Assembly: GCA_038063875.1 (NCBI GenBank)
Contig: JBBTUH010000028.1
Coordinates: 17,046-81,045 of the forward strand
Origin: Patescibacteria group bacterium
GTDB taxonomy: Bacteria > Patescibacteriota > Microgenomatia > UBA10105 > UBA927
Direction of reading: 5' to 3'
Length of the DNA stretch: 64,000 nucleotides
Part shown: one piece after another, positions 1 to 64,000 of the stretch
Layout of the letters: each line of letters begins with the position of its first letter
How positions within the stretch are numbered: the stretch's first letter is position 1
Notes under the pieces: model-generated
The model's input: the letters and a program-made list of their open reading frames with translations, nothing else
The model's database searches: none
Told to the model about the DNA's origin: nothing
Position numbers and translations under genes: made by a program

Positions 1-1076
1 TATCCCAAAACGCAACGACCTACGTATTAGATTGCCTACAATCCGGATGGATTTCTTCGGCAGGCACCTACATCGGTCGGTTTGAAACAGCATACGCAAA
101 ATTTTTAGGTGTCCGCCATGCTATTACAACCAGTAACGGTACTGCGGCCCTCCATCTTGCTGTGGCAAGCCTTGGCATTACCACGGGCGATGAAGTGCTC
201 ATGCCAGATCTTACGATCATCTCTTGTCCTTTGGCCGTCATGTACACAGGCGCCACACCCGTATTTGTCGATGTCGACCCTGTTACCTTTACCATCGATC
301 CAAATCGCATTGAAGCAAAAATTACCAAACGTACACGCGCCATCATGGTGGTTCATCTCTACGGACATCCCTGCGACATGGATCCCATCATGGCACTTGC
401 CAAAAAGTACAAACTCGCTGTCATCGAGGACGCGGCAGAAGCACACGGAGCGCTGTACAAAGGGAAACCCGTAGGCACAATCGGTACAATCGGCGCTTTT
501 AGTTTCTACGCCAATAAAATTGTCACAACAGGAGAGGGCGGCATGGTCATCACCAATCAAACACGTCTTGCCACTACCGCACGACTGCTCAAAGATCTCT
601 CCCACAGCCCTACACGTCGCTTTTGGCATACCAAGATTGGATTTAACTATCGACTCACCAATATATCGGCAGCTATTGGCTTGGCTCAACTTGAATCCAT
701 CAATACATACATCGCCAAAAAGAAATGGATGGCTAAAGAATACGCAAACGCATTAGCAGGTATTCCCTACCTCACACTCCCACAAGAAAAACCATGGGCA
801 GAGAGTGTGTACTGGATGTATGCCATCACCCTTACCAAAGATTCGCAAATAACGAAAAATGAACTACGAAACAGACTAAAGATTCGCGGTATAGACACGC
901 GGGATTTCTTTTACCCGTTACATACCCAACCGATATTGAGACACTTCGTAAACAAACACGATCGATTTCCCGTGTCAAACTTCGCCGCACGAAACGGCTT
1001 TTACCTCCCGTCTGGTCTGGCAATCACCAAGGAAGAAATTCAAAAAGTTGCAAAAGAACTCAAAGATATCTTATGA
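1..1076 (+). CDS. DegT/DnrJ/EryC1/StrS-family PLP-dependent sugar aminotransferase (5' end outside the window)
   Basis: The frame is open from base 3 (SQNATTYVLDCLQSGWISSAGTYIGRFETAYAKFLGVRHAITTSNGTAALHLA...) and continues into the listed ORF ending at 1076. Motifs are typical of DegT-type aminotransferases, including the TSNGTAAL / GDEV and KxxTTGEGGM (PLP lysine) regions. The stop overlaps the next gene's start (ATGA). Confidence 0.8.
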   Translation, partial: SQNATTYVLDCLQSGWISSAGTYIGRFETAYAKFLGVRHAITTSNGTAALHLAVASLGITTGDEVLMPDLTIISCPLAVMYTGATPVFVDVDPVTFTIDPNRIEAKITKRTRAIMVVHLYGHPCDMDPIMALAKKYKLAVIEDAAEAHGALYKGKPVGTIGTIGAFSFYANKIVTTGEGGMVITNQTRLATTARLLKDLSHSPTRRFWHTKIGFNYRLTNISAAIGLAQLESINTYIAKKKWMAKEYANALAGIPYLTLPQEKPWAESVYWMYAITLTKDSQITKNELRNRLKIRGIDTRDFFYPLHTQPILRHFVNKHDRFPVSNFAARNGFYLPSGLAITKEEIQKVAKELKDIL

Positions 1077-1720
1077 AATGCACCATACTCCTTCCCACAT
1101 ACAATGAGGCAGAAAATATTGCAGACCTTATTGCTGATATTCAAAAGTATCTTCCCACCGCAGATATATTGGTCGTTGATGATAATTCCCCAGATGGTAC
1201 GGCAAAAAAAGTAAAAACAAATGCTCGCGTTGACCTACTCGTGCGTCGAAACAATCGCGGTCTCACCAATAGTTTACGTGATGGCATACAAACCACAAAG
1301 ACTGATGTGGTGGCATGGATGGATTGTGACTTTTCCCATCCAGCCTTTGTGTTGCCGCAATTATTATCAGCAGTACATAACGGAGCAGATTTAGCACTCG
1401 CGAGCCGTATTCATAACCACGGACTAAGCGCACTACTCAATACTATTGCCATGCTCTTTTTTGGTAAAAAAATAACCGATTACACCACGGGATTTCTTGC
1501 GGTACGAAAAACAGTGCTTGATCATATCCCACTTCGCGGTAATTATGGAGAATATTGTATAGATTTACTGGTCCGCGCACAGGCGGCAGGATACCGCATA
1601 CAAGAAATTCCATACACCAGCCCGCCTAGACGTGCTGGAGTTTCAAAAACTATGCCGTTTCGTCAAGGATATGGATATATTGCAACCATCATACGACTCC
1701 TATGGACATCCGGCAAATAA
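1073..1720 (+). CDS. GT2-family glycosyltransferase, DPM1/GtrB-like polyprenyl-phosphate sugar synthase (short form, no C-terminal TM)
   Basis: The N-terminus reads ILLPTYNEAENI...LVVDDNSPDGT, followed by the DxD-type motif 'MDCDFSHP'. This is the classic GT-A fold of dolichyl/undecaprenyl-phosphate sugar synthases. The start is translationally coupled to the upstream aminotransferase. Confidence 0.75.
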   Translation: MKCTILLPTYNEAENIADLIADIQKYLPTADILVVDDNSPDGTAKKVKTNARVDLLVRRNNRGLTNSLRDGIQTTKTDVVAWMDCDFSHPAFVLPQLLSAVHNGADLALASRIHNHGLSALLNTIAMLFFGKKITDYTTGFLAVRKTVLDHIPLRGNYGEYCIDLLVRAQAAGYRIQEIPYTSPPRRAGVSKTMPFRQGYGYIATIIRLLWTSGK

Positions 1721-2277
1721 AATCATCTGATATTTCCGCAGTCACAGCGCTCCACATCCGCACACTTCCCTCAGCTATCGCTCGGATTGGCAATCCCTAC
1801 CTTTCGGATTTATACCACGCGCTCGATAAAAATCTCTGTCTTGTCGCTGTCGATGATGCAATGATTGTTGGGGTTATCAGCGCAACACAGGATTTAAAAA
1901 AAACACAAAAACAGATGCTGCGTGTATTTTTTTCTCCACACGTACTTTTCAACATCGCTTCAGCAATCGTAAAACAGCGCATTTCAATCACAGAACTTCT
2001 TGATCGCATCGTCACAGAACGCCAAATATTGCAAATATTTTCGACACCTTACCCCACCATCCTTACATTTTTCGTAGACAAATCTCATCAACGGCAGGGA
2101 GTAGGTACGCAGCTACTTCGCGCACTTCTAACAAAGTTGCCGAAAAATGTACCAGTATTTGTTGATACAGAAATCTCAAACGTCAACGCTACACGGTGGT
2201 ATCAAGCACGTGGCTTTCGTAAACAAAAGATTATCAACAGAAGCATCGTGCTGATGCTTATACCGCCCCCAAAATAA
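1702..2277 (+). CDS. GNAT-family N-acetyltransferase
   Basis: The C-terminal motif A reads 'RQGVGTQLLRALL', followed by '...ARGFRK', as in the GNAT acetyl-CoA binding fold. The start overlaps the GT2 gene. Confidence 0.5.
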   Translation: MDIRQIKSSDISAVTALHIRTLPSAIARIGNPYLSDLYHALDKNLCLVAVDDAMIVGVISATQDLKKTQKQMLRVFFSPHVLFNIASAIVKQRISITELLDRIVTERQILQIFSTPYPTILTFFVDKSHQRQGVGTQLLRALLTKLPKNVPVFVDTEISNVNATRWYQARGFRKQKIINRSIVLMLIPPPK

Positions 2278-4136
2278 AATATAGTAGGCTGATATTCATA
2301 GATAATCGTATGAAATCCTTTAGGAACAAAAAGTGTTCGAAATGTGTCCTTCGTCTTATCGATGCTCACTTTTTTACCATCTATTGTTGCTATCCACCCG
2401 GGGTACCAAACCTCAGAACTTATAAGCGTATCATTACATGTTGAATCAGTCGTCAATTCTATTTTATTCGGCAAATAGTTAGTTATTGTTACTTTACCGC
2501 AATCAGTGAAAAAATAAAAACGTGGTTTTACTGTAGTGTTTTCATATACTCGATACGTCGGTTGCTCTCGGACAAGACGGTATCGCGAATTCCCAATAAA
2601 CGAATCGTATGCGGCAGGGACAATAATATATTTAATATTCAAAAAATCAATTTCAGTAGCTGAATTTGATGTAAGATATGGCACTTGAACATCAACATCA
2701 AGCACTGCTTCTTTCCCACTCTTTCCTGAAGCAAGGGCAATGAATTCATAGTAGCTTCGAAGAATGGATGGATCATACCCCGTAGCAGACTGTATGCCAT
2801 ACGCCATCACGCTATCAAAATCCAAAGCATCTCTAGGAGTTACCCACACCCCAAAATTTTGCAACACTCGGTGTGGTTTCGTGTCTTGTTTCAAGAGTGC
2901 AATAAGTTCTCTGTCATGACGTGCTGCTGGAATTGGCTTCATTTCTATAAAATTTCTGGCAAAAAAAATTAATTCCACTATAACGATTACGCCAATTAAC
3001 CGTTGCAACCAAATAATTTTTATCATGGAAAAACCTATACCAGCAAGTCCTGCCAATCCAAACACTACGAGAATTAAATGCCTAGGGGGAATACGGAGGT
3101 ACTGATACATAGGGATAAATTGATAGAGAAGTTTTTGTAAATCAACGGGTGCATTGGGCCCAAGGGAAACCCAAATACCAAATACAACAATGAAAACAAA
3201 TACAAGAGACTTCCTCAATCCTAAAACAGCAAGCGCGAGTCCCCCTATCCCCACAAAGGCACTGTGTTCAATAAAATTTGGTGGCGGACCTATATACGTA
3301 TACGGATTGCCAAACGCAAAAGGATGTAAGAATTGCAATAAACTCCGCCACTCTAGTGATCCATACGAATGCCAAACGTACGGAAATTCAAACGTCCGAA
3401 TGCTTTGACCAAAAAATTCCGCTGCGGGAAGAATTTGTATTGCCGCAAGACAAACTCCTATAAATAATGCGATAAAAACCAACACTAAAGGACGAGCACT
3501 TCTTTGTTTAACACTTTCAAAAACTGCAACTATCAAAACTGCTATGACGGTAAAAAATGCCATAGTCTGATAACCTGATAAAAGTTGCAATGCAAATACG
3601 ACACTTGCAATCACGATGTTCTTTTTTTCTCGTGAAAACGCCCACACAGTCCATGGCATCCATGATGCTGCTGCGATCACATCTACGTGCCCTGCAAACG
3701 TACGCGCCATAAAAAACCCCGAGAGACCAAAAATCACTCCACTTATCCACCCACCTATCTCCCACATTTCCCCTCGTTCCCTTATTACCCATATCATAAA
3801 AATTCTCATCCCCAGCATCGCCCAAAAAATATGAAACGCTATATGCCACGAATAGGCGACATTAAGAGGTAAGAAAGAAAATAACCAATTTGGCGGATAC
3901 CAAATATTTACCACTGGATTTGCGATAAACGGCTCTCCGCCAAACAAATACGGATTCCACCATGGGAATATGCCCTGAGATATCCACGTGTTAAAAAACT
4001 CCCGATAAAAATAATACTGCCTATGGATATCATCACCAAAGACCATGTGTGTCGCATCTGGAAATAAAGCTTTTCCAAAAACTAAACCCACAAGCACTAC
4101 GTACCCCAAAATCGTATACATTATTTTTGTGCGCAT
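2202..4136 (-). CDS. Polytopic membrane protein, YfhO/GT-C-like glycosyltransferase
   Basis: The 644-aa protein has more than ten predicted TM helices. Its N-terminal region 'FFNTWISQGIFPWWNPYLFGGEPFIANP' resembles YfhO-family membrane glycosyltransferases, and a large C-terminal extracytoplasmic domain follows. The gene lies in an operon with the methyltransferase and GT-C genes. Confidence 0.5.
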   Translation of the reverse strand: MRTKIMYTILGYVVLVGLVFGKALFPDATHMVFGDDIHRQYYFYREFFNTWISQGIFPWWNPYLFGGEPFIANPVVNIWYPPNWLFSFLPLNVAYSWHIAFHIFWAMLGMRIFMIWVIRERGEMWEIGGWISGVIFGLSGFFMARTFAGHVDVIAAASWMPWTVWAFSREKKNIVIASVVFALQLLSGYQTMAFFTVIAVLIVAVFESVKQRSARPLVLVFIALFIGVCLAAIQILPAAEFFGQSIRTFEFPYVWHSYGSLEWRSLLQFLHPFAFGNPYTYIGPPPNFIEHSAFVGIGGLALAVLGLRKSLVFVFIVVFGIWVSLGPNAPVDLQKLLYQFIPMYQYLRIPPRHLILVVFGLAGLAGIGFSMIKIIWLQRLIGVIVIVELIFFARNFIEMKPIPAARHDRELIALLKQDTKPHRVLQNFGVWVTPRDALDFDSVMAYGIQSATGYDPSILRSYYEFIALASGKSGKEAVLDVDVQVPYLTSNSATEIDFLNIKYIIVPAAYDSFIGNSRYRLVREQPTYRVYENTTVKPRFYFFTDCGKVTITNYLPNKIELTTDSTCNDTLISSEVWYPGWIATIDGKKVSIDKTKDTFRTLFVPKGFHTIIYEYQPTIFYFGGGISISTMLLLIIFCLRKPRA

Positions 4137-4846
4137 ACAACCATTGTTGCTCCATTGTAAAATCGTATAAATCGTGACAATAAAAGTTCAACATGAAACA
4201 ACCATTTTAATACCATGTTTATAATCGGTGGCATTTTTTGAAGGTGAGCAGCCACTTCTTTTTTATTGTGCCACACACGATAAAATGGCAATAACAACGA
4301 ATTCCAATATGATTGCCGTACTATCTTAAACCCTGTGCTATGCAACTTTTCTAAAAGCTCCTCATATTCATACCGTCGCACATGACCAGACTGCGTATCT
4401 ACCAAAGACCACATGTCCCTACCCGCGGGAACGGTAAGCAAAAGATATCCATTTACCGTGAGTAATCGATAACATGCCTGCAAAAATCCTTTATCATCCC
4501 GTATATGCTCAAGCACATCAAACGCACCCACGACGTCATAGCGTTTGGCTGACGTGTACCTAAAGATTGACTGACGTATCAGTTTCCCGTGTGTTCGTTT
4601 TGCAGCATAGGAAAGTGCCTTTTCGTTTACATCCAACCCTGTCGTGATGAATCCAAGCTTTTCCAGTGTCGCCATCACAATCCCCGTCCCACATCCTATC
4701 TCGAGAAACGTCTTTGATGTGTATGGACTGGAGATAGTAGCATGGATCAGTGAAGTGATCATGGTATTTCTTGCCGTAAACCAAAAATGATGGTCTTCTA
4801 CTGACGCAATCATTTGATACAAGGATGATGGATACGTTTGCGACAT
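4121..4846 (-). CDS. Class I SAM-dependent methyltransferase
   Basis: Motif I is 'FLEIGCGTGIVMATLEKLGF..TGLDVNEKAL' and post-I is 'VVGAFDVLEHI'. Confidence 0.75.
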   Translation of the reverse strand: MSQTYPSSLYQMIASVEDHHFWFTARNTMITSLIHATISSPYTSKTFLEIGCGTGIVMATLEKLGFITTGLDVNEKALSYAAKRTHGKLIRQSIFRYTSAKRYDVVGAFDVLEHIRDDKGFLQACYRLLTVNGYLLLTVPAGRDMWSLVDTQSGHVRRYEYEELLEKLHSTGFKIVRQSYWNSLLLPFYRVWHNKKEVAAHLQKMPPIINMVLKWLFHVELLLSRFIRFYNGATMVVCAQK

Positions 4847-4848
4847 AG

Positions 4849-6411
4849 TTATTCAAGAGAATACACGGTCACATAGGCATTTGAATATCTGTTGATCAAG
4901 AATGGGTAAGGAATGCGTAAATCCCGCACACCTGCTTCTGATTTCTCTTCCGGTCCGTAAAAAACAACACGAAGAGCATTTTGCTTCATCCATAGTTTGG
5001 CATCATCAGGGCTCATACGTCCCGCAAAAAATTGTGCTGCGATTTCCTTTTTCTTTTCAAAAGAAACAGTATTATCATGCCCCATATACACAGTGCGACC
5101 GATATACGCCGGTATATAATTCCCAGCAGTACTCCCCGAGAGCACTACTGAATCGACCGTAAAATTATCTTGGATATACCCCATACCGGCAACAAAATCT
5201 TTCAATGGATACATGACGAAACTGCCCGTCGGTACAAGCGGGGACGTTGCACGTATTTTGTGATCGATAAAGTCTCGTTGCCACAACCATGAAGAATACA
5301 TATGGAGAAGACCCATGGCAATAAGCACAATAGCCACAACGCGCCTTGGTCGACCAATTTTATACAACAAATATGCCGAAAGTACACCAAGCGGCACGTG
5401 GGGGATCATTTCAGAAAACCGCAACGGACTCTGTTGAGGGACAAATTTAAAAACGACAAGCAGTCCAATCCACGAAATCACCCATGCGACAGACAAAAAC
5501 ATTCCTCGTTCTCTTTTCCAAAGCGCGACGATAAGTCCTATAAGTCCTATAGGACCAATTGGCCCTATCGCTTTTATATATTCAAGATAGTCAAACGGCA
5601 ATGGTCGTATAACATCGACCTCAATTAATCGTTTCCATGGGTACACGTGCGTCATAAGACCCAAATACACAAGAGAAGGCATACTGATAAGAAATATAAG
5701 AAGGTAGGGCGTGATAAATTTCACCATCCCCTTCCCCTGCAAAAGTGCATACACCCCCATTACGGTGTAAACAAACAAAAGTCCTGGTGGAAACACCATT
5801 CCCAAAAGAAGTGCCAATATTCCCAAAAATATAGTATTTTTCCTTGATGGAAGCATCATCACCAAAAATACGATGAGTGCTTGCCCTGCTAAAAGATGGG
5901 GAATAAAGGTAATGCGTTGCAAACTATCCATCACAGACCACCACGGCATATACCCTCCAAACCTAGGAATGCCTTCAACAAACACAAGTTTTGACCATGA
6001 TGACGCCGTGACAACAAGTAAAAAGGCAAGTATATTGTAATTTGTATATTTGGCAATCAGCGCTAATAGTGTTACGGCCAAGACAACGCGCGCTACATGA
6101 TACACATCTCCAGCTTTCCCCCACGGTACACGCACAGAGGCACCAACTCGACCCATCAGAACGTACAGCTCATGGATAAGCGAACCATCATGAGGCTCAG
6201 AAGTATATCGCTCTACACTGGTCCACCTGCCTTCTAATCCTTGACGTATGCGAGAAAGGTAGAAATTATAATCCGTAGGGAAATTATGTACGAGCTCAAA
6301 CTGACGATTAGGCTGGAGATCACCTGATCGTTTCAACTCATACAATGTCGGAAGCAAAGAAAACAAAACAAACCCAAGTATAATAATATTCCATATCCAT
6401 TTTCTTGCCAT
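4849..6411 (-). CDS. Polytopic membrane protein, putative GT-C glycosyltransferase (paralogue A)
   Basis: The 520-aa protein has about 12 TM helices. Its N-terminal loop 'HNFPTDYNFYLSRIRQGLEGRW' is paralogous to the ORF at 8249..9886 ('HNYPEDYFYYLHLMRQGYDGQW'). Confidence 0.5.
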   Translation of the reverse strand: MARKWIWNIIILGFVLFSLLPTLYELKRSGDLQPNRQFELVHNFPTDYNFYLSRIRQGLEGRWTSVERYTSEPHDGSLIHELYVLMGRVGASVRVPWGKAGDVYHVARVVLAVTLLALIAKYTNYNILAFLLVVTASSWSKLVFVEGIPRFGGYMPWWSVMDSLQRITFIPHLLAGQALIVFLVMMLPSRKNTIFLGILALLLGMVFPPGLLFVYTVMGVYALLQGKGMVKFITPYLLIFLISMPSLVYLGLMTHVYPWKRLIEVDVIRPLPFDYLEYIKAIGPIGPIGLIGLIVALWKRERGMFLSVAWVISWIGLLVVFKFVPQQSPLRFSEMIPHVPLGVLSAYLLYKIGRPRRVVAIVLIAMGLLHMYSSWLWQRDFIDHKIRATSPLVPTGSFVMYPLKDFVAGMGYIQDNFTVDSVVLSGSTAGNYIPAYIGRTVYMGHDNTVSFEKKKEIAAQFFAGRMSPDDAKLWMKQNALRVVFYGPEEKSEAGVRDLRIPYPFLINRYSNAYVTVYSLE

Positions 6412-6425
6412 AGTTATTATTCTAT

Positions 6426-6959
6426 GTGATAATGCGTATCATGGATACTCCGATAATTTATAAACAAGACTACTCTCCCAAACCAACAATCGATAATGTC
6501 CAAATACTCCAAATCCGTAATTTTGTGGGAGAAAACGGCGACTTCTCCGAACTCTTGCGCTTGACGGATGCTGGTGAAAGTGAACTCATTGCAGGGTTTC
6601 ATATTCGTCAGATAAACAGAAGCAAGCAATATACCAAGGCAGTTAAAGCATGGCACCTTCACTATAAACAAGACGAAATATGGTACGTACCGCCTGATGA
6701 ACATCTTCTTTTGGGGCTTTGGGATGTGCGTGATGATTCTAAAACGAAAGGGGTACTTCAAAAAATCCCGTTAGGCGGCGGCAATTCGATAGCAGTCTAT
6801 ATCCCCCGAGGAGTTGCACATGGCGCGGTCAATTTCTCTGGCAAAAAAGCAAATGTCTACTACTTTGTGAACAATCAATTTGATCAGGCTTCGCCTGACG
6901 AACATCGCCTACCATGGGACGCCGCTGGAAAAGAATTCTGGGATGCTCCAAAAGAATAG
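6426..6959 (+). CDS. RmlC-like cupin (dTDP-4-dehydrorhamnose 3,5-epimerase / sugar ketoisomerase family)
   Basis: 'KAWHLHYKQDEIWYVPPDEHLLLGLWDVRDDSKTKG' parallels the RmlC 'RGLHyQ...QxKLVRvv.G.ifDVaVDlR..SptfG' core, including the His and Lys, and 'PRGVAHG' matches GfAHGF. The true start may be a few codons downstream (MRIM/MDTP). Confidence 0.6.
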   Translation: MIMRIMDTPIIYKQDYSPKPTIDNVQILQIRNFVGENGDFSELLRLTDAGESELIAGFHIRQINRSKQYTKAVKAWHLHYKQDEIWYVPPDEHLLLGLWDVRDDSKTKGVLQKIPLGGGNSIAVYIPRGVAHGAVNFSGKKANVYYFVNNQFDQASPDEHRLPWDAAGKEFWDAPKE

Positions 6960-7555
6960 TAAAAATGGATGATGCACCAAACACAAAAACTATAGGACTC
7001 GCGCTCGTCATAAGCGTTATTCTTATTTCTGGCGTATTTGTTGCATTTTCCAATGCCAATAAACAACAAGGCCAAATAGTACTCCCTGCTGGCGGCACGT
7101 ATTTAGGACCCACCCCCACGAATACACAAGAAAACTGGATCCAGCGCAAAGGTAAAATCTACCCCTATGCCTTTCTCTACCCTGACACGCTCTCTCTTGG
7201 TGAATTTCCAAATGACCCCACTGATAGTGTGACAATGTTTATTGCTAACACAGATGCAAATACCAACCTCTTTTTTCGTGTCGAAACACTAACCGTCAAA
7301 CCAATTGAGTACGCACAAAACTGGTGGAAACAATACAACTGGAAAGGCGTATCATCTGTCAGTGCATTTACCAATAGTAAGGGATTGACAGGCTACCGCG
7401 CTAAATATCTGGATAATAACGGTACTACTCCATACGACCACGTATTTTTTGAAGTGCCTAAGCAAACTGATTTAATAATCTGGATCAGTGGCAAACTATT
7501 TGAGCCGAGTGTGTTTGATACGCTCGTTGACTCTGTCGACTGGAAATTGCCTTAA
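6914..7555 (+). CDS. Hypothetical membrane-anchored exported protein
   Basis: The likely start is M at about 6965 (MDDAPNTKT). It has a single N-terminal TM helix (IGLALVISVILISGVFVAF) followed by a soluble Asn/Thr-rich domain. No family was recognised. Confidence 0.4.
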   Translation: MGRRWKRILGCSKRIVKMDDAPNTKTIGLALVISVILISGVFVAFSNANKQQGQIVLPAGGTYLGPTPTNTQENWIQRKGKIYPYAFLYPDTLSLGEFPNDPTDSVTMFIANTDANTNLFFRVETLTVKPIEYAQNWWKQYNWKGVSSVSAFTNSKGLTGYRAKYLDNNGTTPYDHVFFEVPKQTDLIIWISGKLFEPSVFDTLVDSVDWKLP

Positions 7556-7560
7556 AAAAT

Positions 7561-7983
7561 CTAATTTTTTGCCCCTATCAACTCTATTTTCCCCAACTGC
7601 TTTGCTTTATCAAAATATTTTTTATCAGCAGTTATGTACATCGCATTTCTTGCTATCGAAAGCACGTGGTAAGACGCGTCGTAGACCGTCGTTCCACAGT
7701 CATAGGAAAACGATAATGCTTTCTGAATAAGCGCATCGCTTAGAGGCACGATAAGTATCGGGAGTTGTAGCAAAATTGAGCCTATTTCCTCCGCTATCTT
7801 TTGATCCTTAAGAGTAAATCGAAGTCCGTTTGCCACCTCAAGAGGAAGAAGTGGTGTAGAAAGTAAAATTAACGTTCTTTTTTTGGCATCACGTAACATA
7901 TTGGAAAATATATCTACTAATGCAGTATCTTCTTTAAGTAAAAATCGTAAAATGACGGATGCGTCCACGACAAAAGTTTTCAT
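7561..7983 (-). CDS. vapC: PIN-domain ribonuclease toxin (VapC-like)
   Basis: 'VVDASVIL' supplies the first acidic residue, with 'LLSTPLLPLEVANGL' following. The distal 'TTVYDASYHVLS' carries the D/E of the PIN fold. The start overlaps the upstream antitoxin stop by 4 bp. Confidence 0.75.
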   Translation of the reverse strand: MKTFVVDASVILRFLLKEDTALVDIFSNMLRDAKKRTLILLSTPLLPLEVANGLRFTLKDQKIAEEIGSILLQLPILIVPLSDALIQKALSFSYDCGTTVYDASYHVLSIARNAMYITADKKYFDKAKQLGKIELIGAKN

Positions 7984-8252
7984 ATTCTTCCTTTCGTGAT
8001 CGCCGCACGAATTGCATGATCAGACACTCTGGGTAATCGGTTGCGAATTGCTATAAAGTCTTCTACAGGATCTTTACTGGTATCCCGAAGGAGCTTCTCT
8101 TCCAGTACTTTAGTGATAAACCTACTTACATGCCGCTTCCCTACGGTTGCAGAAAGATACTCTGCTATATGTACGGGCAAACTAATACTGATTTTATTTA
8201 CAGTCATACTCATAGTATGAATTACATTACTACTATTTTTCGTGTTTGTCAA
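7980..8252 (-). CDS. Putative antitoxin (RHH-like) of the VapC pair
   Basis: The 90-aa ORF is translationally coupled to the PIN gene. 'ISISLPVHIAEYLSATVGKRHVSRFITKVLEEKL' fits a ribbon-helix-helix pattern. The real start may be the internal Met (MSMTVNK). Confidence 0.45.
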   Translation of the reverse strand: MTNTKNSSNVIHTMSMTVNKISISLPVHIAEYLSATVGKRHVSRFITKVLEEKLLRDTSKDPVEDFIAIRNRLPRVSDHAIRAAITKGRI

Positions 8253-9886
8253 TCTCGTATGAAATCACCGTACCTCATACACAGACACTCCCCCGAAACA
8301 AACGATGGACGTGATTTTAAAAGCGGCAAAAAATCGGTTCCTGTAATGCCTACCATCGTAATCACATGTGACACTCGATACAATAAAAGGAGTTCTTTTT
8401 TCCTTACAAGCGGCGTATCGCTTGAAAATAAAAAAGTATTCATATCCGTCATTTTTGACTCATTTTGCCATGTCATTAGTCGGTGACCCGACACGCTTCT
8501 ACATGATGTGTACGAAGGCACCATCGTATCTACCCAATCAGATGAAGCGACGACACACGAATCTTTAGATGGGATGCTATTAAGATACATAAATGCTTTT
8601 TGTATATCGATGGGGATGTACACCTGCGGATTGTCGATTTTAGATTCCATTTTTCGTAAAGAAGCTGATACACTTACATACCAAGAAGGAACACTCAAAA
8701 CGATAACTATAATGACCAAAAGCGTCAACGTACTCTTTCGCTTGTATGTACGTTCAATCCACAAAAGTCCCTGCGTAGCCAAGATACCAAGCGCAATCCA
8801 TTGGTATCCTGCAAGATACCGGCTATTTGAGAGAGGTAAAAACGGTCCTATCACAAACAAAAAAACCCATCCTACTATTACCCAGCACACGAGCATACGA
8901 GAAATTGTGTTTGTCCCAAATCCTACGACTGCTCCAAGAAGAGCTACCCATAATACTGGACCAAACGATTGTATATACGCGCGTACAGAAACAGCAAGCA
9001 AGCCTCCTTGCTCCCACGGTGGGGCGTACGTCGTCCACGGAAACGAAGAGTGCGCCAGCGACTGATGATACAGCGCGACTATCCCTGCTACACCCATACT
9101 GATTACCCCGAGAAGGAGCGTCTGGGTGTTCATCGTTCGTTTTTTTATAAAACTCATCACGATCTCTATCCCCAACCATATTCCTATCGTACTAACGTAG
9201 GTAATAAGGATGACCGGACTTATAAACCCCATAATGATCGTCATCATGACTGCAAATATCATCGGTAACAGACGATCTCTAAGCGAGCGTGATTGTTTTT
9301 TCACCGAATCAGTCAATAAAAGAAGCAGCAGCAAAAAGAAAATTTTTGACCACAAATGGTGCGGTATAAATGACAAACGCATCAACGGGTCAAGCTCGGT
9401 CCATACACGAATAAGAGAAGGAACGTGTACTCCGTTTTGTCCCCAGTCTGGCCAAAATGTAGCGGATAACGTAATGACCAGCGCGCCAATCCGATATCGT
9501 AAGTCTGGAAATACCCGCCGTATTACGCCATATATACACCCCATCAGAGTTACGGCTCCGGTAACCCTCGCAATGGTATACAACGCATCCATCCCCAACG
9601 GAAATATGAGCGCTACTTTACCCAATACAATAAAAAAAATCGCCACAAGCTGTGGTGTAAATACCTCGGGCGTCATACGAGTGGTAGATAACCATTGCCC
9701 ATCGTATCCTTGACGCATAAGGTGAAGGTAATAAAAATAATCTTCCGGATAGTTATGAAGAAACGAATAGACTGTTTTCGTCGGCGTTTGAATTGCATAC
9801 AAAAACGTTTCCAAAAAAGAAAGAACAACAAAAATAACAATGACGACAGTTACCACTCGCATTTCTTTCGTTCCCATAGATCCCAT
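8249..9886 (-). CDS. Polytopic membrane protein, putative GT-C glycosyltransferase (paralogue B)
   Basis: The 545-aa protein has more than 12 TM helices and is a paralogue of 4849..6411, sharing the N-terminal 'HNYPEDYFYYLHLMRQGYDGQW' loop. Confidence 0.5.
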   Translation of the reverse strand: MGSMGTKEMRVVTVVIVIFVVLSFLETFLYAIQTPTKTVYSFLHNYPEDYFYYLHLMRQGYDGQWLSTTRMTPEVFTPQLVAIFFIVLGKVALIFPLGMDALYTIARVTGAVTLMGCIYGVIRRVFPDLRYRIGALVITLSATFWPDWGQNGVHVPSLIRVWTELDPLMRLSFIPHHLWSKIFFLLLLLLLTDSVKKQSRSLRDRLLPMIFAVMMTIIMGFISPVILITYVSTIGIWLGIEIVMSFIKKRTMNTQTLLLGVISMGVAGIVALYHQSLAHSSFPWTTYAPPWEQGGLLAVSVRAYIQSFGPVLWVALLGAVVGFGTNTISRMLVCWVIVGWVFLFVIGPFLPLSNSRYLAGYQWIALGILATQGLLWIERTYKRKSTLTLLVIIVIVLSVPSWYVSVSASLRKMESKIDNPQVYIPIDIQKAFMYLNSIPSKDSCVVASSDWVDTMVPSYTSCRSVSGHRLMTWQNESKMTDMNTFLFSSDTPLVRKKELLLLYRVSHVITMVGITGTDFLPLLKSRPSFVSGECLCMRYGDFIRD

Positions 9887-9929
9887 GAGCGTATGATATA
9901 CTAAAACACAAGAAAAATTACGCGAACCC

Positions 9930-9958
9930 TTGAAATCCTATAGTAAATCTGTTATACT
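9930..9958 (+). promoter_or_regulatory. Sigma70-like promoter (TTGAAA-17 nt-TATACT) driving a leaderless transcript of the 9965/9968 ORF
   Basis: The -35 hexamer TTGAAA (9930-9935), a 17-nt spacer and the -10 hexamer TATACT (9953-9958) are present. The ATG at 9968 is only ~10 nt downstream, with no room for an SD. Confidence 0.45.
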
Positions 9959-9964
9959 CTATTA

Positions 9965-10759
9965 TTGATGAATATACCTGAAGCAACACCTGTTCATCGT
10001 TCATACGAACATCTGCATTTTAATCTCGACGTCCTCAAAATGAGCAAAGAGGAGAAACTCGATTGGCTGGCAAATCATGCCCTCGCTCTGGAGCACAAAT
10101 ATCTTCGCCAAATTCATGGACTTCCCCAAATCGCGCCAGAAGGAAAAATTCAATTTTTGACGGGCGGCAAACTAAAAGACGTAACGAAAGCGATAGATTT
10201 TGACGGCTTTCCGATACATACGCGCTATATCACTAAACCCAAAGATCCCTCACCTAAATTAGGAGAGATACCAGAAGCACTCGGTGAAATTTCAAACTGG
10301 TTTGAAAAATATGCAGAGAACAATGGCAGGCATATCCCTGCTCCATCCAAAATTGCGCCAATGAACGAAATCGGTGATATAATTTTCTGTTTAGCAAACC
10401 TTACCTCGCTTGATAAATCGGCACCCCTTGCATACACCCAATACATGGAAGAAATAGCCAGCTCACTTGGTGTCCCACTAGACAAACTCCTCACCATTAC
10501 GGTACTCAAGTATAATTATCGATTAGGTCAAGGCAAAAGCCAAAAAAATCATCAAATAGAAGACCAAATTCTCGCATCGTTTCTAGAATCTGCCAAAAAT
10601 CCAGATGGATCACCATACATAAGAGAACCAACAAATGAACAGTTGCATTCGACGTTCCATACATTATCAGGAATTGATAATTTGCTCGTCAATCGAGTAC
10701 ACGACTTAAAACAACTCCGTGACTTAGGTATTGCACCGTATACTAATAAATCTTCATAA
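9965..10759 (+). CDS. Hypothetical soluble protein
   Basis: The 264-aa ORF has coding-like composition and no TM helix. The probable ATG is at 9968, immediately downstream of a TTGAAA-17-TATACT promoter (leaderless). No family was recognised. Confidence 0.45.
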   Translation: MMNIPEATPVHRSYEHLHFNLDVLKMSKEEKLDWLANHALALEHKYLRQIHGLPQIAPEGKIQFLTGGKLKDVTKAIDFDGFPIHTRYITKPKDPSPKLGEIPEALGEISNWFEKYAENNGRHIPAPSKIAPMNEIGDIIFCLANLTSLDKSAPLAYTQYMEEIASSLGVPLDKLLTITVLKYNYRLGQGKSQKNHQIEDQILASFLESAKNPDGSPYIREPTNEQLHSTFHTLSGIDNLLVNRVHDLKQLRDLGIAPYTNKSS

Positions 10760-10801
10760 ACTCTTCTGGTCGCCACGCTTTGTATTTCGTATGATAGTCT
10801 C

Positions 10802-12544
10802 ATGAGACTTCCTCTTTTGTTTGCCTTAGCCATTGTTATTCGTCTCCTCCTCATCCCCAATCCGGGGTTTGAAGCAGATATATCATTTTGGAAATCGTGG
10901 GGGCTTGCCACCTACGACAAAGGAATTGTGGAAGGCATGAAGGTGACCAATAACAACTATCCCACCCCTTTTGCCTATACCCTAGGCGGCATGGTGTGGG
11001 TGTATAGCATGTTTCAAGACCCACACATCTTTAATGATTTCTGGAACAACACGAACCTTCTGTTTCTCACGATAAGTAAACTCTTCCCAATCTTGGCTGA
11101 TGTTGGCATTGCCGCCATCATTCTCTATATCGGAAAAAATACCAAAAAACTAGGATTTCCCACTTTGCCTCCTATTGGATATTGGATATTGAGTATTGGA
11201 TATTTGCTAAGTCCCATCTCAATAATAGATGGTTCGGTGTGGGGACAAATAGACAGCGTGGGCGTGTTTATTTTTCTTATTTCTTTACTTTTTATTCTCA
11301 AAAAACAGCCCTTCGTAGGGGGACTTATTTTTATGCTTGCCATGATGACAAAATTACAAAATATGATTTATGGTCCGCTCTTTTTCCTCTTTGCATGGCA
11401 ATATGGTGGCTTCACGTTCGTAATCCAAGCCATTGCAGGAGCACTGGCGGGTTTTCTCGGACTCAATGCCCAATTTTTCCTCACCAAAAATGCTGATCGA
11501 GTACTCGCCTCCCTTACAGAAAATTATGATTATTTCCCGTGGATGAGCCTGAACGCCTATAACCTCTGGTGGATTGTAAGTGGAGCCAAAGGCATGGCGA
11601 CTTCAGATAAATTAAGCGTCATCGGTATGGTGAATGCGAAAACTGTCGGGCTCCTATTATTTTCAGGATTTTATTTGTTCGCGATGCTAAGACAATTTGT
11701 TAAAAACAATCTACAAACATGTATTGAAGGGCTAATTATCATAAACGCTAGCTTCTTTCTTTTTCAAACCCAATCTCACGATAGATATGCATTTCCCCTC
11801 TCGGTCTTTATTCTTCTATTAGCTCCATTTGTAAAAAACAAAAAACTTTTTATACTCTTGTATTCTCTATTTACCGTGTTTTATTTTTATAATCTTCACA
11901 CCGCACTGGTAATAAACTATCCAAATAACGGCATACCCCTTCTCTCTCTTCTCACACAGCCATTTTTTACTATGACAACGTCATATATTTTACTCGGACT
12001 ATTTAGTGTATTTCTTTTTTCTCTCACAAAATTATTTGTATTAGTTCCTATCGTTGTAGTAATTATCCTATCAATTCTCAACCTGCCATTACGTACAAAA
12101 AATCCTATATCTTTAAACAAGATAACACCCTTTGTAAGCGAGCAGCAATATGGCACACGACAGATTGATAAAACGGTCCAAGGCTCGTTTGGTGGACCAA
12201 ATACATGGACACGACTCTCCGTCCAATATGCATTTTATAGACAAGGAATCGGCACACACGCCAACTCCAAATATACCTATAATCTCAATAAAAACTTTTC
12301 TCGCTTTGAAACGGATTTTGGCATAGATACAGAATCGGGAACCAAAGCGTCAGCCATTTTTGAAATATATGGCGATGACACATTATTATTTCGATCAGAA
12401 AAAATGGGTCGATTTGATCTCCCAAAGCATGTCAGTGTCACTGTGGTCGATGTCAAAAATCTTACGCTCATCACGACAGACGCAGGGGACGGCAATACGG
12501 ACGATCATACAGACTGGTTACATCCTAAACTATGGCCAAAATAA
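10802..12544 (+). CDS. GT-C-type membrane glycosyltransferase with C-terminal NPCBM-like carbohydrate-binding domain
   Basis: The N-terminus has about 12 TM helices, with an early loop 'GFEADISFWKSWG' like the PMT/ArnT DE-loop. The C-terminal ~135 aa, '...FEIYGDDTLLFRSEKMG...LTLITTDAGDGNTDDHTDWLHPKLW', matches the NPCBM motif (tDaGdGxdyDHadWadA.L). Confidence 0.5.
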   Translation: MRLPLLFALAIVIRLLLIPNPGFEADISFWKSWGLATYDKGIVEGMKVTNNNYPTPFAYTLGGMVWVYSMFQDPHIFNDFWNNTNLLFLTISKLFPILADVGIAAIILYIGKNTKKLGFPTLPPIGYWILSIGYLLSPISIIDGSVWGQIDSVGVFIFLISLLFILKKQPFVGGLIFMLAMMTKLQNMIYGPLFFLFAWQYGGFTFVIQAIAGALAGFLGLNAQFFLTKNADRVLASLTENYDYFPWMSLNAYNLWWIVSGAKGMATSDKLSVIGMVNAKTVGLLLFSGFYLFAMLRQFVKNNLQTCIEGLIIINASFFLFQTQSHDRYAFPLSVFILLLAPFVKNKKLFILLYSLFTVFYFYNLHTALVINYPNNGIPLLSLLTQPFFTMTTSYILLGLFSVFLFSLTKLFVLVPIVVVIILSILNLPLRTKNPISLNKITPFVSEQQYGTRQIDKTVQGSFGGPNTWTRLSVQYAFYRQGIGTHANSKYTYNLNKNFSRFETDFGIDTESGTKASAIFEIYGDDTLLFRSEKMGRFDLPKHVSVTVVDVKNLTLITTDAGDGNTDDHTDWLHPKLWPK

Positions 12545-14667
12545 TCGGCATTACTTTTCTCCTTTTTGCTATTGGGTTTAATCTGTGGACGTACCGCATG
12601 GAACCTACGGCAAAAACAGATCCAAACGACAATACGTTTCAATACGCGCTCGTTGATAGAACAAACCAAATATGGGACTTCGCACTCAGCACTCGGAACT
12701 TTCTACTTCTTTTTGACCACTGGGTACCCAATTGGGCGCAAGGATACAACCTCCCCTACTACTACTCTCACATCCCACAAATAATAATTGTTGCCTCTTG
12801 GCGCATTTTTTACTTTGGATCGCTTTTTCAATATTATCACTATGTGATCTATCTCTTGCTTTGTCTTTTTCCTTTATCTCTTTTTGTCGCACTTCGTATC
12901 ATCGGACTTTCTTGGATTTCCGCAGGACTTGGCGCACTTATTGCTTCGCATCTTTCCACCGACGGATTATATGGACTAGATCCTGCATCATTTCTCTGGC
13001 GAGGATATGGTCTCTCAAGTCAGCTCTTTGCCATGATCTGGCTACCTCTTGTATTAGCATATGCATTTCGTGGGAAAATAAAGCCAACGATTCTTACGCT
13101 TGCGCTCACAACTGCCGGCCATCTTGGAATTGGTATCATTGCATTTTTTAGTGTTGCCATTGTTGGCTTCAAACACATAAAAAAACTTCCAATAATTTAC
13201 GGTGGCGTTCTACTTCTTCTTGGGTATTGGATTATTCCAATTCTTAAAGATAGTGCGTACCACAATATCTCTGTCTGGGATCCTATTTGGAAATTTGACT
13301 CGTACGGCTATCGTGAGGTGTTGAAAAATCTCTTCAACGGCGATCTGTTTGATTTTGGTCGCCTCCCCGTTCTTACGTTACTCGTATTCATCGGCATATT
13401 TGTTTCATTGTTGAGTATTGAGCATTGGTCATTGGGTATTCTTTTTCTCTTCTGGCTTTTATTTTACTTTGGTCGTACCACATGGGGCGGACTCATTAAC
13501 CTTATCCCAAGTATGGAAGAATTCCATCTCTCGCGCTTCATCGTCGGTGTTCACATCGCAGGATTATTTTTAATACCAATAGGTTTTGAGTGGATCATAA
13601 AAAAATTCCGTCCAGCAACACTATTAATCGTATGTATTGGATTATTGGTTTATCCTCAAACTCTCCGTTATAGCGCTCACAATGACTTCCTCATCAAACG
13701 GGCGAATACAAACGCATCCAAGGTCGAATCCGATACTGCAGCGTTACTCGAGACTCTACGCTCTACACTTTCTACTAACCCTGGTCGTGTCTACTTTGGC
13801 CGCGGTGGTGGATGGGGCAAAGACTTTCGTGTGGCAGAAACACCGATGTATCTTTACATGTCTACCTTTGGCATACCGACACTGACATGGCTTCCAGAGA
13901 CATGGTCACCCAATTCAGACACAGAGCAGTATTTTTCTGAAAATATGATCAATCACTATACACTCTACAACGTGCGCTATGTCGTGACCCCTATCGATCT
14001 TCCGCAAGACAAAATCCAACCCTTTTGGAAGCTTCTCACCGCCTCAAAGACATGGAGAATCTATACAGTCGACACTGAGGGATATATTACAGCAGGATTT
14101 CGCCCAACGATTGTCAGTACGGACAAACAATCATTTCGAAATGTCGTACGACTTTGGATTCAGTCAGACAACACACATGCCAAAAATCTCTATCCTCAAC
14201 TGACATTTGACACAAACTATCCCAAGAATTCTGGATTACCCAACTTTCGCATGATAGACGAGGTGACGTACAAAGTGCCAGATGGATCCACCCATAACCT
14301 TTTTGCAGAAGCCCCCATATATCAATCACCAATCACCAATACCCAAATCCCAACAATTCTTTCTCAATCCAATGATAACGACATGATTTTTAAAGCCACG
14401 ATTGATGTTCCAGAGAACTGTACTGAATGTATCGTCATTTTGCACCAGACGTATCACCCATCGTGGAAGGCAACCATCGATGGAAAACTCGTCGAAACGC
14501 TTATCGTTTTCCCTTTCTACACCGCAGTAAAAGTGGATTCAGGAAAACATGAATTGGTATTCTCATATCGCCCCTCGGGGATAAAAATAGTACTACTTAT
14601 GATTTCTCTGATAACTTTAGGTTCTCTCCTGTACCTTTGCAGACGGGCACTCTTTTCACATACTTGA
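12532..14667 (+). CDS. Large polytopic membrane protein, GT-C/YfhO-like, with C-terminal extracytoplasmic domain and terminal TM
   Basis: The 711-aa protein has about 13 N-terminal TM helices, then a ~350-aa soluble domain and a final TM (IVLLMISLITLGSLLYL). The start overlaps the previous GT-C gene by 13 bp. Confidence 0.45.
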   Translation: MAKIIGITFLLFAIGFNLWTYRMEPTAKTDPNDNTFQYALVDRTNQIWDFALSTRNFLLLFDHWVPNWAQGYNLPYYYSHIPQIIIVASWRIFYFGSLFQYYHYVIYLLLCLFPLSLFVALRIIGLSWISAGLGALIASHLSTDGLYGLDPASFLWRGYGLSSQLFAMIWLPLVLAYAFRGKIKPTILTLALTTAGHLGIGIIAFFSVAIVGFKHIKKLPIIYGGVLLLLGYWIIPILKDSAYHNISVWDPIWKFDSYGYREVLKNLFNGDLFDFGRLPVLTLLVFIGIFVSLLSIEHWSLGILFLFWLLFYFGRTTWGGLINLIPSMEEFHLSRFIVGVHIAGLFLIPIGFEWIIKKFRPATLLIVCIGLLVYPQTLRYSAHNDFLIKRANTNASKVESDTAALLETLRSTLSTNPGRVYFGRGGGWGKDFRVAETPMYLYMSTFGIPTLTWLPETWSPNSDTEQYFSENMINHYTLYNVRYVVTPIDLPQDKIQPFWKLLTASKTWRIYTVDTEGYITAGFRPTIVSTDKQSFRNVVRLWIQSDNTHAKNLYPQLTFDTNYPKNSGLPNFRMIDEVTYKVPDGSTHNLFAEAPIYQSPITNTQIPTILSQSNDNDMIFKATIDVPENCTECIVILHQTYHPSWKATIDGKLVETLIVFPFYTAVKVDSGKHELVFSYRPSGIKIVLLMISLITLGSLLYLCRRALFSHT

Positions 14668-14684
14668 CAAAATAAGTATATATT

Positions 14685-15869
14685 TTGTATACTATGATTA
14701 TGAAATATATCCATCGTAGCTTGGAATCACAGGTGATCTCCATACTCTCATCTGGAAAAGTTCTCGTGCTTGTTGGTGCTCGACAAGTGGGGAAAACGAC
14801 GCTTATTCAAAATATAGTGAAAGACACGCGTCACACATTTCTCAATATGGATCGCACCATAGATGCAAATCGCCTCCATACTGCAAGCCTCCTGTCGCCT
14901 GAAGAAGCGATGCGAACACTTGGAAATCCTAACACTCTGGTCATAGACGAAGCGCAACGCATCCCCCAAGTAGGACGGATCGTCAAAGGCTGGTTTGATA
15001 GCAATATACAGTGCAAAATCATCCTTCTTGGCTCATCTTCACTGCAACTTCTTGATCATACGGCGGAACCGCTCACCGGCAGAAATCTCAAATGTATACT
15101 TCCCCCACTCTCTATAAAAGAAGCGCTGACGACGCAATCATGGTTTGATACACACATTCCCACCTCGATTACTACAAAAACCTATCACGCCCAGTTGCAC
15201 GATTTTCTTCTCCAACGCATGACCTACGGCAGCTATCCTGAATCGGTACAACACACCTCACCCACTGCATATCTTCACAACCTCGTAGAGGACTATCTTT
15301 TCAAAGATATTTATAGCCTCGGACTCACGCGTTCGCCGCAAACCCTCCAAAAACTTGTACAATTACTCGCATTACAAATTGGCTCGGAAGTCTCTATCAA
15401 CGAACTTTCTTCATCGCTTGGAATTTCTCGCACCACTGTGGAACGATATTTGGACCTACTGGAACAAACATTTGTTATTTTTCGTATCCGACCATACTTT
15501 ACCAATGCTCGAAAAGAACTCATAAAAAATTATAAAATCTATTTTTGGGATACCGGTGTACGAAACGCCATCATAGGCCAACTCGAACCAAGAGAAGATA
15601 GGGTTGATATAGGCCCTCTATGGGAAAATTGGGTGTTTTCAGAATGGAAGAAAAAGCTAAGTAACGCACAGCGACCCACCTCTCTTCATTTTTGGCGCAC
15701 AAGGCAGGGTTCTGAGGTAGATATGGTAATCAAACAAGAATCAAAACTTACCGCATTTGAATGCAAATGGTCGACGAAAAAAGATACGCGTAAAAGTCTC
15801 TTTTCCTCTGACTATGGTGTCCCCGTCACTCCTATGAATCCTGAAACGATTTGGGCGCATCTTTTGTGA
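14685..15869 (+). CDS. AAA+ ATPase of the AAA_14/DUF4143 family
   Basis: Walker A is 'LVLVGARQVGKTTL' and Walker B is 'TLVIDEAQR'. The C-terminal region, with 'WENWVFSEW' and 'HFWRTRQGSEVDMV', is typical of DUF4143 ATP-binding proteins. Confidence 0.7.
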   Translation: MYTMIMKYIHRSLESQVISILSSGKVLVLVGARQVGKTTLIQNIVKDTRHTFLNMDRTIDANRLHTASLLSPEEAMRTLGNPNTLVIDEAQRIPQVGRIVKGWFDSNIQCKIILLGSSSLQLLDHTAEPLTGRNLKCILPPLSIKEALTTQSWFDTHIPTSITTKTYHAQLHDFLLQRMTYGSYPESVQHTSPTAYLHNLVEDYLFKDIYSLGLTRSPQTLQKLVQLLALQIGSEVSINELSSSLGISRTTVERYLDLLEQTFVIFRIRPYFTNARKELIKNYKIYFWDTGVRNAIIGQLEPREDRVDIGPLWENWVFSEWKKKLSNAQRPTSLHFWRTRQGSEVDMVIKQESKLTAFECKWSTKKDTRKSLFSSDYGVPVTPMNPETIWAHLL

Positions 15870-15962
15870 TGTATACTAATTCCCCGAACACCCACCTTCG
15901 GGCAAATATGAAATAATCCCTTTATTCTTGTATTAATTTCAAGCAGTACTTATACTACAATC

Positions 15963-16283
15963 ATGAACCACTCTATTCCCAAAGACGTCCAAATGATTGT
16001 TGATCAAATCATAACTAACTATAAACCACAAAAAATAGTTCTTTTTGGCTCACACGCTGAGGGACATGCGACGAAAGATAGCGACTATGATCTTTTCATG
16101 ATCAAAAACACTTCTGGAACTATATCCAAACGTCAATACGACGTATGGAAATCTATCGATAACTGGAGCATACCCTTTGATTTTATTGTCTATACCCCAG
16201 AAGAAGTCAAACAAGCAACTATTGATAAAAGTTGGTTTCTCAATCAAATAGAAACGAAAGGAAAAGTATTGTATGCCAATTAA
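15963..16283 (+). CDS. Minimal nucleotidyltransferase (Pol-beta superfamily, MNT-type)
   Basis: The motif 'KIVLFGSHAEGHATKDSDYDLFMI' has the form G[SG]x9-13DxD. The 106-aa size is typical of MNT antitoxin-like NTases. No HEPN partner was seen. Confidence 0.65.
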   Translation: MNHSIPKDVQMIVDQIITNYKPQKIVLFGSHAEGHATKDSDYDLFMIKNTSGTISKRQYDVWKSIDNWSIPFDFIVYTPEEVKQATIDKSWFLNQIETKGKVLYAN

Positions 16284-16350
16284 CGCCCAGCGTTGGCTCG
16301 ACAAAGCCACCACCTGCTGGCAGACTTAGGACGAGGACTGCGCCTTGAAT

Positions 16351-16746
16351 CTATGTTTTGCGTATCGCGTGAGGATAAAACGTATCAAAGGAAAGGATGC
16401 CATCAAGACCATATTTCTCTATCACCGCAAGATTGGCACAATCGACAAAGGAACATCCTTTTTTAGTTTGTTTGAGAAAAAGCTCCCATGCTGCGTTTTC
16501 TAGCGCTTCTTCAAGATGAATTTTTATCAGATCTAAATTCGGATATTCATTATAAAATCGTCTTACATCATCCATATCAACCTTATGGCTTAGTACTGTT
16601 CCAACCTCTTGAAGCACATGACCTAAACAATAGAGTGTACCGTTGTCATTTTTTACTTTTTGATATATCGTGTTGGATCGCTTGTGATGAGGATCATGAG
16701 GCACAAATAGTCCAAATAAAAAGTCTGAATCTACGAGTAATTTCAT
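16351..16746 (-). CDS. vapC: PIN-domain ribonuclease toxin (VapC-like)
   Basis: 'LLVDSDFLFGL' supplies the first Asp, and '..SFVDCANLAVIEKYGLDGILSFD' supplies the distal acidic residues of PIN. The gene is coupled to the upstream RHH gene. Confidence 0.7.
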   Translation of the reverse strand: MKLLVDSDFLFGLFVPHDPHHKRSNTIYQKVKNDNGTLYCLGHVLQEVGTVLSHKVDMDDVRRFYNEYPNLDLIKIHLEEALENAAWELFLKQTKKGCSFVDCANLAVIEKYGLDGILSFDTFYPHAIRKT

Positions 16747-16991
16747 ATTGCATACTTTTCGTAATATTCATGAAATACATCCACAGCATTTGTCTTAACT
16801 TTCGCTTTGCAGGCCCCAATAAATCCTTTTCCCCACACTTTCTTTCTCTTTGTTAGTACAGTAATATCTTTTTTCAACACCTCCCTAGCTCCCTCACGAA
16901 GAAGCTCGGAAATATTCTTTTTGCTTGTGGCTGCCAAGAGTGTCAAGTCTCTATGGAGATCATCTGGTATATATACTTGCGTTCGTATCAT
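16743..16991 (-). CDS. Ribbon-helix-helix (CopG/Arc-type) antitoxin
   Basis: 'TQVYIPDDLHRDLTLLAATSKKNISELLREGAREVL' is a canonical RHH β-strand plus two helices. The 4-bp overlap with the PIN gene marks a classic type II TA operon. Confidence 0.6.
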   Translation of the reverse strand: MIRTQVYIPDDLHRDLTLLAATSKKNISELLREGAREVLKKDITVLTKRKKVWGKGFIGACKAKVKTNAVDVFHEYYEKYAI

Positions 16992-17000
16992 ATAGGCCCA

Positions 17001-17037
17001 TTGTATGTTGTATGTTGTATGTTGTCAACATACACAT
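17001..17037. repeat. Tandem (TTGTATG)x3 direct repeat followed by a near-palindrome; candidate RHH-antitoxin operator
   Basis: The sequence is ttgtatg ttgtatg ttgtatg ttgtcaacatacaca. Its last part forms an imperfect inverted repeat (tgtatgttg / caacataca). It is located 10-46 bp upstream of the RHH-PIN operon start (16991, minus strand). Confidence 0.4.
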
Positions 17038-17125
17038 ATCCGTCCCCCACTGTAAATATCTATTCGACCACACTTGGGGCACGGACACCGAGTGGCTTGT
17101 CATTTTTCATCACGTATAAGCTGCT

Positions 17126-20100
17126 TCATATGTAATGATTCTGTAATCCTGTCAATACATTATTTTTAAATCGGCTCTTCCCTTTGTTCATGTCACGTAT
17201 CACAGCATGTGTTTTGGTGACCGAACTCTCGATAGTGACTAGTTGCTGCGACCATCTATATACTTCAGGTTGTGGCAGTTTTATTTCGTCATTTTCTTCT
17301 AGATTATTACGATTTTTTTGAAATATATTTCTTACTGCGTTAAATAACTCTATCCCCGCTTCTTTCACTTGCGTCACTGCGGGTGAATTGCCTGTCATTT
17401 TTCCTCCGACTACTCCTAGTAGAAACTTCCCGACACGATAGACAAGGTATCCAATCCGGATAGGTGTCTGAATCACGAAAGATATCGCATTTGATACCGC
17501 TGATTGTGTAATAGCGGCAGGTGCCATAACCAATGGGTTTATCTGCGCGCCAAATGCATTGCCCACCATTTGCGCCAAACTATTGATGATAAGAAACGCG
17601 ACGGTTTTACTGGTTGCCGCACGAAGCATTAAATGTCCGACTGGTGTCAATGGCGATGTCACGGCATCGGTAAGTGGCGCAACAGAAAGATTGAAAGGCA
17701 ACGCAAACGCTTCCTCTGTATCTAAAGTATTCCATAATCGTCTCACCGGTACAAAGCGCAATATTTTCTGTTGTGGGGTTGTGGCTTCAAAGACTGGCAC
17801 AGTCTTTTTACCCTGCAACGTCAGAACCGATATGTCACTTACACGATGAATTTCATATCCCTTTGCCTGTAATTGCTCGATCGTTGTTTCTGAAAACAGT
17901 GTCGCGTGGGTAATAGATCTCCACAAAAATGATTGCACTATGTCTACGGGGAGATGGATAAGGTCAGACACAAGAAATACACCAGTTATCACGCGGGCTA
18001 CCACCTGATCATTCTGTTGTAGGTAGGTAATAATTTCTGAAAGAGTAATGGGGTCAACAATACTTGCACCTACAGATTGAAGCATTACGGGTGTTTGCAT
18101 CAAAAAATGAAATATCTCCGGGCCATAAGCATATAAAGATGCTCCAGTAGAAACTATCCCAAGTCCACCCAATAACCAAAATGGCGTTTTCATTTGTGAT
18201 ATATTTTGTAACAAATTTTCATATTTTGCATTTTTCTTTAGATTTGTGACGATGAGTTCTGGTAATTTGTTTTCTTCTGTGATACTAAACCGTCTCGGGC
18301 CCTGTGGCCCTGTAAACAAATTCTGAGGTTTTTTTCCATTGAAAAATGTTTGTATCTGAATCACGAGGCTAGGACGAAGAGTTTCGAGGAGTTGCTGCGC
18401 ATTTACGTTAGGACTATTCGTAAGAAGTGCCTGATACTCTTTCGTTCCCTCAACAGCTGCCACCCAATCATCTATAGTGATTGGTTTCCCATCCAACTCT
18501 TTCTCCAACGCAGGGCGCAAGGACTCAATAAAATCCGCAGTCACAACAGATGTGATATTTTTCACACGAGCTTCCCTTATTTTCTGCGCCTTCACCTCCG
18601 CTTCCTCAAGTGACATGTCAGGATTTAACACAGGTAGCCCAGTATCGGCATACGATAAATACGTAAAGTCATATGATCCTGCCCGAAGCAGTTGCAACGA
18701 CTGTGTTAATTCATCAAATCCGTATGTTTGTAGCATTGCAGAAAAATCGTCATTGTTTTGTTGTTGTCCAATGTCCATTGATACAATTATCCGCTGTACC
18801 ACCTTCATCACAGATTCTGGATTCTGCGATAAAATAGAATCATCCAAAAGCGCTTCAGAATCAATTTCTTTTTGAATATCACGAAGAATTTGCCGTCTAA
18901 AGTGAGACAATCCTCCATTTATTCTCCTTAATTGTGCATCAAAACTATTGACGTAATAATACTTCGCTTCATCAGATAAAAGCTTCACTTCAGACTCTGA
19001 AAGTGATGTACGAATACTATTCGTAGACCATGTTTTTACTTTAGACATATCCCCACGAAATAAACGGCGCTGGAGAGCTACCATAAAATCTTCTGAAGAC
19101 CGTCCATTTCCATCCGGTTTTATATGAAGAAAGTCTGCGATGCTTGACGCCACAAGAGTAAACTCATAAATTTCAGTATCTGAAAATTTTTCGCCATTTG
19201 ATGATTGTTCAAGTACATGGTCAATCTGTGAAAACAACACTTTTGCCAACGGAGAAACGACAGAAAATGGCACAGTAAGTAAAGATGGTCCATTTGAATC
19301 ATCTTCTCCACGAATCATTGTTCCTGCAATATTTTTTACTCTTTCACTTCCAAATAAAAATGACCCATTATCAATTCCATCGGCAGTAAACCAATTTGTT
19401 CTGTCTGCGACAAACCAAATCCAATCAAGGTCTATATTTGGATTTATATACGCAACAACTCGTTCAAGCGGTGTGGCACCCGTCTCGATTGATGCTATCG
19501 TATGAAACATCGTCCTACTGTCCACCGTGTCAAATACCCCATCATCAATAGCATGCCTCACAATATTCGTTCGATCCATAAAGAACGCAAGACCATGACG
19601 CGCAGAATCAGCCTGAAGTAATGTTGAAAAATCCGGATAATCTTCTGTTAAAATATCCGACATTCTCCGCCCAAACATATCATTTGTTATCGATTGAGGT
19701 AAATATCTATCAAGTTTTTTTAAAACAACACTCTGTTCTCCTACCCCCAGACTAGACGATGATGGCACCACATTCAAATTTTTTGGAAATATAAATGGGA
19801 ATACTTTACGCAATTGTTGTCCTGCCCGCACTGTTTTCTGCATCCACAACAAAGCTGAAGGGTAGCGATCAAGATTGAAATTTTTAATCACTCGTCCAAA
19901 TGCGGTACAGCCCGATGTTGCCCCCAAAACGTCTCCATCTTGAGAAAAATCCGCCGCATATACTCGTGATATACTAAAAAGCGGTGTGGGGGTACTCGAG
20001 TAGGAAATCTGTGTTATAGTAGCACTTGGATGATAAGCCAGATTTGACTCTACTCTTGTAGAATCTCCAAAGTCCCCGCGAGGGGATTTTTTGGTGGTAT

Positions 20101-23100
20101 CAGCAACAGAATCCCCTCCTCCACACTCTTTTTGAAGCGCCTCCAACTGAGCCTTTTTCTGCAATTCTTTATCATTGAGAGTCTTCACGTCGCCAAATAT
20201 CGCCCGCATGATCGAACCTGCAAATGCGCGAGTCTTTATAAGCGCACCCTCAAAAGATATTTGGTTTTGCGTTGCATTCTCCCTTGTCCTAATCTGATCA
20301 AAACCAAAGCGACTATTTGATTCAGAAAGCCCAAATGGCCCATTGAGAATAGAATTTTGTTGATCTATGTTTTTTCCCCAATTTCCAAAAACTTCATCAG
20401 TCGTAAGATGGAAATATCCTATGATTTGCGAAGCATCATATCCTCGTAATTGCGCAAACGGAATAATAAGTTCAGAAAAATCTCCGTTTGCGCTCATACG
20501 ATACAGTGCCAATTTTCCCTCTTCTGTATCCCAATCAAATAGCTTTGCTTCTTTGAGTGTCTGTAATATAAATATCAACCCTTGAGCTCCTTTCCAATAA
20601 AATATTTCCTCAAATTTCTTCGTTGACAATCCAACCTTATCAGCAATCAAATACTGCAAAGTAGTAACCACGAGCTCTTGAGATTCGTCATGATTGACAC
20701 GTGCAGTTCTATTTCCTATAAGAAATATGTGCAATTTCTCATGAAGCATTTCGACAGCCGCCCATACAGGATCATCAATTATACTTTGTGCGATAATAAG
20801 CCCTCCGCCTGTAGCGCTCCCCCGCGCTCCCACTGGTAATGATCGAACAATCGTTATGTCGTTTACTGGATCTGAAGGATAATCAATCGCATACTGATAT
20901 CCAGGCAACAACTGATACATCAATGATGCAAGTGTAGAAACAAATTGAGCGGGCAGACCACTTTTCTGCACCTCTTTTGAAATAATCGCACCTATGACTC
21001 GTTTTTTTTCTGCAACAGTGCCAAATGGGAAATTAAATTGTACTTGAGATGAAACGAAATCCGGTATAGTCGTGAATTGATCACGTTCCACGACAGCTTG
21101 TTCTCTATTAAATGCATCACTTGCGGCAATCGCGCTTTCTTCATGAACAGGAATATAATCTCCAAGATCAGCGGCATTTTGAAAAGAATCCCAAATATCT
21201 TTTTGTTTGGTATCCAATGCCAATATGTCTCTCACTACATGGCGCGCTATCCATTTTCGATCAGAAATACTCAAGTTTTCATATACATTAAGCTCATTCA
21301 TTATTTGATCTTGAAGTGACTCGTCAATCTGTATGAAGCTCTCTTCGACTCGTTGGATTCGATCTATCAATATCTTTATAGATTTGGGTATTTCATCGCG
21401 TATTGCTAATCGAACTTGCTGTCCAACCCACTGTTTCCTCACCCCTTGCCATAATTCACCCATCCTCTCCCAAAGCTGCATCTGGATCGGTTCGGCAAAA
21501 TGCGGTATCCCCTGATCTCCCCACCATTTTTTCACTTTACCCACTGTAGTTCTAACAAAAACTTGAGCCCTCTGCCACCAAGGTTTTCCTTGCACTACTT
21601 GAATAGTATCAACTGTCGCATGTTCAACACTTAGTGCTTTAATATAGGCTGCTGCCTTTTCTAACGATTCATTTATATATGGAGAGTCCCCATCATGGTT
21701 GTATGGAATATAGGCAACAATTTCTTCTGGTTTGACCTCTAGTTTAAGAGCGACTTCATAATTATTTACATGCTCTAGTCTTTCTTTATGAATGCTTAGT
21801 ATTAAAACTCCGCCTGTTTTTTCACCCCCAGTATAACGTGAAGCTTGTGTTATGTCGGTTGATGCCGATACATATGGAGACAGATTGGTAGGCGTGACTT
21901 CACCTGAATTTGAAAATACGTTTGTGACAATTACTGCGTCTTTGTAAGTTAATCCAAGATCACCATATGGGTTACCTGATGATAAATACTTATTGATAGA
22001 TGACTCTAGTAGATCTAAATTTTTTAACAATTCAGGGTTTATAGTAGAAACTCTCATTAAATTAAATCTTTCAGGAGAAGGATTGTTGACAAAGTTGTTT
22101 ACCGCTTCTATCAATAAGGGGTTCTGAGGATCGTAGCGAATAATATTGGATGTTTGATCGAATACTAAAGTTGCATCGTTTATCCCTCTGTACACAACAA
22201 CATTCTCATCTTTTGGTGAATTATAAATAATCGCACTCTTTGGCCCAGAACCCGAAGAGTATTCGGGCAGATCGATAACTTTGCCGGGGTATTTTAATTT
22301 TTTTAAAAGAACCTCGTTTTCTACGTGGGTTATCTCGGGTCCACCCCACCATTTTCTCACTGCACCCCACGCCCGCTGCCACAAAGGTTGTAACCTTACT
22401 TTTTGAATAGAGTTAACTTCCTTTGCAGGCACAGCCAATATATTTGCCGCATTTCCTGTGTCTATAGCAGGAGCGTTTTGTTGAATAACACTCGATCCCT
22501 TAAATTCGGTAGAGGCTATAAATGTAAATAGCGCTTGAGTTTTTTTCTGATCCTTATAAAGGGTGACTTGTTTCCCAAATGGAGCTTTGATCGGTGTTTT
22601 TGAATCATATTTAGTGGTAGGCGCCTTCATACCCTCATACCAGTAATATCCTCCTTCTTTTGGAATTACCCTTGTTAGTTCAGCTTCGACTTCTTGTACT
22701 TCCATACCAACAGAAAGTATGGCGCACCCACTGTCTGCCGCAAAAACTGATGGAATATGGAGAAATCCAGAACTACCACAACCAGAATTGTCTACAGCTG
22801 ATGTAATAAGATCTTCATAGGTAACAACAGGCGTCCCTTGTGTTTTGAGCCAAGTACTAAAAGCCCGATTGAGTGGAAATTGACTAATCCATTTATATTG
22901 ATCCACATACTCTCGATCACCTATTTCAACAGCATCCTTACTCGCTTGTGGTCCTCTATGTTCATACGCAGGTAACATGGCGTAAAACGTCTGCAACGGC
23001 CGTGAATGCACACCATAACTATTTATAGAACTATCAGTGTCTTCGATTAAAATTGTCTGAACATAATGACTCACCTCATCATAACTAAACATGTATGTAA

Positions 23101-26100
23101 TATTTTGGTTAATACTCGTAAATATATAATTTTTCTTCTGATGCTTCAGTGGTCCTCCAACCACCTCATAGCTTCCGCGAAGCCCATGAGCAAAATCAGG
23201 CATATCTGTGTCAAGGTACGTCGTAGTATCAACTGCATATCCACGCCCCGTTGCTAAAAATGGCCAAAAAGACTCCATTCCACTGGTACTGTTTGTCGGT
23301 AATTCAAATTCAGCAGTGTACGTTGGATCTACTTTTTGTGTTCGTGGAATAATTGAATCAAATAATGCAGCAATCTTATCTCCGTCGCTAAAAGAGATAT
23401 ACCCACTCAAATCCACAAACGACCCTGACACTATCTTTTCATCTAACGCAACCTGTATTTCTGCTGGAAGCACTGTATCCTGCTCACCTATCCCCTTACT
23501 TAAAATATATCTGGTAGACGAATTGACAAAGCTACTTGGTGTCTTATCACCAGACTGAAGTGGCTCAATAGATGGAATAACTCTCCACGATTCCCCTGAA
23601 TTACTTTTATAAAACATGCGATATTGTGGCTGTCCATGTGTATATACCACCCCAAGAGCAAAAGACCGATCTTGAAATGGTATTTTTATTGGATCAGAAA
23701 GATATACGTATATATCTTTCCCCAGTAAAACTTTTTGAGTAAATTTGATCTGTAATTCTTCTAGCAACACAAGTAGTTCTCTCGGTGACATCGTCGGTAC
23801 GTACAACTGGGGAGAATAGTAGGCAAGATCTTTTATCAGTTTCGCCTGCTCAGTTGTCTTATCGATCTCTAAAGCTATATTTTCTGCACGTATTGGATTT
23901 TCAAATGGTATCGTGCGTTTAAATTGCGAAACAATAAGCTCATTAATATCAGAAACAATTTCTACCACCAACTCTTCTGGTATCCACGACACATAGTTCG
24001 TAGCTCTTGTTGGTGTAATATTTAATCTTGTATTTTGTGCAACGCGTTCCTCAACTACTCGCCCAACCTCTGGCTCTGTAGCGGCATATGCATTATTGAG
24101 GTAAAGTGCCTCATTTTCCGAAACAACCATCGCTTTAGGCAAACGTATTCCGATAATATTTACTAAACTAGGACTCGAATATCGTAAATGAAGCGTTGAA
24201 TTGACAGCTTCTTTAGAAGACGCATAGAGCCGTACCTTTGTGGCATCAGTCGTATCACCGAATCTCCCAAAATATCCTGGAATTACCCGCTCATCACTGT
24301 TTCCTATCGTGTAGTATACGGTGACCCATTCAGAATCTGGGAGTTTTTCAAGAATACTTTTTTGAATAGCCAACCTCTCATTTCCAGAGGATTTATACAC
24401 TTTATCTAATGTCTGCGCGTCATATCCCGCTTGTTGCAATAATGCAGTGGTTTTTGGCGAAACATACTCACTACTCATACGAGTATTCGTACCTATACCA
24501 GTACTAAACACTGTTTTTAATATTTCTTCTGAGACTGCTGCATTGCCAGTATCAAATGTAGTAGTTAGATTAAATAATCGTGCCAAATTTGGATCTATAA
24601 TATGTAAAACTTGCTGATCTCCCCACCATTTTTTCATTGCCTCCACTGCCCTCTCCCATACTGGCAAATCTTTCTCTCCATATCTATGCACAAATCCACC
24701 TATCAACTTCTGCCATGCTGTGGCTGCCAACACATCTTCGTCTTTTTCAAACTTATTTTCTGGCTCAATTGATACTAGTTTCAATCGTTCCTTTTCCGTA
24801 ACCCCTAATTCTGCCAATCGAATTGGTCCGCGCTTTTCTAATACGACATTGGTAGAAAGATAGCGTCTCAGCCAATCCCAGTGATGCACTGGTAAATCTT
24901 GTCGTGGCAATCCGTTTAAAAAGAAATGAGTATCTATAGAACTCAGCGCATCTTGATTAGACGCTTGCGCCAGCACAGCAAACGCGTTATCTATAATTAC
25001 AATATTTGCCGCCTCCTGCTCTGTAGTCGACCCCGCATCCGTAAATACCACATCAGTTATAGACAAAGAAGGATGAGAATAATACTGGACACCCCCAATA
25101 GAAAGATCCCTCAGTGCGTTTCCTAACGCAGTACGGAGCACTTCGATATCGACCAGAGTACCTTGCGGCAACATGATGATAAAGTCATTAGCCGATGGAT
25201 GGAATACAATTTGTGCAGTGACCCCCGTCTTTCGCAAGAACTCCCGCGTCACATGCTCGACTACAGGACGAAATTGCTTCTTAATCAGCTCGTCGCCAGC
25301 CACATCTCCCAGAGTTTTTTCAAAATCTGTATTGACATGCTTTAAGACTCCTGCAAATCCGACTCGCAACATGCGCACCGCATTCCCGTAGCCTTTGGTT
25401 GTACGCACCGTCTCAATGACCCTGACGACATCAGGAAACACACGAAGTGTTTCATCGGGATTTTCTTTCTGCAATGCCGACTGCACATCGTTAGCTGTAT
25501 CCTCAAGCAGATCATCTACCATCAGCGTCGCCACCACCTGTGTCAAAAACGTTTTAAATCCTTCATCATTTGTGTCTAATGTATCAATAGAATCTAAAAT
25601 AGCATTGAGCCTAGGGTGCGTCTTTCGATAATTTTGAATCTGCTCTCCTGTATACGGCTTCTGATTTTTAGCGGCCAGCATAAATTTTTGCCTGTCAATA
25701 CGAGATAGATCTTCTAAGCTAAGCTTTTCTTCAAACGATGTATGAAGCCCTATAGACTGCGATACGATACGATCCTTTACATACAACATCTTTTGATCAG
25801 ATAGCAACACATCAAACGCTTGCGTCAAAGGGTTGGATGCATTTTTTACTGCGTGTATATCACGTACGATGATGGCATATTTGTCTCCCGTGACACGAAG
25901 ATACGCATATTGACGGGATCCGTCTTTTATCTTGTCTCGTGCTTTATCAAAAAGCCACATAATTTTTTTTAAAAGATGATCCCCAACTGTATGCTGATCC
26001 CATACATTTTTTGCAGACTTATTGGCATTAAAAAGTTCTTGCACATCATCGACGCGCAACACTCGCCAACCGAGTGCTTCCAAAAGTAACCATACTGAAG

Positions 26101-29100
26101 ATCGATAGGTCATCTGTGGCATTTGTCCCGATATATTCATCGCAGCCAACCACTCGTCCGGATCAGACAACTGTGCTAAGGATTTTTTGTCAAACATATC
26201 GCGGGTAAGAGGTGGCAACGACTTTTGATGTAACGGATCAAAAAAATGTTCGGTAAAAAGTGTGAGAACTGCAGGATCGCCCAAAAGAAGCGTTTTGAAT
26301 ACTTTGGCGAAAGGATCGGTAGGGCTTCTGTCAGAAAAGGTAAGAAACGCCTGTACTATGGTCGCTGCCACAACCTCCCCTTGCTGCTTACGAAACGAAT
26401 CGTTTTCAGAAAACGGCGAACGATGTGTAGGCGCCTCAGCTTGCATGAGCTTTTGACTTTGAATATACATACTAACCCCAGTAGGAGCGATAATTTCCCA
26501 ATCAGAAAAATAGGTTGCCAGTGCTTGTAGCGACTGCTTAACATACACGTCTCCTGTAAGCGCGGACTCATCTTGCCCATCTGCCAAAACTATTCGCACA
26601 TTCTTGATTTTTTCATCCATAATTATCACGAGTGCAGGCGTACTATCGTATGACGACACCAACAAAACCATCGCCCCACGCTCCATTGATTGATATACCT
26701 CATTCTGAATATCGTCATTATTGATATATTTTTGGAGCTCTTCAAGACGAGATGCTTTTTCACTTCTTATCGTCTTTAAATCGATACTTCCCACTGCTAA
26801 ATATTCTATTTGCTGTATGTCTTGCGCTAACAATTGCTTTTCTAACTCATGAAAAAGTCTTGGAAGATCCTTCGGATCAATGCTTGATGGAATACCATGA
26901 GAAGCAAAATATTCTTCATCAAAAATATAGCGTGCGATACCTACCTGATCCAAAAATACTATTTCTCCCTCAGGAGTTACAAGTGCGTTTACATATTTCG
27001 GCTGACTGGCTACAACCGTGTTAAGATCCCCGTGTGGAAGTTGTGTATCGAGATACAGCGTCTCTAGAGCAGACTGTAGCTTTTTGTACAGAATTATTTT
27101 ATCCGTTAATGATTCTGTATCATTTATTGCTTGAAGTAGCGATTTTCCCTGTATATATTCCATTACAGCCATTTGATTTATGTTGTTTGCATCTTTCACC
27201 CATCCATAAAAGGCTGGCTTTACCCTTGAAGATATTGGTTGTATTGCCATTTCCTGTCCGTTTAATGAAGCGCGAAATAATTCGTCAGTGGACACATCTA
27301 TACGCCGTCTCTCACGAAAATCTGGTGGTGGATCGTTCAATAAGGAAGTGTCGTGATACACTTTTACAACCACACGTTCAAACGCCTTGCTCTGAGGCGC
27401 CTTACGGTATCCAATGACAACATTCGCCTGAGCACCACCTCCAATTCTATCCTTTGTTACAAACACGAGTGAACCATCACCAAAAAGCGTGTAGTGCGGC
27501 GCTCCAAAAGCTTGGAGCCCAATTTTTAATACTAATTGTATACGATCAGGTATCAATTTTATTTCCTCTCTCGCGTACCGCCATGTCCCTGGTTGCAGCG
27601 CTGCACGAATTTGTGTAGGTAACGAGGAAATGGACGATATATTGGTCAATAGTGGTGCTACATATGGCACAAACCATGGAGCGACGTATTGATTGAGCAA
27701 ATTTCCTATGACGGTTAAAATATTTGAAAGGACGGTCGGATCAGCTCCTGTAGCACTTCCTAATTGTCTTGGCAACAGCAACGCTGCTGATCCAGTAATT
27801 TTTTTCCAAAAAGATTCTGGTTGTGAGCTTGTGCTGTTTGCGGTAGACACGTCTGTCCTCACCCCAGGTAAATCAAAATACGATTGAGGTACGTAAATCC
27901 CCAATGGGACATCTACATTAAATGATAAATTGATCTGCCTATCCTTTCCAACCTTTATAGTCGGATATAATGTACCCAAGTCAAGAATTGCTCCCTCTGT
28001 AAGCGGTGTCCATTCATCTTTTTTTAGATGCTCAGCATTAAGCTTGTATTGGAATGCACTACTTGTTTTTATATATAACAATCCATTTTCTGTTCGCAAT
28101 CGAAATGCCTCATCAGGAAACTGATTTGCTGGAAGCTTTATATCAGACGTTGATCCTGATCCAGCCACTAATTCTTTTTTCTTTGGATTCTCCACCGGTA
28201 ATTGTTGTTGGAAAAATATAAATTGTGTCCCCAAATCATCAATAGGCACACCGTTACTATATCCAAGTGTTGATAATTTTTCAGCGGCTTGCTTTGGATT
28301 TTGACTTCTCTGCAACACTTCTTCTATCACATCATCTACAGAATTAAACCGATCAGGAATTTTTGATTGCGAAACCTTAGACACCCAATCAGAACTCAGC
28401 ATTATCCTGTCCCCAGGCTGCAGTTGATATATCGATATATGTATCTGTTCGACAGACAACTTGCCATACCCGAAGACCTTTGGAGCGCTTGTTTCCACAG
28501 AGTCATACGCCTGCACTGCATCCCCTGCTTCTAATAATGGTTGTAATATACTACCTTTAAATAATGGGACACCTTGTGCATCATATAACTGACCCATGTG
28601 ATAAATTTTTCCATTTCGTAAAATACGAGCCTCTGCATCTCCTATTCGTATCATCATGATTTTATTATTTGGTAATAATTTTGCGATCACGCCTGTAGTA
28701 GGAAATTGACCTAATTCTTCCGCCAAAACTCTCTCACTACTCGCCAACTCACCATTTAATACTTGACGAAATCTTTCTAAATTTTCTTGTGTCCACACCC
28801 AAGTGGCCTTTCGTATTTGCCCAATCTTATCGGATTTAAAAAAGTCAATAATATTATTAAATAATCGTATTGCGCCTTTCTGAGAATTAATAAACTCTCC
28901 GCGTAAAACAGATACTCCATCAGACACCATAGCCACACCACTTTGAATACCAAACGCTGCATAGTCATTTATACTTACCCCTTTTTGTGGGATTTCCGTG
29001 TTTAAATATCCCTCAGTTAAGAGCGCATGAGAAATCAAATATTCATCATCTTTTGTAGGACGCAATTGCGAAATCAACGGTGTTGGCAGTGGGGTACGAT

Positions 29101-32100
29101 CGTTCTCATCTTCAACACGCGTCTGCTCATCAATCGCAATACGAGACTGTGCAGTATTCAACGAAAATCTCGCAAAAAATGGTGTGCTCCATTTCAAAAA
29201 TGAACTTTGAAGAATAGTCTCTGGCGCAGGCATCCAGGCACGAATTTTATCCATCACATATTCTGCAGCGGGTTGGGCAGGTTTCTCATTTACTAAGCTT
29301 TGTTTTTCATCAATAGTAATTCTAGTATTTGATCGTATCAACTCTTCATCTACTCCTACTGTCTGAGCCATAATTGCAGTCAAGCGATTCGCCCGCTCGT
29401 TCTTCTTAGCTCTTGCAATCAGTCGCTGAATCCGATCTTGACTCCACGTACGAAATAATTCACGCGTTGAAATGGAAATATGCACCAAACTAATCTGAGG
29501 AAACTGATCCTGATTCGCAACGATATATTGTAATGCATCTTTTCCGCTTACTACTCCATTTGGCGTATTCACATCCCAGCGATCATCTAGTGTAAACCCT
29601 AAATTATTCACAGCAAACGCCGCCATCACAAGATTCGTCGAACCCACAAGCTTCCTTGGTCGGGAAAACGCTGATAAAGATCGAAGTCGCGAAACAAATG
29701 AGTCCATGTCGACCAATCCTAATCCCATCGTAAGGGCGTCGTAATCATGATTCTGCTTGACGCTTATTGGAACAAAATGAATATTCCAAGATTGAAACGG
29801 AATATATATATTTTCAAAAATTGGATGATCATAAAAAAACTCAGTCATTGACTGTCCAATTGATGTATCTGTTAATCTCAAAAGCTTTATACCTTTTGAC
29901 AAAAGATCCACTAACACTGTGTTTATAGTTGGAGCATCAAATCGTATGGCGCCATGAGCATCTGCTCCCTTTTTAAGCTCTTGTATAAGCCGAAGTGCAT
30001 CGGTGTCCAGTTGTGTAAGCCGTTGCCTAAATTCATCATCTGAATAATTATGCATCAATGATTGATCATCTTTTATAAGAGCGCTAAATACCATTTGCTC
30101 GAGACCGAGATGAACAAGCACATCCTGATTGTCTGCAAACAATGAGGTTCCAATTATTCTTCTGATCTCCTCGCGAATTATTTTGGTGTTTCGTATGCTT
30201 ATGATGGTGCGCAATAGAGTTCCCACAACTTTTTCTTGTTGAAACGTATTTTCTGAATTAACAAGGCCAATCTCAAATTTCATTTTTCTTAAAAGCTCAT
30301 CTATCACAATAGTTCTATCGTTACTTGAAAGTTCGGTTGAATGTAAATACAACAACGTAGAAAGCATGGTCTTATTCCCAGATGCTTGAGACATACGAGA
30401 AGGCTCCTGTTCAAGAATGAGTCGGGGGAGTTGTGCCAGCAACACAATTGGGTGAATTTTCGACACGTCGATGTTAGCTTCTTCTGCGATAGCGCGAACA
30501 CGCTGATCATCTAATCTAAACTGCTCAGCAAGTGATGAAATTATGTCATCTGATGTATATGTGTCGGTTTGCGGTGTGATACTCTCCACACCTAATATCA
30601 ATACACGAAACTGTGACCAAGTCGCGATAAATCGATCATATAATTGATGAACATTATCAAGTATTGAAATAATCGGTGGCTCCATCCCGAATGCCACAGC
30701 TTCCTCAGTTACACCAATAACATTACTGAACGCACACGGATTCGACAGGCCACCACCATCTTGTGCATATACTTTTTCTATCAACATGGCGCTGCCACAT
30801 GCACGATTTTGTATAGAACTAGTTACATTTCTCACTACTTGCTGTGCAGGTATTACGATGGGATCATACGCTCGATGAAGCGCTTTTCCTGCTCGCACCG
30901 CCTGGAGAGCAAACCTCGGATCAATGCGTTGACGCACTTGTCTGATAGCTTGTGTTATAGATTGTTGCGTCGGAATCGGTTGCACTTTAGCTGGTGCAGT
31001 CACAACAGGTTGTTCTACATTTTGAGCTGTATTACTAATCCGCTTCACTTCTGGAGAAAAATTTTGTGAAAAAAGATATTGTACTGATTGTTTCAGAGAG
31101 GTATCAAGTTGCCACAATGCTTTCCACCAGTACATAATTGCTTCTCGAACAAGAGATCGTCGTGCATCCGGACCTTTAAAATACTCATCAAATTCGGCAT
31201 CATATCTACGCTCATCAAAAGATGTTACCCCTTCTCTTTTGAATGTAAGCTCCTTTTGATAATCCGCATTGTGCCGTGCGATAATGGCTGCTTTTGCTTT
31301 CCATGTATTTATACTTTTTTTCACCTGACCGCTCATCAAATTTGATTGCGCGGGTATAGGCTGAACTTTAAATGCTGCCTGCGCGTCTTCCTTATATATT
31401 TCATTTGTTATGATGTCTTGAAATGGCTTATAATAATTTCTCACTGCATCAACATCCAATTGTTTATAGGTCCATTCACCAAAAGATTCTTTGTTATTCC
31501 ATGTTGGCAAATATCCAGGACCTAATAAAATATTATATGCGGATAGGAATGGTAGCTTAATTATTCCTAACGACGATTCTTGTGGAATAAGTGTGATGGC
31601 ATGTAAATTTTGAACAAGATAGTACAAAAAATAATCAGTGAGTGTCTTATGTTGTTCACCCGCAAAATCTCTCGCTATTTGATCTCTCCGAATTAAATCA
31701 AACAATAGTCCTTGATCTAACTCACCATTTGATCCAACCCAGGGGGTATCAGTTTCAAAACTTTTTCCTTGCTGAATTATAGCTAATATATGCTGCAGTT
31801 CAACTAATAAACTCTCAAAACCATTATCATTTTCCACTCTTTTAGCCAGATCCTTTGAGATTTCTCCAATAACTTGAGCGAGCCGGACAGTTCTCCCGCC
31901 AGTTGAGTCACCGAGAAATCCTTCTCCGTGACGGAGTCGAACATAATCAAGAAGGGTTGCACCGTCCATTGTGTATTCCACTCCGGATTCAAAAATAGTT
32001 CGCGTTGCTAGTTTATCATCAAGTGCATCCGTGATAGTTGCAATTGATGTTATGGTTATACCATTGGGATATAATGCGTTTATCGCATCTCTAAATCCGT

Positions 32101-35100
32101 TAAATCCAAACGCTGTTACAGAATCTATAGGTCTACCCGTCAACCATTCAAAACGTAATCTAGCATTTACCATCGGATCATTCTGATTTCCATCGCTTAC
32201 GATGGGAAATAAAATATTTTGTTGAAACGTTATCCCAGCAGGGTCTTTTGGCAACAGTTTACCCATAGCGTCATTAATTTGAGATCCGTCTGCCATAAAA
32301 AACTTACGAGAAAGCGCTATGAATGAAAATTCACCTGTTTGAGTGTTAAGAAACACAATGATATTTTGATCGTTCTTAGTCGACGTAATTGGAATATTTG
32401 GATCCTCGTCACCTATGCTGTTTAAATGAGAATCCATGCCTAAAATAAGGAATGAAACTATTGGGTTTTCAAATACTGCTTTTTTTTGTTCATCTGTCGG
32501 ATTTGCTACTCCTACTATTCGTAGCCAAAAAGATTCTCCTTCAAGGTTTGCTAGTAGAACCCGTTGATTTACTGCCCATCTATAAATTCCTTTTGACATG
32601 AATGCAACAAGTGGATTTTTTGCAGACTGTGAATCTATCCAATCCTGTTGTATGGACTCTTCATACTGATCTTGTTGCGTCGTTGTTGCAGTTTCTGTGG
32701 GTAACTGTGCTGTAGCAGTATCTACAGGAGCAGACGTTTCAGAGGGCGATGCTGTTTCTGGATTCGTTTGAATTTGCTGGATTATCGCAGCTGGCTCCCT
32801 TATCGGCAGTTGAGGTGTCGGAGAAAAAGCGACGTTTAGCCAAATCACCACACTCAACAAGCCGTACGCTATAGATAGCACGCCAATCGTGACACCTGCA
32901 GTCCATTTCAATCCGTCTCCCACCCACTGAAGCCATGTTTTTTTATATGGATCTTTGGTGAGATTCATCGTTACCACATCTGTATTATCTGGAAACGTTA
33001 TAACAAGGTTTGTCGTTTGCTTTTTTACCGTATCTAAATTAAATCGAACAGCTCTGCTGCCCACTTGAGCAGTATCCAACGATACCGCTGTCGCCACGGC
33101 ACGTTCCTCTACTCGCTCAATTTGATAAAGAGCAAATCGTGAAATATCATGCACGATAACGGGGACAAACAAAGGATTACCGGTCACAAAAAGAATGCCT
33201 CGAGTAAAGATATGTATAAACCCTTGGACAAATCTGAAGTTTGTTGGAACAGATGCGTCCCACCAGTTTGGAAAAAGTACAAAATCGCGAGACGTCCGTA
33301 CGATCGCCTTAAGCGAATCTGATGGAATTATCTGCTCAACTAGACGCAGTCCATCATGTGCAATCCACGGCAGTATTCCTATCGGTCCTCCGCGAATCCA
33401 CATCCATCCATCACGCAGTGCCATAATGCCAAGGTTGGCAGCCTGCTTCGTACCACTATACTCGAATGAAAATGGCTTTACCCATGCATGTACTAAGCCA
33501 ACCACTCCATCGCGAACAACTCGTGTCGGTCCCCACTTTCCTAACGATGCGAAAAATCCTGGCTTAGCAAGTCGTGTCTCTTTTTCTCCTGTGGTAATTA
33601 TGATGTTTCTCCTCTCTTCACTGGTCACTTGAATCTTTGGTGCTACATCAAGATAAAATCTCGCTCGTTCTATATCTATCTTTATGTTATCGGTAATTGC
33701 CTCCGGACCATCAACTGATTCAAACACACTAATCAATCGGCTATATTCTACCTCCAACGGCTTACCATTTACTTGCAAACGAATATCTGGACTGGATTTT
33801 TTTAATTGTCGAAGCAACACCGATATTTCTCCCACAAGTGTTTGTTTTTCCACTTTTGCTACTTCTAATCTAGCGTTTGCAATGAGAGCGCGGGCGACTA
33901 TCATATCTAATTCATAAGATAATGATACTGACGCTCCATTCACCTGACGGGCAACTTCAGGAAAAATTGTCTCGCTCACTAATTCTGCCTCCACGAATTC
34001 CGCTAATGCTTCATCATCTGAATACCCAGAGATTGCCTGCGTTAATCGTTCGTGAAGAATGATATATTGATCTGCGCCTAATAGTAAAACTTGCTCAAAT
34101 CTTTCCGCTGCAGCCAAGATGTCTGTAAGGTTGGCTGTTTGAATAAAATATACCAATGGTGAAGTATCACGTGTATCAAATTGTTTTATGAAAGGCACAA
34201 ATACAGATATGGTCTCTAGTCTCCCGAGTGTTATTTCCACTTGTTTGTTTATAGAATTCTCTCTCTGTTTACTCGTCATCGACGAATCAATGACAGATCG
34301 CACCGCCTCATCTATTCTTGATCGAATTATTGATCTCAATGCCACTCTTGCAATACCCGCTATTTGGAAACTACCCGGCTTATCAAATAACAAGAGCTCA
34401 CTGGCATCTCGTAAGAGTGTGATATCTGTCAAAAGCACACCGCTTGTTTTAACCAGCTCTTCATACCATTTTTGTCGAGCATCTTCTTTTTGCTTTTGGG
34501 CGATGAGCGAATTTTGAGTTTCGTTCAGTCGTCTCGCAAGCCCGCGAATTGCGCTTGCCCGCTCTACTTCTGACTGCTCGGTAAACCAATCGCCAAGTCG
34601 TGCATGAAGTAATGTTTCGAGTCCTTGGGTATCAAGAGTTTCTTTTTCAATTAATGTATCGACTATAAATTCAGTCTGTTCGCTATACCAACGACGATAT
34701 GCATCAACTACTCCATCAATTGCTTTTTTATCTATATTCAATATGTTTTGCGCGCGGTTTTGAAGAAATACTGAAGGTAACAGGGAAATACCATCAAACC
34801 ACCCGTCATCACGAAGTTTTCGTTTAATAAGGTTAAATGACACACGATCATTGCGATATAAGGCTTCCTCAACCAGATTTTGCCTATATACGTCAGCCAC
34901 TTGAGCGTCCCATTGGGTCAGTTCTTCCATCGCTCTTTCGGTCACTAATCGCGCATACGCAGGAATGAAAGATGATGCTTGCTCGTCAGATTCAAGTCGT
35001 TGATCTTCCTCTAGTACAGTTCTCACGATTTTCTCAATTTTTGACTTCATAGTGCTCACGCTATCCCCTATAATTACCGTAGCCATGACTCGCTTTTGTA

Positions 35101-38100
35101 TTTCTGTAAGATTATTTGTAAACACGTGTGCAATAAAAAGCTTTGCCTGCGTTCGCTCTTCTTTTTTATTTGTGAGTTGGGCCACAACTTCACCCAAAAC
35201 AAAACTCAAATACTGCTGTGCTTCTGCAACGCCACTTATTTGCTCAAACCCATGATTAAACGCCGCATTTTCGGCTATATCCCTTTCAGCAAAAGACTGT
35301 TTGATATCAGCCTGTAATTGAACGCGCACAGCTTCTCGATCGTTCAAATACATTTCATACTGTAGTGCCAAAGCGATTCCTTTTTCTGGACCAAGGACAG
35401 ACTCCATAATTTCTCCAGTTCTTTGGGGAATCACTGCTCGTGCTGCTTGTGGTTGATCTTTTACATCACCAAGCCACGTTTCTATACTTTTATACATCTC
35501 GTTTATAAATTCTTTGTCACTCATCCCGCGAGCTAATAGAATATCATCAGAGGTGATTCCCTCTTCTTTCAGTCTCTGTCGAAGCAATAAACTAATTTCA
35601 CTTTTCTTTGCTCCATTTAAATACGCCTGAACAACTGGTCCATCCCGATGCGTAGCAAAAAGCAAAAAGTCCGCAGTGCGAACACGCAATGCATCTTGTA
35701 TGACAGGTAGAGATTCTAACAATCCCGTGATCAACAGCTGCCTATGCGCTGTACGCCATGCGGCTTTTGATTCTTCTGATTCTAATTTTGCAATGAATGC
35801 AGTGGATTCTTCTCTCGCCAGTTGTTTTTGTCGCAATTTTAGTAATTCAGCAGCTTTTATTTGCGATTCTGTAAGTGGTACGGTGATTGGCTTATCTACA
35901 TAAAATAACCCTAATCCATAGGCTGTAAGAGCTGGTTCTCCGAGATCCATCATGAAAGAAGCCTCATCCATCACTTTCTGTACTTCACCAAACATGTTCC
36001 ACAATGCAATTGGAGGGACTAACGCCGGTGTCAAAGCTTCACCTGCAACTGCAGTAAGAAGCAATACTTGTGGGTTTGATATGGATTGATTCGCTTTTCT
36101 CACTTCTGCCGCACGTTTTTCAATACTAGGAGCTAACTCAGCAGCTTGTTTTACTGCGGCAATTTCTAATACTGCCCTACGATCCTGTTCTGCCCTCAAC
36201 TGTTCGAGTTGCAACGCTAATTGTTTTTCAGCGTCTAACGACGTAGTAATTGCGCTTATGTCCAATCGTGCTTGATCAGAGACTGATGCTTGATCAAACA
36301 AACGTTCTTCCGATTGCCCAATTTTTGCTGTAACAGACCGGAGTAATTTACCAACCTGCCTATCTAGTTGAAGCTGCAAAACAGTTTCAAATGCCAAAAA
36401 TGCTTCGGAAATTGCTTCTATTTTTTCCACAGTCTTAATGCGATCAAGTGCTTTATCTTTTAACAACACATCTAGCTCTTCAAGAAGTGACAATGGTGTT
36501 TCACGCGTCACTGTTAATCCTGCTGTATTTAAGGCATTTTTGAGCGTTCTTGTAGCTACACGTGATGTATTTGATAAAGGGAAAAAAGAAATGCGCGCAG
36601 CAAGAGACTGCAACCCTTGCACGAGTGGCGATATTTGTGCCCTACGTTCTGCTATTTGTTGTCGAAGTTCCTCTCGATGAACAGATCGTTTTTCTGCTGC
36701 CCTCAATTTCTTTTCTTCATCTACAATTTTTTGCAATCGTGCCTGTTCTTGCGCGTCTACCTTACTAACTCGCAACTGTTCAGAAGCATCTTGTGTGGCA
36801 AAAAATGCATCTACTTTCTGTTGCAATGCTTCATCTTCCTTTTCCATCTGTGCCAATCGCTCTGTAGCATACGTTTGACGCGCTTTCTCAATGACTTCCT
36901 GTCTCCACTCAGGATAATCTCTTTTGGCATCGACAAATAACGTGGCGCTAATATTTCTTCTTTTATCAACTAACATTGCATCAATACGAGCTTGTAGTTG
37001 TTCTTCTGATCCACCAAAGACTATTAACTTATGTAAAGCGGAATTAGTCACAAATATATTTTTCAACGTTCCTAGTTGCATAAGTGCGGTAAGCTGACGA
37101 ATCTGGCTTCCCGTTTGAATACTTCGCGACACACCACTACTAAATGGCAAAGTTAGTTCAACGACAGGACCAACAACTGGCGTGACACCAGTTAATAACG
37201 AACGTCCGACTAATTGAGGAGTTGTAATGGAACTATCAACCTCATCCAATGCTTTAAATACTGCAGCTACTGAACGGCTCCAGCTTGCCATATCTTTATA
37301 CACTTGGTCTTCAGAATCTCGCCGCTGAGTTTGTGCTTTTTTGATATCATTTGCATATGTTTTATTGAGCGTCTGCGTTGTGCCACTAATCCAATCTGAT
37401 TTTTTTAGATTAAGAAGCGCAAATATCTCATCGGTCACATTATTTTTGTCTAAAACACCTTGAATAGTCGTTTGTACAACTTGTTCAGAGTACCCACCAA
37501 CGATTGCATTCTTTACATATTCATCTTTCAAAATAACGCTTTGTACTGTGGTCAATAATATATTTGCGTCTATTTGTCGAATTCTCTCAGCTTCTTCCAC
37601 CTTCTGTTGTTCTCCAATATCTGTAACCAACGCATCTATCGCAATCCGTTTTTTTTGAGCAACCTGTGCTTGCTCCCTCGTTAATCGATCCGCTTCACGC
37701 GCAACGGATTGTTGAGCAACTTCACGCAGTCTCCTTGCTACTCTCAAATCTTGTAGCTTTTTTCTTGTATTTACGTATGCAGTAAATTGTCGAATTCGTG
37801 GAAAACCAGTCACTACTGATGAAGGCACGACTACTGGAATCAACGCATCTTGTATCACATCTAAACGACCACCTACGCGCAATTCATTACCCGTGAGCCA
37901 AATCGCCTGAGAGAAATTTCCCAAATATTCAGTGATTAAGGCAAATGGGCTTGACGCCCCACCACCCGGTGCGTCACCACTTTTTCTCATCAACAAATAC
38001 TGTGCTATATCTGCAACAATTTGGTTATAGGAATCTGTCGTTATACTTTTAAAATTTGGACTAAACTTAGTGAGGGTGTTTTCTATTTCTGTACGATGGG

Positions 38101-41100
38101 TCTTGAGGAAATCTGCTTCAGACACTCCTTCCCTCACCCACTCAGAGCTTGATTTCTCCAATGCCTTCAATGCAAGCTGTTCTTGGGTAAGCACTGTAGG
38201 TATTTGATCTGTATTGACAGTGATTGATATGATTGTCCGAGCGTAGACCTTAAGGAGCTCCTCAACCAAATTATTGTCAATTGCTTGAACAAGGTGTGGC
38301 GAAACGTGATCTTCATTCCACGTTGCGTTTTGAGTTAATGCTCGGATGATCTCTGCAGAATCTGATGGCACATTCGTCAAATCTCCAGCTGTAAGAGTAG
38401 CAAGCACTCGAGCAACAATCTGTTTCTCCGTAGCACTTGTTAACCCAACAATATTTGCAAATTGATCCAAAATTTTCTGCACCTCTATTTTCGCCGAAAC
38501 GGGTATAGATTCTCCCTCACTCCATACATTATATTTTCTCAAAAACAAAACGAATGCATTGATGCGATCTGTAATAGAATCTAAAATGACTCTGTCCGTT
38601 TCTCTATACTGCAAATCTTTCGGTGCTACTGCGTTGTAGTTTGTTATGGTTCGTAGTAATAATGCTGTCGTCGAATCAGCTTCAGTCGCACTTACTGATA
38701 CAGCATTTACATCTTGTTGGACTTGATAGATGGTCTGTAGCATTGGATCAATGAGGGTCGTACGCAATGAACTTCGAACATTAGCTGCTACTTGTGCGGC
38801 GGTTGACAATCTCACGGCAAGATCAGCGTTGGAATTTTCATCGCCTATAAGTAAAAAGGTTATATACTGCTCTAGCTTCGTGAACTTTTTATCTGCGGCA
38901 AATAGATCAAAAAATTCTATTAATTTTGCTTCGCTCATCGGGAGATCACCGTTATTTTTTATCAACGCTCTTAACTTTTCGCTAATTGTCTTGACTGCTT
39001 TTTCTGCTTGCGCATCGATTTTATCAAGATCAGTAATAGATTTGCGCCCTCTTACAAGCAATGTATCGACAAATGTCGATGCAAAGTCTGTAAGCTTTTT
39101 TTGTGTTCTCCCTGGTGCATTGGTATCTCCACTCTCTATCGATCTTACCCATGATGCAAATACGGTATCAATAGAAAATAATTTCTTTAACGTCCCAAAC
39201 GCTGTGAACTCTTTTCCATCTTCAGTAAACCATGCTGTGCGTACTACATCTGCTTGAATGTCTAAGATTGATTTCTTCGGCGCATTTTTAGCTGCAAGAA
39301 GCGCTATAATTTCACCATCTGGATCTTTATAGATAAATGGTTTTTCCTCTCCTATCCGGATATATAGTTGCCAGTCTTCGAGCGTGAATGCGCGTATTTT
39401 TTGCAATCCATTCTTTATCGACTCAAATAACTCAATAAAATCTTCTTTGGTCAACGGAACTTCATCTGTCGTTTGCTTTATACGAATGCTTCCTTTTTGT
39501 ATAGCCTCTTCCCGCCATATAACAGCCTGAAGCAATAGATCTACATACTCCTGTTGCGTCGAAGGGACGAGGAACGGAACCTCTGACGAATTTATAGGCT
39601 CTTTATTGAATAACGCTGGTGTCACCTCTATCGTCTCATTATATTTATCTTGATAAAGCCGTAAAAACTCATATACCGTCATCATCCGAGCCATTGCAAC
39701 AGAAGAAAGCTGTTTACTTTTGTAGTCGTATGGTAAATATAAGTCAAACTGTGGGCGATCCAATATCACAGTGAAAAGTAAAGAAAAGTAACCAACAGTA
39801 TACCTTCGTATCTCATCTACTGAAAGTTTAGGTCGATATTTATATGACCCATGATCAAATAACATAAATGTATATGTCCCATCATCTTTTTTCACCAACA
39901 TAAGGTTATGTCCATAAATTAACTCAACATCATCAATGTACATATGATTCTTTGATAATTTCTCAATAAAATTGATATACAATGGGGCAAGCTCTGCCGG
40001 TGGTAAAGCTTCATATATCGCTCCAAACTCTACCCCTACCACCAATGGAGCAATATAAAATAAATGTGACGGAGATACATATGACACGGGGTTAACCAGT
40101 CTCGATTGAACAGCGTCTTCTGGTAATCTTCGATATTCTGCTAACCCTAAATAGTCTCCAACTGGCTTAACAATAAATCGCTCTAGATTTGACCTATTTG
40201 TTAACTCATATACTATTCGAGAATTATCTTCAGCATTCGGCAACGCCCGAATTACCCATGTGTCATCCAAAATTGTGCTTACAATTTTTCCTGACTGAAT
40301 ATATTCGTATATTTTATTGTCTGAATCGATCGATAAATCGATTGTATTTATGCTTAATTGAGTAGCTTTATAATGCGAATATAACGCCTTCATAACCCGC
40401 TCTGTTATCAATGTCAGATTCGCCGATTGCAACTTAAATGATGCTAATTTCAAATACTTTTGAACCACTACGGTGTAGCTCAACATAAACTCTACTTCTG
40501 TCGTTGGCGCCTCATGTCCGGCAAGAACTGACTGTGGATCAACCCATATCTTGGTCATATCGTTAATAAGCCCTATTACACTTCCCTGACTTATATCTCC
40601 AAGCAACAATGCTTGCACAAACCCAGTCAGATATTCCAATGCGCCATCCGTATTCTTATCTATAGCTGCTTTCAAATCAGTAAGGGGCTTTTGTACCTCT
40701 GACTGATTTAGTGCGTTTATTACTGCGTCATACGTTGCGACTGGAATAACCACTCCTTTAAATGCCAGCTCGATTGCCTTAATCAATGGCGCCTGAAACT
40801 CAGGCTTTAAACTATCCGGCGTCAACTTGCCCGCGATGTATTGGTTTGATTTTTCTTGCACTTTTTTATGCAACTGCTCCTGTGAAATGGGTGGCTGATT
40901 TGATTTACCAATATCCGAATATAAGCCAACTTCTTTCGCCAAACTCAACCATGCGATAATATCCGCTTCTATACTCTTAATCTTCTTTAATCCATCAGTA
41001 TCAGCTGGTAACTTCGACGTATCAAAAACTTTAAACATAGTATTTGCTTTACTCGCGTTAATCAATTCATCTTCATTGTCCTTTGTGTCTGCAAGAATAT

Positions 41101-44100
41101 ACTTTTGCCCTACCCAAAACTTTAACGATAATGGGGTTTCGTTTTCAAGAACGCCTAAACCCCCAAATTTCTGCTCAATAACTACCTTTTCTATAATTGC
41201 CAAAACCTTCGGCCCGAACCCTTTCCCAGGATCTGTTGCATCAAGTTTACTTATGACGGGAATCACGGATAACCCACTTTGGCCTAACAAGACAGGAATT
41301 AATGTGTGATTTAGCGCATCAGACACAAACGGGTCTGGCTTAAGAAAAACGATTTCTATCTTATCAAGCAGCGATGAGGATCCATCCATAACAAGGCCCA
41401 CACCGCGTGAGGTTTTCTGTAGAGAAACTCTGATCCCATTGGTTTCTTTATTGCTATCAAATTCCTTATTGAGAGCATCTCTGATCGCCTCAACTTTATC
41501 TTGTTCGACGAAAGCTACTTCTTTATCCAAAGGCACAGCTTGTTTATTTTCCAACCCATCAACATATTTTTGAGCTTCTATGATCTTATCGTCATATATT
41601 TCTCTAAGCGTTGGGATAGTATAACCGCTAAGAGTATTCACGACCTTGGCCCCAAGTCTCTCCAAGACAGCCAAAACAGGGTTTGTTGACAACGTTTCTG
41701 TTTGTTTCAAAACGTCGACTAATGCTTCAAGCTCAGTTTGTGGATCATCCGCAATCTTCATCTTCATGATCGCGTCAAAGTCCGATAGATACATGGTGTT
41801 TATAAAGCTACCTACCGCATCGATAACCTCTTTATTTTCCACAGGCTTCTTTGACGCCTTTACTAATTCGTTTGCCAGTTTAAGACGGTCGTCATTTGAA
41901 GCCTTGCTATATCTTTTCGCCTCATCAGGTTTATTGAGTATCCGCATGATCTGCGCCAATTTTTGATTAGCAAAGTAGGCGGCAGTGCTAAAGAGCATTT
42001 CATTACCATCTTTTTTCTCCGCGTGTTTTTCTCGATCTGCCTCAACCATCGCAAGAATAGTTTCAAGATCACCCTTTGCGTCTTCGTGACGACCTTGCGA
42101 GAGCGCTTTTGCTATATTCGTAAACAAATCAATAAATTGATCTTTTAGTTTTAAACAATCATCACAAGCCTTCGGATTTGCACGCGCAGTTTCGGTTAAC
42201 GCACTTGAGAGATCCTGAAATTCTGTTGTTACGTTTATGCCAAGGTTCTCAACTTCTTGCTCTACAAATTCATCGCCTGCGCTCAATAATGCGACGGGAA
42301 CAACTCCGGATTGTAATACACTATCTGCTCGTTTCAGAGCTTCTAGCTCATTGGTAAAGAAGAAGTTAGCATCTATCACATCTTCCATTTGTCCAATGAT
42401 GGGGAGAATCACATCTGCAGAGGCGCGGGTCGCAGGCGCAGTCCCGCCGTAATTCGTTATACCGCCTGTTACAGCTGCTATGACGCCATCTACAGTCGTA
42501 GGTTTTGTGTCGGATATAGCTAATCCTGTTTCTTGCAACTCTAAAAGCAAGGGCAAAAGCTTCGCCACTTTATCCGGCTGTTCTTCAAGTGGTATTTCAA
42601 TCGCTTCTTGAAAAACTTCAACCCGCTCTTTTACCCGCGCTCCAAACGATTGTTTCTCTTTTTCTACATCAGCATTTACTGTTTTTAGCCCATCGAGCGC
42701 AAATTCAAGCTGACCTTGTATTTTAATCGCTGTATCACGATTGATAATCGCATCGATGCTCACTAAAAAGCTCTGATCAGAAAGTGCTGTAAATATTCCA
42801 TCCAACGTTGTCGCTTTTGGAACAAATTGAACCCCTGCTTTTTCAAGCGATGACGATAATAGTTGTACAAGAAACGCGACTTTTTCTTTTCCAAGTGTTC
42901 CTTCTACATAGGATCGCTCAGCCCTAAGAAGCTCGATAGGAAACTGCAGAAGGAGTGATTTAATGATGCTAATTTCTTCAATGACTGGAGCTGGTTTTAG
43001 ATTGACGGCGTTGCCAACCGACGTCACGCTGGCTTGTTGAGCAACTTTTTCTGCAATCCTTGCTGCCACATTTATCGCCACCCGTGTCGCAGCCTCCTTG
43101 GATTGTGTTGTCAAAGATTTTCCTGTTGTTATAGCTTGAGCTATATACGTCGCAAGTTCAGCTCGGGCTGCTGCAATACTTCCTGGCAACCGATCTTTTT
43201 GATCCTTCAATAATGCGTTGAATTTCTCAACTAATGTTGCTTCCTGTTTCTCTGCCTCTGCCTGTAGAGCTGATTCATCAACCACAACATTAACAGTCGC
43301 TGGGGTTATTGTCGTAGAACTTGTTGTAGGATCTATTGCAACACGATCATCAGTGACTTTACTTCGTGCATCCTCAAGAACCAAAGCAATGCGCGTAAAC
43401 ACATCAGACGCTTCAATTGTCATTCGCACGAATCCCGCTGGGGGCAGGGCACTTAAGAACGTGGTTTGTAACTGCTCAAGCAGTACCACATCAGCTTGTG
43501 TATGTTCAATTATATTGCTGATAAGGGCTGAAAATGCTTGACCAAGCTTCACCTGATCTAAAAGATATTCTTGAAGCAATACAAAATTTGTGACGTTAAA
43601 TCCTTGCGCTATAAGCTTTTGAAGAATATCGCCTATCTCTTGTTGTCTCTCTACAACTGTTTTCGCTAACCCCAACTCAGATTCAGCTTGTTGTAATTTT
43701 ACCTTTGTCTCTTCAAGACTCGTGGTATTTATTGCCAAACTTGTTTCTACTTGTGTTATTTGTGTATCCAACGTATTCGATTCGAGGTTAGAAGCATTCT
43801 GTTGTGCGTTGGAAAGACGCGTAACTACAACCGCTTGTCTTGCTTGAAGTACTTGGAGTTGTGCTTGTACTTTCCGTGCTAATTGCAATGAATTATCAAG
43901 CTCTGTTTGTTTTTGTGTAAGCTCTACCGTATTTTCCTGAAACTTTCCGAATGACTTACCTACGACAATGACACCTGCTGAAATATTATCAACCTTTCCT
44001 CCCGCCTTTTTAACCTTTGCATCAGCTAATGCACGAACTTGAGACACAATTTCCTGCGCGATCTCTTTTCCATTCGTCTTACCCTTTGTCACATCTACAA

Positions 44101-47100
44101 AAAACCCTCCAGGAACCCCTGTTTTGTTTGCAAAGTTTCTATTATTATATATTTTGTTATGCCATCGAAGTGGATCGATGACGCCATCACTTACGGAAAT
44201 TAATACATCACCTTCCTGAACCTCAAAGGATTCTCTTACAACATGCGACAAATTTTCATTATTTCCCTGTAGGGCTCCATATACAACGTTACTCATTGGA
44301 TGCTCACCGGCTTCTTTTACCGTAACTTCGCCCATCTCAAGTAATTCACCCACAATTGAATGATCTTTCATTAACAAAAAGGCTGTACCATTTCGAACAA
44401 CCCATGTTTCTGCGTCTCCTGTGTGAATCACATGCGCTATTTGTTTTCCGTTTACCTCTTCTAGAATTGTGATATCGACAACCGCGCCACCACCAGCAAG
44501 ATCTGCGTTTCGTATTTCCTGATTAAGCCTATCAAATGTTTCATATAACCGAGATTGAATATCGATACGTCCATTTGAGGGTATTGAGATTTCATTAAAA
44601 TATATTTCTGCCACACGATTTTTAATGATCTGTGCAGCTACCGCACCTGATCCTTTCGATCCCATACCACCCATACCGTCAACCTCTACCATCATCACGG
44701 ATCCAAAAGCCGTAATTCCTGTTACATTGCGAACGACCAGCGCCGCATCCTCCATTGGATTAGCATTTTTTAGATACTTAGTACCTTTGTCTTCAGCGAT
44801 TCCAATATCACTTGAGGGAGCCACCGCTGGAATTTGTGATTGTAATGTCGCAATGGACGCCCGCAAGGCAATATGTTGCTGTCCAATTCCCTGTAATAGT
44901 CGCTTCTGCTCGTCGACAACTCTTGTAATATCAGCCAATTCCTTTGTGAAATTAGACACTTCTTCATTGGCTTTTTGTATAGCTTGTGGAAGTGATTCTT
45001 TTTTATACGTCTCTAACTCTTCGCGTCTTGTGTTTGCTTCGACAACCAGTCGCTCGTACTCAACCTGTTTACGCTTCAAATCATCGATGGTGTTTTGCAA
45101 CACAACAAGACCATCAGCTTGTGTTTGTTGTGCAAGGGGTTCAGTAACATACACAATGCTCACACCAGCAACTGGAACCTTCAAATACTGATCGCCACCA
45201 TCTAACTTTACGATCCAATATAGTAATCCTCCATCACTAAGCCCACCAGATTCATTTTCATTACTTTTTACGGTAGCCCTTGTAGTAGTAGTAACACCAT
45301 CCGCTGTGTACGTCACCTCAACTTTAGCATCCACCTCCACTGGATTATTTGCCTGCATCGAAATATTCGTCGCACCAGCTATGTATTTATATCCTGAAAC
45401 GGGCGCAGTTTGTACTACGGGTGCAATTATTTTTTCTTTGTAGACTGTATACGAACCATCCGTATTTCTAGAAAATAATATCTTTTTGTTTCCAAATTGA
45501 TAGGTAGTTTGATCTACTGGAATATCTATTGATGTACTTTTTACCACAGGGTTATCTTGTGCATCCACCACCCCATCTGCGTCAATAACAAGGTTTAATG
45601 ATTCAATATCGTTTACATTTTTTAAATTCACATGTGCATATTGCGTAGTGATGCCAGTTTGATTATTCGCAAAAACTATCTCTCCGGATACAGTAAGCCC
45701 AAAATAGACAGTCTGATTCCCCGAGATTACACCCATCAGTTCATAGATAGCCAGATCCACAGATGTTACGGGGACTGTGACTGGTGCAACAGGAATCGGC
45801 GCGACTTGTTGTGCCACAATAGATGAGGTCACATGATCTGCAAGTTTGTAGGATCGAACGCGGGCGAAATATTTCAACGGTGATTCTGGCCAATGAAGAT
45901 CCCAATACAAAAATCGTAATCGTCCTTGCGATGCGTTCAGGAAATTTGGTGTTTTATAGCCATCACTCAAAAACCTATGCACATCGTATGCCCACAACGA
46001 ATGTGAGATGGTGGAGAGAGGGAATGGTGTGAGAAACAATCCGACGCGTGTCAGCGCCCACACCACCGTATTGTTTCGTGGTGTCGCATTGAGAATACTT
46101 CGTGGAATAAACGAATAGAGATACCCATCGAGACTCCATTCATTAGGCTCTGTGATCGGAAGATCACTCAAAGGTGAGCGATACGGTACGGTAGGCGTAC
46201 TATTTGCCCGCATCACCGCGCTTTGCACCATCCTCATGCCCAACATGTGAGGAGCGGTAAAGAATCGTGTAACTGATGTCACTGTCTGCCAAAATCTATT
46301 GCCCAATGATGTGTTTGTATCACCGAGCGCTAAAAATCGTGCATTATAATAATGCTCCCAAAATCCTTCACGACTTCCCGCAAGAATATTAATCACCGTT
46401 GGCCGCATCAACACGGATTTCCACAGGCCACGCCATATACTGGGATTGGTGTCACTTAAGACGGTAATAATTCGCTCACCCAATATAAAATCTCTGGCAA
46501 GGGGTGTGCGCATGAGTGCATTGGCCAGTGCTACCACTGGAGCACGAACAGGCCATGTCACAAAACGAGCGATATCCCAGCCCCATGTGGCCGTTACATA
46601 GTACCCTGCCGCCAACGGATTGACGAGCCCAATACCAAATGGCACAGCCACCCGAAGCGTGGTCCACACCGCCAATTGTCCTGCACGTTCAGAGAGTGGC
46701 AATGAGCGATTAAAAACAGCAAAGGGGTTGGGACTTATGAGCCAATGTTTGACCATATCCCAACGCTGACTGAGTGTGAGACTTGCAGGAATTTGCGGTT
46801 GTGATTGTGCTACTTGCCCAGTAATAACCTGTGCTATTTGCTCTGGGGTGACATTTCGCGCATCGGCAAGTATAGAACCAATCACGTTTGTTATCGTTTG
46901 ATTCGGATCAGATAAATTAGCTATCGCAATAAGTAGCTTTTGCACACTACCCGTTGTCGTCTGATCGTATGCATTACTTATGACGCCACTCTCCATTTGT
47001 TCAAGAAGCGTCACCGTAATATTTGCCGCAGCCAACCCTAACGCAGCTGTTACATCAGGCGTTGGATTCGTAATTCCCAATGCTTGGGTCAACTGTTGTT

Positions 47101-50100
47101 GTATGTGTGCTTCAAGTGCTGTGTGAATCGTGTTAAATGATAATTTTGCTTGTTCCATAGCTGCCGCACGTTGTTCTAATTCTTGTAGTTTTTGTGGCGC
47201 TATCACGGTCGCTACATTCGGTCGATAAATGGTGGCAGTCGACAAATTAATTACATTTCTGTTTCGTTGTATAAATGCTTGTTCTGTACTCCCATTTCGT
47301 ATCGATAACCCTTGTGGAAATAACAATACTGCACTATTTGATGGATCATACTTTAGAGTCGAACTATCAGCTCCGCGTGAAAAGAATACGTCAGTAGAGT
47401 TTGCTCTAAAAGCATATGCAAAATCTGCCGGATTATCGATCCGTAAATTATAGGTATTTCCATCTGATGCAACATAACGAACCACATCCCCTGTTTTTAA
47501 CCCATCTGTTATGTTTACAATGCTGAGCGCTTGATATCCTGTTCCTGTCACAGACTCATTTTTCATTGCAGATGCCCGCGCAAGTACCGCTATATTTAAG
47601 CTCTGTTCTGCTTTTACCAGTGCAGCAAGAAGTACGGCTGGGGCAGCAAGGGTGTTACTGGTTGGACTTACTATTGCACCCTGTGGGACAGGCTGATCTA
47701 TGGGTATTTTGGGCACTTGTGCCCGTGACGGGACAAATTTTACTAGATCTTGAGGCTTCAAAATTGTGGGTATAAATGCTTGTCGAAATGCTTGCCAATT
47801 TTTGGCGATAAACTGTCCAAAGACTAGGGCTCTACTTGGTTGTGTCGCATTTGTAGCTTGCTGTAGTCGTGTTTGCTGATATGCAAGTACTTTTTGTAAC
47901 GGTGCCTCTTCAAGGCTGGCGATCAGTGGCGCCGTGATAGCCTGACTCATCTCTTCTACAAGCGCTTTTTTGTGCTCTACATCTCTCACTTTATCTAAAG
48001 CACCATCAGAAAACGTTACTATTTGCCCTATGTTCGCCTCCATCGCGATACGCAAATCAGATTGTGCATTTTGCAATGCTTTATTCTTAAATATCACACC
48101 GGAAGCAAGCAATATTTGATCTAGTGCTTTGATAAGCGTTTCTTTCTCTCCTTTTGTTTGATCTAAAATAGTCGCCTTGGCTTGATCACTCTGCGCATTC
48201 GTACCCATGAGCCCAACTTGACGCGACACTGCATTTTCATACGTAACCATGGCTGCCGCTGCGATATTGAGCCCTGCTACAGATAATTGATTAATATTTT
48301 GTATACCAGATTTTGTCAGTGAGGATTTTATGCGCTTGATTGCGTCCGCTTTCAGCGCATCTGTGATTTGCGCATCTGTACTATTTGCTATGGGTGCAAG
48401 AATGGTCTCAATTTGAGCTATTTGTGTATTCAATTGTTCTAATTCAGGTGAATCTGGCAGAGCTAAAGATTTCTGAACTATAAACGTCTGCTGTCGCACG
48501 ACTAGCCTCGATCGCTCTTGTTGGGCAAGGGAGAGTATGTGTCGTTCTTCTGGGGTTATAGATTTGCCTGAGATTGCTTTCTCCATCACCGTTTTCGCTT
48601 GACCTATCGCATCTACAGCGACTTTTGTAGACTCCACACTTCGTGCCGCAGCTGCTCGTTCTAGCTGCGCAATTTGCTCACGCGTGGATGTTTGTGGTGT
48701 TTGCCGACCCTCACGGCCTATGGTAGCTGCGATATCTGACTCAAATATCGCTTTGTTTATAAGTGCTGTTCTATCTGTAATGCGTGTCGCTCCCTGCAAA
48801 CTTGGCCGCACAGTGGACTCCGTGGGTGATCCAGCTTGAAGCGCTATTGGGACATCTTCATAGTTATAAATATTTTTTAGATAATACTCACGCACTTGTA
48901 TAGGTAATTTTGTAAATTCGGGGGTCGAGCGAATGCTGTTTATAAAATCGCGGGTCCGTGTAGCTGCTTTTTGAATAGCGACTGTACCTACTTGGGACGA
49001 TTCCGTAAGTGCATCGTTTACTCCTCCCACCTTGTCAAACTGCAACTTTAATCCATCAGAAAGAGACATTTCTCTTCCTTCATAATTCATCGTAAAGTCT
49101 TCCCCACCATATTGCTTCACCATTTTAGCCAATGAATCAATCGTATTTTTGACCATGTCAGAGTACCCATGGATCAAACTATTCGTAATTGAAATTTGTG
49201 TGCTGGCTGTTTCATTGGCAAGAAGTCGACTCCCTGCCTCCTCCAAAGCAATTGGTGTTAAACCATCTGCGGCTTGTCCATCAAGAAGATACACAGTGGT
49301 TTTTTCAGGTATTTCTCGAAACCTTCCAATACCTTGTGCGGCTGATGTTTGTGTGAGCGTTTTCGAGCTTCCAAAAAGATACGATGCGTCAGAGGGTGTG
49401 AATACACCTTGAATATCGGTCCCTCTTCCAGACCCTTGATCAAAAATCATGACAAACTTCTTGCCTGCTCTATTTTTATACGCGTATTCTTCTTCAAATC
49501 GCTGTATTGCCGTTTTTTCATTGTCCCCAATAATAGTTCTTTTTATTTTTCCATCCTGATCATAAAAAACTACTTTTTCATTTTCCGCAATATTTGTATC
49601 ATTATTTATTACGATCATTTCTACATCATCACCTAATGCGTTTGTCTTTTTTCGAAGACTTTGCAAGGTTATTTCTTTTGAATAATCTGGCATCTCGAGT
49701 ACAATTCGAGCGACACCCTCTGTACCTAATTCAATATTCGCATTGTCTACATCTTTTGCCCCAAACCATTCCGAATACTTAACGGGTTTTGTACTCTCTG
49801 AGCCAAAAATCTGAATAATAGATGTGAGTTTTTTTACTCCCGGAACGACAAGTTGCATATCAAGCGATAATTGAGCATCCAAAATAATGCTCTCTGGAGT
49901 ACCGGTAAATCCATACAGTCTATCTGCATAATGTCCCGTTCCAAGAGTCTGTTTCCATGATGAAGATTCTCCCTGAAGGGATACCGTGACCTGATCGATA
50001 AAGGCATTCGCTTGATCATGGGTAAAAGGCTTATTGCGCAATGAATTTTTTATCATTTGGCCAACAGTATCAAGTGCTAGTGCTTCATAGAGCGCTTGTG

Positions 50101-53100
50101 GCCGAGTATTTTGAAGCCTCCCTGTCCCGTCGCCGTACACCAATATGCCTTTCGGATCGAATCCATATCCACTTGTTGATCTACTTGATTGCTCCACAAT
50201 AGCATTTACTACTCCCGCTCTATCACTAAATTCTCCTTTAAATTCGCTTGAAGCTTCGTTTCCTTGATGATATTTTTCAAGTGCGGCTATCACCTCTCGT
50301 GAATTTGTCCGAGGATTTCCTGCCTCGTCATGGGTAATAGCATTCTTCTGCAAAAATTCTTCTACTGTTTGTGTGTCTCCTTGCGCCCTCGTCTTTTCAA
50401 ATGCTTGCCTTGCTGCTTCTAGGACTAAATCTTTGTACAATCCTTTTGCCAAATCTGTATCTGCAAGGGAGACGCTTTGTCCTTTTTGTACAAAAAGATC
50501 CTCTCCTATAGATCCTCCATTTTTCACGGTGCTCGCCTTTTCTATGAAATTTTTCGCTAAATCAGAATTAAATACGTCTCGATATTTTTGCGTTCGTATG
50601 GGATCATAGTCAGCTGCCAATCGTGAATCACCGCCGGAAGAAAACTGCATGCTATTTGCGATCACATCAAACTCGTCGATAAGAAGCATGGCTCCTTTTG
50701 TCCCCTCTCGAAACCCTTGCGTGAGAAGATCAGCATTTCTAGAGGCATGAAACTCATAAGGGGTCTCCAGCGTCGGGCTGTAAATGATGTCTGCATCGGA
50801 AAGTATTTGTTTGGCAAGTACATCATTTTGCCCATTGGTGATCTTATGAATACCTTCCGCATCGGCATAAATAATTTCTCTTCCCGAAGGATTGTAATAC
50901 ACTGCCTTTACACCGTTTTTATGGTGTACTAAAGGACTGTAGTCTTTCATCATACCCAAAACATCAGCCCACGAAGTAGCAAGAACGTTTACTTTCGCAC
51001 CGGTGAGCTTTACTTTTGCATCAGCAATTGCATTAAGAAGAAATGCAGATTTTCCTAAACCCGTCTGCCCGTTAAACAAAACACCTTTGACTGAACCAGA
51101 TATTTCCGTATCAAACAATGCTTTAATAAAAATTTCTGACTGATCTACTCGGGTCAAATGATCAGGCCCAATCATTTCGGAAATTCTTTCCTCTGTGGCT
51201 GTCGATAAATTTTCTTCTATTTTCTTTAAAAAGCTCGATGCTTCTTCAAGCATTTGTCTCGCTGCTTCTGTAGGCGGCCTACCGACGCCTGATTCTTTTG
51301 CCTGATTATCAATCAACTCTAGCTGTTTCTGCGCATTTCGCTCAATATGAAACCCTTCATTCTTCATCACATCTGCAACAACTGATAACTTACCAAGCGT
51401 GTTTGCTATCGCAACTTGCTTTTCAATCGATATTTCCTTCGGTCCAAACCACTTATATCTAAGGCTTGATGTATACGTCTTATCTTTTGCGTTTGCGATT
51501 GCCAACGCCTCATCGGCTTTCACCGTCAGTTCTTTTATCGCTTTATCAAAGGACTCAATATCTTTTGTTTGTTCAGTGGTTGGAGCTCCTCCTGCCTTTT
51601 CTACCAATGCACGTCTATTGGCAACAGCATCAGTCACCAAAGTAAGTGCGTCTGTATACTCAAGTCGCGCAGTATATACTGCCTCACGAACAGATTTCCC
51701 TGTTATAGCATCACTTATTGCTTCTCGAATCGGCTTCGTCGCCAAATCAAATCTTCCTCGCAACGAGCCTGCCTTAGCCAGCTCTGCCTGTTTTGCTATA
51801 ACCTCTCCACGTATCTTTGCACTGTTTTGTGACAATGATTGCATTTCTTGTGATTTATTATTTGCTGCAGCTACAGATCGCTCAGCTATACCTTTTGCAA
51901 ATATTCCATCCGCTTCAAGTTTGTTGAGCGATTCAAGCGCTTCCTTCGTGCGCGCGAGCATGCGTTCCGTTTCTTTAATTACTGATTCTGGCTGATTTGC
52001 ACGCGCTTTTAATTCTGCCAAATAGTCACTTGTTGCTTTGAGTGTTTTTTCATATGTTTCTTTCACCTTTGGCAACTGCGATGGATCCTTAATCACTTCA
52101 TTTTCTATAAGAATTTGGGTTTGTTTGGCTTCCACGTCGACAAGTCCATCCTTTCCTTCTTTGCCATACTGCAATTCTCGAATAGCTTGTGAGATCGTTC
52201 GCTCAATCGGTGTTTTCCGCGCTTCTATGGCAAGAGCTTTTGTAAGTTCTGTCGCTTGCAGTGCCGCAAGATATTTAGAAGACGTATTGCCCTCGGTACT
52301 TGCTATAGCTGAAAGTTCTTTGGCAGCGAGTCTATATGCCGCGAGTTCTTTCGTTTCTCTACCCGTCAATCTATCAAGAAGCGACCGATCAGGAGCACTC
52401 AGCGCTACTTTTTCCGCATTGTAACTCTGCTCTGCTGCTCGCACTGCCAATCGTGCTGATTCAACTTTTTGTATTGCCAACACTTGCTCAACCGGCACGA
52501 GCAACCCTGCTTGATTTTCAGTTTCACCCGTAGAAATAGTTCTCTTTACTACACCATCCGCATCTACAAATCGTTTTAAGACCTCCAAACTTTCCAAAAG
52601 GTTTTTGCCCACGACGGTTTGTTTGGCACTCGAATCATTCGCAAGCTGTTTTGAGAGCTCGAGCAGTTGATACGTCTCCCGCGCGACCGCATTTGTCGTA
52701 ATTCCGAGCCTGTTATTCACTTCAGACTGCATGCTCAATCTCGTCGCGTCTGTTATTTCAATTCCACCTATTGTTAATTTCTGGCCATTTTTCCAATTAA
52801 CAAGCGCTACCTTGTCCGCTATCGCTTGTGCCTGCTCAATATAGGGATTTTCTATAGTAGTAGGTTTACCAACGGCTTGTGTCTGTGCCAACTGCCCCTT
52901 AGAAAGCCCCGCCATCATGATAGTCGTTGCACATTGCTCAAACGGTACGCTTCCCGCAGCCGCTGCCGCACACGCGACTGCAGCTTGCCCGGTGTTTGTG
53001 TATAAATCCAAGCGTCCGATCGCTGTATTTGTCGTTTGCGAAATTATTGGTGACCCTTTTGGAACAAGGCTTGCAAGCCCTGTCACCGCTCGAGCACCCA

Positions 53101-56100
53101 TAACGGTTGCCATGCTAATGGAAAGCGCACAGTCGACCGTCAAGCGTCCTGCTTTACCACATGTGTCTGCTGCATTTAACGTAAATACTGTTGTTCCGAG
53201 TGCGTCACGGCCAATATGTGCAGCAGTGCTTTCGATAGGACTATATACATTCCGTATCAAACCACGTACGACATCGTCAGAAGAAGCGATAATCGCCTGT
53301 GCTGACAACCCTTCAGCATCTGCAAATGTTCTGAGTTTTAACACTGCATCATCAGCAGGAGCTATACGCGCGAGTATTTTTGCACCGCGTGAAGTTTTTG
53401 CCACAGCATCAGTCACAATACCGACGCCTGCTCCCGTTTCTACTGCTGCAGTACGAGCTAACGCGTTGACAGCTTTTAACCCAGAAAGTGATGACCATCC
53501 TGCAAACGCAGTCATACCAATAGATCTTCCACATGCCCAACCGTCCATACCTTGATACCATGTACACGCTTCTGTCGTGTCTTGCAGGCTTGTTCCCGTC
53601 ATATAAATTCCCATTGCATTTCCTGCAATTGATAAACCAGCTGTAGATACAATTCCTGTGCTAATTGCGCGAACAAGCTGAGCTCCGGGAAGAGCTATGG
53701 ATAAAAGTGTAGCTGTGGGTTTAGCAGCCTGCATGGTGTAACCACGAACTTGATCCCAAATTTCTTGGCCGCAATTTGAATTTTCTTTTACCTCATTCCC
53801 GCTGCATACTGCAAAAACATGCGCATTCTCTTTCAGTAGCTGGCCCTTGAGAAATCCACCATTTTCAAATTTGTTAAGAGCCAAGGCAGCGCTAACTAAT
53901 GGGCTATTCTTTTTTAAATCAGAAAGTGCTGCAGATGCCGCTACTGCGTCGTAGGTTCCATCCAACACTTTCTCAAACGTAATATCGACCCCTCCTGATC
54001 CCATAAGAAACTGGAGCTCTTGATCCCGAAGAAGTGCCGCCATCTGTATTTTTTGCTGCTCTATCGGTAACGTAGACGTAGTTTTGTTGTTCTCAAGATA
54101 AGAAGAAGCAATGATATCCGCCTGCTGATCTAAAAGAATCGACTTTTTTGCATCTATAGCTTCTGTGTATGCACGATTACGATAGTTTGCAGACGCACCA
54201 AACTGTCCTGTCACAGACGCTAACTCTGATTTGTATTTCTCTTGCCAAAGCGCCATTTCCTGTGCATACGTGTCTATATTTACGCCGCTTAGCGCTGCTC
54301 GTTCAAGCCACTTGGGATCAAAGGCTGCAAACCCATCTTTATTTTCTATGACATATCCGTACCCAGCGCTCATCCGGTCGGTCTCTGTATAGGCAGCAGC
54401 CACATTGTGCACCATATACTCGTATACATCGTCTTTTTTAGGATCAAGCGCGGCCGTTTTTTTCCACGTTTCAAACGCTTCCTTTTTTTCAGGATCTATA
54501 GCTAACTGCACCTTGTATTCAGAGAGCGCTATTGTAGCGTCGCTATACCGTATGTCTGCAGCTCGCAGTGCTGCGGCATCAAGATCCACTTGCGTTCGGA
54601 ATCTCTGGCTCAAAAAGGTATCGGGGTTTGCAAAGAAAACTGAACTAATCTTTACTCCTGCATCGATATTTTTATATTCCTCAATTGGTTTTATTTCTCC
54701 ATTCTTAATTTTTTCTATAAGCGCCGTCTCGCTATCCGTATCATTTGCCCGTACATATCCTGCAGCTTCAAATTTAGGTTTATGATTCAGATAAAATGAT
54801 AATTCTGATACCAGAGGGTCTTCTGCTGGAAGATCCGAAAAAATGCCTTTTGCCTTATTGTCTGCCACAAATTTGGTCACACTCCACCGATCAGCAGACC
54901 ACGCTTGCGTGCTTCGAACAAACGTGCTAAAAAAGTCATTTCCCTCTCGAAGCACTGGTTTGACTCCATCATCAGGTTTACCACTTCCAAACCAACCACC
55001 GGTAAGTACAACATCATTTTTTATGACAGGGTGCAACCGCTCTAGTTCTGCAATTGGATCCAATTGCCCTTTCGCAATCTTATTTAAATTCGTTTCAAGA
55101 TTGCCGGCGTTCTCCCATTCAACACGCAGCAAACCTATAGCCTTCTGTACCTCTGCGTCATACGTTTCACGAGAGGTGTCTTTTCCTTTATTTTTTGAGT
55201 CATTCTTCCAGTCTTCATATGAGACGTTCTGTGAACTACGCTCATTTAACGCCGTAACAAACGCTTGATCTTCTTTTGATAAAACTGCGAACACCTTTGC
55301 TGGGCGAAGATTTCTATCAGTGATTGTTCCCGCGAGTGCTGCCACTGCCGCCTCTGTAGTAGTAAATCGCGTTGTTGTAGAAATTTTCCCATCTTTTTTT
55401 GCCTGATTAAACGCATTCAGAATAGCTGCCTCATCTTTACTACCCATAAGTAATAGTTGTGATAACTGCAAATCATAAAGCCTGCTATTCACCGCACCAA
55501 GTTGGGTCGGCGCATTCTTTTTTGTAAAGTCTACAATCGTTTTGGTGACAAATTCAGGCTCACCACACTTATTCTTGTCCATTGTTGCAGTGACAAGCAT
55601 GCCGCAGAGAAGTCCCTCTACGCCAGGAGAGTCTTTATCAAGCATTGCAAGAAATATATCTGCACGCTGTGTCGCCACTTTTGCTGCTTCTGCAGCACCC
55701 AATAGTGGCGTAAGCTTCTTTTCAACTATATCTTGCGCAGTCTTAGTAGTACATTTCGGATCACCGTTACATAATCTTGTATTACTTTCATACAACGCGG
55801 TATATTTTCGCTGCTGTTGATATCCTTGATCAAGAATTTTTGCGATTTCTGCTTTTTGCTCCTCAGTCGTGGAAGAGGAGGCACTAACCTGCGCTCGTAC
55901 TTGCGCTTGAAGTGTTGACAACTCTTTTGACACATTTTGACAAGGATTTTCTGCTACTCCTCCTCTTCCTTTTATTGTTGATGGCTCTATTAAAGCCAAA
56001 CATTGCCCCATTTCTGCGTTTTTCAATACATATTCATACGTCAACTTCCCCAAAACAACCTCTTTATAATGAATTTCCCGTTTTTCTGCTGTATCCAAGC

Positions 56101-57325
56101 CAAGAGCGGTGAGCTTCTCATCAGCTTTTGCTTTCGCAAGATCCAATTTGGTTTTAATATCAACACAACTTTTTCGACGATCTTCATCCTCCATACAGTC
56201 GTTATACAAATCCTGCAGTGAAAGATACGAATCCGTTGCGGTTACACTTTGTTTATTCAGAAATTTGTTTTGCTGGAGCTTAGTATCTTCTTCTTTGGTA
56301 AAGCCAAAATTGGCTTCCAATACTTTTTTCGCATCGCTGACATCTTTAGAAATATCCTCGCAACCAATTGCTGACCGATTTTTTTCTAAACAACCATTGA
56401 GCGTATCAACCAGTGCCAAATACTCATCTATTTTTTTATTCTTCTCAATAGTTTCTAGCACCGTTGCTTTCCACGTTTTCCCCACACCGCTACCGAGTAA
56501 ATCTCCTTGACCATCTTTAAGATCTTTTATTGCTTCTTGATGACAAACTGAATCAGTTTTCCCACCACTCATACACGCAAGGTATGTATTTTGCTGCGCA
56601 TTATAGAGGACAAGCTCATCCTGATACATTTTGGTATCTTTTGAATCAATTGGAACTATTGTAAGCGGACAACCTGGACACGCCTGCCATGTGCCAACTC
56701 CCCCTTTGTTAACACATTGTCGACGTACCGTCCCCGACACTGGATCTTTTGCACCACCTATAGCTACGTTTCCTTCTGAAATTGTATTTTTCCCATCTGC
56801 TCCAGGACAAAATATGACTGCTGGTTTTGGTGTAGGAGCCACTGTACTTACTGTCGGAAGCGGGACTATCGTTGTGGCCACCGTAGGCAACGGATCACTA
56901 TCTAACGTCGGAGCTTTCGTTGGAAGTCCTATCGCAGCATCTCCTCCCTGACAATATGCAAGGTATATGCCAGACAGCCCTGCACAAGGATCATCTGGAT
57001 TTTCTTCCCCTTTTTCAATGATTATTGGTTTCGCTGGTTTCAGCGATGCACCAATACCAGTGGATCCATTATCGTTTATGACGCGCGCGAAATTCCGTAG
57101 ATCTGCTATGCCTCTGATTTGCAACTGTCGTGCAGTAATAAAAATACCACTGGCAACGAATGTAAAAATGATAATCCCAAGTATTGGCGCAAACCCCTGC
57201 TGTCTCTTATTATAATATTGAAGATAACAATCTATAAAGAAATAGATCAATCGTGGATATTTTGAAGCTGTTTGTGATTTTTTTTGTTCATATATTTTTT
57301 GTGATAAAAATTCTTGTATTTTCAA
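17126..57325 (-). CDS. Giant multidomain megaprotein (13,399 aa) with N-terminal signal anchor, Cys-rich and coiled-coil regions, and embedded ATPase, phosphatase, kinase-like and peptidase-like modules
   Basis: A single uninterrupted 40,200-nt ORF. It has a TTG start with an AGAGGA Shine-Dalgarno 8 nt upstream. Diagnostic motifs were located directly in the DNA: Walker A 'GQTGLGKS' (~51.05 kb), 'LLIDEFD', 'GFTGTP', 'GSGRGTDI', 'QGIGRFRE', PP2C 'VDGMGGMG' (~44.68 kb), 'GGGAQANVV...VVVKVY...HGDLNTV...FLDQVG' (~27.4 kb), 'YGHNLML...FMLFDHG' (~39.85 kb) and 'HEKLH' (~20.74 kb). Confidence 0.8.
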   Translation of the reverse strand: MKIQEFLSQKIYEQKKSQTASKYPRLIYFFIDCYLQYYNKRQQGFAPILGIIIFTFVASGIFITARQLQIRGIADLRNFARVINDNGSTGIGASLKPAKPIIIEKGEENPDDPCAGLSGIYLAYCQGGDAAIGLPTKAPTLDSDPLPTVATTIVPLPTVSTVAPTPKPAVIFCPGADGKNTISEGNVAIGGAKDPVSGTVRRQCVNKGGVGTWQACPGCPLTIVPIDSKDTKMYQDELVLYNAQQNTYLACMSGGKTDSVCHQEAIKDLKDGQGDLLGSGVGKTWKATVLETIEKNKKIDEYLALVDTLNGCLEKNRSAIGCEDISKDVSDAKKVLEANFGFTKEEDTKLQQNKFLNKQSVTATDSYLSLQDLYNDCMEDEDRRKSCVDIKTKLDLAKAKADEKLTALGLDTAEKREIHYKEVVLGKLTYEYVLKNAEMGQCLALIEPSTIKGRGGVAENPCQNVSKELSTLQAQVRAQVSASSSTTEEQKAEIAKILDQGYQQQRKYTALYESNTRLCNGDPKCTTKTAQDIVEKKLTPLLGAAEAAKVATQRADIFLAMLDKDSPGVEGLLCGMLVTATMDKNKCGEPEFVTKTIVDFTKKNAPTQLGAVNSRLYDLQLSQLLLMGSKDEAAILNAFNQAKKDGKISTTTRFTTTEAAVAALAGTITDRNLRPAKVFAVLSKEDQAFVTALNERSSQNVSYEDWKNDSKNKGKDTSRETYDAEVQKAIGLLRVEWENAGNLETNLNKIAKGQLDPIAELERLHPVIKNDVVLTGGWFGSGKPDDGVKPVLREGNDFFSTFVRSTQAWSADRWSVTKFVADNKAKGIFSDLPAEDPLVSELSFYLNHKPKFEAAGYVRANDTDSETALIEKIKNGEIKPIEEYKNIDAGVKISSVFFANPDTFLSQRFRTQVDLDAAALRAADIRYSDATIALSEYKVQLAIDPEKKEAFETWKKTAALDPKKDDVYEYMVHNVAAAYTETDRMSAGYGYVIENKDGFAAFDPKWLERAALSGVNIDTYAQEMALWQEKYKSELASVTGQFGASANYRNRAYTEAIDAKKSILLDQQADIIASSYLENNKTTSTLPIEQQKIQMAALLRDQELQFLMGSGGVDITFEKVLDGTYDAVAASAALSDLKKNSPLVSAALALNKFENGGFLKGQLLKENAHVFAVCSGNEVKENSNCGQEIWDQVRGYTMQAAKPTATLLSIALPGAQLVRAISTGIVSTAGLSIAGNAMGIYMTGTSLQDTTEACTWYQGMDGWACGRSIGMTAFAGWSSLSGLKAVNALARTAAVETGAGVGIVTDAVAKTSRGAKILARIAPADDAVLKLRTFADAEGLSAQAIIASSDDVVRGLIRNVYSPIESTAAHIGRDALGTTVFTLNAADTCGKAGRLTVDCALSISMATVMGARAVTGLASLVPKGSPIISQTTNTAIGRLDLYTNTGQAAVACAAAAAGSVPFEQCATTIMMAGLSKGQLAQTQAVGKPTTIENPYIEQAQAIADKVALVNWKNGQKLTIGGIEITDATRLSMQSEVNNRLGITTNAVARETYQLLELSKQLANDSSAKQTVVGKNLLESLEVLKRFVDADGVVKRTISTGETENQAGLLVPVEQVLAIQKVESARLAVRAAEQSYNAEKVALSAPDRSLLDRLTGRETKELAAYRLAAKELSAIASTEGNTSSKYLAALQATELTKALAIEARKTPIERTISQAIRELQYGKEGKDGLVDVEAKQTQILIENEVIKDPSQLPKVKETYEKTLKATSDYLAELKARANQPESVIKETERMLARTKEALESLNKLEADGIFAKGIAERSVAAANNKSQEMQSLSQNSAKIRGEVIAKQAELAKAGSLRGRFDLATKPIREAISDAITGKSVREAVYTARLEYTDALTLVTDAVANRRALVEKAGGAPTTEQTKDIESFDKAIKELTVKADEALAIANAKDKTYTSSLRYKWFGPKEISIEKQVAIANTLGKLSVVADVMKNEGFHIERNAQKQLELIDNQAKESGVGRPPTEAARQMLEEASSFLKKIEENLSTATEERISEMIGPDHLTRVDQSEIFIKALFDTEISGSVKGVLFNGQTGLGKSAFLLNAIADAKVKLTGAKVNVLATSWADVLGMMKDYSPLVHHKNGVKAVYYNPSGREIIYADAEGIHKITNGQNDVLAKQILSDADIIYSPTLETPYEFHASRNADLLTQGFREGTKGAMLLIDEFDVIANSMQFSSGGDSRLAADYDPIRTQKYRDVFNSDLAKNFIEKASTVKNGGSIGEDLFVQKGQSVSLADTDLAKGLYKDLVLEAARQAFEKTRAQGDTQTVEEFLQKNAITHDEAGNPRTNSREVIAALEKYHQGNEASSEFKGEFSDRAGVVNAIVEQSSRSTSGYGFDPKGILVYGDGTGRLQNTRPQALYEALALDTVGQMIKNSLRNKPFTHDQANAFIDQVTVSLQGESSSWKQTLGTGHYADRLYGFTGTPESIILDAQLSLDMQLVVPGVKKLTSIIQIFGSESTKPVKYSEWFGAKDVDNANIELGTEGVARIVLEMPDYSKEITLQSLRKKTNALGDDVEMIVINNDTNIAENEKVVFYDQDGKIKRTIIGDNEKTAIQRFEEEYAYKNRAGKKFVMIFDQGSGRGTDIQGVFTPSDASYLFGSSKTLTQTSAAQGIGRFREIPEKTTVYLLDGQAADGLTPIALEEAGSRLLANETASTQISITNSLIHGYSDMVKNTIDSLAKMVKQYGGEDFTMNYEGREMSLSDGLKLQFDKVGGVNDALTESSQVGTVAIQKAATRTRDFINSIRSTPEFTKLPIQVREYYLKNIYNYEDVPIALQAGSPTESTVRPSLQGATRITDRTALINKAIFESDIAATIGREGRQTPQTSTREQIAQLERAAAARSVESTKVAVDAIGQAKTVMEKAISGKSITPEERHILSLAQQERSRLVVRQQTFIVQKSLALPDSPELEQLNTQIAQIETILAPIANSTDAQITDALKADAIKRIKSSLTKSGIQNINQLSVAGLNIAAAAMVTYENAVSRQVGLMGTNAQSDQAKATILDQTKGEKETLIKALDQILLASGVIFKNKALQNAQSDLRIAMEANIGQIVTFSDGALDKVRDVEHKKALVEEMSQAITAPLIASLEEAPLQKVLAYQQTRLQQATNATQPSRALVFGQFIAKNWQAFRQAFIPTILKPQDLVKFVPSRAQVPKIPIDQPVPQGAIVSPTSNTLAAPAVLLAALVKAEQSLNIAVLARASAMKNESVTGTGYQALSIVNITDGLKTGDVVRYVASDGNTYNLRIDNPADFAYAFRANSTDVFFSRGADSSTLKYDPSNSAVLLFPQGLSIRNGSTEQAFIQRNRNVINLSTATIYRPNVATVIAPQKLQELEQRAAAMEQAKLSFNTIHTALEAHIQQQLTQALGITNPTPDVTAALGLAAANITVTLLEQMESGVISNAYDQTTTGSVQKLLIAIANLSDPNQTITNVIGSILADARNVTPEQIAQVITGQVAQSQPQIPASLTLSQRWDMVKHWLISPNPFAVFNRSLPLSERAGQLAVWTTLRVAVPFGIGLVNPLAAGYYVTATWGWDIARFVTWPVRAPVVALANALMRTPLARDFILGERIITVLSDTNPSIWRGLWKSVLMRPTVINILAGSREGFWEHYYNARFLALGDTNTSLGNRFWQTVTSVTRFFTAPHMLGMRMVQSAVMRANSTPTVPYRSPLSDLPITEPNEWSLDGYLYSFIPRSILNATPRNNTVVWALTRVGLFLTPFPLSTISHSLWAYDVHRFLSDGYKTPNFLNASQGRLRFLYWDLHWPESPLKYFARVRSYKLADHVTSSIVAQQVAPIPVAPVTVPVTSVDLAIYELMGVISGNQTVYFGLTVSGEIVFANNQTGITTQYAHVNLKNVNDIESLNLVIDADGVVDAQDNPVVKSTSIDIPVDQTTYQFGNKKILFSRNTDGSYTVYKEKIIAPVVQTAPVSGYKYIAGATNISMQANNPVEVDAKVEVTYTADGVTTTTRATVKSNENESGGLSDGGLLYWIVKLDGGDQYLKVPVAGVSIVYVTEPLAQQTQADGLVVLQNTIDDLKRKQVEYERLVVEANTRREELETYKKESLPQAIQKANEEVSNFTKELADITRVVDEQKRLLQGIGQQHIALRASIATLQSQIPAVAPSSDIGIAEDKGTKYLKNANPMEDAALVVRNVTGITAFGSVMMVEVDGMGGMGSKGSGAVAAQIIKNRVAEIYFNEISIPSNGRIDIQSRLYETFDRLNQEIRNADLAGGGAVVDITILEEVNGKQIAHVIHTGDAETWVVRNGTAFLLMKDHSIVGELLEMGEVTVKEAGEHPMSNVVYGALQGNNENLSHVVRESFEVQEGDVLISVSDGVIDPLRWHNKIYNNRNFANKTGVPGGFFVDVTKGKTNGKEIAQEIVSQVRALADAKVKKAGGKVDNISAGVIVVGKSFGKFQENTVELTQKQTELDNSLQLARKVQAQLQVLQARQAVVVTRLSNAQQNASNLESNTLDTQITQVETSLAINTTSLEETKVKLQQAESELGLAKTVVERQQEIGDILQKLIAQGFNVTNFVLLQEYLLDQVKLGQAFSALISNIIEHTQADVVLLEQLQTTFLSALPPAGFVRMTIEASDVFTRIALVLEDARSKVTDDRVAIDPTTSSTTITPATVNVVVDESALQAEAEKQEATLVEKFNALLKDQKDRLPGSIAAARAELATYIAQAITTGKSLTTQSKEAATRVAINVAARIAEKVAQQASVTSVGNAVNLKPAPVIEEISIIKSLLLQFPIELLRAERSYVEGTLGKEKVAFLVQLLSSSLEKAGVQFVPKATTLDGIFTALSDQSFLVSIDAIINRDTAIKIQGQLEFALDGLKTVNADVEKEKQSFGARVKERVEVFQEAIEIPLEEQPDKVAKLLPLLLELQETGLAISDTKPTTVDGVIAAVTGGITNYGGTAPATRASADVILPIIGQMEDVIDANFFFTNELEALKRADSVLQSGVVPVALLSAGDEFVEQEVENLGINVTTEFQDLSSALTETARANPKACDDCLKLKDQFIDLFTNIAKALSQGRHEDAKGDLETILAMVEADREKHAEKKDGNEMLFSTAAYFANQKLAQIMRILNKPDEAKRYSKASNDDRLKLANELVKASKKPVENKEVIDAVGSFINTMYLSDFDAIMKMKIADDPQTELEALVDVLKQTETLSTNPVLAVLERLGAKVVNTLSGYTIPTLREIYDDKIIEAQKYVDGLENKQAVPLDKEVAFVEQDKVEAIRDALNKEFDSNKETNGIRVSLQKTSRGVGLVMDGSSSLLDKIEIVFLKPDPFVSDALNHTLIPVLLGQSGLSVIPVISKLDATDPGKGFGPKVLAIIEKVVIEQKFGGLGVLENETPLSLKFWVGQKYILADTKDNEDELINASKANTMFKVFDTSKLPADTDGLKKIKSIEADIIAWLSLAKEVGLYSDIGKSNQPPISQEQLHKKVQEKSNQYIAGKLTPDSLKPEFQAPLIKAIELAFKGVVIPVATYDAVINALNQSEVQKPLTDLKAAIDKNTDGALEYLTGFVQALLLGDISQGSVIGLINDMTKIWVDPQSVLAGHEAPTTEVEFMLSYTVVVQKYLKLASFKLQSANLTLITERVMKALYSHYKATQLSINTIDLSIDSDNKIYEYIQSGKIVSTILDDTWVIRALPNAEDNSRIVYELTNRSNLERFIVKPVGDYLGLAEYRRLPEDAVQSRLVNPVSYVSPSHLFYIAPLVVGVEFGAIYEALPPAELAPLYINFIEKLSKNHMYIDDVELIYGHNLMLVKKDDGTYTFMLFDHGSYKYRPKLSVDEIRRYTVGYFSLLFTVILDRPQFDLYLPYDYKSKQLSSVAMARMMTVYEFLRLYQDKYNETIEVTPALFNKEPINSSEVPFLVPSTQQEYVDLLLQAVIWREEAIQKGSIRIKQTTDEVPLTKEDFIELFESIKNGLQKIRAFTLEDWQLYIRIGEEKPFIYKDPDGEIIALLAAKNAPKKSILDIQADVVRTAWFTEDGKEFTAFGTLKKLFSIDTVFASWVRSIESGDTNAPGRTQKKLTDFASTFVDTLLVRGRKSITDLDKIDAQAEKAVKTISEKLRALIKNNGDLPMSEAKLIEFFDLFAADKKFTKLEQYITFLLIGDENSNADLAVRLSTAAQVAANVRSSLRTTLIDPMLQTIYQVQQDVNAVSVSATEADSTTALLLRTITNYNAVAPKDLQYRETDRVILDSITDRINAFVLFLRKYNVWSEGESIPVSAKIEVQKILDQFANIVGLTSATEKQIVARVLATLTAGDLTNVPSDSAEIIRALTQNATWNEDHVSPHLVQAIDNNLVEELLKVYARTIISITVNTDQIPTVLTQEQLALKALEKSSSEWVREGVSEADFLKTHRTEIENTLTKFSPNFKSITTDSYNQIVADIAQYLLMRKSGDAPGGGASSPFALITEYLGNFSQAIWLTGNELRVGGRLDVIQDALIPVVVPSSVVTGFPRIRQFTAYVNTRKKLQDLRVARRLREVAQQSVAREADRLTREQAQVAQKKRIAIDALVTDIGEQQKVEEAERIRQIDANILLTTVQSVILKDEYVKNAIVGGYSEQVVQTTIQGVLDKNNVTDEIFALLNLKKSDWISGTTQTLNKTYANDIKKAQTQRRDSEDQVYKDMASWSRSVAAVFKALDEVDSSITTPQLVGRSLLTGVTPVVGPVVELTLPFSSGVSRSIQTGSQIRQLTALMQLGTLKNIFVTNSALHKLIVFGGSEEQLQARIDAMLVDKRRNISATLFVDAKRDYPEWRQEVIEKARQTYATERLAQMEKEDEALQQKVDAFFATQDASEQLRVSKVDAQEQARLQKIVDEEKKLRAAEKRSVHREELRQQIAERRAQISPLVQGLQSLAARISFFPLSNTSRVATRTLKNALNTAGLTVTRETPLSLLEELDVLLKDKALDRIKTVEKIEAISEAFLAFETVLQLQLDRQVGKLLRSVTAKIGQSEERLFDQASVSDQARLDISAITTSLDAEKQLALQLEQLRAEQDRRAVLEIAAVKQAAELAPSIEKRAAEVRKANQSISNPQVLLLTAVAGEALTPALVPPIALWNMFGEVQKVMDEASFMMDLGEPALTAYGLGLFYVDKPITVPLTESQIKAAELLKLRQKQLAREESTAFIAKLESEESKAAWRTAHRQLLITGLLESLPVIQDALRVRTADFLLFATHRDGPVVQAYLNGAKKSEISLLLRQRLKEEGITSDDILLARGMSDKEFINEMYKSIETWLGDVKDQPQAARAVIPQRTGEIMESVLGPEKGIALALQYEMYLNDREAVRVQLQADIKQSFAERDIAENAAFNHGFEQISGVAEAQQYLSFVLGEVVAQLTNKKEERTQAKLFIAHVFTNNLTEIQKRVMATVIIGDSVSTMKSKIEKIVRTVLEEDQRLESDEQASSFIPAYARLVTERAMEELTQWDAQVADVYRQNLVEEALYRNDRVSFNLIKRKLRDDGWFDGISLLPSVFLQNRAQNILNIDKKAIDGVVDAYRRWYSEQTEFIVDTLIEKETLDTQGLETLLHARLGDWFTEQSEVERASAIRGLARRLNETQNSLIAQKQKEDARQKWYEELVKTSGVLLTDITLLRDASELLLFDKPGSFQIAGIARVALRSIIRSRIDEAVRSVIDSSMTSKQRENSINKQVEITLGRLETISVFVPFIKQFDTRDTSPLVYFIQTANLTDILAAAERFEQVLLLGADQYIILHERLTQAISGYSDDEALAEFVEAELVSETIFPEVARQVNGASVSLSYELDMIVARALIANARLEVAKVEKQTLVGEISVLLRQLKKSSPDIRLQVNGKPLEVEYSRLISVFESVDGPEAITDNIKIDIERARFYLDVAPKIQVTSEERRNIIITTGEKETRLAKPGFFASLGKWGPTRVVRDGVVGLVHAWVKPFSFEYSGTKQAANLGIMALRDGWMWIRGGPIGILPWIAHDGLRLVEQIIPSDSLKAIVRTSRDFVLFPNWWDASVPTNFRFVQGFIHIFTRGILFVTGNPLFVPVIVHDISRFALYQIERVEERAVATAVSLDTAQVGSRAVRFNLDTVKKQTTNLVITFPDNTDVVTMNLTKDPYKKTWLQWVGDGLKWTAGVTIGVLSIAYGLLSVVIWLNVAFSPTPQLPIREPAAIIQQIQTNPETASPSETSAPVDTATAQLPTETATTTQQDQYEESIQQDWIDSQSAKNPLVAFMSKGIYRWAVNQRVLLANLEGESFWLRIVGVANPTDEQKKAVFENPIVSFLILGMDSHLNSIGDEDPNIPITSTKNDQNIIVFLNTQTGEFSFIALSRKFFMADGSQINDAMGKLLPKDPAGITFQQNILFPIVSDGNQNDPMVNARLRFEWLTGRPIDSVTAFGFNGFRDAINALYPNGITITSIATITDALDDKLATRTIFESGVEYTMDGATLLDYVRLRHGEGFLGDSTGGRTVRLAQVIGEISKDLAKRVENDNGFESLLVELQHILAIIQQGKSFETDTPWVGSNGELDQGLLFDLIRRDQIARDFAGEQHKTLTDYFLYYLVQNLHAITLIPQESSLGIIKLPFLSAYNILLGPGYLPTWNNKESFGEWTYKQLDVDAVRNYYKPFQDIITNEIYKEDAQAAFKVQPIPAQSNLMSGQVKKSINTWKAKAAIIARHNADYQKELTFKREGVTSFDERRYDAEFDEYFKGPDARRSLVREAIMYWWKALWQLDTSLKQSVQYLFSQNFSPEVKRISNTAQNVEQPVVTAPAKVQPIPTQQSITQAIRQVRQRIDPRFALQAVRAGKALHRAYDPIVIPAQQVVRNVTSSIQNRACGSAMLIEKVYAQDGGGLSNPCAFSNVIGVTEEAVAFGMEPPIISILDNVHQLYDRFIATWSQFRVLILGVESITPQTDTYTSDDIISSLAEQFRLDDQRVRAIAEEANIDVSKIHPIVLLAQLPRLILEQEPSRMSQASGNKTMLSTLLYLHSTELSSNDRTIVIDELLRKMKFEIGLVNSENTFQQEKVVGTLLRTIISIRNTKIIREEIRRIIGTSLFADNQDVLVHLGLEQMVFSALIKDDQSLMHNYSDDEFRQRLTQLDTDALRLIQELKKGADAHGAIRFDAPTINTVLVDLLSKGIKLLRLTDTSIGQSMTEFFYDHPIFENIYIPFQSWNIHFVPISVKQNHDYDALTMGLGLVDMDSFVSRLRSLSAFSRPRKLVGSTNLVMAAFAVNNLGFTLDDRWDVNTPNGVVSGKDALQYIVANQDQFPQISLVHISISTRELFRTWSQDRIQRLIARAKKNERANRLTAIMAQTVGVDEELIRSNTRITIDEKQSLVNEKPAQPAAEYVMDKIRAWMPAPETILQSSFLKWSTPFFARFSLNTAQSRIAIDEQTRVEDENDRTPLPTPLISQLRPTKDDEYLISHALLTEGYLNTEIPQKGVSINDYAAFGIQSGVAMVSDGVSVLRGEFINSQKGAIRLFNNIIDFFKSDKIGQIRKATWVWTQENLERFRQVLNGELASSERVLAEELGQFPTTGVIAKLLPNNKIMMIRIGDAEARILRNGKIYHMGQLYDAQGVPLFKGSILQPLLEAGDAVQAYDSVETSAPKVFGYGKLSVEQIHISIYQLQPGDRIMLSSDWVSKVSQSKIPDRFNSVDDVIEEVLQRSQNPKQAAEKLSTLGYSNGVPIDDLGTQFIFFQQQLPVENPKKKELVAGSGSTSDIKLPANQFPDEAFRLRTENGLLYIKTSSAFQYKLNAEHLKKDEWTPLTEGAILDLGTLYPTIKVGKDRQINLSFNVDVPLGIYVPQSYFDLPGVRTDVSTANSTSSQPESFWKKITGSAALLLPRQLGSATGADPTVLSNILTVIGNLLNQYVAPWFVPYVAPLLTNISSISSLPTQIRAALQPGTWRYAREEIKLIPDRIQLVLKIGLQAFGAPHYTLFGDGSLVFVTKDRIGGGAQANVVIGYRKAPQSKAFERVVVKVYHDTSLLNDPPPDFRERRRIDVSTDELFRASLNGQEMAIQPISSRVKPAFYGWVKDANNINQMAVMEYIQGKSLLQAINDTESLTDKIILYKKLQSALETLYLDTQLPHGDLNTVVASQPKYVNALVTPEGEIVFLDQVGIARYIFDEEYFASHGIPSSIDPKDLPRLFHELEKQLLAQDIQQIEYLAVGSIDLKTIRSEKASRLEELQKYINNDDIQNEVYQSMERGAMVLLVSSYDSTPALVIIMDEKIKNVRIVLADGQDESALTGDVYVKQSLQALATYFSDWEIIAPTGVSMYIQSQKLMQAEAPTHRSPFSENDSFRKQQGEVVAATIVQAFLTFSDRSPTDPFAKVFKTLLLGDPAVLTLFTEHFFDPLHQKSLPPLTRDMFDKKSLAQLSDPDEWLAAMNISGQMPQMTYRSSVWLLLEALGWRVLRVDDVQELFNANKSAKNVWDQHTVGDHLLKKIMWLFDKARDKIKDGSRQYAYLRVTGDKYAIIVRDIHAVKNASNPLTQAFDVLLSDQKMLYVKDRIVSQSIGLHTSFEEKLSLEDLSRIDRQKFMLAAKNQKPYTGEQIQNYRKTHPRLNAILDSIDTLDTNDEGFKTFLTQVVATLMVDDLLEDTANDVQSALQKENPDETLRVFPDVVRVIETVRTTKGYGNAVRMLRVGFAGVLKHVNTDFEKTLGDVAGDELIKKQFRPVVEHVTREFLRKTGVTAQIVFHPSANDFIIMLPQGTLVDIEVLRTALGNALRDLSIGGVQYYSHPSLSITDVVFTDAGSTTEQEAANIVIIDNAFAVLAQASNQDALSSIDTHFFLNGLPRQDLPVHHWDWLRRYLSTNVVLEKRGPIRLAELGVTEKERLKLVSIEPENKFEKDEDVLAATAWQKLIGGFVHRYGEKDLPVWERAVEAMKKWWGDQQVLHIIDPNLARLFNLTTTFDTGNAAVSEEILKTVFSTGIGTNTRMSSEYVSPKTTALLQQAGYDAQTLDKVYKSSGNERLAIQKSILEKLPDSEWVTVYYTIGNSDERVIPGYFGRFGDTTDATKVRLYASSKEAVNSTLHLRYSSPSLVNIIGIRLPKAMVVSENEALYLNNAYAATEPEVGRVVEERVAQNTRLNITPTRATNYVSWIPEELVVEIVSDINELIVSQFKRTIPFENPIRAENIALEIDKTTEQAKLIKDLAYYSPQLYVPTMSPRELLVLLEELQIKFTQKVLLGKDIYVYLSDPIKIPFQDRSFALGVVYTHGQPQYRMFYKSNSGESWRVIPSIEPLQSGDKTPSSFVNSSTRYILSKGIGEQDTVLPAEIQVALDEKIVSGSFVDLSGYISFSDGDKIAALFDSIIPRTQKVDPTYTAEFELPTNSTSGMESFWPFLATGRGYAVDTTTYLDTDMPDFAHGLRGSYEVVGGPLKHQKKNYIFTSINQNITYMFSYDEVSHYVQTILIEDTDSSINSYGVHSRPLQTFYAMLPAYEHRGPQASKDAVEIGDREYVDQYKWISQFPLNRAFSTWLKTQGTPVVTYEDLITSAVDNSGCGSSGFLHIPSVFAADSGCAILSVGMEVQEVEAELTRVIPKEGGYYWYEGMKAPTTKYDSKTPIKAPFGKQVTLYKDQKKTQALFTFIASTEFKGSSVIQQNAPAIDTGNAANILAVPAKEVNSIQKVRLQPLWQRAWGAVRKWWGGPEITHVENEVLLKKLKYPGKVIDLPEYSSGSGPKSAIIYNSPKDENVVVYRGINDATLVFDQTSNIIRYDPQNPLLIEAVNNFVNNPSPERFNLMRVSTINPELLKNLDLLESSINKYLSSGNPYGDLGLTYKDAVIVTNVFSNSGEVTPTNLSPYVSASTDITQASRYTGGEKTGGVLILSIHKERLEHVNNYEVALKLEVKPEEIVAYIPYNHDGDSPYINESLEKAAAYIKALSVEHATVDTIQVVQGKPWWQRAQVFVRTTVGKVKKWWGDQGIPHFAEPIQMQLWERMGELWQGVRKQWVGQQVRLAIRDEIPKSIKILIDRIQRVEESFIQIDESLQDQIMNELNVYENLSISDRKWIARHVVRDILALDTKQKDIWDSFQNAADLGDYIPVHEESAIAASDAFNREQAVVERDQFTTIPDFVSSQVQFNFPFGTVAEKKRVIGAIISKEVQKSGLPAQFVSTLASLMYQLLPGYQYAIDYPSDPVNDITIVRSLPVGARGSATGGGLIIAQSIIDDPVWAAVEMLHEKLHIFLIGNRTARVNHDESQELVVTTLQYLIADKVGLSTKKFEEIFYWKGAQGLIFILQTLKEAKLFDWDTEEGKLALYRMSANGDFSELIIPFAQLRGYDASQIIGYFHLTTDEVFGNWGKNIDQQNSILNGPFGLSESNSRFGFDQIRTRENATQNQISFEGALIKTRAFAGSIMRAIFGDVKTLNDKELQKKAQLEALQKECGGGDSVADTTKKSPRGDFGDSTRVESNLAYHPSATITQISYSSTPTPLFSISRVYAADFSQDGDVLGATSGCTAFGRVIKNFNLDRYPSALLWMQKTVRAGQQLRKVFPFIFPKNLNVVPSSSSLGVGEQSVVLKKLDRYLPQSITNDMFGRRMSDILTEDYPDFSTLLQADSARHGLAFFMDRTNIVRHAIDDGVFDTVDSRTMFHTIASIETGATPLERVVAYINPNIDLDWIWFVADRTNWFTADGIDNGSFLFGSERVKNIAGTMIRGEDDSNGPSLLTVPFSVVSPLAKVLFSQIDHVLEQSSNGEKFSDTEIYEFTLVASSIADFLHIKPDGNGRSSEDFMVALQRRLFRGDMSKVKTWSTNSIRTSLSESEVKLLSDEAKYYYVNSFDAQLRRINGGLSHFRRQILRDIQKEIDSEALLDDSILSQNPESVMKVVQRIIVSMDIGQQQNNDDFSAMLQTYGFDELTQSLQLLRAGSYDFTYLSYADTGLPVLNPDMSLEEAEVKAQKIREARVKNITSVVTADFIESLRPALEKELDGKPITIDDWVAAVEGTKEYQALLTNSPNVNAQQLLETLRPSLVIQIQTFFNGKKPQNLFTGPQGPRRFSITEENKLPELIVTNLKKNAKYENLLQNISQMKTPFWLLGGLGIVSTGASLYAYGPEIFHFLMQTPVMLQSVGASIVDPITLSEIITYLQQNDQVVARVITGVFLVSDLIHLPVDIVQSFLWRSITHATLFSETTIEQLQAKGYEIHRVSDISVLTLQGKKTVPVFEATTPQQKILRFVPVRRLWNTLDTEEAFALPFNLSVAPLTDAVTSPLTPVGHLMLRAATSKTVAFLIINSLAQMVGNAFGAQINPLVMAPAAITQSAVSNAISFVIQTPIRIGYLVYRVGKFLLGVVGGKMTGNSPAVTQVKEAGIELFNAVRNIFQKNRNNLEENDEIKLPQPEVYRWSQQLVTIESSVTKTHAVIRDMNKGKSRFKNNVLTGLQNHYI

Positions 57326-57430
57326 AAAATAAATCCTCTTACTATTACTATGATTCGTATATAGCTACCCTGTCAAGCTGAAAATTTTGGTTCTTGACAA
57401 CCACTCCCCATTTTCGTCTACACTAAAGTC

Positions 57431-57637
57431 ATGAGAAAGAAACTCCATCATAAAAAATCAAAAGCTGTACGCACGCGTAAACCAAAAGAATCTTTTCTCG
57501 TTCTTATCAGAAGTTGGATGCTTCTTGTTATGTTTGCGCTCATGTTGGGACTAGGAGCTGTGGTCGGCACATTCTTTAACGATAAGACTGCAGAATCAGC
57601 ACCAACGGTCGCTGGTGTTTCTATAGAAGCTAACTAA
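57431..57637 (+). CDS. Small bitopic membrane protein (hypothetical)
   Basis: The 68-aa protein has an N-terminal Lys/Arg-rich segment (MRKKLHHKKSKAVRTRKPK), one TM helix (MLLVMFALMLGLGAVVGTFF) and a short tail. It is divergent from the giant gene, and a TTGACA hexamer lies about 35 bp upstream. Confidence 0.35.
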   Translation: MRKKLHHKKSKAVRTRKPKESFLVLIRSWMLLVMFALMLGLGAVVGTFFNDKTAESAPTVAGVSIEAN

Positions 57638-57678
57638 CCAAACCCCTGTCGTTTCGTAGATTTCAGTTTCTTATTAAG

Positions 57679-57749
57679 TGGACCTGAGGGGAATCGAACC
57701 CCTTACTCTTCTATGCCATAGAAGTGTGTTACCGGTATACCACAGGCCC
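57679..57749 (-). tRNA. tRNA-Ala: tRNA-Ala (anticodon GGC), CCA not encoded
   Basis: The minus-strand sequence GGGCCTGTGGTATACCGGTAACACACTTCTATGGCATAGAAGAGTAAGGGGTTCGATTCCCCTCAGGTCCA has an acceptor stem with a G3:U70 wobble (the Ala identity element). The anticodon loop is AT-GGC-AT, the T-arm is GGGG/TTCGATT/CCCC and the discriminator is A. Confidence 0.6.
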
Positions 57750-57765
57750 ATTTGTTTTTCTCTTG

Positions 57766-57836
57766 TGGACCGTGGGAGAATCGGACTCCCGCCTCCGCAA
57801 TGCGAATGCGGCGTATTACCACTGTACTAACGGCCC
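57766..57836 (-). tRNA. tRNA-Ala: tRNA-Ala (anticodon CGC), CCA not encoded
   Basis: The minus-strand sequence GGGCCGTTAGTACAGTGGTAATACGCCGCATTCGCATTGCGGAGGCGGGAGTCCGATTCTCCCACGGTCCA again has a G3:U70 wobble. The anticodon stem is CCGCA/TGCGG with loop TT-CGC-AT, and the T-arm is GGGAG/TCCGATT/CTCCC. Confidence 0.55.
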
Positions 57837-58921
57837 TATTTCAAAAACGGCAACGGACTTACAATAGCACCACCCTTACGCACTTCAAAATGAAGATGTG
57901 TGCCCGTTGATCGACCTGTAGAACCCATTTTTCCTATCACCTGACCTCTTGAGACCGTATCGCCATTTTTCACATATATCTCTATCAAATGTGCATACAA
58001 CGTAGTTAACCCATCGCCATGATTTACGATCACATGCCGTCCATACCCGTATGTGAGATATTCTACCAGCGTCACTTGCCCATCCCCTGCCGCGATCACA
58101 GAAGGCTGCGATGGATTGGCGATATCTACAGCCATGTGATACCAAATCGGATACTGTGTAATCACACCGGCGGTCGGCCAAGAAAGTTGACCATTGCCGC
58201 CTGCGATAAGTGCGTCTGCCATAAACGCTCGCGGGGCGATAGGTGCTGACAGAGGCATCACACCATCTGGTACGACCAGCGTCTGCCCGACGCTTAAGGC
58301 AAACGTATCTAAATCAGTAAAATCGTTAAAGGGAAAGTTTAGTATTTTTTGTGCTTCTGTCTGATATTTTTTGGCTATAGAATAAATAGTTTCACCCTCG
58401 CGAACTTTGTGGACTATCCCTGTAACGGGTGGAATTTTTAACTCCTGACTTAAACTCAAACTATCCTTTTTTAGATCATTTGCCCACTTTACACTATCAA
58501 CGGACACACCAAATTTCTCTGCAACCGTTGAGAGGGTATCACCCTTTTCGACAGTGTATGTTATCGTTTGATCACGTGGTTTTTGAGATATTTGCGTCTG
58601 TATCCCGTACTCAGAAACATCAAGAGAAGTAAGGACTGCGGATGGAGGTGTGAAATCAGCCAGAGCACTGGGTACACCAGAAGGATAACTATTGGCAAGA
58701 ATTGGCGCCGATACAAAGGCTGCAAGAACGAGTACGCTGACAGAAAAATGAAAAAACGGTCGTTGATACCCACCACGTCTTGCCATCAACACATCGACAA
58801 GCACATCTTTCTTGGCTTCAAAGCGTACGCCAAATTTTCGCAATCGTCTAAAAAGATAGGTGTACCATCCTCTACCCCACAAGCGTATATCATCGATAAA
58901 GAGGGCGAAATATTTTCGCAT
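57836..58921 (-). CDS. LysM-domain M23 family metalloendopeptidase (cell-wall hydrolase)
   Basis: There are two LysM repeats ('YTVEKGDTLSTVAEKFGVSVDSVKWAN', 'HKVREGETIYSIAKKY'). The C-terminal M23 core is 'HMAVDIA...GYGRHVIVNHGDGLTTLYAHL...GSTGRSTGTHLHFEV' (HxxxD ... HxH). The more plausible start is the internal Met at about 58786 (MARRGGYQRP + TM anchor). Confidence 0.75.
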   Translation of the reverse strand: MRKYFALFIDDIRLWGRGWYTYLFRRLRKFGVRFEAKKDVLVDVLMARRGGYQRPFFHFSVSVLVLAAFVSAPILANSYPSGVPSALADFTPPSAVLTSLDVSEYGIQTQISQKPRDQTITYTVEKGDTLSTVAEKFGVSVDSVKWANDLKKDSLSLSQELKIPPVTGIVHKVREGETIYSIAKKYQTEAQKILNFPFNDFTDLDTFALSVGQTLVVPDGVMPLSAPIAPRAFMADALIAGGNGQLSWPTAGVITQYPIWYHMAVDIANPSQPSVIAAGDGQVTLVEYLTYGYGRHVIVNHGDGLTTLYAHLIEIYVKNGDTVSRGQVIGKMGSTGRSTGTHLHFEVRKGGAIVSPLPFLK

Positions 58922-58936
58922 AATATAAAGGAGTGA

Positions 58937-60556
58937 TTAATCCTTGCCAAGTACTTCCAAAAATTCTGCGTTTGACTCAGTCTTACCCATCCTATCGATA
59001 AGCATGAGTGTGCGCTCATCGTCTGATAAGAGTGCCAACATGTGCCGCAAGGTCGTGACACGTTTCATACTTTCCTCTCCTAAGAGTAATTCATCGTGAC
59101 GCGTACCGCTTTTCCCGACATCAATTGCCGGAAACACCCGTCGCTCTTGTAACGTTCGCGAGAGGTGAAGCTCCATGTTCCCTGTGCCTTTAAACTCTTC
59201 GTAGATGAGGTCATCCATCCGACTCCCCGTCTCGATAAGTGCTGTCCCTATAATCGTCAATGACCCGCCCTCGGTTGCGCGATTAAGCTTAGGCTGATCG
59301 CCCGTAAGATTTGCAGCTTGTTCTTCTGGCGTGATAAATGGCTCATTGCATCTGGCTGCTCCCAAAAATTTCTTGGCTGGATATAACGCTGCTGGATCAA
59401 ATCCTCCGGTAAGCGTCCGACCTGACGGATTGACAACCATGTTGTAGGCTCTTGCAAGCCTTGTGATGGAATCAAGAAGTATAACAACGTCATGCCCCAT
59501 CTCAATTAACCGCTTGGCGCGATCCAGTGCTACTTCAGCCACGCGCGTTTGATGATCAGGTGCTTCGTCAAAGTTACTGGCATATACCTCACCCTTTACT
59601 GATCGCATGATATCGGTGACTTCTTCTGGTCTTTCTCCAATAAGCACTGCCATAAGATGCACTTGTGGATAGTTTGCCGCAATACCTGCGGCTAACTCTT
59701 TAAGGACTGTGGTCTTCCCTGCTTTCGGTGGCGATACCACAAGTCCTCTTTGACCAAATCCGATGGGTGCTAATAAATCAATCATGCGTGTAGACAATGG
59801 ATTTTTCCCTGTCTCAAGTTTTAGTAACGTATTAGGATAAATGGGTACGAGATCTTCAAATCGTGGTCTCTTCTCCATCATTTCAGCGGGCAACTCATTG
59901 ACCTTCTCAACCTTGAGCAATCCGTAATACCGTTCATTTTCTTTGGGAGCTCTTGCCTGTCCCTCTACCATGTCGCCGTTTCGCAAGAGAAATCGTCTAA
60001 TTTGTGATTGAGAAATGTACACATCTTTCTCGCTTGGAGTATATTTAGGTCGTAAAAATCCGTGACCGTCGGGCATGGTATCAAGGATTCCACGAACCGT
60101 CTCTGTGGGCACATTTACATCTTGAGTAAACGGAACGTCTACGAAATCTTGCCGTGGCCGATCAACGTATGGCTCTCTATATCCACGATCTTGCGGCCTT
60201 CTGTATCCTCCCTGAGGGTTATACCCGCCGCCGCGAAAATCTCGATTGCCAAATCGTCGAGTATTTCCCTGACCGCCGCGAAAATCTCTTATCCCAAATC
60301 GTCTATTTCCACCTTCATAATTGCTTCGTGGTGCAGGAGTGTGCTGTACAAATTGTTCAACTGGTGTTTCAGATTTTTCTACTACTGGTGCCTCGTCTAT
60401 AGGCTTGACGCCCCCTACAAAATCATCGATGCTTACCGGTGGTGGCAGCGATTCTGCCGAAGGCACGACCGCACTATCGATCTCATCATGTTTTAATTTT
60501 ATTTTGACTGGTGATTTACGGGTTGCTTTAAAAGCCATACTACTTGGAAACGCCAA
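58937..60556 (-). CDS. rho: Transcription termination factor Rho with RG-rich N-terminal insertion
   Basis: The C-terminal RecA-like domain carries Walker A 'SPPKAGKTTVL', 'VHLMAVLIGERPEEV' and Walker B 'DVVILLDSITRLARAYN', and the tail is typical of Rho. The N-terminal ~170 aa carries FGxRDFRGG repeats. The track start is TTG at 60556, and an ATG lies 7 codons downstream (60536-60538). Confidence 0.85.
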   Translation of the reverse strand: MAFPSSMAFKATRKSPVKIKLKHDEIDSAVVPSAESLPPPVSIDDFVGGVKPIDEAPVVEKSETPVEQFVQHTPAPRSNYEGGNRRFGIRDFRGGQGNTRRFGNRDFRGGGYNPQGGYRRPQDRGYREPYVDRPRQDFVDVPFTQDVNVPTETVRGILDTMPDGHGFLRPKYTPSEKDVYISQSQIRRFLLRNGDMVEGQARAPKENERYYGLLKVEKVNELPAEMMEKRPRFEDLVPIYPNTLLKLETGKNPLSTRMIDLLAPIGFGQRGLVVSPPKAGKTTVLKELAAGIAANYPQVHLMAVLIGERPEEVTDIMRSVKGEVYASNFDEAPDHQTRVAEVALDRAKRLIEMGHDVVILLDSITRLARAYNMVVNPSGRTLTGGFDPAALYPAKKFLGAARCNEPFITPEEQAANLTGDQPKLNRATEGGSLTIIGTALIETGSRMDDLIYEEFKGTGNMELHLSRTLQERRVFPAIDVGKSGTRHDELLLGEESMKRVTTLRHMLALLSDDERTLMLIDRMGKTESNAEFLEVLGKD

Positions 60557-60661
60557 ATTCCAAAAGAAAATGATACTTATGTAAGGGAATTCATGAAAAA
60601 CAAACTACCCGAGGAAACTTTGAAACTCTATCCCATATTTAACCAGATTATAGTACTGGTG

Positions 60662-62668
60662 TCAATAATCAATTTCGTATATCACTGTTTCACCAGAACG
60701 GAGGACCTCCTGACCAAGAATGGTAAACTTGTCTTCTACAAGTTTCGTAAATTTTTGTCGTTCAAGAATTCCCACGATGATGTATCGTACGTTGTATTGG
60801 TTTAAAAGCTCTTTCGTCTCTGTTAAATCTTCTGACTCATATATTCGCCGTACATCCTCGCGTCTTGGCGAGACGACGTCGTAGCTTCCACGCCATAACC
60901 ACTCATGCACTGCCCATCCCACGACAGTGGGAATTCCTGTAAACGTCGAAAAACGCTGGTAATCCGTATAACTATCCCCATCCGCCTCGACAAGAACCGA
61001 AGGATTTTTTTGATCCTTTAACCATTGAATAGCTGCAAAATCATCCGGATACTCACGTTCGAGCCACGAAAGTCCGTAAACTCCTTCATAATTTTTTAAA
61101 CCCCCAAAATAACTCCGCACAGAAAAGAATGGATATATCGAGACAAGAAACAGCAGTGGGATCAAAAGGAGTATGACCATCTTTTTTCTCCAAAGCGACA
61201 CTATGGCGTATCCACTCACGATAGAAAACAATATAAAGGCTTCATACCCCAGTTTAAACATCGTGTTGCTTCTGAAATGCTGTGGGTAGATATCTTTAAA
61301 ATAGAAGAATTCTGGGAAAATAGTCAGTGCAATAGAGAAGAAAAAGAAAATCATAAGAAGTTTTTCTATATGAGTAAATTTTTTACTCCGTATATATCCA
61401 ATCCACAATCCTCCACTGACCCAAAAAAATCCCCAGAGAAGTGACATCATCCAGAATGGTGATCGCTGACACTTCTCTACCCCTTCAAAAAGAAGTGGCC
61501 CTATTTTTGTATGGGCCAAAAAGCTAGGAGGACAATTTACTGCAATGCCATTGACAAAAGATGTAAAGTGCACGAGAAACGGCAGGCTAGTGAATAGAGC
61601 TACAACGATAGCTATCCCTAATGCTTTCCATTTGTGTATTGGTGATTGGATATTGGATATTGCAAGAACCACACAAAACAATCCGAAGTATATGGGTCCA
61701 TCAAGGGCGTTGGTCATCAGGAGTACGCCACAGAGAAAACCGTAGAATATATAGGGAATTTTTCCCTGCAGGAGCAGTGCTATTGCCAGCAACACAAACG
61801 GAATGCTCAACACGTGACCATGGACATCAGAGACGACGAAGGAATAGCTTGGAAACTCATGGATGGTAAAGGGAATAAATCGTGTCGCATTGGCATACCA
61901 ATATGTTTCTATCCCCTTTAGTGTCCATCCAAGATTCCAAAACGGTTTCACGTTATCTCCCGTATATCCGTTCGTAAATGCATAGATCGTTTGCATATTG
62001 CCGGCTAGTGTCACGAGAAACGCAGTAAATAAACCGCCGCTTATTTTCTTTGTCAATTCTCTTCCTATCGAAAAACTCATAGTAAAACAAAGAGCAAAAA
62101 TGGTAGAAAGCATAAGATTAAACGTGTAGGAAAGATCTAAGTTTGAAGCCTTGGTCACCATGGCAGTGACCAAATGTCCGAAATAATAATAATTTATAGA
62201 ATGTGGCGGATACCACATGTCTACGGGAGGGAAATATGAGCTATTAAGGATGGACTGCATGAACCCATAATCCATAAACTTCTCAAGCCCCCGAATACTC
62301 GGCTCATGCGCTTTCACCCACGTCCAGAGAAGAAGCGCTACGAAAAAAAATAGTTCTTCAACTAGTATTGTTTTCCAAATAGGTGACTTAGGTAACCTAG
62401 GCGTCCTAAGTAACCTATTGAGAACAAAACCAAAAGCAAATAGTATACCTATAGCCATGAGGATCGTCCCTATCGTAAACGGTGCGATACGCGCCATGCC
62501 AAATACAAACACGAGCCACCCTATTACGGCGAGCCCGACTGCTTTGGAAAAAAGATACCCCTGATCAAACCATGCATGAAAAAGAAGTCGTGTGAGAGGA
62601 AACGCCGCAGCACCGATAAGAAACAACACACTCCACCACCTGATACCAATAAAGAAGTCAGAGATCAT
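60662..62668 (-). CDS. Polytopic GT-C-like membrane protein with 'YYY' motif (DUF2298/TIGR03662-like)
   Basis: The 668-aa protein has about 14 TM helices. A loop reading 'FPPVDMWYPPHSINYYYFGHL' resembles the conserved YYY motif of the Chloroflexi/Archaea YYY-domain membrane proteins. Confidence 0.5.
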   Translation of the reverse strand: MISDFFIGIRWWSVLFLIGAAAFPLTRLLFHAWFDQGYLFSKAVGLAVIGWLVFVFGMARIAPFTIGTILMAIGILFAFGFVLNRLLRTPRLPKSPIWKTILVEELFFFVALLLWTWVKAHEPSIRGLEKFMDYGFMQSILNSSYFPPVDMWYPPHSINYYYFGHLVTAMVTKASNLDLSYTFNLMLSTIFALCFTMSFSIGRELTKKISGGLFTAFLVTLAGNMQTIYAFTNGYTGDNVKPFWNLGWTLKGIETYWYANATRFIPFTIHEFPSYSFVVSDVHGHVLSIPFVLLAIALLLQGKIPYIFYGFLCGVLLMTNALDGPIYFGLFCVVLAISNIQSPIHKWKALGIAIVVALFTSLPFLVHFTSFVNGIAVNCPPSFLAHTKIGPLLFEGVEKCQRSPFWMMSLLWGFFWVSGGLWIGYIRSKKFTHIEKLLMIFFFFSIALTIFPEFFYFKDIYPQHFRSNTMFKLGYEAFILFSIVSGYAIVSLWRKKMVILLLIPLLFLVSIYPFFSVRSYFGGLKNYEGVYGLSWLEREYPDDFAAIQWLKDQKNPSVLVEADGDSYTDYQRFSTFTGIPTVVGWAVHEWLWRGSYDVVSPRREDVRRIYESEDLTETKELLNQYNVRYIIVGILERQKFTKLVEDKFTILGQEVLRSGETVIYEIDY

Positions 62669-63165
62669 AGGGGTTGTTTTTCACTGCGCAAGGCAATGGT
62701 ATTGATAGCACCTGCTACCCGCTCCATAACAGTGCCCCCCAACTTGGCGCTATAATAGGCAAGACGAGATGCAAGACGCACCACAAGCATTGTTCCGCCT
62801 AATCCACCAAATACAATGGCGTTCTTTTTTAAATCAAAATTTTTTGAACTTAAATCTGGCTTTTGACCCTGAAGGGCAACTGACAGTTCAGGATGAGTTA
62901 TAACATGATTTATCCCCTGTGTGTTTTTTTTCATGTCGAGACCAAATTTTATTACACCAGCCCCACACCCTACTGAAAGTGCGACATCAAGAGCAGCCGA
63001 TCCTACCTTTGCAAGGTTACCAATTGAATCCGCATTATGGTGAAGAATTTCTCGCACGTTAGAAAATTTTCGTGCAGTCATCTGATCGGCTATTGATCGC
63101 ATTTTATTTGCCCATTCTCGATCCACTGGTATATTTACCAATGCTTCCCACATTTTTTTTCCCAA
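62665..63165 (-). CDS. Hypothetical protein
   Basis: The 166-aa ORF starts at TTG, and its stop overlaps the start of 60662..62668 (operon). It has a Gly-rich segment, 'GCGAGVIKFG...VFGGLGGTMLVV'. No family was recognised. Confidence 0.4.
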   Translation of the reverse strand: MGKKMWEALVNIPVDREWANKMRSIADQMTARKFSNVREILHHNADSIGNLAKVGSAALDVALSVGCGAGVIKFGLDMKKNTQGINHVITHPELSVALQGQKPDLSSKNFDLKKNAIVFGGLGGTMLVVRLASRLAYYSAKLGGTVMERVAGAINTIALRSEKQPL

Positions 63166-63259
63166 CTGTTTCTACAACAGGAGATTGTTTGGGTATCTGT
63201 TCATTCTGACCTTCCATAGGAGTAGGATACACGAGCTTTCTTAGTGATACAATACTCTC

Positions 63260-64000
63260 ATGAAAATAGCTATTATTGGCGGGGGTATTACAGGACTTAC
63301 AGCTGCCTACCAACTTTCCAAAAAAGGGCACAGTGTTACTATTTTTGAAAAGGAATCATGTCTTGGAGGACTCGCGTACGGCTTCAAACAAAAAAAATGG
63401 AAGTGGCGTCTAGAGGCGGCATACCATCATTTATTTACCAATGACAAGGCAATACTCGGGCTTATCAAAGAACTTGGACTCAAGGACAAACTCATTCTCT
63501 CCCGCCCAATCACCGCAACACTCTATAAAGACAAACAATATCAACTTGATTCGCCTGCCACCCTTTTTGCGTTCCCTGCTCTCACATTTTTAGATAAAGT
63601 ACGAACGGCAATCCTATTGGGAATGCTCAAAATCAACCCATTTTGGCAACCACTCGAGCATTTTACCGCTGAACAACTTTGTATCTCAATAGGTGGAAAA
63701 AATGCATTCAATACAATCTGGAAGCCTCTCCTCTATGGAAAATTTAGTCGCTATGCACCTACTATTTCAGCGGCATGGCTCTGGGCGAGAATAAAAAAAC
63801 GCACACCACGTCTTTATTACATTAAGGGTGGGTTTCACACACTCATTTCTGCACTTGAACAATCAATAACAAAAAATAATGGAAAAATACTTATTAACAC
63901 ATCCGTCAACTCTTTAAATTTACTCCGCACACAGTTCGACAAAATACTTCTTACCATCCCAACAGCTCTTGCGAAGAAATTGATTCCGAATTTGGAATCA
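63260..64000 (+). CDS. FAD/NAD(P)-binding oxidoreductase (amine-oxidase / protoporphyrinogen-oxidase-like fold), 3' end outside the window
   Basis: The N-terminal dinucleotide-binding motif is 'MKIAIIGGGITGLTAAYQLSKKGHSVTIFEKESCLGGLA' (GxGxxG ... E ... GG). The frame is open from the ATG at 63260 to the window end. An extended -10 (TGaTACAAT) sits immediately upstream, so the transcript is leaderless. Confidence 0.6.
   Translation, partial: MKIAIIGGGITGLTAAYQLSKKGHSVTIFEKESCLGGLAYGFKQKKWKWRLEAAYHHLFTNDKAILGLIKELGLKDKLILSRPITATLYKDKQYQLDSPATLFAFPALTFLDKVRTAILLGMLKINPFWQPLEHFTAEQLCISIGGKNAFNTIWKPLLYGKFSRYAPTISAAWLWARIKKRTPRLYYIKGGFHTLISALEQSITKNNGKILINTSVNSLNLLRTQFDKILLTIPTALAKKLIPNLES

Follow-up and report, generated by a model that had tools for sequence, protein, structure and literature searches.

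Whether a reading frame of 13,399 codons in a bacterium is a single functional gene, and what its product would do, is the question raised by this locus. For ultra-small bacteria that depend on a host, very large proteins without repeats are an acknowledged gap in what is known. By the size classes of West-Roberts et al. (bioRxiv 10.1101/2023.11.21.568195), which call proteins of >10,000 aa "large" and those of at least 30,000 aa "giant", the protein studied here is large and falls short of giant; we use the latter word below in its everyday sense.

Results

Coding evidence

The window analysed (the whole stretch of 64,000 nt) holds, as had been predicted, one uninterrupted ORF at 17126..57325 (13,399 codons plus stop), which we place on the minus strand, a point left unstated in the prediction. 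In our own translation its sole stop codon is the terminal one; the probability of 13,399 stop-free codons at the given composition is ~1e-400, and the other two same-strand frames carry 926 and 1,040 stops over the same interval. The proposed ribosome-binding site and TTG start were recovered as well: a candidate site matching the consensus, AAGAGGA (57340-57334), lies 8 nt 5' of the TTG (57325-57323), and a candidate promoter-like site, TTGACA-18-CATAGT (57376-57347, minus strand), matches its consensus farther upstream. The first ~230 codons contain no in-frame ATG, so the TTG, supported by its RBS, is the best start codon.

The coding signal is uniform along the frame, with GC1 > GC2 > GC3 in all 1,000-codon bins, and codon usage correlates with that of neighbouring genes (r = 0.54-0.76) in frame 0 only. 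Comparison with a 99%-identical strain gave 104 synonymous and 50 nonsynonymous differences (random expectation, 23% synonymous) and a dN/dS of ~0.15. These values indicate that the giant gene is under purifying selection.

A decaying or artefactual locus, arising from a chimeric or collapsed assembly, fused pseudogenes or a phage or mobile-element insertion, would account for two observations: the ENA long-read assembly of the 99%-identical strain splits the locus into about 20 small ORFs, and outside the clade ~95% of the protein is without a homolog in databases. The frame-breaks in that long-read contig, however, are 1-nt deletions in A6-A8 runs, and the M23 gene next to the giant locus is broken likewise. 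Orthologous frames stay open for >18 kb in five other, independent species-level assemblies (four GTDB MAGs and one more metagenome contig), short-read assemblies among them. Independent contigs are collinear with the giant protein over aa 1-6907 and 8169-12953, aa ~6907-8169 and 12953-13399 being covered by this assembly alone among those compared. No tandem or internal repeats were found in the giant protein, which rules out assembly collapse; we likewise found no viral-contig relatives, and this, with the conserved chromosomal synteny described below, rules out a phage or mobile-element origin. An artefact is thus highly improbable, as the original prediction had held, and we confirm the locus as a genuine, selectively maintained single giant gene. 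Homopolymer errors in long reads break genes of this kind into dozens of "hypothetical proteins", and databases therefore probably understate how common they are.

Conservation and gene neighbourhood

The giant gene closes a conserved gene order of Rho, LysM-M23, two tRNA-Ala genes and the giant gene itself. The tRNA genes, tRNA-Ala(GGC) and tRNA-Ala(CGC) (57678..57836, minus strand), lie directly upstream and serve as a synteny anchor; a divergent gene for a 68-aa single-pass membrane protein (57431..57637, plus strand), a possible partner, recurs at this position, 58-100% identical, in L001 and L003-L006. Envelope-type neighbours comprise the LysM-M23 peptidase and DUF2298, YfhO-like and GT87/NPCBM genes, and the last two also adjoin the positional ortholog P0015. 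This ortholog, with 7,512 aa, is collinear with the giant protein in four blocks. Downstream of the giant ORF lie a PIN/antitoxin pair and an MNT-like nucleotidyltransferase, both generic TA modules.

Whereas the flanking Rho is 82-97% identical between relatives, the core of the giant protein is 32-63% identical. The purifying selection, together with a position kept across at least six lineages, makes the gene clearly important to the organism; it takes up ~4% of coding capacity, as judged against a 996-kb contig of a sibling strain. A phmmer search of the motor block (see below) against 1.84 billion representatives returned 8 proteins, mostly close-relative fragments plus P0015, and no homologs beyond the clade; word-indexed searches gave strain fragments alone. 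One ortholog-bearing MAG is labelled Candidatus Gottesmanbacteria, which makes the CPR context suggested earlier plausible, and one contig name hints at groundwater; the clade that carries the gene is probably a small CPR group of Gottesmanbacteria-like Microgenomates from groundwater.

Domain content and membrane topology

Pfam scans in 1,400-aa and 1,000-aa tiles recognised a single domain in the 13,399 aa, a partial LytR-CpsA-Psr (LCP) domain, and no glycoside hydrolase, glycosyltransferase, methyltransferase, peptidase, NUDIX, dockerin, TSP3 or beta-helix. Very long queries against the PDB were insensitive, missing even the LCP domain. About 95% of the giant protein is without an assignable fold. 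The original prediction had described several well-formed enzyme motifs spread along the frame and called the protein unusually information-rich in catalytic domains. The motifs stood up in part: PP2C, LCP and SF2 ATPase gained support from our tools, a Fic-like motif and an HExxH stayed at the level of motifs, and the kinase and second PP2C found no support. With one partial Pfam domain and a sequence that is ~95% dark, the description as information-rich was not upheld.

Simple hydropathy scales, applied to the whole protein, called two TM helices with confidence and a few others weakly. Two TM helices alone would place the cysteine-rich region and the ATPase on the same membrane side; from weakly hydrophobic segments and from the orthologs, we infer an extra membrane crossing.

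A core of ~3,200-3,800 aa is common to all orthologs and runs, in order, from a TM anchor through a helical region with cysteine pairs, a hydrophobic block rich in Ala/Gly, a long helical linker and the SF2 ATPase to a Trp-rich hairpin block. The middle of the protein turns over fast, with whole in-frame cassettes gained or lost between near-identical strains, and the C-terminal ~5,000 aa consist of modules shuffled between lineages, including the conserved Fic-like motif and the HExxH. All features of the protein given below lie on the minus strand.

The conserved core and its SF2 ATPase motor

TM helix 1 (aa 45-63, 57137..57193; Hessa sum -0.5) follows a conserved FFIDCY and is present in 4/4 GTDB orthologs. 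Behind it, a helix-rich region (aa 64-1170, 53816..57136) carries C-x5-20-C pairs every ~60-65 aa; its cysteine columns are mostly C in all five species, at an overall identity there of 13-35%. The region is probably made of extracytoplasmic hairpins stapled by disulfides. The block at aa 1171-1480 (52886..53815), rich in Ala/Gly/Ser/Thr and moderately hydrophobic, contains three or four Cys pairs that are conserved; it is 34-83% conserved in orthologs and is a candidate membrane-embedded block; the homologous block of P0015 holds a clear TM helix. The long, coiled-coil-like linker that follows (aa 1481-2039, 51209..52885) is helix-rich, with 54-55% helix formers, and gave no domain match in the Pfam tile scans.

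The ordered SF2 motifs and their conservation support the assignment of aa 2040-2760 (49046..51208) as a divergent SF2-type ATPase with SecA/Snf2-like motifs. We located Walker A GQTGLGKS (2086), Walker B LLIDEFD (2214), motif III GFTGTP (2472), motif V GRGTDI (2633) and motif VI QGIGRFR (2664), and ortholog comparison identifies this motor as the best-conserved part of the giant protein. Motif V is SecA-like; motif III fits Snf2 equally well. Pfam matches across the motor family were weak: 4/8 members matched ResIII, with E 0.0016 at best, and DEAD reached E 0.05. SecA_DEAD (PF07517) gave no match at E <= 5 in the tiles of the giant protein, the SecA preprotein-binding Pfam domain was not found in it, and a profile of the motor block had no match in the PDB. 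The AF2 model of the motor (pLDDT 43) was too poor for use; the marginal Foldseek matches that it gave were all SF2 ATPases, none at E <= 1e-3, with SecA at ranks 19 and 24.

The conserved core ends in a Trp/Pro-rich amphipathic hairpin block (aa 3480-3810, 45896..46888), 26-31% identical to all orthologs, and just past the equivalent of this block the orthologs show clear TM hairpins.

A strain-variable cassette with a phosphatase domain

Beyond the core lies an in-frame cassette of 1,337 codons (aa 3913-5249, 41579..45589) that is absent from a long-read contig (L001) and from a short-read contig ORF of a sibling strain (P0004). The cassette-less junction is clean (...ESLNL|EAQKY...), with flanks ~99% and 84-96% identical. 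Within the cassette, phmmer against the PDB detected a PP2C-type Ser/Thr phosphatase domain (aa 4193-4386, 44168..44749), the best matches being Stp1 (2pk0) and PstP (1txo/2cm1) at E 3e-11 over ~180 residues. The similarity is significant over the catalytic core and takes in the metal-binding Asp motifs: DGMGG, GDxx (GDAE), hP..N and SDG are aligned, and inspection of the sequence itself showed MED on the upstream and DNIS on the downstream side. Pfam gave only a sub-threshold SpoIIE match to this domain (E 0.008-0.03). The cassette apparently carries a competent PP2C phosphatase.

The kinase and second PP2C read by eye at aa 9421-10200 have no PDB match and were set aside; the sole hint is a weak internal one. 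When the verified PP2C was compared with 89 tiles, its best non-self match inside the giant protein fell at aa ~9460-9690 (28256..28948; E 0.07), a possible degenerate PP2C-like region. By eye, the variable region of P0004 shows kinase-like G-loops and a ParB-like GHHR.

The LCP domain and the modules behind it

TM helix 2 (aa 8145-8163, 32837..32893), called by hydropathy and followed by an acidic Pro/Thr-rich linker, has flanking charges that favour an N-in/C-out orientation. Some 100-200 aa behind it, Pfam placed the LCP domain (aa ~8240-8510, 31796..32608; PF03816, E 3e-6), whose 27.5-28 bits exceed the 24.6-bit gathering cutoff in a match that spans profile positions 58-147 of 150. The homologous block of P0015 scored E 7e-12 (46 bits), and identity to the relative L007 in the LCP domain is 40%. 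A TM helix followed by a predicted extracytoplasmic LCP domain, as at aa 8145-8510, is the arrangement of LCP wall-polymer ligases. Canonical LCP proteins, however, are stand-alone enzymes of ~300-500 aa, whereas here the module is embedded 8,100 aa into a protein of 13.4 kaa. At aa ~10,700, a "SANDF" stretch was noted by eye as GGDEF-like, a reading that we set aside.

Nearer the C-terminus, a module at aa 11919-12523 (19757..21571) contains HEKLH (aa 12195-12199, window positions 20729-20743), a single HExxH against 0.03 expected by chance, and by this motif the module may be zincin-like. It falls within a predicted helix of a very low-confidence, unusable AF2 model (aa 12090-12960, pLDDT 33). 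The module is 85-91% identical to that of a relative whose other modules are 35-50% identical, and modules occur in a relative as partial duplicates. Such sharply unequal identities between the same two genomes, together with the partial duplicates, point to recombinational exchange.

The next block (aa 12576-12953, 18467..19600) is Fic-like by its motif, HIKPDGNGRSSE (aa 12734-12745, window positions 19091-19126). Compared with the Fic motif HxFx(D/E)GNGRxxR, the H, D and GNGR are correctly spaced, and the F and last R are replaced. A 30-residue island round the motif differs from L007 by two substitutions, whereas the whole block is 38% identical. Neither the Pfam tile scan nor a profile search against the PDB gave a match for this block. 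Moderately hydrophobic segments at aa 13049-13260 (17546..18181; Hessa sums 3.6-5.6) form a weak candidate for an extra membrane anchor.

Discussion

We give a probability of about 0.5 to the reading that the giant gene encodes a membrane-anchored, non-repetitive, modular cell-envelope protein working as follows. The cysteine-stapled N-terminal region and the part after TM helix 2, from the LCP domain onward, would lie outside the cell, whereas the ATPase and PP2C would be cytoplasmic. Acting in cis, the SF2 (SecA/Snf2-like) motor would drive insertion, export or remodelling of its own protein; a self-directed motor role has been proposed for SecA_DEAD-bearing giant proteins (bioRxiv 10.1101/2023.11.21.568195). 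The LCP module would link the protein to wall-glycopolymer/peptidoglycan chemistry, matching the surrounding envelope genes, and the rapidly evolving exposed parts and swappable cassettes would serve to contact or manipulate partner or host cells. The protein probably has a surface role. From analogy, from how fast the exposed, cysteine-stapled region evolves and from the strain-variable cassettes, we infer that this may extend to host attachment or attack; no adhesin-type domains were detected in the giant protein. Fic-like or kinase-like chemistry after TM helix 2 needs ATP and would therefore be odd outside the cell, unless it acts inside another cell or the topology differs.

Two other accounts of a genuine gene were weighed against the modular envelope protein. 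The giant protein might be a polymorphic mega-effector or toxin platform by the logic of MARTX, Rhs and CdiA proteins, in which a conserved N-terminal ~3.8 kaa would serve trafficking and anchoring, and the variable modules of the middle and C-terminal parts (PP2C, Fic-like, zincin-like and others) would be effectors delivered into host or competitor cells. It shares with these systems a conserved N-terminal part beyond which identity between strains drops abruptly, in-frame gain and loss of cassettes, recombinational module exchange (85-91% vs 35-50% identity, partial duplicates) and candidate effector chemistries, PP2C and Fic-type activities being typical of effectors; the different by-eye motifs in the variable region of P0004 also fit. 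What makes us regard this account as unlikely is that variable modules are present but the Pfam tile scans found no trafficking, secretion-targeting or pre-toxin domain, and no RTX, RHS, FHA-1 or autoprocessing cysteine protease domain. There is also no obvious cognate immunity gene adjacent to the ORF, where the genes present (PIN/antitoxin and MNT) belong to TA modules of a generic type; the PP2C cassette falls on the predicted cytoplasmic side of TM helix 2; the effector assignments besides PP2C are at motif level; and, unlike those systems, the giant gene varies by internal cassettes too, beyond its C-terminal tip.

The gene might instead encode a housekeeping envelope-organising scaffold linking Ser/Thr-phosphatase signalling in the cytoplasm with wall-polymer ligation by LCP on the extracytoplasmic side, with no direct host role. 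Stp1 and PstP, the top PP2C matches, regulate cell-wall growth in Gram-positive bacteria. The succession of TM helix and LCP domain is the canonical LCP topology, the adjoining genes are envelope genes, and the locus is syntenic and conserved in all relatives found. We nevertheless consider such a scaffold doubtful, since sibling strains dispense with the PP2C cassette, the flanking housekeeping genes evolve far more slowly than the giant gene, a 13-kaa scaffold is difficult to account for in a ~1-Mb genome, and the family is confined to a narrow clade, with 8 matches among 1.84 billion representatives.

A bolder reading, which we rate as quite unlikely, would be a previously undescribed, CPR-specific and self-contained interaction machine: one envelope-spanning polypeptide whose own SF2 motor extrudes or remodels a multi-kiloresidue C-terminal arm, with strain-swappable enzyme cassettes (PP2C, Fic-like, zincin-like and others) shown to or delivered into the host. 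If true, a single gene would in effect combine secretion and effectors in one system and would evolve by exchanging cassettes in frame.

The comparison with giant genes of CPR bacteria and Omnitrophota drawn in the original prediction is apt at the level of kind. The SecA_DEAD giants of Omnitrophota ("Archaeovorins") and Actinobacteriota carry a divergent SecA_DEAD, TM segments and Ser/Thr phosphatases (bioRxiv 10.1101/2023.11.21.568195). Like them, the present protein exceeds 10,000 aa, is non-repetitive, mostly unannotatable and membrane-anchored, comes from an ultra-small bacterium and has a domain-poor N-terminal region; it contains an embedded, fast-evolving putative SF2 motor with the SecA-like motif V and, as in the actinobacterial and Omnitrophota proteins, a Ser/Thr phosphatase domain. 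It differs in phylum (CPR/Patescibacteria), shows no sequence homology detectable by HMMER among the 1.84 billion representatives, and has two confident TM helices by hydropathy scales in place of numerous TM regions. The Archaeovorin domain set and dockerin/TSP3 repeats are missing from the Pfam tiles, no type II secretion genes adjoin it within the window, and the internal TM-LCP module and the predicted cysteine-stapled helical hairpins set it apart. The theme of a giant protein with an in-cis SF2/SecA-like motor would thereby widen from Omnitrophota and Actinobacteriota to CPR bacteria, and to this theme the present gene adds an LCP cell-wall ligase module embedded mid-protein, as well as the strain-variable cassette.

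Strains that are 99% identical differ, cleanly and in frame, by this 1,337-codon enzyme cassette, which makes them a natural experiment in gene evolution and module function. Giant surface proteins of Gram-positive bacteria, such as staphylococcal Ebh/Embp, resemble the giant protein in size class (~10 kaa), helix richness and membrane or wall association; they are built of many tandem repeats, whereas it has enzymatic domains and no detectable repeats. A Gracilibacterium has a hypervariable PTD-repeat gene (bioRxiv 10.1101/595074), which we considered as a comparator and dropped as a different, repeat-driven phenomenon.

Coding evidence for the giant ORF

A single ORF of 13,399 aa was listed on the minus strand at 17126-57325 with a TTG start, and its translation contained only one stop codon, the terminal one. 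Given the base composition, stops should occur once every ~15 codons (chance of a 13,399-codon run with none, ~1e-400), and the two alternative frames of the same strand carried 926 and 1,040 stops. GC content by codon position followed GC1 > GC2 > GC3 in 14 of 14 bins of 1,000 codons, and codon usage correlated with that of neighbouring genes (r = 0.54-0.76) in frame 0 only. The TTG (57325-57323) is preceded by the RBS AAGAGGA (57340-57334, minus strand) at an 8-nt spacing, a promoter-like site, TTGACA-18-CATAGT, lies upstream (57376-57347, minus strand), and no in-frame ATG occurs within the first ~230 translated codons. Both the uninterrupted ORF and its RBS with TTG start, as claimed in the original prediction, were confirmed; the strand, which had been left unstated, is minus.

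We searched 5.8 billion proteins with aa 3601-4833 (word-indexed search) and retrieved one cluster only, consisting of same-locus fragments in ENA assembly ERZ1286166 along with two ORFs (4,102 and 4,052 aa) from different contigs. On the 996-kb long-read ENA contig of a sibling strain (L001, contig_442), annotation breaks the locus into ~20 small collinear ORFs, with the adjacent M23 peptidase split too. Alignment of this contig to the window gave 98.7-99.1% identity across the 5' 11.7 kb of the giant gene, with 18 indels that are mostly single-base deletions within A6-A8 homopolymers, the signature of long-read error. Substitutions were 104 synonymous and 50 nonsynonymous (30/14/110 by codon position), compared with 23% synonymous expected at random, indicating a dN/dS of roughly 0.15.

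Scanning GTDB species representatives with an alignment of the motor core identified four MAGs. In each of them the homologous frame starts right after the tRNAs and meets no stop before the fetched locus ends, a span of at least 6,000 codons; it is likewise open in a JGI metagenome contig, whose name, Hain-H43-01um, denotes groundwater and a 0.1-um filter fraction. Neither internal protein repeats nor tandem DNA repeats were detected in the ORF, leaving no sequence for an assembly to collapse, and contigs of other assemblies were collinear with the window protein over aa 1-6907 and 8169-12953. These results refute the artefact hypothesis, in agreement with the original prediction, apart from aa ~6907-8169 and the last ~450 aa, and robustly support the giant ORF as a real gene.

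Distribution of the family

The giant-gene family is very rare: a search of 1.84 billion representative proteins gave 8 matches, and the family is represented in four GTDB species and two metagenome loci. No relatives turned up among 2.9 million viral contigs. One of the four ortholog-bearing MAGs is titled Candidatus Gottesmanbacteria bacterium nzgw410; the other three have generic TPA labels that are probably wrong. The records of orthologous loci L003, L004 and L005 (CAYIBX01, CAYIXE01, CAZNKB01) are titled 'uncultured Gammaproteobacteria bacterium'; they have the Rho, M23, tRNA-Ala, giant-gene locus in common with the Gottesmanbacteria MAG, the flanking genes being 75-97% identical at the protein level, so these titles look like mislabels.

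Domain content and membrane topology

In Pfam tile scans of the whole protein, the sole match above threshold was LytR_cpsA_psr (aa 8393-8492), leaving the non-repetitive giant protein nearly Pfam-dark. Hydropathy analysis revealed two confident transmembrane helices, TM1 (aa 45-63) and TM2 (aa 8145-8163), with 11 hydrophobic windows in the protein versus 39 in a shuffled sequence. After TM2, whose flanking charges favour an N-in/C-out orientation, come an acidic Pro/Thr-rich linker and then the LytR-CpsA-Psr (LCP) domain, in the canonical LCP arrangement. The TM2-LCP block is kept in the distant 7,512-aa ortholog P0015 (iE 1e-18; Pfam 46 bits) and in a long-read contig of a relative, contig_3783 or L007 (40% identity). 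A PP2C phosphatase domain was found at aa 4193-4386 (E 3e-11 to Stp1 and PstP), with the DGMGG, GDxx, hP..N and SDG motifs aligned.

The motor region (aa 2040-2760) carries SF2 ATPase motifs in order and conserved across the family: Walker A GQTGLGKS (aa 2086), Walker B LLIDEFD (aa 2214), motif III GFTGTP (aa 2472), motif V GRGTDI (aa 2633) and motif VI QGIGRFR (aa 2664). No other part of the protein is as well conserved (75-93% in two species, 45-57% in two more). Pfam detected ResIII in 4 of 8 family members (best E 0.0016) and DEAD at E 0.05, and the motor profile had no match in the PDB. The AF2 model was poor (pLDDT 43), and its Foldseek matches were marginal, all of them SF2 ATPases, including SecA2 and SecA (ranks 19 and 24). 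We assign the motor to the SF2 ATPases as a divergent member whose motifs resemble those of SecA and of Snf2; these matches do not demonstrate a SecA_DEAD domain.

A Fic-like motif, HIKPDGNGRSSE (aa 12734), lies inside a 30-residue island that is near-identical in a homolog 38% identical overall, and a single HEKLH occurs at aa 12195; sequence and structure checks confirmed neither. By-eye readings of a kinase and of a second PP2C within aa 9,460-10,150 were not supported, the latter giving only a weak internal match (E 0.07). The original claim of several well-formed enzyme motifs was confirmed in part: PP2C, LCP and an SF2 ATPase are supported, the Fic-like motif and HEKLH stand at motif level, and the kinase and second PP2C are not supported; with one domain above the Pfam threshold, describing the catalytic content as information-rich was an overstatement.

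Cysteines are concentrated at the N-terminus, with 27 of 35 falling in aa 1-1465, where C-x5-20-C pairs occupy helix-turn-helix positions at intervals of ~60-65 aa; aa 1466-8842 hold one CxxC only, and three further Cys pairs follow TM2. Nearly all cysteine columns are invariant in a five-species alignment of a region with only 13-35% identity, a pattern that fits structural disulfides, as we infer them, in an exposed, fast-evolving domain. A conserved, moderately hydrophobic Ala/Gly/Ser/Thr-rich block occupies aa 1171-1480, and its counterpart in P0015 includes an unambiguous TM helix.

Sequence divergence and cassette exchange

All four GTDB orthologs matched aa ~80-3200 as a single HSP (61-63% and 32-33% identity), followed by 26-31% identity over aa 3480-3800 and patches only beyond. 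The flanking Rho is 82-97% identical across the same genomes, indicating a far higher evolutionary rate for the giant gene than for its neighbours. A clean in-frame indel of 1,337 codons distinguishes near-identical strains; it covers aa 3913-5249, with PP2C inside, and the sibling junction (...ESLNL|EAQKY...) is uninterrupted in the long-read contig and in a separate ORF from another contig. Downstream of this cassette, the sibling matches the window protein in 40-50% patches only. Most C-terminal modules of L007 are 35-50% identical to the window protein, whereas one 600-aa module reaches 85-91% and has several partial copies, which points to recombinational exchange of modules.

At L007 12710-19266, several partial copies of a module homologous to aa ~12,290-12,520 show identities of 36%-90%, suggesting that one module was recently duplicated within the gene, or exchanged. 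The sibling's variable region (aa ~1665-4102 of P0004, a short-read contig ORF) had no Pfam matches; by eye, two stretches look protein-kinase-like (G-loop/VAIK-like) and a ParB-like 'NGHHRF' motif lies at the C-terminus, none of which the window protein has. Enzyme cassettes may differ from strain to strain.

Gene neighbourhood

The neighbours in the window (GC content ~41%) encode Rho, a LysM-M23 peptidase, a DUF2298 membrane protein, YfhO-like proteins, a GT87/NPCBM protein and an AAA_14/DUF4143 ATPase. L001, L003, L005 and L006 all keep the order Rho, LysM-M23, tRNA-Ala(CGC), tRNA-Ala(GGC), giant gene. Divergent from the giant gene, and lying between it and the two tRNAs, an ORF (57431-57637, plus strand) encodes a 68-aa single-pass membrane protein (MRKKLHHKKSKAVRTRKPKESFLVLIRSWMLLVMFALMLGLGAVVG...). 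Every orthologous locus has this protein in the corresponding place, with 58-100% identity, and it could be a partner dedicated to the giant protein. P0015 is regarded as a positional ortholog because the genes after it are orthologs of two that lie downstream of the giant gene in the window, YfhO-like (48% identity) and GT87/NPCBM (52% identity). This gene pair (711 and 580 aa; 10802-14667, plus strand; L002 28013-32168 beside P0015, where two sulfatase genes additionally intervene) may form a conserved set of envelope-glycan genes associated with the giant gene.

Proposed function

The giant protein is selectively maintained, membrane-anchored and modular. Its conserved N-terminal core holds the SF2 ATPase, a TM-LCP module lies internally, the enzyme cassettes vary between strains, and the surrounding genes are cell-envelope genes. 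Both the cysteine-stapled N-terminal region and everything from LCP onward would face outward, with the ATPase and PP2C cytoplasmic. The motor may power insertion, export or remodelling of the giant protein itself, following the proposal for SecA_DEAD giant proteins (bioRxiv 10.1101/2023.11.21.568195), and the exposed, fast-evolving, swappable parts would work at a partner- or host-cell interface; a putative host-interaction role is plausible. This topology needs an extra membrane crossing, which is weakly predicted, and it is difficult to reconcile ATP-dependent chemistries after TM2 with an extracellular position. A polymorphic mega-effector platform would match the cassette and mosaic pattern, but the protein has no trafficking domains and no immunity gene; PP2C, LCP and the gene neighbourhood would suit a housekeeping envelope scaffold, with which the dispensable cassette, evolutionary rate and narrow distribution disagree.

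The closest described kind, alike in outline, are the very large/giant SecA_DEAD-bearing membrane-associated proteins of Omnitrophota and Actinobacteriota, which are mostly unannotatable, with divergent SecA_DEAD domains and, in some, Ser/Thr phosphatases; CPR is not among the phyla listed as enriched in proteins >10 kaa (bioRxiv 10.1101/2023.11.21.568195). The window protein gave no PF07517 match, and it has few TM helices, no Archaeovorin or dockerin domain sets and no detectable homology to these proteins. In the literature that could be searched, we came across no account of a protein of this type from Gottesmanbacteria or any other CPR bacterium. What makes this one notable is a conserved 13.4-kaa gene taking up ~4% of a streamlined genome (reckoned against the sibling's 996-kb contig), an LCP module mid-protein and clean in-frame cassette exchange between strains.

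Additional observations

Directly downstream of the giant gene lie small genes recognized by eye from their translations: a PIN-domain-like toxin ORF (131 aa) overlapping an antitoxin-like ORF (82 aa; 16351-16991, minus strand), and an MNT-type nucleotidyltransferase-like ORF (106 aa, 'LFGSHAEGHATKDSDYDL'; 15963-16283, plus strand). A perfect 7-bp tandem repeat, TTGTATG x 3.6 (17001-17025), ~100 bp past the giant gene's stop, overlaps a strong promoter-like site, TTGACA-17-TACAAT (17028-17000, minus strand), which would drive the antitoxin/PIN pair.

As in L001, homopolymer deletions in the long-read contig L007 break the giant gene into ~20 'hypothetical proteins' and split the adjacent M23 peptidase; giant genes are thus likely under-counted in protein databases built from such assemblies.

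Follow-up and report, generated by a model that had tools for sequence, protein, structure and literature searches.

The window, a stretch of 64,000 nucleotides, carries a giant open reading frame on the minus strand (17126..57325, from the ORF list and its translation). It encodes a protein of 13,399 aa, in which residue n corresponds to window position 57325-3(n-1). The gene has the same called length of 13,399 aa in a second, independent assembly (L002), and its synteny with Rho and an M23 peptidase is kept in the Gottesmanbacteria, the CPR lineage from which the protein comes; the source material was a 0.1-0.2 um groundwater filtrate. The protein is almost dark to Pfam, with few recognisable domains, and self-BLAST revealed essentially no internal repeats. 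This report concerns a segment near residue 9,450, here called module 2, at positions 28196-29008. A plus-strand reading of these positions was rejected because its translation is riddled with stops; no competing ORF of at least 65 aa overlaps the module 2 region, and no Rfam match falls within it.

A preliminary description of this DNA had placed a PP2C-like module at approximately residues 9440-9710, which correspond exactly to 28196-29008. A phmmer search of 1.84 billion proteins retrieved 14 homologous domains (E 8e-12 to 3e-4), and an HMM of the family built without the giant protein recovered nearly the same boundaries: it matched residues 9444-9705 (28211..28996, minus strand) at 126.8 bits, with an envelope of 9436-9706. 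Across all 13,399 aa, the only other match of this leave-one-out HMM was another PP2C domain of the protein, module 1, at 14.8 bits. When the family profile (A1) was compared with the PDB it matched, nearly at full length, Stp1 (E=7e-15), tPphA (2e-12) and PstP (8e-8). Congruently, the profile-profile check suggested in the preliminary description, carried out with hhalign between the family and the canonical PP2Cs plus module 1, returned a 99.5% probability (E=2.8e-23). The AF2 model of module 2 (pLDDT 80.6, pTM 0.82) was of high confidence across the motifs and its top 50 Foldseek matches in the PDB were exclusively PPM phosphatases (best E=1.3e-10, TM up to 0.72), so the PP2C-fold prediction on which the preliminary reading had been staked was obtained.

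The giant's own sequence gave a weak direct signal with NCBIfam Stp1_PP2C_phos (E=0.016), and PrpC proteins matched the giant protein by BLAST at residues 9514-9651. With the module 2 segment alone, Pfam returned nothing at E<=1, short of the 24-bit gathering cut-off of PP2C_2 (PF13672), and phmmer against the PDB returned nothing at E<=10; PADLOC and a word-indexed homolog search returned nothing for module 2. These failures show that a single sequence is not enough to detect module 2; they do not argue for its absence. The direct single-sequence search fails, and the PP2C assignment is transitive, leading from the giant protein to its family and from the family to the PP2Cs of the PDB. Taken along this route, module 2 is almost certainly a true, very divergent PPM/PP2C-fold domain, homologous to PP2C.

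All five Asp residues that align with PPM metal ligands are retained in module 2 (D9454, D9469, D9563, D9646 and D9696, in motifs I, II, VIII and XI plus the GD motif). The motif I equivalent 'SINDYAAF' (28952..28975, minus strand) holds D9454 at the invariant A1 column D30 and aligns with 'EDAFFV' of PBCP (6ae9); the dipeptide before and at this Asp is ND in the giant, QD in the family and ED in canonical PP2Cs. Motif II, 'VSDGVS' (28910..28927, minus strand), holds D9469-G9470 at the invariant A1 columns D45-G46, and hhalign pairs it with the metal-bridging Asp and the Gly of 'DGMGG'. The DGxGG loop of this motif is not preserved: the giant reads 'DGVSVLRGE', with only the first Gly (G9470) kept, where the family reads DGV[ST]GAG, so the 'GAG' stretch after DGVS is missing and the second Gly-Gly is absent, as had been described. 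The PP2C 'GDSR' motif takes the form 'IGDAEAR' (28625..28645, minus strand), at the invariant A1 columns G138-D139; it aligns with 'HVGDSR' of Stp1, and its D9563 with the third-metal Asp. Motif VIII, 'SSDWVS' (28379..28396, minus strand), keeps D9646 but has W9647, encoded by TGG at 28385-28387, where column analysis places a Gly in all 14 family members and the canonical motif reads 'SDG' (S-D-G is invariant in alignment A3). Motif XI, 'PIDDLGTQ' (28223..28246, minus strand), overlaps a further C-terminal stretch that corresponds to it, 'IDDLGTQFIFF' (residues 9695-9705); D9696 falls at the invariant A1 columns D272-D273 and aligns with 'LDNITV' of Stp1, at the Asp of the canonical 'DN'. Column D222 is likewise invariant in A1. 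The three motif segments noted preliminarily (residues 9456-9477, 9558-9580 and 9637-9653 of the minus-strand ORF) do follow PP2C order. Also retained are GD.EAR and the P/Q/G core. Of 35 columns that are strongly conserved in the family, module 2 differs at 11, among them G9647W, H9448K and Q9453N.

Module 2 belongs to a small divergent PP2C subfamily on the margin of PP2C_2 (PF13672) in Pfam, with the signature vQD...ADGV[ST]GAG...GD.EAR...N.P.Q.G...SSDG...DDY. PP2C_2 matched 13 of the 15 members at E<=1, the giant's copy not being one of them. Among the nine full-length members scanned, four pass the PP2C_2 gathering cut-off, four score 21-23 bits and one, P0011, has no PP2C match at E<=0.001. 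Family members are named PrpC or PP2C family protein in their source annotations, and the homologue search with profile A1, capped at 8000 candidates, returned among these only P0018 and canonical PrpC-like PP2Cs. No relatives of the single protein were found in GTDB genomes, alignment A4 matched one 2-kb contig in the JGI metagenomes, and a search of IMG/VR for related loci yielded none; these searches brought up no ortholog of the module 2 region, that of the closest relative (L007, contig CAYIBX010000002.1) included. The domain usually occupies the C-terminus of a large protein anchored in the membrane of an ultra-small prokaryote, in some cases with FHA domains ahead of it; they lie upstream of it in P0011 and P0018. 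Over the whole domain module 2 is 27-35% identical to the subfamily (P0007-P0021; e.g. MBI3379324.1, a 'protein phosphatase 2C family protein' of Candidatus Gottesmanbacteria), with which it has in common GD.EAR.(I/L)R, the Q/P/G core, DD(Y/L) and a host that is a large multi-domain protein of a CPR-type organism. The subfamily domains are C-terminal and keep H, QD, GAG and SDG, whereas the giant's copy is internal, has K, ND and SDW and lacks GAG; unlike the giant, no member has a kinase-like neighbour.

Module 1 is a canonical Stp1/PrpC-type PP2C domain at residues 4211-4454 (43964..44695, minus strand), matched directly by Stp1/PstP (phmmer against the PDB, E~4e-11) and by NCBIfam Stp1_PP2C_phos (E=1.3e-18). 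Module 2, which alone has no direct match in the PDB or Pfam, is thus the more divergent of the two, in agreement with the preliminary description. Since the modules score oppositely by family, they belong to different PP2C subfamilies.

About 250 aa downstream of module 2 lies a kinase-like core, residues 9948-10140 (26906..27484, minus strand), and the spacing of some 500 aa described for the two modules holds between the DG motif at 9469 and the G-loop at 9962. Its candidate motifs are the G-loop GGGAQANV (9962), VVVKVY (9985) with K9988, HGDLN (10098) with HGD at 10098-10100, and FLDQVG (10124) with D10126. The homologs P0005 and P0006 pass the Pfam PK_Tyr_Ser-Thr cut-off, the domain itself has weak Bud32/PrkT matches, and its profile matched only kinases in the PDB (E~0.015). 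Foldseek also returned only kinases (PknB, E=2e-4, TM ~0.28), matches that are suggestive only because the AF2 model is of low confidence (pLDDT 55.8). We regard the domain as Hanks/Bud32-like, a weakly supported assignment. The interdomain region (9706-9947) had no similarity in the PDB.

Comparison with relatives outlined a variable block of ~900 aa (residues ~9383-10296; 26438..29179, minus strand) made up of module 2, the linker and the kinase-like domain. In P0016 (locus L090) the flanking motifs, 'MPAPETIL..LKW.TPF' and 'PT.RSP.SEND', are ~20 aa apart and the block is missing; in P0001 (L091) its slot holds a different, HExxH-containing insert of ~490 aa; and in P0003 (L092) the whole region 8892-10296 is absent. 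Module 2 and the kinase-like domain are therefore absent together in two relatives and replaced together in the third. The phosphatase-kinase cassette proposed earlier is supported only in part: its two members lie in one variable block, but none of 22 representative matches carries both this PP2C domain and the kinase-like domain, and the kinase assignment is weak. Functional coupling of the two domains is a tentative idea, to which we give a little less than an even chance.

The best overall explanation, which we consider reasonably probable, is that module 2 is a PPM/PP2C domain working by the standard PPM mechanism and paired with the kinase-like domain. D9454, D9469 (with G9470), D9646 and D9696 would hold a binuclear Mn2+/Mg2+ centre and D9563 a third metal, and a metal-activated water would hydrolyse phospho-Ser/Thr. 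On this view it is plausible that module 2 and the kinase-like domain serve locally as eraser and writer, with the giant protein itself or some shared substrate as their target. The kept Asp residues, set beside G9647W and the lost Gly-rich loop, make activity of module 2 no more than likely, and we put the chance that it is still an active phosphatase only slightly above even.

Several other explanations were weighed. That short D/G motifs unrelated to PP2C fell into this order by chance would fit a segment that alone lacks a direct Pfam or PDB match, but the idea was refuted by the concordant PP2C assignments: phmmer, the profile search of the PDB, Foldseek, hhalign and the leave-one-out HMM are highly significant and mutually consistent, which leaves this reading practically no probability. 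Very improbable, too, is an origin of module 2 by duplication of module 1 within the protein, followed by decay. Self-BLAST gave a weak match between residues 9558-9648 and 4299-4382 (27% identity, E=0.057), but the giant protein is essentially non-repetitive, the external DGV[ST]GAG family HMM scores module 2 far above module 1, and what lies nearest to module 1 is Stp1/PrpC; the duplication was rejected on the HMM scores and the self-BLAST. A more serious rival, although still unlikely, is a pseudophosphatase or regulatory domain that has kept the PP2C fold and lost or crippled its catalysis, serving as a phospho-peptide or metal-dependent docking module that might, for example, regulate the adjacent kinase-like domain. 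The substitution at the invariant Gly of motif VIII, the loss of the Gly-rich loop after DG and the changes at the conserved columns all favour it, and module 2 is the most divergent member of the family, without a Pfam match where 13 of the 14 others match PP2C_2. Pseudoenzymes, however, usually lose some metal-ligand residues, and module 2 keeps all five aligned Asp and G9470 as well as GD.EAR and the P/Q/G core, with high AF2 confidence across the motifs. The 'degenerate or regulatory copy' of the preliminary description has the altered Gly and the lost loop on its side but is not established.

The remaining alternative bears on where the protein acts. A crude Kyte-Doolittle scan indicated one strong internal TM helix (8145-8163), Lys-rich on its N-side and followed on its C-side by a Pro/Thr/Glu-rich linker and an LCP-like domain, with module 2 farther downstream. 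LCP domains are extracytoplasmic; if this arrangement is right, module 2 would be extracytoplasmic as well, in a place where signalling that depends on ATP is not expected. One possibility is that the block of PP2C-like and kinase-like domains is one cargo carried by a giant modular protein, either secreted or on the surface, and targets phosphoproteins of a host or neighbour cell instead of serving the bacterium's own signalling. In its fullest form, the giant genes of Gottesmanbacteria would be modular carriers in which conserved junction motifs surround exchangeable enzymatic cargo, and the extracytoplasmic block a delivered effector pair that rewrites host Ser/Thr phosphorylation; if true, a CPR bacterium would be using a multi-effector strategy of the MARTX kind. 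The position of the block beyond the helix and the LCP-like domain, its nature as an accessory insert whose slot in relatives is empty or filled by a different HExxH-containing module, and the origin of the protein in Gottesmanbacteria from a 0.1-0.2 um groundwater filtrate are consistent with this, a symbiotic lifestyle being generally attributed to this CPR lineage. On the other hand, two weaker hydrophobic segments (9226-9244 and 9881-9899) might also span the membrane and alter the topology, the LCP-like domain is only a marginal match (25.6 vs 24.6 bits), no signal for secretion or processing turned up in the protein, and the ~1,900-aa family members that were read also have a TM-like hydrophobic stretch N-terminal to their PP2C domain. 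We judge the effector reading improbable.

Returning to the favoured PPM phosphatase, module 2 has its predicted fold, motif order and length of ~260 aa in common with Stp1 (2pk0), tPphA (2j86/2j82), PstP (1txo/2cm1), PppA (6jkv) and PP2C_2 (PF13672), and conserves the metal-ligand-aligned Asp of the bacterial PPM/PP2C phosphatases, including the third-metal Asp of GDSR. It differs from bacterial PP2Cs in having DGVS for DGMGG, ND for ED, SDW for SDG and DD for DN, and in lacking a direct sequence match; they are ~240 aa and stand-alone or TM-anchored, whereas module 2 sits deep within its 13,399-aa host. PBCP/PTC7-type PP2Cs (6ae9, 'ADGVSGW'; family profile E=1.4e-14) are alike in 'AVADGVSG' at motif II and 'xDAF' at motif I, but PBCP, the photosystem II phosphatase of plants, acts on a defined substrate, and there is no evidence of orthology. 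In PknB/PstP, Stk1/Stp1 and PpkA/PppA/Fha1 a PP2C stands next to a Hanks-like kinase, much as module 2 lies beside the kinase-like domain of the giant, and FHA domains accompany the subfamily in the two members named above. In contrast to these pairs, the giant has both domains on one polypeptide, inside an accessory insert; its kinase-like domain can hardly be recognised as such, and neither an FHA domain nor a substrate could be identified in the window.

Bacterial proteins that exceed 10,000 aa and show few detectable domains have been described from Omnitrophota and Actinobacteria, with Ser/Thr phosphatases among the domains listed (West-Roberts et al. 2023, bioRxiv 10.1101/2023.11.21.568195). 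The giant protein studied here belongs to a different phylum (Gottesmanbacteria, CPR); that paper mentions CPR only in its introduction, for predation by Absconditabacteria, and Patescibacteria and Microgenomates are absent from its text. No paper on giant genes in Gottesmanbacteria was found. As a domain call our result is an incremental one, since PP2C domains had already been noted in giant proteins of bacteria. Single-sequence Pfam and PDB searches miss module 2, and a family profile together with structure prediction recovers it, providing one of very few functional handles on this 13,399-aa protein. That one giant protein combines a kinase-like domain with two PP2C domains, each of a different origin, suggests that Ser/Thr phosphorylation regulates the protein or is one of its outputs.

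The region 28196-29008 lies within a single minus-strand ORF (17126..57325) encoding a 13,399-aa protein, of which it corresponds exactly to residues 9440-9710. A plus-strand reading was rejected, as its translation is riddled with stops, and the region held no rival ORF of at least 65 aa and no overlapping Rfam family. The three peptides on which the preliminary description based a divergent PP2C-like module, here module 2, are present on the minus strand at residues 9456-9477, 9558-9580 and 9637-9653, and the second Gly-Gly is missing as claimed ('DGVSVLRGE'). Searched alone, the segment gave no match in Pfam (E ≤ 1), the PDB (E ≤ 10) or a word-indexed protein search; the only direct hint was NCBIfam Stp1_PP2C_phos at E = 0.016. 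With residues 9250-10449 as query, a full HMMER search through 1.84 billion representative proteins identified 14 proteins whose best stretch falls exactly over module 2 (E 8e-12 to 3e-4, 27-35% identity). The homologous domain is usually C-terminal in proteins of 500-2,750 aa, and members of the subfamily are already annotated at source as 'protein phosphatase 2C family protein [Candidatus Gottesmanbacteria]' or as 'PrpC'. The subfamily occurs in CPR bacteria and also in a DPANN archaeon, since one ~1,930-aa member (P0017/P0032) is annotated from a MAG of Candidatus Woesearchaeota. Two members carry FHA domains just upstream of the PP2C domain, which fits a phospho-Ser/Thr signalling role for the subfamily.

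The alignment of module 2 with its 14 outside homologues has invariant columns at G15, D30, D45-G46, G138-D139, Q181, P191, D222 and D272-D273, which together make up the familiar run of PP2C motifs (I, II, 'GDSR', VIII and XI). Its profile matched the PP2C structures Stp1 (7e-15), PBCP (1.4e-14), tPphA (2e-12) and PstP (8e-8) in the PDB over nearly its whole length, and Pfam PP2C_2 matched 13 of the 15 family members at E ≤ 1; among nine full-length members scanned, four pass the gathering cut-off and four fall narrowly below it. To avoid circularity, we trained a further HMM on the 14 homologues alone, leaving the giant protein out. Against all 13,399 aa it gave just two matches, residues 9444-9705 (126.8 bits, E = 6e-41) and residues 4211-4454 (14.8 bits). 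An AlphaFold2 model of module 2 built with the same alignment reached a mean pLDDT of 80.6 and a pTM of 0.82, and every one of its best 50 Foldseek matches in the PDB was a PPM phosphatase, among them tPphA (E = 1.3e-10), PppA, Stp1 and PstP, with target-normalised TM-scores up to 0.72. Profile-profile comparison and structure prediction thus agree, and the outcome that would have counted against the preliminary description, the lack of any PP2C-fold prediction, did not arise: module 2 is a correctly called, well-delimited PP2C-fold domain, and a highly divergent new addition to PPM/PP2C whose subfamily stands at the fringe of PF13672.

The weaker HMM match, module 1, is a conventional Stp1/PrpC-type PP2C (PDB E = 4e-11; NCBIfam Stp1_PP2C_phos 1.3e-18). 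An hhalign comparison of the module 2 family with an alignment that joins module 1 to canonical PrpC-like proteins gave 99.5% probability (E = 2.8e-23, 218 columns), a further tie of the family to PP2C. The two modules come from different PP2C subfamilies; an origin of module 2 as an internal duplicate of module 1 was rejected on a self-BLAST E of only 0.057 and on the disparity of the two HMM scores.

By alignment, module 2 retains all the PPM metal-ligand positions (D9454, D9469 with G9470, D9563, D9646 and D9696), and the giant protein keeps 24 of the 35 strongly conserved family columns, those shared by at least 12 of the 14 members. Notable departures are H9448K, Q9453N, the loss of 'GAG' after DGVS and G9647W, directly behind the motif VIII aspartate, where both the family and canonical PP2Cs have an invariant Gly. 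A pseudophosphatase, as such departures might suggest, appears the less probable reading, and we lean slightly towards module 2 being an active metal-dependent phosphatase.

Downstream, residues ~9948-10140 contain candidate kinase motifs, namely a G-loop (GGGAQANV), VVVKVY, HGDLN and FLDQVG. This domain gave NCBIfam matches to Bud32 (0.004) and PrkT (0.03) and a PADLOC match to PD-T4-6 (7e-4), and its homologues P0005 and P0006 (34-39% identity) pass Pfam PK_Tyr_Ser-Thr. With a three-sequence profile the best 60 of 76 PDB matches were all protein kinases, at E~0.015 only, and a low-confidence AlphaFold2 model (pLDDT 55.8) returned only kinases in Foldseek, led by PknB (E = 2e-4, TM ~0.28). 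The support is consistent but weak, and we describe this as a probable kinase-like domain.

Both domains lie in a variable slot (window 26438-29179, minus strand) between 'MPAPETIL..LKWSTPFF' and 'APTHRSPFSEND'; the flanks in the giant protein are 'MPAPETILQSSFLKWSTPFF' (9365-9384) and 'APTHRSPFSEND' (10298-10309). Among fragments of related giant genes, the flanks are ~20 aa apart in P0016/L090, leaving the slot nearly empty, and bracket a different ~490-aa insert with an HExxH motif in P0001/L091; P0003/L092 lacks the whole of 8892-10296, a deletion larger than the slot. Judged from these comparisons the slot behaves as exchangeable, and the two domains occupy the same ~900-aa accessory block within a mosaic backbone, in partial support of their working as a unit. 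The proposed phosphatase-kinase cassette stands as far as co-location in one variable block goes, but kinase support is weak and no other protein of the search contained both domains.

In a Kyte-Doolittle scan of the giant protein, only residues 45-63 and residues 8145-8163 (window 32837-32893, minus strand) stood out as strong TM helices. The latter is bordered by Lys-rich sequence on its N-side and by Pro/Thr/Glu-rich sequence on its C-side, followed by an LCP-like domain (residues 8393-8492, window 31850-32149, minus strand), a marginal LytR_cpsA_psr match (25.6 vs 24.6 bits) and the sole Pfam match in a nearly Pfam-dark protein essentially without repeats. LCP proteins usually show this arrangement, a TM helix and then an LCP domain that lies outside the cell; read literally, this layout would render everything downstream extracytoplasmic, module 2 and the kinase-like domain included. 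Such placement fits an exported effector, but weaker hydrophobic stretches (9226-9244 and 9881-9899) could alter the topology, and we consider an exported role for the block improbable.

The flanks of the giant ORF (1-15869 and 57836-63165) encode many envelope functions, among them a LysM-M23 peptidase and membrane proteins of the YfhO-like, GT87/NPCBM and DUF2298 types; a DUF4143 AAA ATPase and Rho are encoded there too. Between the M23 gene and the ORF start lie two tRNA-Ala genes, with anticodons GGC and CGC (57678-57836, minus strand). Just beyond its 3' end, translations alone suggest a nucleotidyltransferase-like small ORF (15963-16283, plus strand) and a putative PIN/VapC toxin with an RHH-type antitoxin (16351-16746 and 16743-16991, minus strand). 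Other minus-strand motif resemblances, without profile support, are a Walker A 'GQTGLGKS' with 'LLIDEFD' (DEAD/SecA-like?, 50666-51070), 'NTDFEKTLGDVAGDEL' (GGDEF/palm-like?, 25286-25333), 'VVYRGIN' (ADP-ribosyltransferase-like Arg?, 22178-22198) and a zincin HExxH, 'HEKLH' (20729-20743).

The M23 gene was present on 23 contigs examined, most of those listed being from metagenomes of the 0.1-0.2 um fractions of Hainich groundwater, and the giant ORF was reproducibly assembled across several Hainich samples; the independent contig L002 carries the same gene, again called at 13,399 aa. Another, L001 (sample ERZ1292621), has the gene at only 10,054 aa, which would terminate it within the kinase-like module (~residue 10,054) and could be explained by an assembly error, a stop codon or a frameshift in that strain. 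In L005 and L006, a strain variant 91-99% identical, the gene start is broken into ORFs of 273, 1380/1386, 804/780 and >4,000 aa. The neighboring Rho gene is most similar to those of Candidatus Gottesmanbacteria (Microgenomates, CPR) MAGs, several of which likewise have Rho and M23 followed by a very long ORF. That of L007 is 60% identical to the giant protein over the first ~2,500 aa, and those of L008, L019, L010 and L023 are ~25% identical. No publication on giant genes in Gottesmanbacteria came up in our literature search; Ser/Thr phosphatase domains have already been reported in giant bacterial proteins (West-Roberts et al. 2023, bioRxiv 10.1101/2023.11.21.568195). As a lead, the giant gene with its modular slots is more interesting than the module 2 domain.

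What the first reader, a model, noticed from the sequence alone, without database searches (positions are those of the whole stretch)
43946..44743. Canonical PP2C/SpoIIE-type Ser/Thr phosphatase domain inside the megaprotein (approx. residues 4195-4460)
'MMVEVDGMGGMGSKGSGAVAAQ' is the PP2C motif-1/2 (DGxGG metal-binding). '...HVIHTGDAETWVVRNG...LMKDHSIVGELL' is the GDSR/DHS core. 'LISVSDGVIDPL' is the D...SDG motif, and the terminal '...DNISAGVIVVG' is DNiTvivv. All hallmark motifs of PPM phosphatases are present in the correct order.
Basis: seen in the sequence. Interest (0 to 1): 0.7.

Follow-up and report, generated by a model that had tools for sequence, protein, structure and literature searches.

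The report
Divergent PP2C phosphatase domain in giant protein
The flagged stretch is a real PP2C-type serine/threonine phosphatase domain, of an unusual sub-type that standard Pfam models miss, sitting in the middle of a 13,399-residue membrane protein of a groundwater CPR bacterium; the domain is an ordinary kind, but it is the only clear functional clue to this giant protein.

Summary
Confirmed. Window 43946-44743 on the minus strand reads exactly as quoted, in frame with one 13,399-aa ORF (17126-57325, minus).

Evidence for a PPM/PP2C domain:
- phmmer against PDB hits Stp1, PstP and tPphA at about 4e-11.
- NCBIfam Stp1_PP2C_phos scores E 9e-19.
- A sub-family profile hits PstP at 3e-21.
- All metal-binding Asp residues (ED, DGMGG, GD, SDG, DN) and the flap are kept.

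"Canonical" overstates it:
Only SpoIIE appears, at 17 bits against a cut-off of 25.
- GDSR is GDAE, and the motif-I Arg is missing.
- SDG-to-DN spacing is about 25 residues longer than usual.
- Motif I lies upstream of the given start, so the true domain is 43946-44815.

The closest relatives (35-49% identity) share these quirks. All are very large proteins from CPR or Omnitrophota MAGs, and one locus is stop-free across 6,908 codons.

The source is a Gottesmanbacteria-like bacterium from Hainich groundwater. I infer, without proof, that the domain faces the cytoplasm as in PstP. It is a new member of a known family, of moderate interest.

The parts
43946..44815 (-). PPM/PP2C phosphatase domain, residues 4171-4460 of the giant protein
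44747..44752 (-). Motif I Glu-Asp (E4192-D4193, 'NPMED'), aligned with the canonical NED metal-site residues.
   Evidence: MAFFT alignment with 67 ordinary PP2Cs: D is 99% conserved at this column. In the model it sits immediately before strand beta-2. The sub-family signature is GTKYxK[RN]xxPMEDA.
44774..44785 (-). 'GTKY' (4181-4184). Tyr4184 aligns with the canonical phosphate-binding Arg of motif I.
   Evidence: The column is R in 96% of ordinary PP2Cs and Y in the three relatives that cover this column. The L082 relative has GQKYDHQED, with Y at the canonical -5 position.
44666..44680 (-). Motif II DGMGG (D4216-G4220), the bridging metal ligand Asp plus the Gly carbonyl
   Evidence: These columns are invariant in the 67 ordinary PP2Cs.
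44408..44419 (-). GDAE (4303-4306) in place of canonical GDSR. The Asp, the third-metal ligand in PstP and tPphA, is kept.
   Evidence: GDSR is present in 261 of 270 ordinary PP2Cs and in 0 of 5 sub-family members.
44357..44365 (-). DHS motif at the start of the flap. DHS-to-HP spacing is 19 residues, as in every aligned PP2C.
44183..44191 (-). SDG motif (D4380, metal ligand)
   Evidence: D and G are invariant columns.
44051..44179 (-). Sub-family-specific expansion between SDG and the last helix (IDPLRWHNK...PGGFFV...)
   Evidence: SDG-to-DN spacing is 65 residues here and 63-83 in relatives, against a median of 38 (range 18-40) in ordinary PP2Cs. This part of the model has lower confidence, pLDDT 70-77.
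43985..43990 (-). DN motif (D4446-N4447), the last metal ligand
   Evidence: 99% conserved columns.
17126..57325 (-). Giant ORF of 13,399 aa that contains the domain
   Evidence: The same 13,399-aa gene is called on an independent ENA contig that is 100% identical over 16 kb. There are no internal repeats. The only matches to solved structures fall in the PP2C region.
57131..57193 (-). N-terminal hydrophobic helix (residues 45-65), a signal anchor
   Evidence: Kyte-Doolittle mean 2.42. It is followed by paired-Cys, Pro/Thr-rich sequence.
53582..53668 (-). Weakly hydrophobic uncharged segment (residues 1220-1248). Candidate membrane crossing. Inferred only.
   Evidence: It lies in a block (1148-1434) that aligns with P0004 816-1056, which contains P0004's only strong TM helix.
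32831..32899 (-). Second strong TM helix (residues 8143-8165)
   Evidence: Kyte-Doolittle mean 2.21. There are 4 K/R before it and 1 after, and a Pro/Ser/Thr-rich linker follows. It resembles the TM plus linker that follows the PP2C domain in L082.
31850..32149 (-). LytR_cpsA_psr (LCP)-like segment, residues 8393-8492
   Evidence: Pfam PF03816 at 30.4 bits (cut-off 24.6), E 5e-7. Not corroborated further.

Best explanation
Residues 4171-4460 of the 13,399-aa protein form a metal-dependent (Mn2+/Mg2+) PPM/PP2C phosphoserine/phosphothreonine phosphatase module. It is of the bacterial Stp1/PstP/tPphA type, a beta-sandwich with a flap.

Shown here:
- The fold is PPM.
- It is homologous to bacterial PP2C phosphatases.
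- Every metal-binding Asp is retained (D4193, D4216, D4304, D4380, D4446, plus the G4217 carbonyl position).
- It belongs to a small divergent clade. The clade has GxKY instead of GxxR, no GDSR, and a 25-45-residue expansion before the last helix. It occurs in very large multidomain proteins of CPR and Omnitrophota bacteria and escapes Pfam.

Inferred:
- The module is catalytically active. A water bridged by two metals would attack the phosphate of a phospho-Ser/Thr protein.
- It faces the cytoplasm, as in M. tuberculosis PstP. The proposed layout is: N-terminal signal anchor, then an extracellular paired-Cys region (about 66-1200), then a weak membrane crossing near 1220-1248. A long cytoplasmic helical region carrying the PP2C module follows, then TM2 (8143-8165), then an extracellular C-terminal part with an LCP-like cell-wall enzyme segment.
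- In this reading the domain links Ser/Thr phospho-signalling inside the cell to envelope-acting modules outside it. The substrates are unknown.
For: Identity:
- phmmer against PDB: Stp1 2pk0, PstP 1txo/2cm1 and tPphA at 4e-11 to 2e-8.
- NCBIfam Stp1_PP2C_phos at E 9.3e-19.
- A profile of the clade hits PstP at 3e-21. It also retrieves 762 proteins at E<=1e-8; all 120 listed carry PF13672 and PF00481, and most also PF07228.

Active site:
- All near-invariant Asp and Gly columns are kept in the query and in relatives at 35-49% identity.
- DHS-to-HP flap spacing is identical to the family.

Clade and context:
- Top hits are P0004 (2,632 aa, E 2e-78), P0005 (3,008 aa) and P0006 (1,254-aa fragment).
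- L082 carries the same type of PP2C in a frame open across the whole 20.7-kb locus, at least 6,908 aa.

Cytoplasmic side:
- P0005 and P0006 have FHA domains just after the PP2C. P0005 also has a SAM methyltransferase and a cNMP-binding domain.
- In L082 the PP2C is followed directly by a strong TM, an acidic Pro-rich linker and a GDSL/SGNH hydrolase.
- In the window protein, TM2 has a Lys-rich N-flank and a P/S/T-rich C-flank followed by an LCP hit.
- Closely spaced Cys pairs (about 3-20 residues apart) occur at 114-1465 and again at 8843/8864 and 11516/11534, with a wider pair at 12401/12473. None occurs around the PP2C.
- From established knowledge (Pullen et al. 2004), PstP has the same PP2C-TM-ectodomain layout.
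Against: - Pfam's PP2C models do not reach threshold.
- The phosphate-binding Arg of motif I is not identifiable. It aligns with Tyr4184, and the KR pair of the relatives is KN here.
- GDSR is GDAE.
- Topology: only two strong hydrophobic helices exist, at 45-65 and 8143-8165. The simplest two-TM reading would therefore put the PP2C on the same side as the extracellular-looking N-terminal region.
- The proposed third crossing (1220-1248) has a Kyte-Doolittle mean of only 1.22.
- The LCP assignment rests on a single Pfam hit. No homologues were found and the single-sequence AF2 model failed.
- No kinase or FHA domain was detected in this protein.
Confidence: 0.7

Rival explanations
1. The PP2C module is extracytoplasmic. 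It would be displayed on, or released from, a giant surface-anchored protein of an episymbiotic CPR cell, and would act on phosphoproteins of a host or neighbouring cell as a contact-dependent effector.
For: - Only two strong TM helices exist.
- The sequence after TM1 has paired cysteines and Pro/Thr linkers. The relative P0004 starts with a classical signal peptide followed by Cys-loop sequence.
- No strong hydrophobic helix separates that region from the PP2C.
- CPR bacteria are commonly episymbionts (established knowledge).
Against: - This reading would place the Lys-rich flank of TM2 outside. It would place the P/S/T linker, the LCP-like segment and later Cys pairs inside, against the positive-inside rule and against the usual location of LCP enzymes.
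- Clade members P0005 and P0006 pair the domain with FHA, cNMP-binding and methyltransferase domains, which are cytoplasmic.
- L082 has a PstP-like PP2C-TM-linker-hydrolase order.
- P0004 has a strong TM (about residue 857) between its secreted N-terminal part and its PP2C.
Confidence: 0.2
2. It is a pseudophosphatase: a PPM fold kept as a scaffold or phospho-protein docking module without catalysis, as in TAB1.
For: - The motif-I Arg is absent, GDSR is GDAE, MGTT is GGAV, and the His after DGMGG is Met.
- The sub-family falls below Pfam thresholds.
Against: - All metal-binding Asp residues are retained in the query and its relatives despite only 35-49% identity. The single exception is the third-metal Asp, which is Asn in P0005.
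- By my recollection, not checked here, TAB1 has lost most of these residues.
- The flap spacing is intact.
Confidence: 0.1
3. It is a PPM-fold hydrolase with a substrate other than pSer/pThr, for example removal of AMP or phosphocholine from proteins (as SidD and Lem3 do), or hydrolysis of a phosphorylated envelope polymer.
For: - Both conserved Arg residues of ordinary PP2Cs (motif I and GDSR) are replaced throughout the clade.
- There is a clade-specific insertion in the SDG-to-DN segment of the fold.
- The same protein carries envelope-enzyme-like modules.
Confidence: 0.05

Closest known systems
PstP (Rv0018c) of Mycobacterium tuberculosis, PDB 1txo/2cm1
   Same: - Same metal-ligand set, including the third-metal Asp, and the same flap.
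- PstP is a membrane protein with a cytoplasmic PP2C, one TM and an ectodomain (established knowledge). That order is seen literally in the relative L082 and proposed for this protein.
   Different: - PstP is 514 aa, with the PP2C at its N-terminus. Here the domain is internal to a 13,399-aa chain, about 3,680 residues upstream of the TM.
- The motif-I Arg and GDSR are not conserved.
- There are about 25 extra residues between SDG and DN.
- Identity is only about 20%.
Stp1/IreP/PrpC family (NCBIfam NF033484), tPphA, MspP, and PppA of the P. aeruginosa T6SS
   Same: - HMM match at E 9.3e-19.
- PppA works with an FHA protein, and clade members P0005 and P0006 carry FHA domains next to the PP2C.
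   Different: - The score of 67.8 bits is far below the equivalog cut-off of 230, so it is not an Stp1/IreP orthologue.
- Those enzymes are 230-270-aa stand-alone proteins.
MDO8487840.1 (P0004), annotated 'SpoIIE family protein phosphatase [bacterium]', with HAZ11122.1 (Omnitrophota) and MBI4066417.1 (Gottesmanbacteria)
   Same: - True clade-mates at 36-49% identity over the domain.
- They share GTKYxKRxEPMEDA, TW after GDxx, DPLRWHN and PGGFFV.
- P0004 also shares the downstream helical stretch and the A/G-rich hydrophobic block.
   Different: - They are 1.2-3.3 kaa rather than 13.4 kaa, with different partner domains (FHA, methyltransferase, cNMP-binding, Hint).
- P0004 and P0005 keep an Arg (KR) where this protein has KN.
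Giant multidomain proteins of Omnitrophota and Actinobacteria (West-Roberts et al. 2023, bioRxiv 10.1101/2023.11.21.568195)
   Same: That paper lists serine/threonine phosphatase domains among the domains shared by giant bacterial proteins. This protein is likewise non-repetitive, and one clade-mate is from Omnitrophota.
   Different: This one comes from a CPR (Gottesmanbacteria-like) genome. I found no paper describing giant proteins of that group. It has far fewer recognisable domains.
SpoIIE / RsbU / RsbX group of PPM phosphatases
   Same: Same superfamily. The only Pfam model that responds at all is PF07228.
   Different: - The query has the flap motifs (DHS...HP..N) with family-typical spacing. 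By my recollection of published bacterial PPM classifications, not checked here, the SpoIIE/RsbU group lacks these motifs.

Membership tests
PPM / PP2C superfamily | PPM fold: a central beta-sandwich flanked by helices | tested here: met
   [not shown]
PPM / PP2C superfamily | Significant sequence or profile homology to characterised PP2C phosphatases | tested here: met
   phmmer against PDB 4e-11. Profile against PDB 3e-21. NCBIfam NF033484 E 9.3e-19. 7,910 library hits at E<=1e-3.
   Only PF07228 responds, at 16.8-17.4 bits against a cut-off of 25. PF00481 and PF13672 are not reported at E<=10. Most of the clade behaves the same way, with isolated L082 segments just clearing PF00481. This is a model-sensitivity failure, not evidence against homology.
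PPM / PP2C superfamily | Metal-binding acidic residues: motif I (E)D, motif II DGxGG, SDG and DN | tested here: met
   D4193, D4216/G4217, D4380 and D4446 occupy the 99-100% conserved columns. The judgement is by alignment. The geometry in the model could not be inspected.
PPM / PP2C superfamily | Phosphate-binding Arg of motif I (R33 in PP2C-alpha, R20 in PstP) | tested here: not met
   The column is R in 96% of ordinary PP2Cs and Y4184 here. The nearby KR of P0004 and P0005 is KN here. Lys4183 or Lys4186 might substitute; this is unresolved.
PPM / PP2C superfamily | Mn2+/Mg2+-dependent phospho-Ser/Thr hydrolase activity | not testable with these tools
   Needs an enzyme assay.
Bacterial Stp1/PstP/PrpC-type PP2C (with flap) | Flap motifs (DHS ... 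HP.xN) and the third-metal Asp in GD | tested here: met
   DHS 4321-4323, HP 4342-4343 with 19-residue spacing as in all aligned PP2Cs, and D4304 kept.
Bacterial Stp1/PstP/PrpC-type PP2C (with flap) | GDSR and MGTT second-shell motifs | tested here: not met
   GDAE and GGAV here. GDSR is present in 261 of 270 ordinary PP2Cs and 0 of 5 clade members.
Stp1/IreP equivalog (NF033484) | Score at or above the curated equivalog cut-off (230 bits) | tested here: not met
   67.8 bits.
SpoIIE family (PF07228) | Pfam gathering score, and closest fold neighbours being SpoIIE or Rsb proteins | tested here: not met
   [not shown]
PstP-like membrane phosphatase architecture | Cytoplasmic PP2C, TM helix, extracytoplasmic domain | tested here: inconclusive
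   The order is seen in relative L082. In the window protein it is compatible with the TM2 flanks and the LCP hit, but it needs an unproven weak membrane crossing near residues 1220-1248.

The most novel reading that the evidence does not exclude
The PP2C module belongs to a clade that has replaced both conserved Arg residues of ordinary PP2Cs. It may be exposed outside the cell on a 13,399-residue, non-repetitive surface protein of an episymbiotic CPR bacterium. There it would act on a partner cell's phosphoproteins, or on a non-canonical phospho-substrate. That would make it a contact-dependent PPM effector built into a giant protein.
Probability: 0.15. Interest if true: 0.75.

Novelty: new member of a known kind. 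Interest (0 to 1): 0.4.

Why it matters
The 40-kb gene would be about 4% of a roughly 1-Mb genome. That genome size is assumed: CPR genomes are typically that small, and the largest related MAG contigs recovered are 0.95-1.6 Mb. The gene is almost entirely unrecognisable. No other part of the 13,399 residues matches any solved structure by sequence, and Pfam finds only one further segment. The PP2C module is therefore the best experimental entry point to the protein: it is a small, foldable and assayable domain.

It also points to a Pfam-invisible PP2C clade that recurs in very large proteins of CPR and Omnitrophota. This suggests that Ser/Thr phospho-signalling is built into these giant envelope-associated proteins. 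For phosphatase biology the domain itself is not surprising. NCBI already labels its nearest relative a SpoIIE-family phosphatase, and phosphatase domains in giant bacterial proteins have been noted before.

Tried and rejected
- **Pfam on the domain.** I ran the domain on its own, with flanks, and as whole-protein chunks. The PP2C region gave only a sub-threshold SpoIIE hit. This is not a refutation, because other HMMs and the fold agree.
- **Genome collection scan with the PP2C region.** No relative was found.
- **First word-indexed protein search.** Only 3 hits. The profile search returned only ordinary PP2Cs and no clade-mates.
- **LCP-like segment.** No homologues were found and the single-sequence AF2 model was useless, with pLDDT 36. 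The topology argument therefore could not be strengthened.
- **afdb50 fold library.** Not available.
- **Partner domains inside the giant protein.** Pfam found no kinase or FHA domain. BLAST with the FHA-bearing relatives matched only the PP2C region.
- **Internal repeats.** None by self-BLAST, so a repeat-adhesin reading of the giant protein is rejected.
- **Literature.** Searches for giant proteins of Gottesmanbacteria or Patescibacteria found nothing relevant.
- **HMMER's ungapped placement of PstP 'NED'.** HMMER placed it on query 'VTG'. I considered this and rejected it in favour of MED, for three reasons: clade conservation, the MAFFT alignment, and the position of strand beta-2 in the model.
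- **Chance similarity.** Rejected on E-values.

Full report
**Observation**

The plus-strand frame of 43946-44743 is full of stops. It lies in frame inside one ORF, 17126-57325 (minus), of 13,399 codons, at residues 4195-4460 as stated. The antisense ORF 44625-45191 (+) has no family match and is treated as a by-product of the long ORF.

**Is it a PP2C domain?**

Pfam gives only PF07228 (SpoIIE), at 16.8-17.4 bits against a cut-off of 25, over 40 residues around SDG. PF00481 and PF13672 do not appear even at E<=10. All other evidence is positive:

- phmmer against every PDB chain returns only bacterial PP2C phosphatases: Stp1 2pk0, PstP 1txo/2cm1, tPphA, PppA and MspP, at E 4e-11 to 2e-5.
- NCBIfam's Stp1_PP2C_phos model scores 67.8 bits, E 9.3e-19.
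- An exhaustive phmmer scan of 1.84 billion representatives gives 7,910 hits at E<=1e-3. Apart from the top three, those listed are almost all PP2C-sized or modestly larger proteins at about 30% identity.
- A four-sequence profile of the domain and its closest relatives retrieves 762 proteins at E<=1e-8. All 120 listed carry PF13672 and PF00481, and most also PF07228. The same profile hits PstP at 3e-21.
- An AlphaFold2 model built on a 71-sequence alignment has mean pLDDT 91.3 and pTM 0.91.

The domain is a PPM-fold protein, closest to the flap-bearing Stp1/PstP/tPphA group rather than to SpoIIE.

**Anatomy and boundaries**

The model is ordered from residue 4173 to 4454. In the alignment with 67 ordinary PP2Cs, D4193 falls on the 99%-conserved Asp of 'NED', directly before strand beta-2 of the model. 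HMMER's local alignments instead slide PstP 'NED' onto 'VTG' without gaps. I reject that placement because PMED is invariant in the three clade-mates that cover this region (QED in L082), and because the 23-residue spacing from ED to DG is within the family range of 11-37. The domain is therefore residues 4171-4460, window 43946-44815.

Conserved catalytic positions that are kept:

- D4193 (motif I)
- D4216 and G4217 (DGMGG)
- D4304 (GD, the third-metal ligand in PstP and tPphA)
- D4321-H4322 (DHS)
- D4380 (SDG)
- D4446-N4447 (DN)

The flap spacing from DHS to HP is exactly 19 residues, as in every aligned PP2C.

Departures from the canonical pattern:

- The motif-I Arg column (R in 96% of ordinary PP2Cs) is Tyr4184.
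- GDSR is GDAE. GDSR is present in 261 of 270 ordinary PP2Cs and 0 of 5 clade members.
- MGTT is GGAV, and DGMGGH is DGMGGM.
- The loop before motif I has 12 residues against a median of 8.
- SDG-to-DN spacing is 65 residues against a median of 38 and a range of 18-40.

These second-shell differences probably explain why the Pfam models fail.

**A distinct clade in very large proteins**

The three best library hits are far above the rest:

- **P0004:** 2,632 aa, E 2e-78, 44% identity.
- **P0005:** 3,008 aa, E 6e-43.
- **P0006:** 1,254-aa fragment, E 6e-26.

They share the signature AE[DN]xGTKYxK[RN]xxPMEDA ... E[AV]DGMG ... HxG[DN]xxTW ... SDGxxDP..W ... PGG[FL][FL]V ... [VI]DNIS.

Source annotations:

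- MDO8487840.1, 'SpoIIE family protein phosphatase [bacterium]'
- HAZ11122.1, hypothetical protein, Candidatus Omnitrophota
- MBI4066417.1, 'FHA domain-containing protein, partial', Candidatus Gottesmanbacteria

A metagenome scan with the clade profile found L082 (contig Ga0233437_1000873). One frame there is open across the entire 20.7-kb locus, giving at least 6,908 aa with a PP2C at 35% identity. It also found L081, the P0005 gene. Pfam misses or barely touches the PP2C in most of these, at 21 bits or less. Only isolated L082 segments just clear PF00481, at 21.1-23.4 bits against a cut-off of 20.3.

Partner domains:

- P0005 has FHA, a SAM methyltransferase and a cNMP-binding domain.
- P0006 has two FHA stretches and a Hint/intein segment.
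- L082 has a GDSL/SGNH hydrolase after a TM helix.
- P0004 sits between rplA and rplJ in its MAG.

**Host protein and organism**

The neighbouring genes are chromosomal: Rho, a LysM-M23 peptidase, DUF2298, glycosyltransferases, YfhO-like proteins and PIN toxins. Rho is 85% identical to one mislabelled MAG and 55-77% identical to many Candidatus Gottesmanbacteria, Levybacteria and other Patescibacteria MAGs. The window is therefore from a Gottesmanbacteria-like CPR bacterium.

The exact M23 protein occurs on 23 contigs, the listed ones mostly from Hainich groundwater assemblies. One of them (ERZ1292625, 94,730 bp) is 100% identical to the window over 16 kb and carries the same 13,399-aa gene call. 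An H52 variant is 99.4% identical. The giant ORF is thus reproducible and not an assembly artefact.

The protein has no internal repeats. No part outside the PP2C region matches a solved structure. It has one further Pfam hit, LytR_cpsA_psr at residues 8393-8492, 30.4 bits, E 5e-7. The domain is flanked on both sides by Q/E/L/K-rich sequence that looks helical, judging from the sequence itself.

**Which side of the membrane? (inference)**

There are two strong hydrophobic helices, at 45-65 and 8143-8165. After TM1 come Pro/Thr linkers and cysteines in closely spaced pairs, 3-20 residues apart, up to residue 1465. There are no cysteines from 1466 to 5053. Pairs reappear at 8843/8864 and 11516/11534, with a wider pair at 12401/12473. 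P0004 begins with a classical signal peptide followed by similar Cys-loop sequence. The N-terminal region therefore looks extracellular.

TM2 has 4 K/R in its N-flank against 1 in its C-flank. It is followed by a P/S/T-rich linker and the LCP-like segment, which is the usual layout of an extracellular tethered envelope enzyme. TM2 plus its linker also resembles the TM plus linker that directly follows the PP2C in L082. There an acidic Pro-rich linker and an SGNH hydrolase follow. The local alignment score is 61, against 32.5 +/- 5.7 for shuffles.

Both ends look extracellular, and the clade's partner domains (FHA, cNMP-binding, methyltransferase) are cytoplasmic. The most coherent model therefore needs one more crossing. 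The block 1148-1434 aligns with P0004 816-1056 (E 7e-5), which contains P0004's only strong TM at about residue 857. The equivalent uncharged segment here is 1220-1248, with a Kyte-Doolittle mean of 1.22.

Under this model the PP2C is cytoplasmic, as in PstP. I put about 60% on this, about 20-25% on an extracytoplasmic PP2C, and the rest on processing or other arrangements.

**Mechanism**

Shown: a PPM fold with a complete set of metal ligands, conserved across a clade at 35-49% identity. The single exception is the third-metal Asp, which is Asn in P0005.

Inferred from established PPM enzymology: two or three Mn2+/Mg2+ ions held by D4193, D4216, D4380 and D4446 (plus D4304) activate a bridging water, which attacks a phospho-Ser/Thr.

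Unknown: the substrate, and which residue replaces the phosphate-binding Arg (Lys4183, Lys4186 or Tyr4184).

**Comparison with what is known, and novelty**

The domain is a member of the PPM superfamily by fold, homology and metal ligands. It is not an Stp1/IreP equivalog (67.8 bits against 230) and not a SpoIIE-family member by Pfam. NCBI's pipeline already calls its nearest relative a SpoIIE-family phosphatase. West-Roberts et al. 2023 list Ser/Thr phosphatase domains among those shared by giant bacterial proteins. I found no paper on giant proteins of Gottesmanbacteria or Patescibacteria.

Verdict: a new member of a known kind, belonging to a divergent, Pfam-invisible clade. Interest is moderate (0.4), mainly because the domain is the only clear functional handle on a 13,399-residue CPR protein.

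Noticed in passing
window 17126-57325 (-): The 13,399-aa protein has no internal repeats (self-BLAST at E<=1e-5 finds none). Only two regions are recognisable to any library, unlike repeat-built giant adhesins. It is reproducible across independent Hainich groundwater assemblies.
   Followed up: partly
window ~52930-56985 (-), residues 114-1465; also residues 8843/8864, 11516/11534, 12401/12473; CxxC at 5054/5057: Cysteines are rare (35 in 13,399 residues). Most occur in closely spaced pairs, about 3-20 residues apart, confined to the N-terminal 1,465 residues and to the part after the second TM helix. The 3,600 residues around the PP2C have none.
   Followed up: partly
window ~53024-53884 (-), residues 1148-1434: An Ala/Gly/Ser/Thr-rich, weakly hydrophobic block is homologous to P0004 816-1056 (E 7e-5), which holds that protein's only strong TM helix. 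L082 has a Gly-rich counterpart (IVGGVAGGGVGGVASAVAF). This could be a membrane-crossing or membrane-inserting region.
   Followed up: partly
window 32780-32899 (-), residues 8143-8182; L082 protein residues 3650-3700: The second TM helix and the linker after it (FSPTPQLPIREPAAII) resemble the TM and linker after the PP2C of the L082 giant protein (FSSPSVSTPIQEPTAVI). The local score is 61, against 32.5 +/- 5.7 for shuffles. It may be a conserved anchoring or processing element.
   Followed up: partly
window 31850-32149 (-), residues 8393-8492: An LytR_cpsA_psr (LCP) family hit (30.4 bits, above the Pfam cut-off) lies about 230 residues after TM2. No homologues were found by protein search, and the single-sequence structure prediction failed.
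   Followed up: partly
L084 (ENA ERZ1292621, Hain_H52_02um_R3_48): A 99.4%-identical population variant has the giant gene called at 10,054 aa instead of 13,399. It also has a divergent ~560-bp patch matching window ~52318-52902. This could be a truncating variant or an assembly difference.
   Followed up: no
L001 6865-7218 (CAYIBX010000002.1): The closest genome by Rho (85% identity) has a homologous gene start (54% identity to residues 3-119) at the same position downstream of Rho. A syntenic giant gene probably exists there, but the rest of the contig could not be fetched.
   Followed up: no
L088 8001-15899 (JAUSIY010000012.1): The closest PP2C relative, P0004 (2,632 aa, with a signal peptide), is inserted between rplA and rplJ in the secE-nusG-rplKAJL cluster. 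It is preceded by a small fn3-like protein.
   Followed up: no
window 7561-7983 (-), 16351-16746 (-), 14685-15869 (+), 15963-16283 (+): Just downstream of the giant gene's 3' end and further along are two PIN-domain ORFs, a DUF4143/AAA_14 ATPase and a nucleotidyltransferase (Polbeta/NTP_transf_2). This is typical toxin-antitoxin or mobile clutter.
   Followed up: no
window 1-14667: A cluster of envelope glycan genes: a DegT aminotransferase, GT2, GNAT, two YfhO-like membrane proteins, a methyltransferase, an RmlC-like epimerase, and a protein with a weak (below cut-off) GT87-like hit that ends in an NPCBM domain. A LysM-M23 peptidase lies immediately upstream of the giant gene. The neighbourhood is dominated by cell-envelope functions.
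   Followed up: no

What the first reader, a model, noticed from the sequence alone, without database searches (positions are those of the whole stretch)
49256..51103. SecA/DEAD-like SF2 ATPase motor embedded in the megaprotein (approx. residues 2075-2690)
An ordered set of motifs matches a two-RecA-lobe motor. Walker A is 'FNGQTGLGKSAF' (K2092) and Walker B 'AMLLIDEFD' (2214-2220). Motif III is 'GFTGTPE' (~2472), followed by 'FDQGSGRGTDIQG' (~2633) and the arginine-finger motif 'QGIGRFREIP' (~2664). The spacing, including a ~250-aa insertion between Walker B and motif III, parallels SecA (NBD1-PPXD-NBD2: GMTGTA, AGRGTDI, QLRGRSGRQG). Such a motor inside a surface-anchored giant protein is unexpected.
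Basis: seen in the sequence. Interest (0 to 1): 0.7.

Follow-up and report, generated by a model that had tools for sequence, protein, structure and literature searches.

The report
Hidden SF2 ATPase in giant protein
A 13,399-residue protein of an uncultured Gottesmanbacteria-like (CPR) bacterium contains a strongly conserved, very divergent helicase-type (SF2) ATP-driven motor module that standard domain libraries miss; it resembles the SecA-like motors already reported in other giant bacterial proteins, but I could not show that it belongs to the SecA family.

Summary
The motifs are real, verbatim and correctly numbered, but lie on the minus strand, in ORF 17126..57325 (13,399 aa). Walker A, Walker B, YGFTGTP and Q..GR.R are invariant across orthologous giant ORFs (Gottesmanbacteria-type MAGs) and a 24%-identical 7,512-aa protein. 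The module (aa ~2060-2885) is the most conserved and most strongly purified part of the gene.

Pfam, NCBIfam, PADLOC and PDB sequence searches find nothing significant. AlphaFold failed (pLDDT 35 and 41), so the fold is untested.

Calibrated profile-profile comparison supports an SF2 two-lobe ATPase. The N-lobe matches DEAD-box (P=3e-5), SecA (1e-4) and UvrB (3e-4). The C-lobe matches DEAD-box (9e-4) and SecA (3e-3), with motifs collinear. Non-SF2 and reversed controls are negative.

SecA membership is not shown: no SecA_DEAD hit, and the insert (P=0.41) and C-terminal extension (P~0.1) do not resemble PPXD or the scaffold/wing domains.

A 2023 preprint already reports divergent SecA-like domains in most giant bacterial proteins, so the theme is known. 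This is a new, HMM-invisible variant in a CPR lineage.

The parts
17126..57325 (-). Giant ORF, 13,399 aa, TTG start. It hosts the module.
   Evidence: Orthologous ORFs of more than 5,800 aa run off the ends of loci L003-L009.
48671..51148 (-). Whole conserved ATPase module, aa ~2060-2885.
   Evidence: Homology block with P0007: mega 2067-2885 against P0007 1709-2521. Highest identity to orthologues, 37-52%. Lowest dN, 0.05-0.10, with dN/dS 0.04-0.17.
50660..51148 (-). RecA-like lobe 1, first part (aa 2060-2222). It holds invariant Q2062, motif Ia-like VLATSWADV (2114-2122), Walker A and Walker B.
   Evidence: hhalign query 54-222 against the DEAD-box profile 37-182, P=2.2e-5 to 3.4e-5, probability 72-76%. 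SecA profile P=1.2e-4. UvrB P=2.6e-4.
51047..51070 (-). Walker A / motif I, GQTGLGKS (aa 2086-2093).
   Evidence: T2088, G2089, G2091 and K2092 are invariant in the family.
50666..50689 (-). Walker B / motif II, MLLIDEFD (aa 2213-2220).
   Evidence: L2215, D2217 and E2218 are invariant; P0007 has LLADEAQ.
49931..50659 (-). ~245-aa insertion between motifs II and III (aa 2223-2465), predicted mostly helical. Conserved core GDGTGRLQNTRPQ..ALALDTVG at aa 2398-2422.
   Evidence: Not significantly similar to the SecA PPXD (hhalign P=0.41). dN/dS 0.07.
49892..49915 (-). Motif III, YGFTGTPE (aa 2471-2478).
   Evidence: Y, G, F, G, T and P are invariant. Aligns to SecA GMTGTA, P=0.018-0.02.
49226..49891 (-). 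RecA-like lobe 2 (aa ~2479-2700).
   Evidence: Lobe-only hhalign: DEAD-box C-lobe P=9e-4 over 166 columns; SecA motif III to VI P=0.0028 over 171 columns. This is the only AlphaFold segment with pLDDT of about 70, showing a beta-alpha-beta pattern.
49406..49435 (-). Motif V-like, GSGRGTDIQG (aa 2631-2640).
   Evidence: Conserved in the CPR orthologues. Degenerate in P0006/P0011 (SERATDI) and in P0007 (AHYGVD).
49313..49336 (-). Motif VI-like arginine-finger motif, QGIGRFRE (aa 2664-2671).
   Evidence: Q2664, G2667, R2668 and R2670 are invariant. Aligned to DEAD-box HRIGRTGR and SecA QLRGRSGR. The second Arg lies one residue closer than in the canonical motif.
48671..49225 (-). Conserved helical C-terminal extension of the module (aa 2701-2885), including GYSDMVKNTIDSL and TPEF..L....REYY.
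   Evidence: Conserved in the orthologues, P0006 and P0007. No significant similarity to the SecA scaffold/wing domains (P~0.1). dN/dS about 0.05.

Best explanation
Residues ~2060-2885 of the giant protein form a very divergent member of the SF2 (helicase/translocase-type) ATPase superfamily.

Anatomy:
- Two RecA-like lobes.
- A ~245-aa, mostly helical insertion in lobe 1, between Walker B and motif III.
- A ~185-aa conserved helical extension after lobe 2.

Mechanism (inferred from the SF2 superfamily):
- ATP binds between the lobes. Contacts are Walker A K2092/S2093, Walker B D2217/E2218 and perhaps a Q-motif-like Q2062 on lobe 1, and R2668/R2670 of Q..GR.R on lobe 2.
- Hydrolysis opens and closes the cleft and moves the insertion and the C-terminal extension against a bound polymer or partner.

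Shown here: the module is the conserved engine of a family of rapidly diverging giant proteins in Gottesmanbacteria-like CPR bacteria.

Inferred: it most likely sits on the cytoplasmic side, after the Cys-rich N-terminal part and a weakly hydrophobic cluster. It then acts like the SecA-like domains described in other giant proteins, as a polypeptide-handling motor that helps export or remodel the giant protein itself or a partner.

Status of the steps: the SF2 assignment is supported by computation. ATPase activity, substrate and topology are inferred. The confidence given applies to the SF2 two-lobe ATPase assignment; the polypeptide-motor role on its own is about 0.35.
For: - Motifs are present verbatim and invariant across the family, including the 24%-identical P0007. 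Enrichment of invariant columns at motifs: P=9e-11.
- The module is the best conserved block, at 37-52% identity. Flanks are 17-38%, and L006/L007 show no detectable similarity beyond about aa 3000. dN is 0.05-0.10 against 0.17-0.9 in the flanks.
- hhalign, N-lobe: DEAD-box profile P=2.2e-5 to 3.4e-5 (72-76% probability), SecA profile 1.2e-4 (55%), UvrB 2.6e-4 (42%).
- hhalign, C-lobe: DEAD 9e-4, SecA 2.8e-3, with motifs I, Ia, II, III, V and VI aligned in register and in order.
- Calibration: genuine SF2 families against the same 4-sequence DEAD profile give N-lobe P from 6.5e-8 to 6e-3 and C-lobe P from 2e-11 to 0.12. Rep, Rho, McrB and reversed profiles give P of 0.02 or more.
- Sub-threshold ResIII hits on the P-loop part of four members and one DEAD hit.
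- Precedent: divergent SecA_DEAD and preprotein-binding domains, lacking scaffold/wing, next to TM regions in most giant bacterial proteins, some together with Ser/Thr phosphatase domains (bioRxiv 10.1101/2023.11.21.568195). This protein has weak SpoIIE/PP2C and kinase hits.
Against: - No significant hit in Pfam, NCBIfam or PADLOC, or in PDB sequences with single-sequence or profile queries.
- The hhalign probabilities are moderate, at most 76%, from shallow profiles (Neff about 2.4), and about a dozen targets were tried.
- Motif V is not conserved in the most distant member, and motif VI has non-canonical Arg spacing.
- Membrane topology rests on a crude hydropathy scan.
- Nothing indicates the substrate.
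Confidence: 0.78

Rival explanations
1. It is a true but extremely diverged SecA homologue: NBD1 interrupted by a PPXD-derived insertion, then NBD2. It would be the same lineage as the SecA_DEAD/SecA_PP_bind domains of Omnitrophota and Actinobacteriota giant proteins, and it would drive polypeptide through SecYEG or through the protein's own membrane segments.
For: - The insertion sits exactly where SecA carries its PPXD, between motifs II and III.
- Motif III G[FM]TGT and motif V GRGTDI match the SecA forms rather than the DEAD-box SAT and ARGxD forms.
- Collinear hhalign hits to the SecA profile: N-lobe P=1.2e-4, motif III 0.02, lobe 2 0.0028.
- Literature precedent in giant proteins that also lack scaffold/wing domains.
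- L020 gives a second example of a SecA-like region inside a 2,948-aa Legionella plasmid protein.
Against: - No SecA_DEAD or SecA_PP_bind hit in any of 10 members, even at E<=10.
- The DEAD-box profile scores as well or better than SecA on both lobes.
- Insert against PPXD: P=0.41. C-terminal extension against HSD/HWD: P~0.1.
- The Legionella SecA-like giant does not bridge the two families.
- An insertion between motifs II and III also occurs in XPD/DinG-type SF2 helicases (my own knowledge, not tested here).
Confidence: 0.3
2. It is a nucleic-acid-dependent SF2 helicase or translocase domain, of DEAD-box, UvrB or ResIII type, acting on RNA or DNA. It could serve as one enzymatic cargo of a multi-enzyme giant effector.
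For: - The best profile matches are DEAD-box and UvrB, and the sub-threshold Pfam hits are ResIII and DEAD.
- A conserved Q about 24 residues upstream of the P-loop resembles the DEAD-box Q motif.
- The rest of the protein carries weak enzyme-like signals: SpoIIE/PP2C, kinase and LCP.
Against: - Motif III is TGT, not SAT. HsdR and RapA, the TGTP-type families, give no hhalign signal.
- The module is the conserved core while the putative cargo regions are hypervariable, which fits machinery better than cargo.
- No nucleic-acid-binding accessory domain was detected.
Confidence: 0.25
3. It is a degenerate pseudo-ATPase: an SF2-derived scaffold that binds nucleotide as a switch, or no longer uses it.
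For: Motif V is lost in P0007 and altered in P0006/P0011. Motif VI has unusual spacing. The sequence is extremely divergent.
Against: The Walker A Lys, the Walker B Asp-Glu and both motif VI arginines are invariant over the whole family, which is the pattern expected for a working hydrolase.
Confidence: 0.1
4. The motifs are a chance collection in a very long protein, and the region is not an NTPase.
For: A Walker A pattern is expected about once by chance in 13.4 kaa, and three other, non-conserved-looking matches exist. No curated HMM recognises the region.
Against: - The ordered chain occurs in 0 of 3000 shuffles.
- Motif positions are the invariant ones, P=9e-11.
- Profile-profile matches are collinear, in register and absent from the controls.
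- Purifying selection is strong.
Confidence: 0.03

Closest known systems
Divergent SecA_DEAD plus SecA preprotein-binding domains embedded in giant bacterial proteins (Omnitrophota 'Archaeovorin' and Dockerin types, and some Actinobacteriota); West-Roberts et al. 2023, bioRxiv 10.1101/2023.11.21.568195
   Same: - An ATPase module inside a protein of more than 10,000 aa that also has membrane-spanning segments.
- No scaffold/wing domains.
- Very long branches and rapid divergence.
- Co-occurrence with Ser/Thr-phosphatase-like regions.
- A cell-wall-related neighbourhood: here an LysM-M23 peptidase gene upstream and an LCP domain within the protein.
   Different: - Those domains are recognised by the Pfam SecA models; this one is not.
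- Its insert shows no significant PPXD similarity.
- The lineage is CPR (Gottesmanbacteria-like), which was not found in a term search of that preprint (0 hits for Gottesmanbacteria, Patescibacteria or Microgenomates; CPR appears only as background).
- The protein is 13.4 kaa, not more than 30 kaa.
Canonical SecA (E. coli b0098 and SecA/SecA2 of other bacteria)
   Same: - Order and spacing of motif I, motif II, a large insertion, motif III, then motifs V and VI.
- GxTGT and GRGTDI motif forms.
- Weak collinear profile matches.
   Different: - No HMM-level match.
- No detectable PPXD, HSD, HWD or C-terminal linker.
- Embedded in a giant protein and flanked by long, probably coiled-coil-like segments.
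- Motif VI is Q..GR.R rather than Q..GR..R.
DEAD-box RNA helicases (RhlE, DeaD, SrmB, RhlB)
   Same: Best profile-profile match for both lobes, with Walker A, Ia, Ib, DExD, V and VI in register. A conserved upstream Gln sits at a Q-motif-like distance.
   Different: - DEFD rather than DEAD, and TGT rather than SAT.
- A 245-aa insertion in lobe 1.
- Pfam DEAD and Helicase_C are not reached.
UvrB and ResIII-type SF2 N-terminal domains
   Same: P-loop to motif Ia region, 24% identical to UvrB 36-164 (P=2e-4). Sub-threshold ResIII hits in four members.
   Different: UvrB's insertions lie before motif II, not after it. There is no UvrB-specific domain. The hits stay below the curated thresholds.

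Membership tests
SF2 helicase/translocase ATPase superfamily | Walker A (motif I), GxxxxGK[ST] | tested here: met
   GQTGLGKS at aa 2086-2093. TG.GK is invariant in all members.
SF2 helicase/translocase ATPase superfamily | Walker B (motif II): hydrophobic strand followed by DExx | tested here: met
   MLLIDEFD. D2217 and E2218 are invariant; P0007 has LLADEAQ.
SF2 helicase/translocase ATPase superfamily | Motif III ([ST][AG]T) closing lobe 1 | tested here: met
   YGFTGTP is invariant in five full-length members. It aligns to SecA GMTGTA.
SF2 helicase/translocase ATPase superfamily | Second lobe with motif V and an arginine-finger motif VI (Q/HxxGRxxR) | tested here: inconclusive
   Q..GR.R is invariant, but the second Arg is shifted by one residue. 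GRGTDI is conserved only in the CPR orthologues. The lobe aligns to the DEAD-box C-lobe at P=9e-4 and to SecA NBD2 at P=0.0028.
SF2 helicase/translocase ATPase superfamily | Statistically supported profile similarity to established SF2 families | tested here: met
   hhalign N-lobe: P=2.2e-5 to 3.4e-5 (72-76%) against DEAD-box, 1.2e-4 against SecA, 2.6e-4 against UvrB. These lie within the range of genuine SF2 families under the same conditions. Controls give P of 0.02 or more. The support is moderate, not overwhelming.
SF2 helicase/translocase ATPase superfamily | Tandem RecA-like alpha/beta fold | tested here: inconclusive
SecA (Pfam SecA_DEAD PF07517, SecA_PP_bind PF01043, SecA_SW PF07516) | Match to the SecA_DEAD model | tested here: not met
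   No hit at E<=1 for the window sequence and none at E<=10 for 10 family members. No SecA among PDB sequence or profile hits.
SecA (Pfam SecA_DEAD PF07517, SecA_PP_bind PF01043, SecA_SW PF07516) | Preprotein cross-linking domain inserted in NBD1 between motifs II and III | tested here: not met
   An insertion of about 245 aa is at the right place. Its profile against the SecA PPXD profile gives P=0.41. The resemblance seen by eye, DGTGRL..RP against DEhTGR..GRR, is not statistically supported.
SecA (Pfam SecA_DEAD PF07517, SecA_PP_bind PF01043, SecA_SW PF07516) | Helical scaffold and wing domains after NBD2 | tested here: not met
   The conserved C-terminal extension, aa 2701-2885, against full SecA gives best P~0.1. 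No Pfam hit.
SecA (Pfam SecA_DEAD PF07517, SecA_PP_bind PF01043, SecA_SW PF07516) | SecA-type motif forms: GMTGTA (motif III) and AGRGTDI (motif V) | tested here: met
   GFTGTP and GRGTDI. Local hhalign hits give P=0.018-0.024. GRGTDI is not kept in P0007.
SecA (Pfam SecA_DEAD PF07517, SecA_PP_bind PF01043, SecA_SW PF07516) | Functional coupling to SecYEG and preprotein translocation | not testable with these tools
   Needs biochemistry.
Giant-protein SecA-like domains (West-Roberts et al. 2023) | Embedded in a giant protein with transmembrane regions and lacking scaffold/wing domains | tested here: met
   13,399-aa ORF. Strong hydrophobic segments at aa 45-63 and 8145-8163, plus weaker clusters. 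No scaffold/wing signal.
Giant-protein SecA-like domains (West-Roberts et al. 2023) | Recognisable as SecA_DEAD / SecA preprotein-binding by domain models | tested here: not met
DEAD-box RNA helicases (Pfam DEAD PF00270 plus Helicase_C PF00271) | Matches above threshold and the DEAD / SAT motif forms | tested here: not met
   Only one member, the P0007 fragment, gives DEAD at E=0.014, and there is no Helicase_C hit. Motif II is DEFD and motif III is TGT.
ResIII (PF04851) | Match above the gathering score (22.5 bits) | tested here: not met
   11-13 bits in L003, L004 and L005, with E of 0.08-0.4. Best E is 0.0011, for the P0007 fragment. Only the P-loop part of the model is covered.

The most novel reading that the evidence does not exclude
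The module founds a new SF2 family, invisible to current HMM libraries. Together with the adjacent conserved weakly hydrophobic cluster (aa ~1200-1480) and the flanking, probably coiled-coil segments, it would form the invariant engine of CPR giant proteins: a built-in, SecA-independent motor that exports, extends or retracts a hypervariable multi-kiloresidue payload used in episymbiotic contact with host cells.
Probability: 0.2. Interest if true: 0.75.

Novelty: new variant of a known kind. Interest (0 to 1): 0.45.

Why it matters
Giant proteins take up 2-6% of the tiny genomes of episymbiotic and predatory bacteria, and almost all of their sequence is unannotated. This work shows that the one block kept under strong purifying selection in the Gottesmanbacteria-type giants is an SF2 ATPase that domain libraries miss. 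That has three consequences:
- The 'motor inside a giant protein' theme, reported for Omnitrophota and Actinobacteriota, extends to CPR bacteria.
- The theme may be under-counted wherever detection relies on Pfam.
- There is now a compact, testable handle (aa ~2050-2900, with K2092, E2218 and R2668) on how such proteins are exported or operated.

It does not overturn anything. The general idea is already in the literature, and the precise family and the substrate remain open.

Tried and rejected
Searches and tests that led nowhere:
- **Plus-strand reading of the coordinates:** nonsense.
- **Pfam on the whole 13.4-kaa protein and on the region at E<=1; NCBIfam; PADLOC:** nothing in the region.
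- **phmmer and hmmsearch against PDB sequences with the single sequence, A1 and A3:** only chance hits (MJ0327, MarR, GcvH, IIGP1).
- **Word-indexed homologue searches, three times:** only near-identical fragments.
- **Exhaustive phmmer against 1.84 billion representatives:** 8 hits. One, P0008, is a WD40 false positive on 'AFNPSG'.
- **tblastn of the region against plasmids:** nothing.
- **Viral-contig scan:** nothing.
- **AlphaFold with the full 10-row alignment:** The permitted 7-row alignment gave pLDDT 40.8.
- **Legionella geestiana giant protein with a SecA-like region as a bridge to SecA:** no useful signal.
- **By-eye PPXD resemblance:** rejected as unsupported.
- **C-terminal extension as SecA scaffold/wing:** unsupported.
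- **HsdR and RapA (TGTP-type SF2) as closest relatives:** no signal.
- **Fic-like HIKPDGNGR, HEKLH, ART-like and GGDEF-like segments seen by eye elsewhere in the protein:** no Pfam support at E<=1.

Full report
**What is there.** The window carries one enormous minus-strand ORF, 17126..57325, of 13,399 codons. The finding's coordinates make sense only on that strand: the plus-strand translation is full of stops.
- GQTGLGKS, aa 2086-2093
- MLLIDEFD, aa 2213-2220
- YGFTGTPE, aa 2471-2478
- GSGRGTDIQG, aa 2631-2640
- QGIGRFRE, aa 2664-2671

**Is it more than chance?** In a 13.4-kaa protein a bare Walker A pattern is expected about once. There are four matches, and three of them look incidental. 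A loose ordered pattern for SF2 motifs I-II-III-V-VI is found once, at 2086-2670, and in none of 3000 shuffles. That pattern was written after seeing the sequence, so conservation is the better test.

**Relatives.** The family is tiny in public data.
- Three word-indexed searches returned only near-identical fragments.
- An exhaustive phmmer scan of 1.84 billion representatives gave eight hits. They comprise fragments at 35-90% identity, one WD40 false positive (P0008), and one 7,512-aa protein, P0007, that aligns at 24% identity over the whole region.
- Degenerate-pattern scans of the genome and metagenome contig collections found orthologous giant ORFs. L003, L004 and L008 are 95% identical in the probe, L005 and L009 64%, L006 57% and L007 55%.
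- L007 is Candidatus Gottesmanbacteria RIFCSPHIGHO2_01_FULL_46_14. All of these ORFs exceed 3,300-6,100 aa and run off the fetched DNA.
- A syntenic contig (L001) has the same Rho and LysM-M23 neighbours, but its giant gene is broken into fragments.

**Conservation.**
- In the alignment, TG.GK[ST], the Walker B D-E, YGF[TS]GTP and Q..GR.R are invariant. GRGTDI is kept in the CPR orthologues but not in P0007.
- Of 45 motif positions, 20 are invariant across five full-length members, against 47 of 671 other positions (Fisher P=9e-11).
- Windowed identity shows that aa ~2000-2900 is the best conserved block of the first 6,000 residues, at 37-52%. The flanks are 17-38%, and nothing is detectable beyond about aa 3000 in L006 and L007.
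- Against the two closest orthologues, dN in the module is 0.05-0.10 (dN/dS 0.04-0.17), against dN of 0.17-0.9 in the flanks. dS is near saturation, so the ratios are approximate.
- P0007 shares only two blocks with this protein: the ATPase module (mega 2067-2885) and the LCP-containing region (mega 8185-8507).

The module therefore extends about 185 aa beyond motif VI, and it is the conserved core of otherwise fast-evolving giants.

**What kind of ATPase: library searches.**
- Curated libraries are silent. Pfam over the entire protein finds only LytR_cpsA_psr at aa ~8393-8492, and nothing in the region even at E<=1. NCBIfam and PADLOC find nothing.
- PDB sequences searched with the sequence or with family profiles give only chance hits.
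- Scanning ten family members one by one gives sub-threshold ResIII hits on the P-loop part in four of them (best E 0.0011) and one DEAD hit (E 0.014). SecA_DEAD never appears.

**What kind of ATPase: profile-profile comparisons.** I built my own reference profiles:
- SecA: 11 SecA/SecA2 sequences from E. coli and from PLSDB records.
- DEAD-box: four E. coli paralogues.
- Single sequences: UvrB, DinG, RapA, HsdR, Rep, Rho and McrB.

| Comparison | Result |
|---|---|
| N-lobe vs DEAD-box | P=2.2e-5 to 3.4e-5 (72-76%); Walker A, Ia, Ib and DExD in register |
| N-lobe vs SecA | P=1.2e-4 (55%) |
| N-lobe vs UvrB | P=2.6e-4 (42%) |
| Lobe 2 alone vs DEAD-box C-lobe | P=9e-4, 166 columns, motifs V and VI in register |
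| Motif III through lobe 2 vs SecA | P=0.0028, 171 columns |
| HsdR, RapA | no signal |
| Rep, Rho, McrB | P=0.02-0.15 |
| Reversed profiles | P=0.23-0.39 |

As calibration, genuine SF2 families against the same shallow DEAD profile give N-lobe P from 6.5e-8 (SecA) to 6e-3 (RapA), and C-lobe P from 2e-11 (UvrB) to 0.12 (DinG). The new family lies inside that range. I conclude that the superfamily assignment, an SF2 two-lobe ATPase, is supported with moderate statistics. It survives correction for the roughly dozen comparisons made.

**Is it SecA?** The features that suggested SecA are real. The insertion lies between motifs II and III, and motifs III and V have the SecA forms. The top hhalign sub-alignments to SecA are collinear: 97-215, 322-344, 384-413 and 495-514. 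But SecA scores no better than DEAD-box. The insert profile against the PPXD profile gives P=0.41. The C-terminal extension shows nothing like the scaffold or wing domains. A Legionella plasmid giant protein with a bona fide SecA-like region (L020) does not bridge the families. My impression of a PPXD-like 'DGTGRL..RP' core came from memory and eye, and it must be regarded as unsupported. An insertion at this position is also found in XPD/DinG-type helicases (my own knowledge). SecA membership is therefore not demonstrated.

**Context and likely role.**
- The N terminus has a strong hydrophobic segment (aa 45-63) preceded by basic residues.
- 27 of the protein's 35 cysteines lie in aa 1-1500, and none in 1501-5000.
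- A weakly hydrophobic Gly/Ala-rich cluster at aa ~1204-1466 is the second best conserved block.
- Long charged segments lie on either side of the module. From the residue pattern I take them to be helical and probably coiled-coil; this was not computed.
- A second strong hydrophobic segment (aa 8145-8163) directly precedes the LCP domain, which in known LCP enzymes is extracytoplasmic (the last point is established knowledge).
- Weak SpoIIE/PP2C and protein-kinase signals occur further on.
- The gene follows Rho, an LysM-M23 peptidoglycan peptidase and two tRNA-Ala genes.

West-Roberts et al. 2023 report that most giant bacterial proteins have many TM regions and divergent SecA_DEAD plus preprotein-binding domains without scaffold/wing domains. 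They propose self-export, and they note Actinobacteriota giants combining these domains with Ser/Thr phosphatases and GGDEF.

The most economical reading is that this module is the CPR counterpart of that theme: a cytoplasmic ATP-driven motor belonging to the conserved machinery of the giant protein. The substrate, the topology and even the ATPase activity are inferences.

**Verdict.**
- Observation: confirmed.
- Interpretation: partly supported. The region is an SF2 motor; it is not shown to be SecA; and such a motor in a giant protein is not unexpected in view of the literature.
- Novelty: a new variant of a known kind, namely an HMM-invisible SF2 family forming the conserved core of giant proteins in a CPR lineage.
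- Interest: moderate.

Noticed in passing
window 17126-57325 (-), aa 1-1500 vs the rest: 27 of the 35 cysteines lie in the first 1,500 residues, and none in aa 1501-5000. This suggests a compartment or domain boundary just before the presumed coiled-coil and ATPase part.
   Followed up: partly
window 52886-53728 (-), aa ~1200-1480: A Gly/Ala/Ser-rich, weakly hydrophobic cluster is the second most conserved block of the giant protein (25-38% identity to the orthologues, dN/dS 0.11-0.16). It could be a membrane-inserting or anchoring element paired with the ATPase.
   Followed up: partly
window 31850-32893 (-), aa 8145-8492: A strong hydrophobic segment (aa 8145-8163) is followed by the only above-threshold Pfam domain of the whole protein, LytR_cpsA_psr (E=1e-5). 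This block, aa 8185-8507, is the only other region shared with the distant giant P0007.
   Followed up: partly
window ~44100-44300 (-) (aa ~4360-4400) and ~26900-27200 (-) (aa ~10040-10136): Sub-threshold SpoIIE/PP2C (E=0.006) and protein-kinase / RIO1 (E=0.004 / 0.02) hits. The Fic-like HIKPDGNGR, HEKLH, ART-like and GGDEF-like stretches seen by eye got no Pfam support.
   Followed up: partly
window 57678-57836 (-) and 57836-60556 (-): Two tandem tRNA-Ala genes (GGC and CGC anticodons) lie immediately upstream of the giant gene, preceded by an LysM-M23 peptidoglycan endopeptidase gene and rho. The Rho and LysM-M23 neighbours recur next to the giant gene in locus L001.
   Followed up: partly
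L001 (ENA ERZ1286166 contig_3783, 363 kb): In this ~87%-identical relative the giant gene is called as many short ORFs (P0003, P0010 and others). These are probably frameshift errors of the assembly rather than real pseudogenisation. It shows how giant genes get fragmented in protein databases.
   Followed up: no
L003-L006 (GTDB representative genomes CAYIBX01, CAYIXE01, CAZNKB01, CAZUOM01): These MAG records are titled 'uncultured Gammaproteobacteria bacterium'. Yet they carry orthologues of a giant gene otherwise found in Candidatus Gottesmanbacteria (L007), and the window's gene content looks CPR-like. The record titles are probably placeholders or mislabels.
   Followed up: no
L020 (Legionella geestiana plasmid NZ_CP041715.1, CDS 453-9296): A 2,948-aa 'hypothetical protein' on a 13.8-kb plasmid contains a region 25% identical to E. 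coli SecA residues 98-602. This is another SecA-like module embedded in a very large protein.
   Followed up: partly
L018 (Pontibrevibacter plasmid NZ_CP049813.1), and hits H24 and H27: Truncated SecA-like proteins of about 660 aa, annotated 'DEAD/DEAH box helicase' or falling under a 'prepilin peptidase' annotation. One lies next to a PqqD-family peptide-modification chaperone and an RND adaptor on alphaproteobacterial plasmids. This may be a dedicated export system.
   Followed up: no
window 7561-7983 (-), 16351-16746 (-), 15963-16283 (+), 14685-15869 (+): By eye, the genes downstream of the giant gene look like two PIN-like toxin genes, a nucleotidyltransferase-like small ORF and a P-loop/ATPase-like gene. 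NCBIfam gave the last of these only weak hits, and the others were not searched.
   Followed up: no
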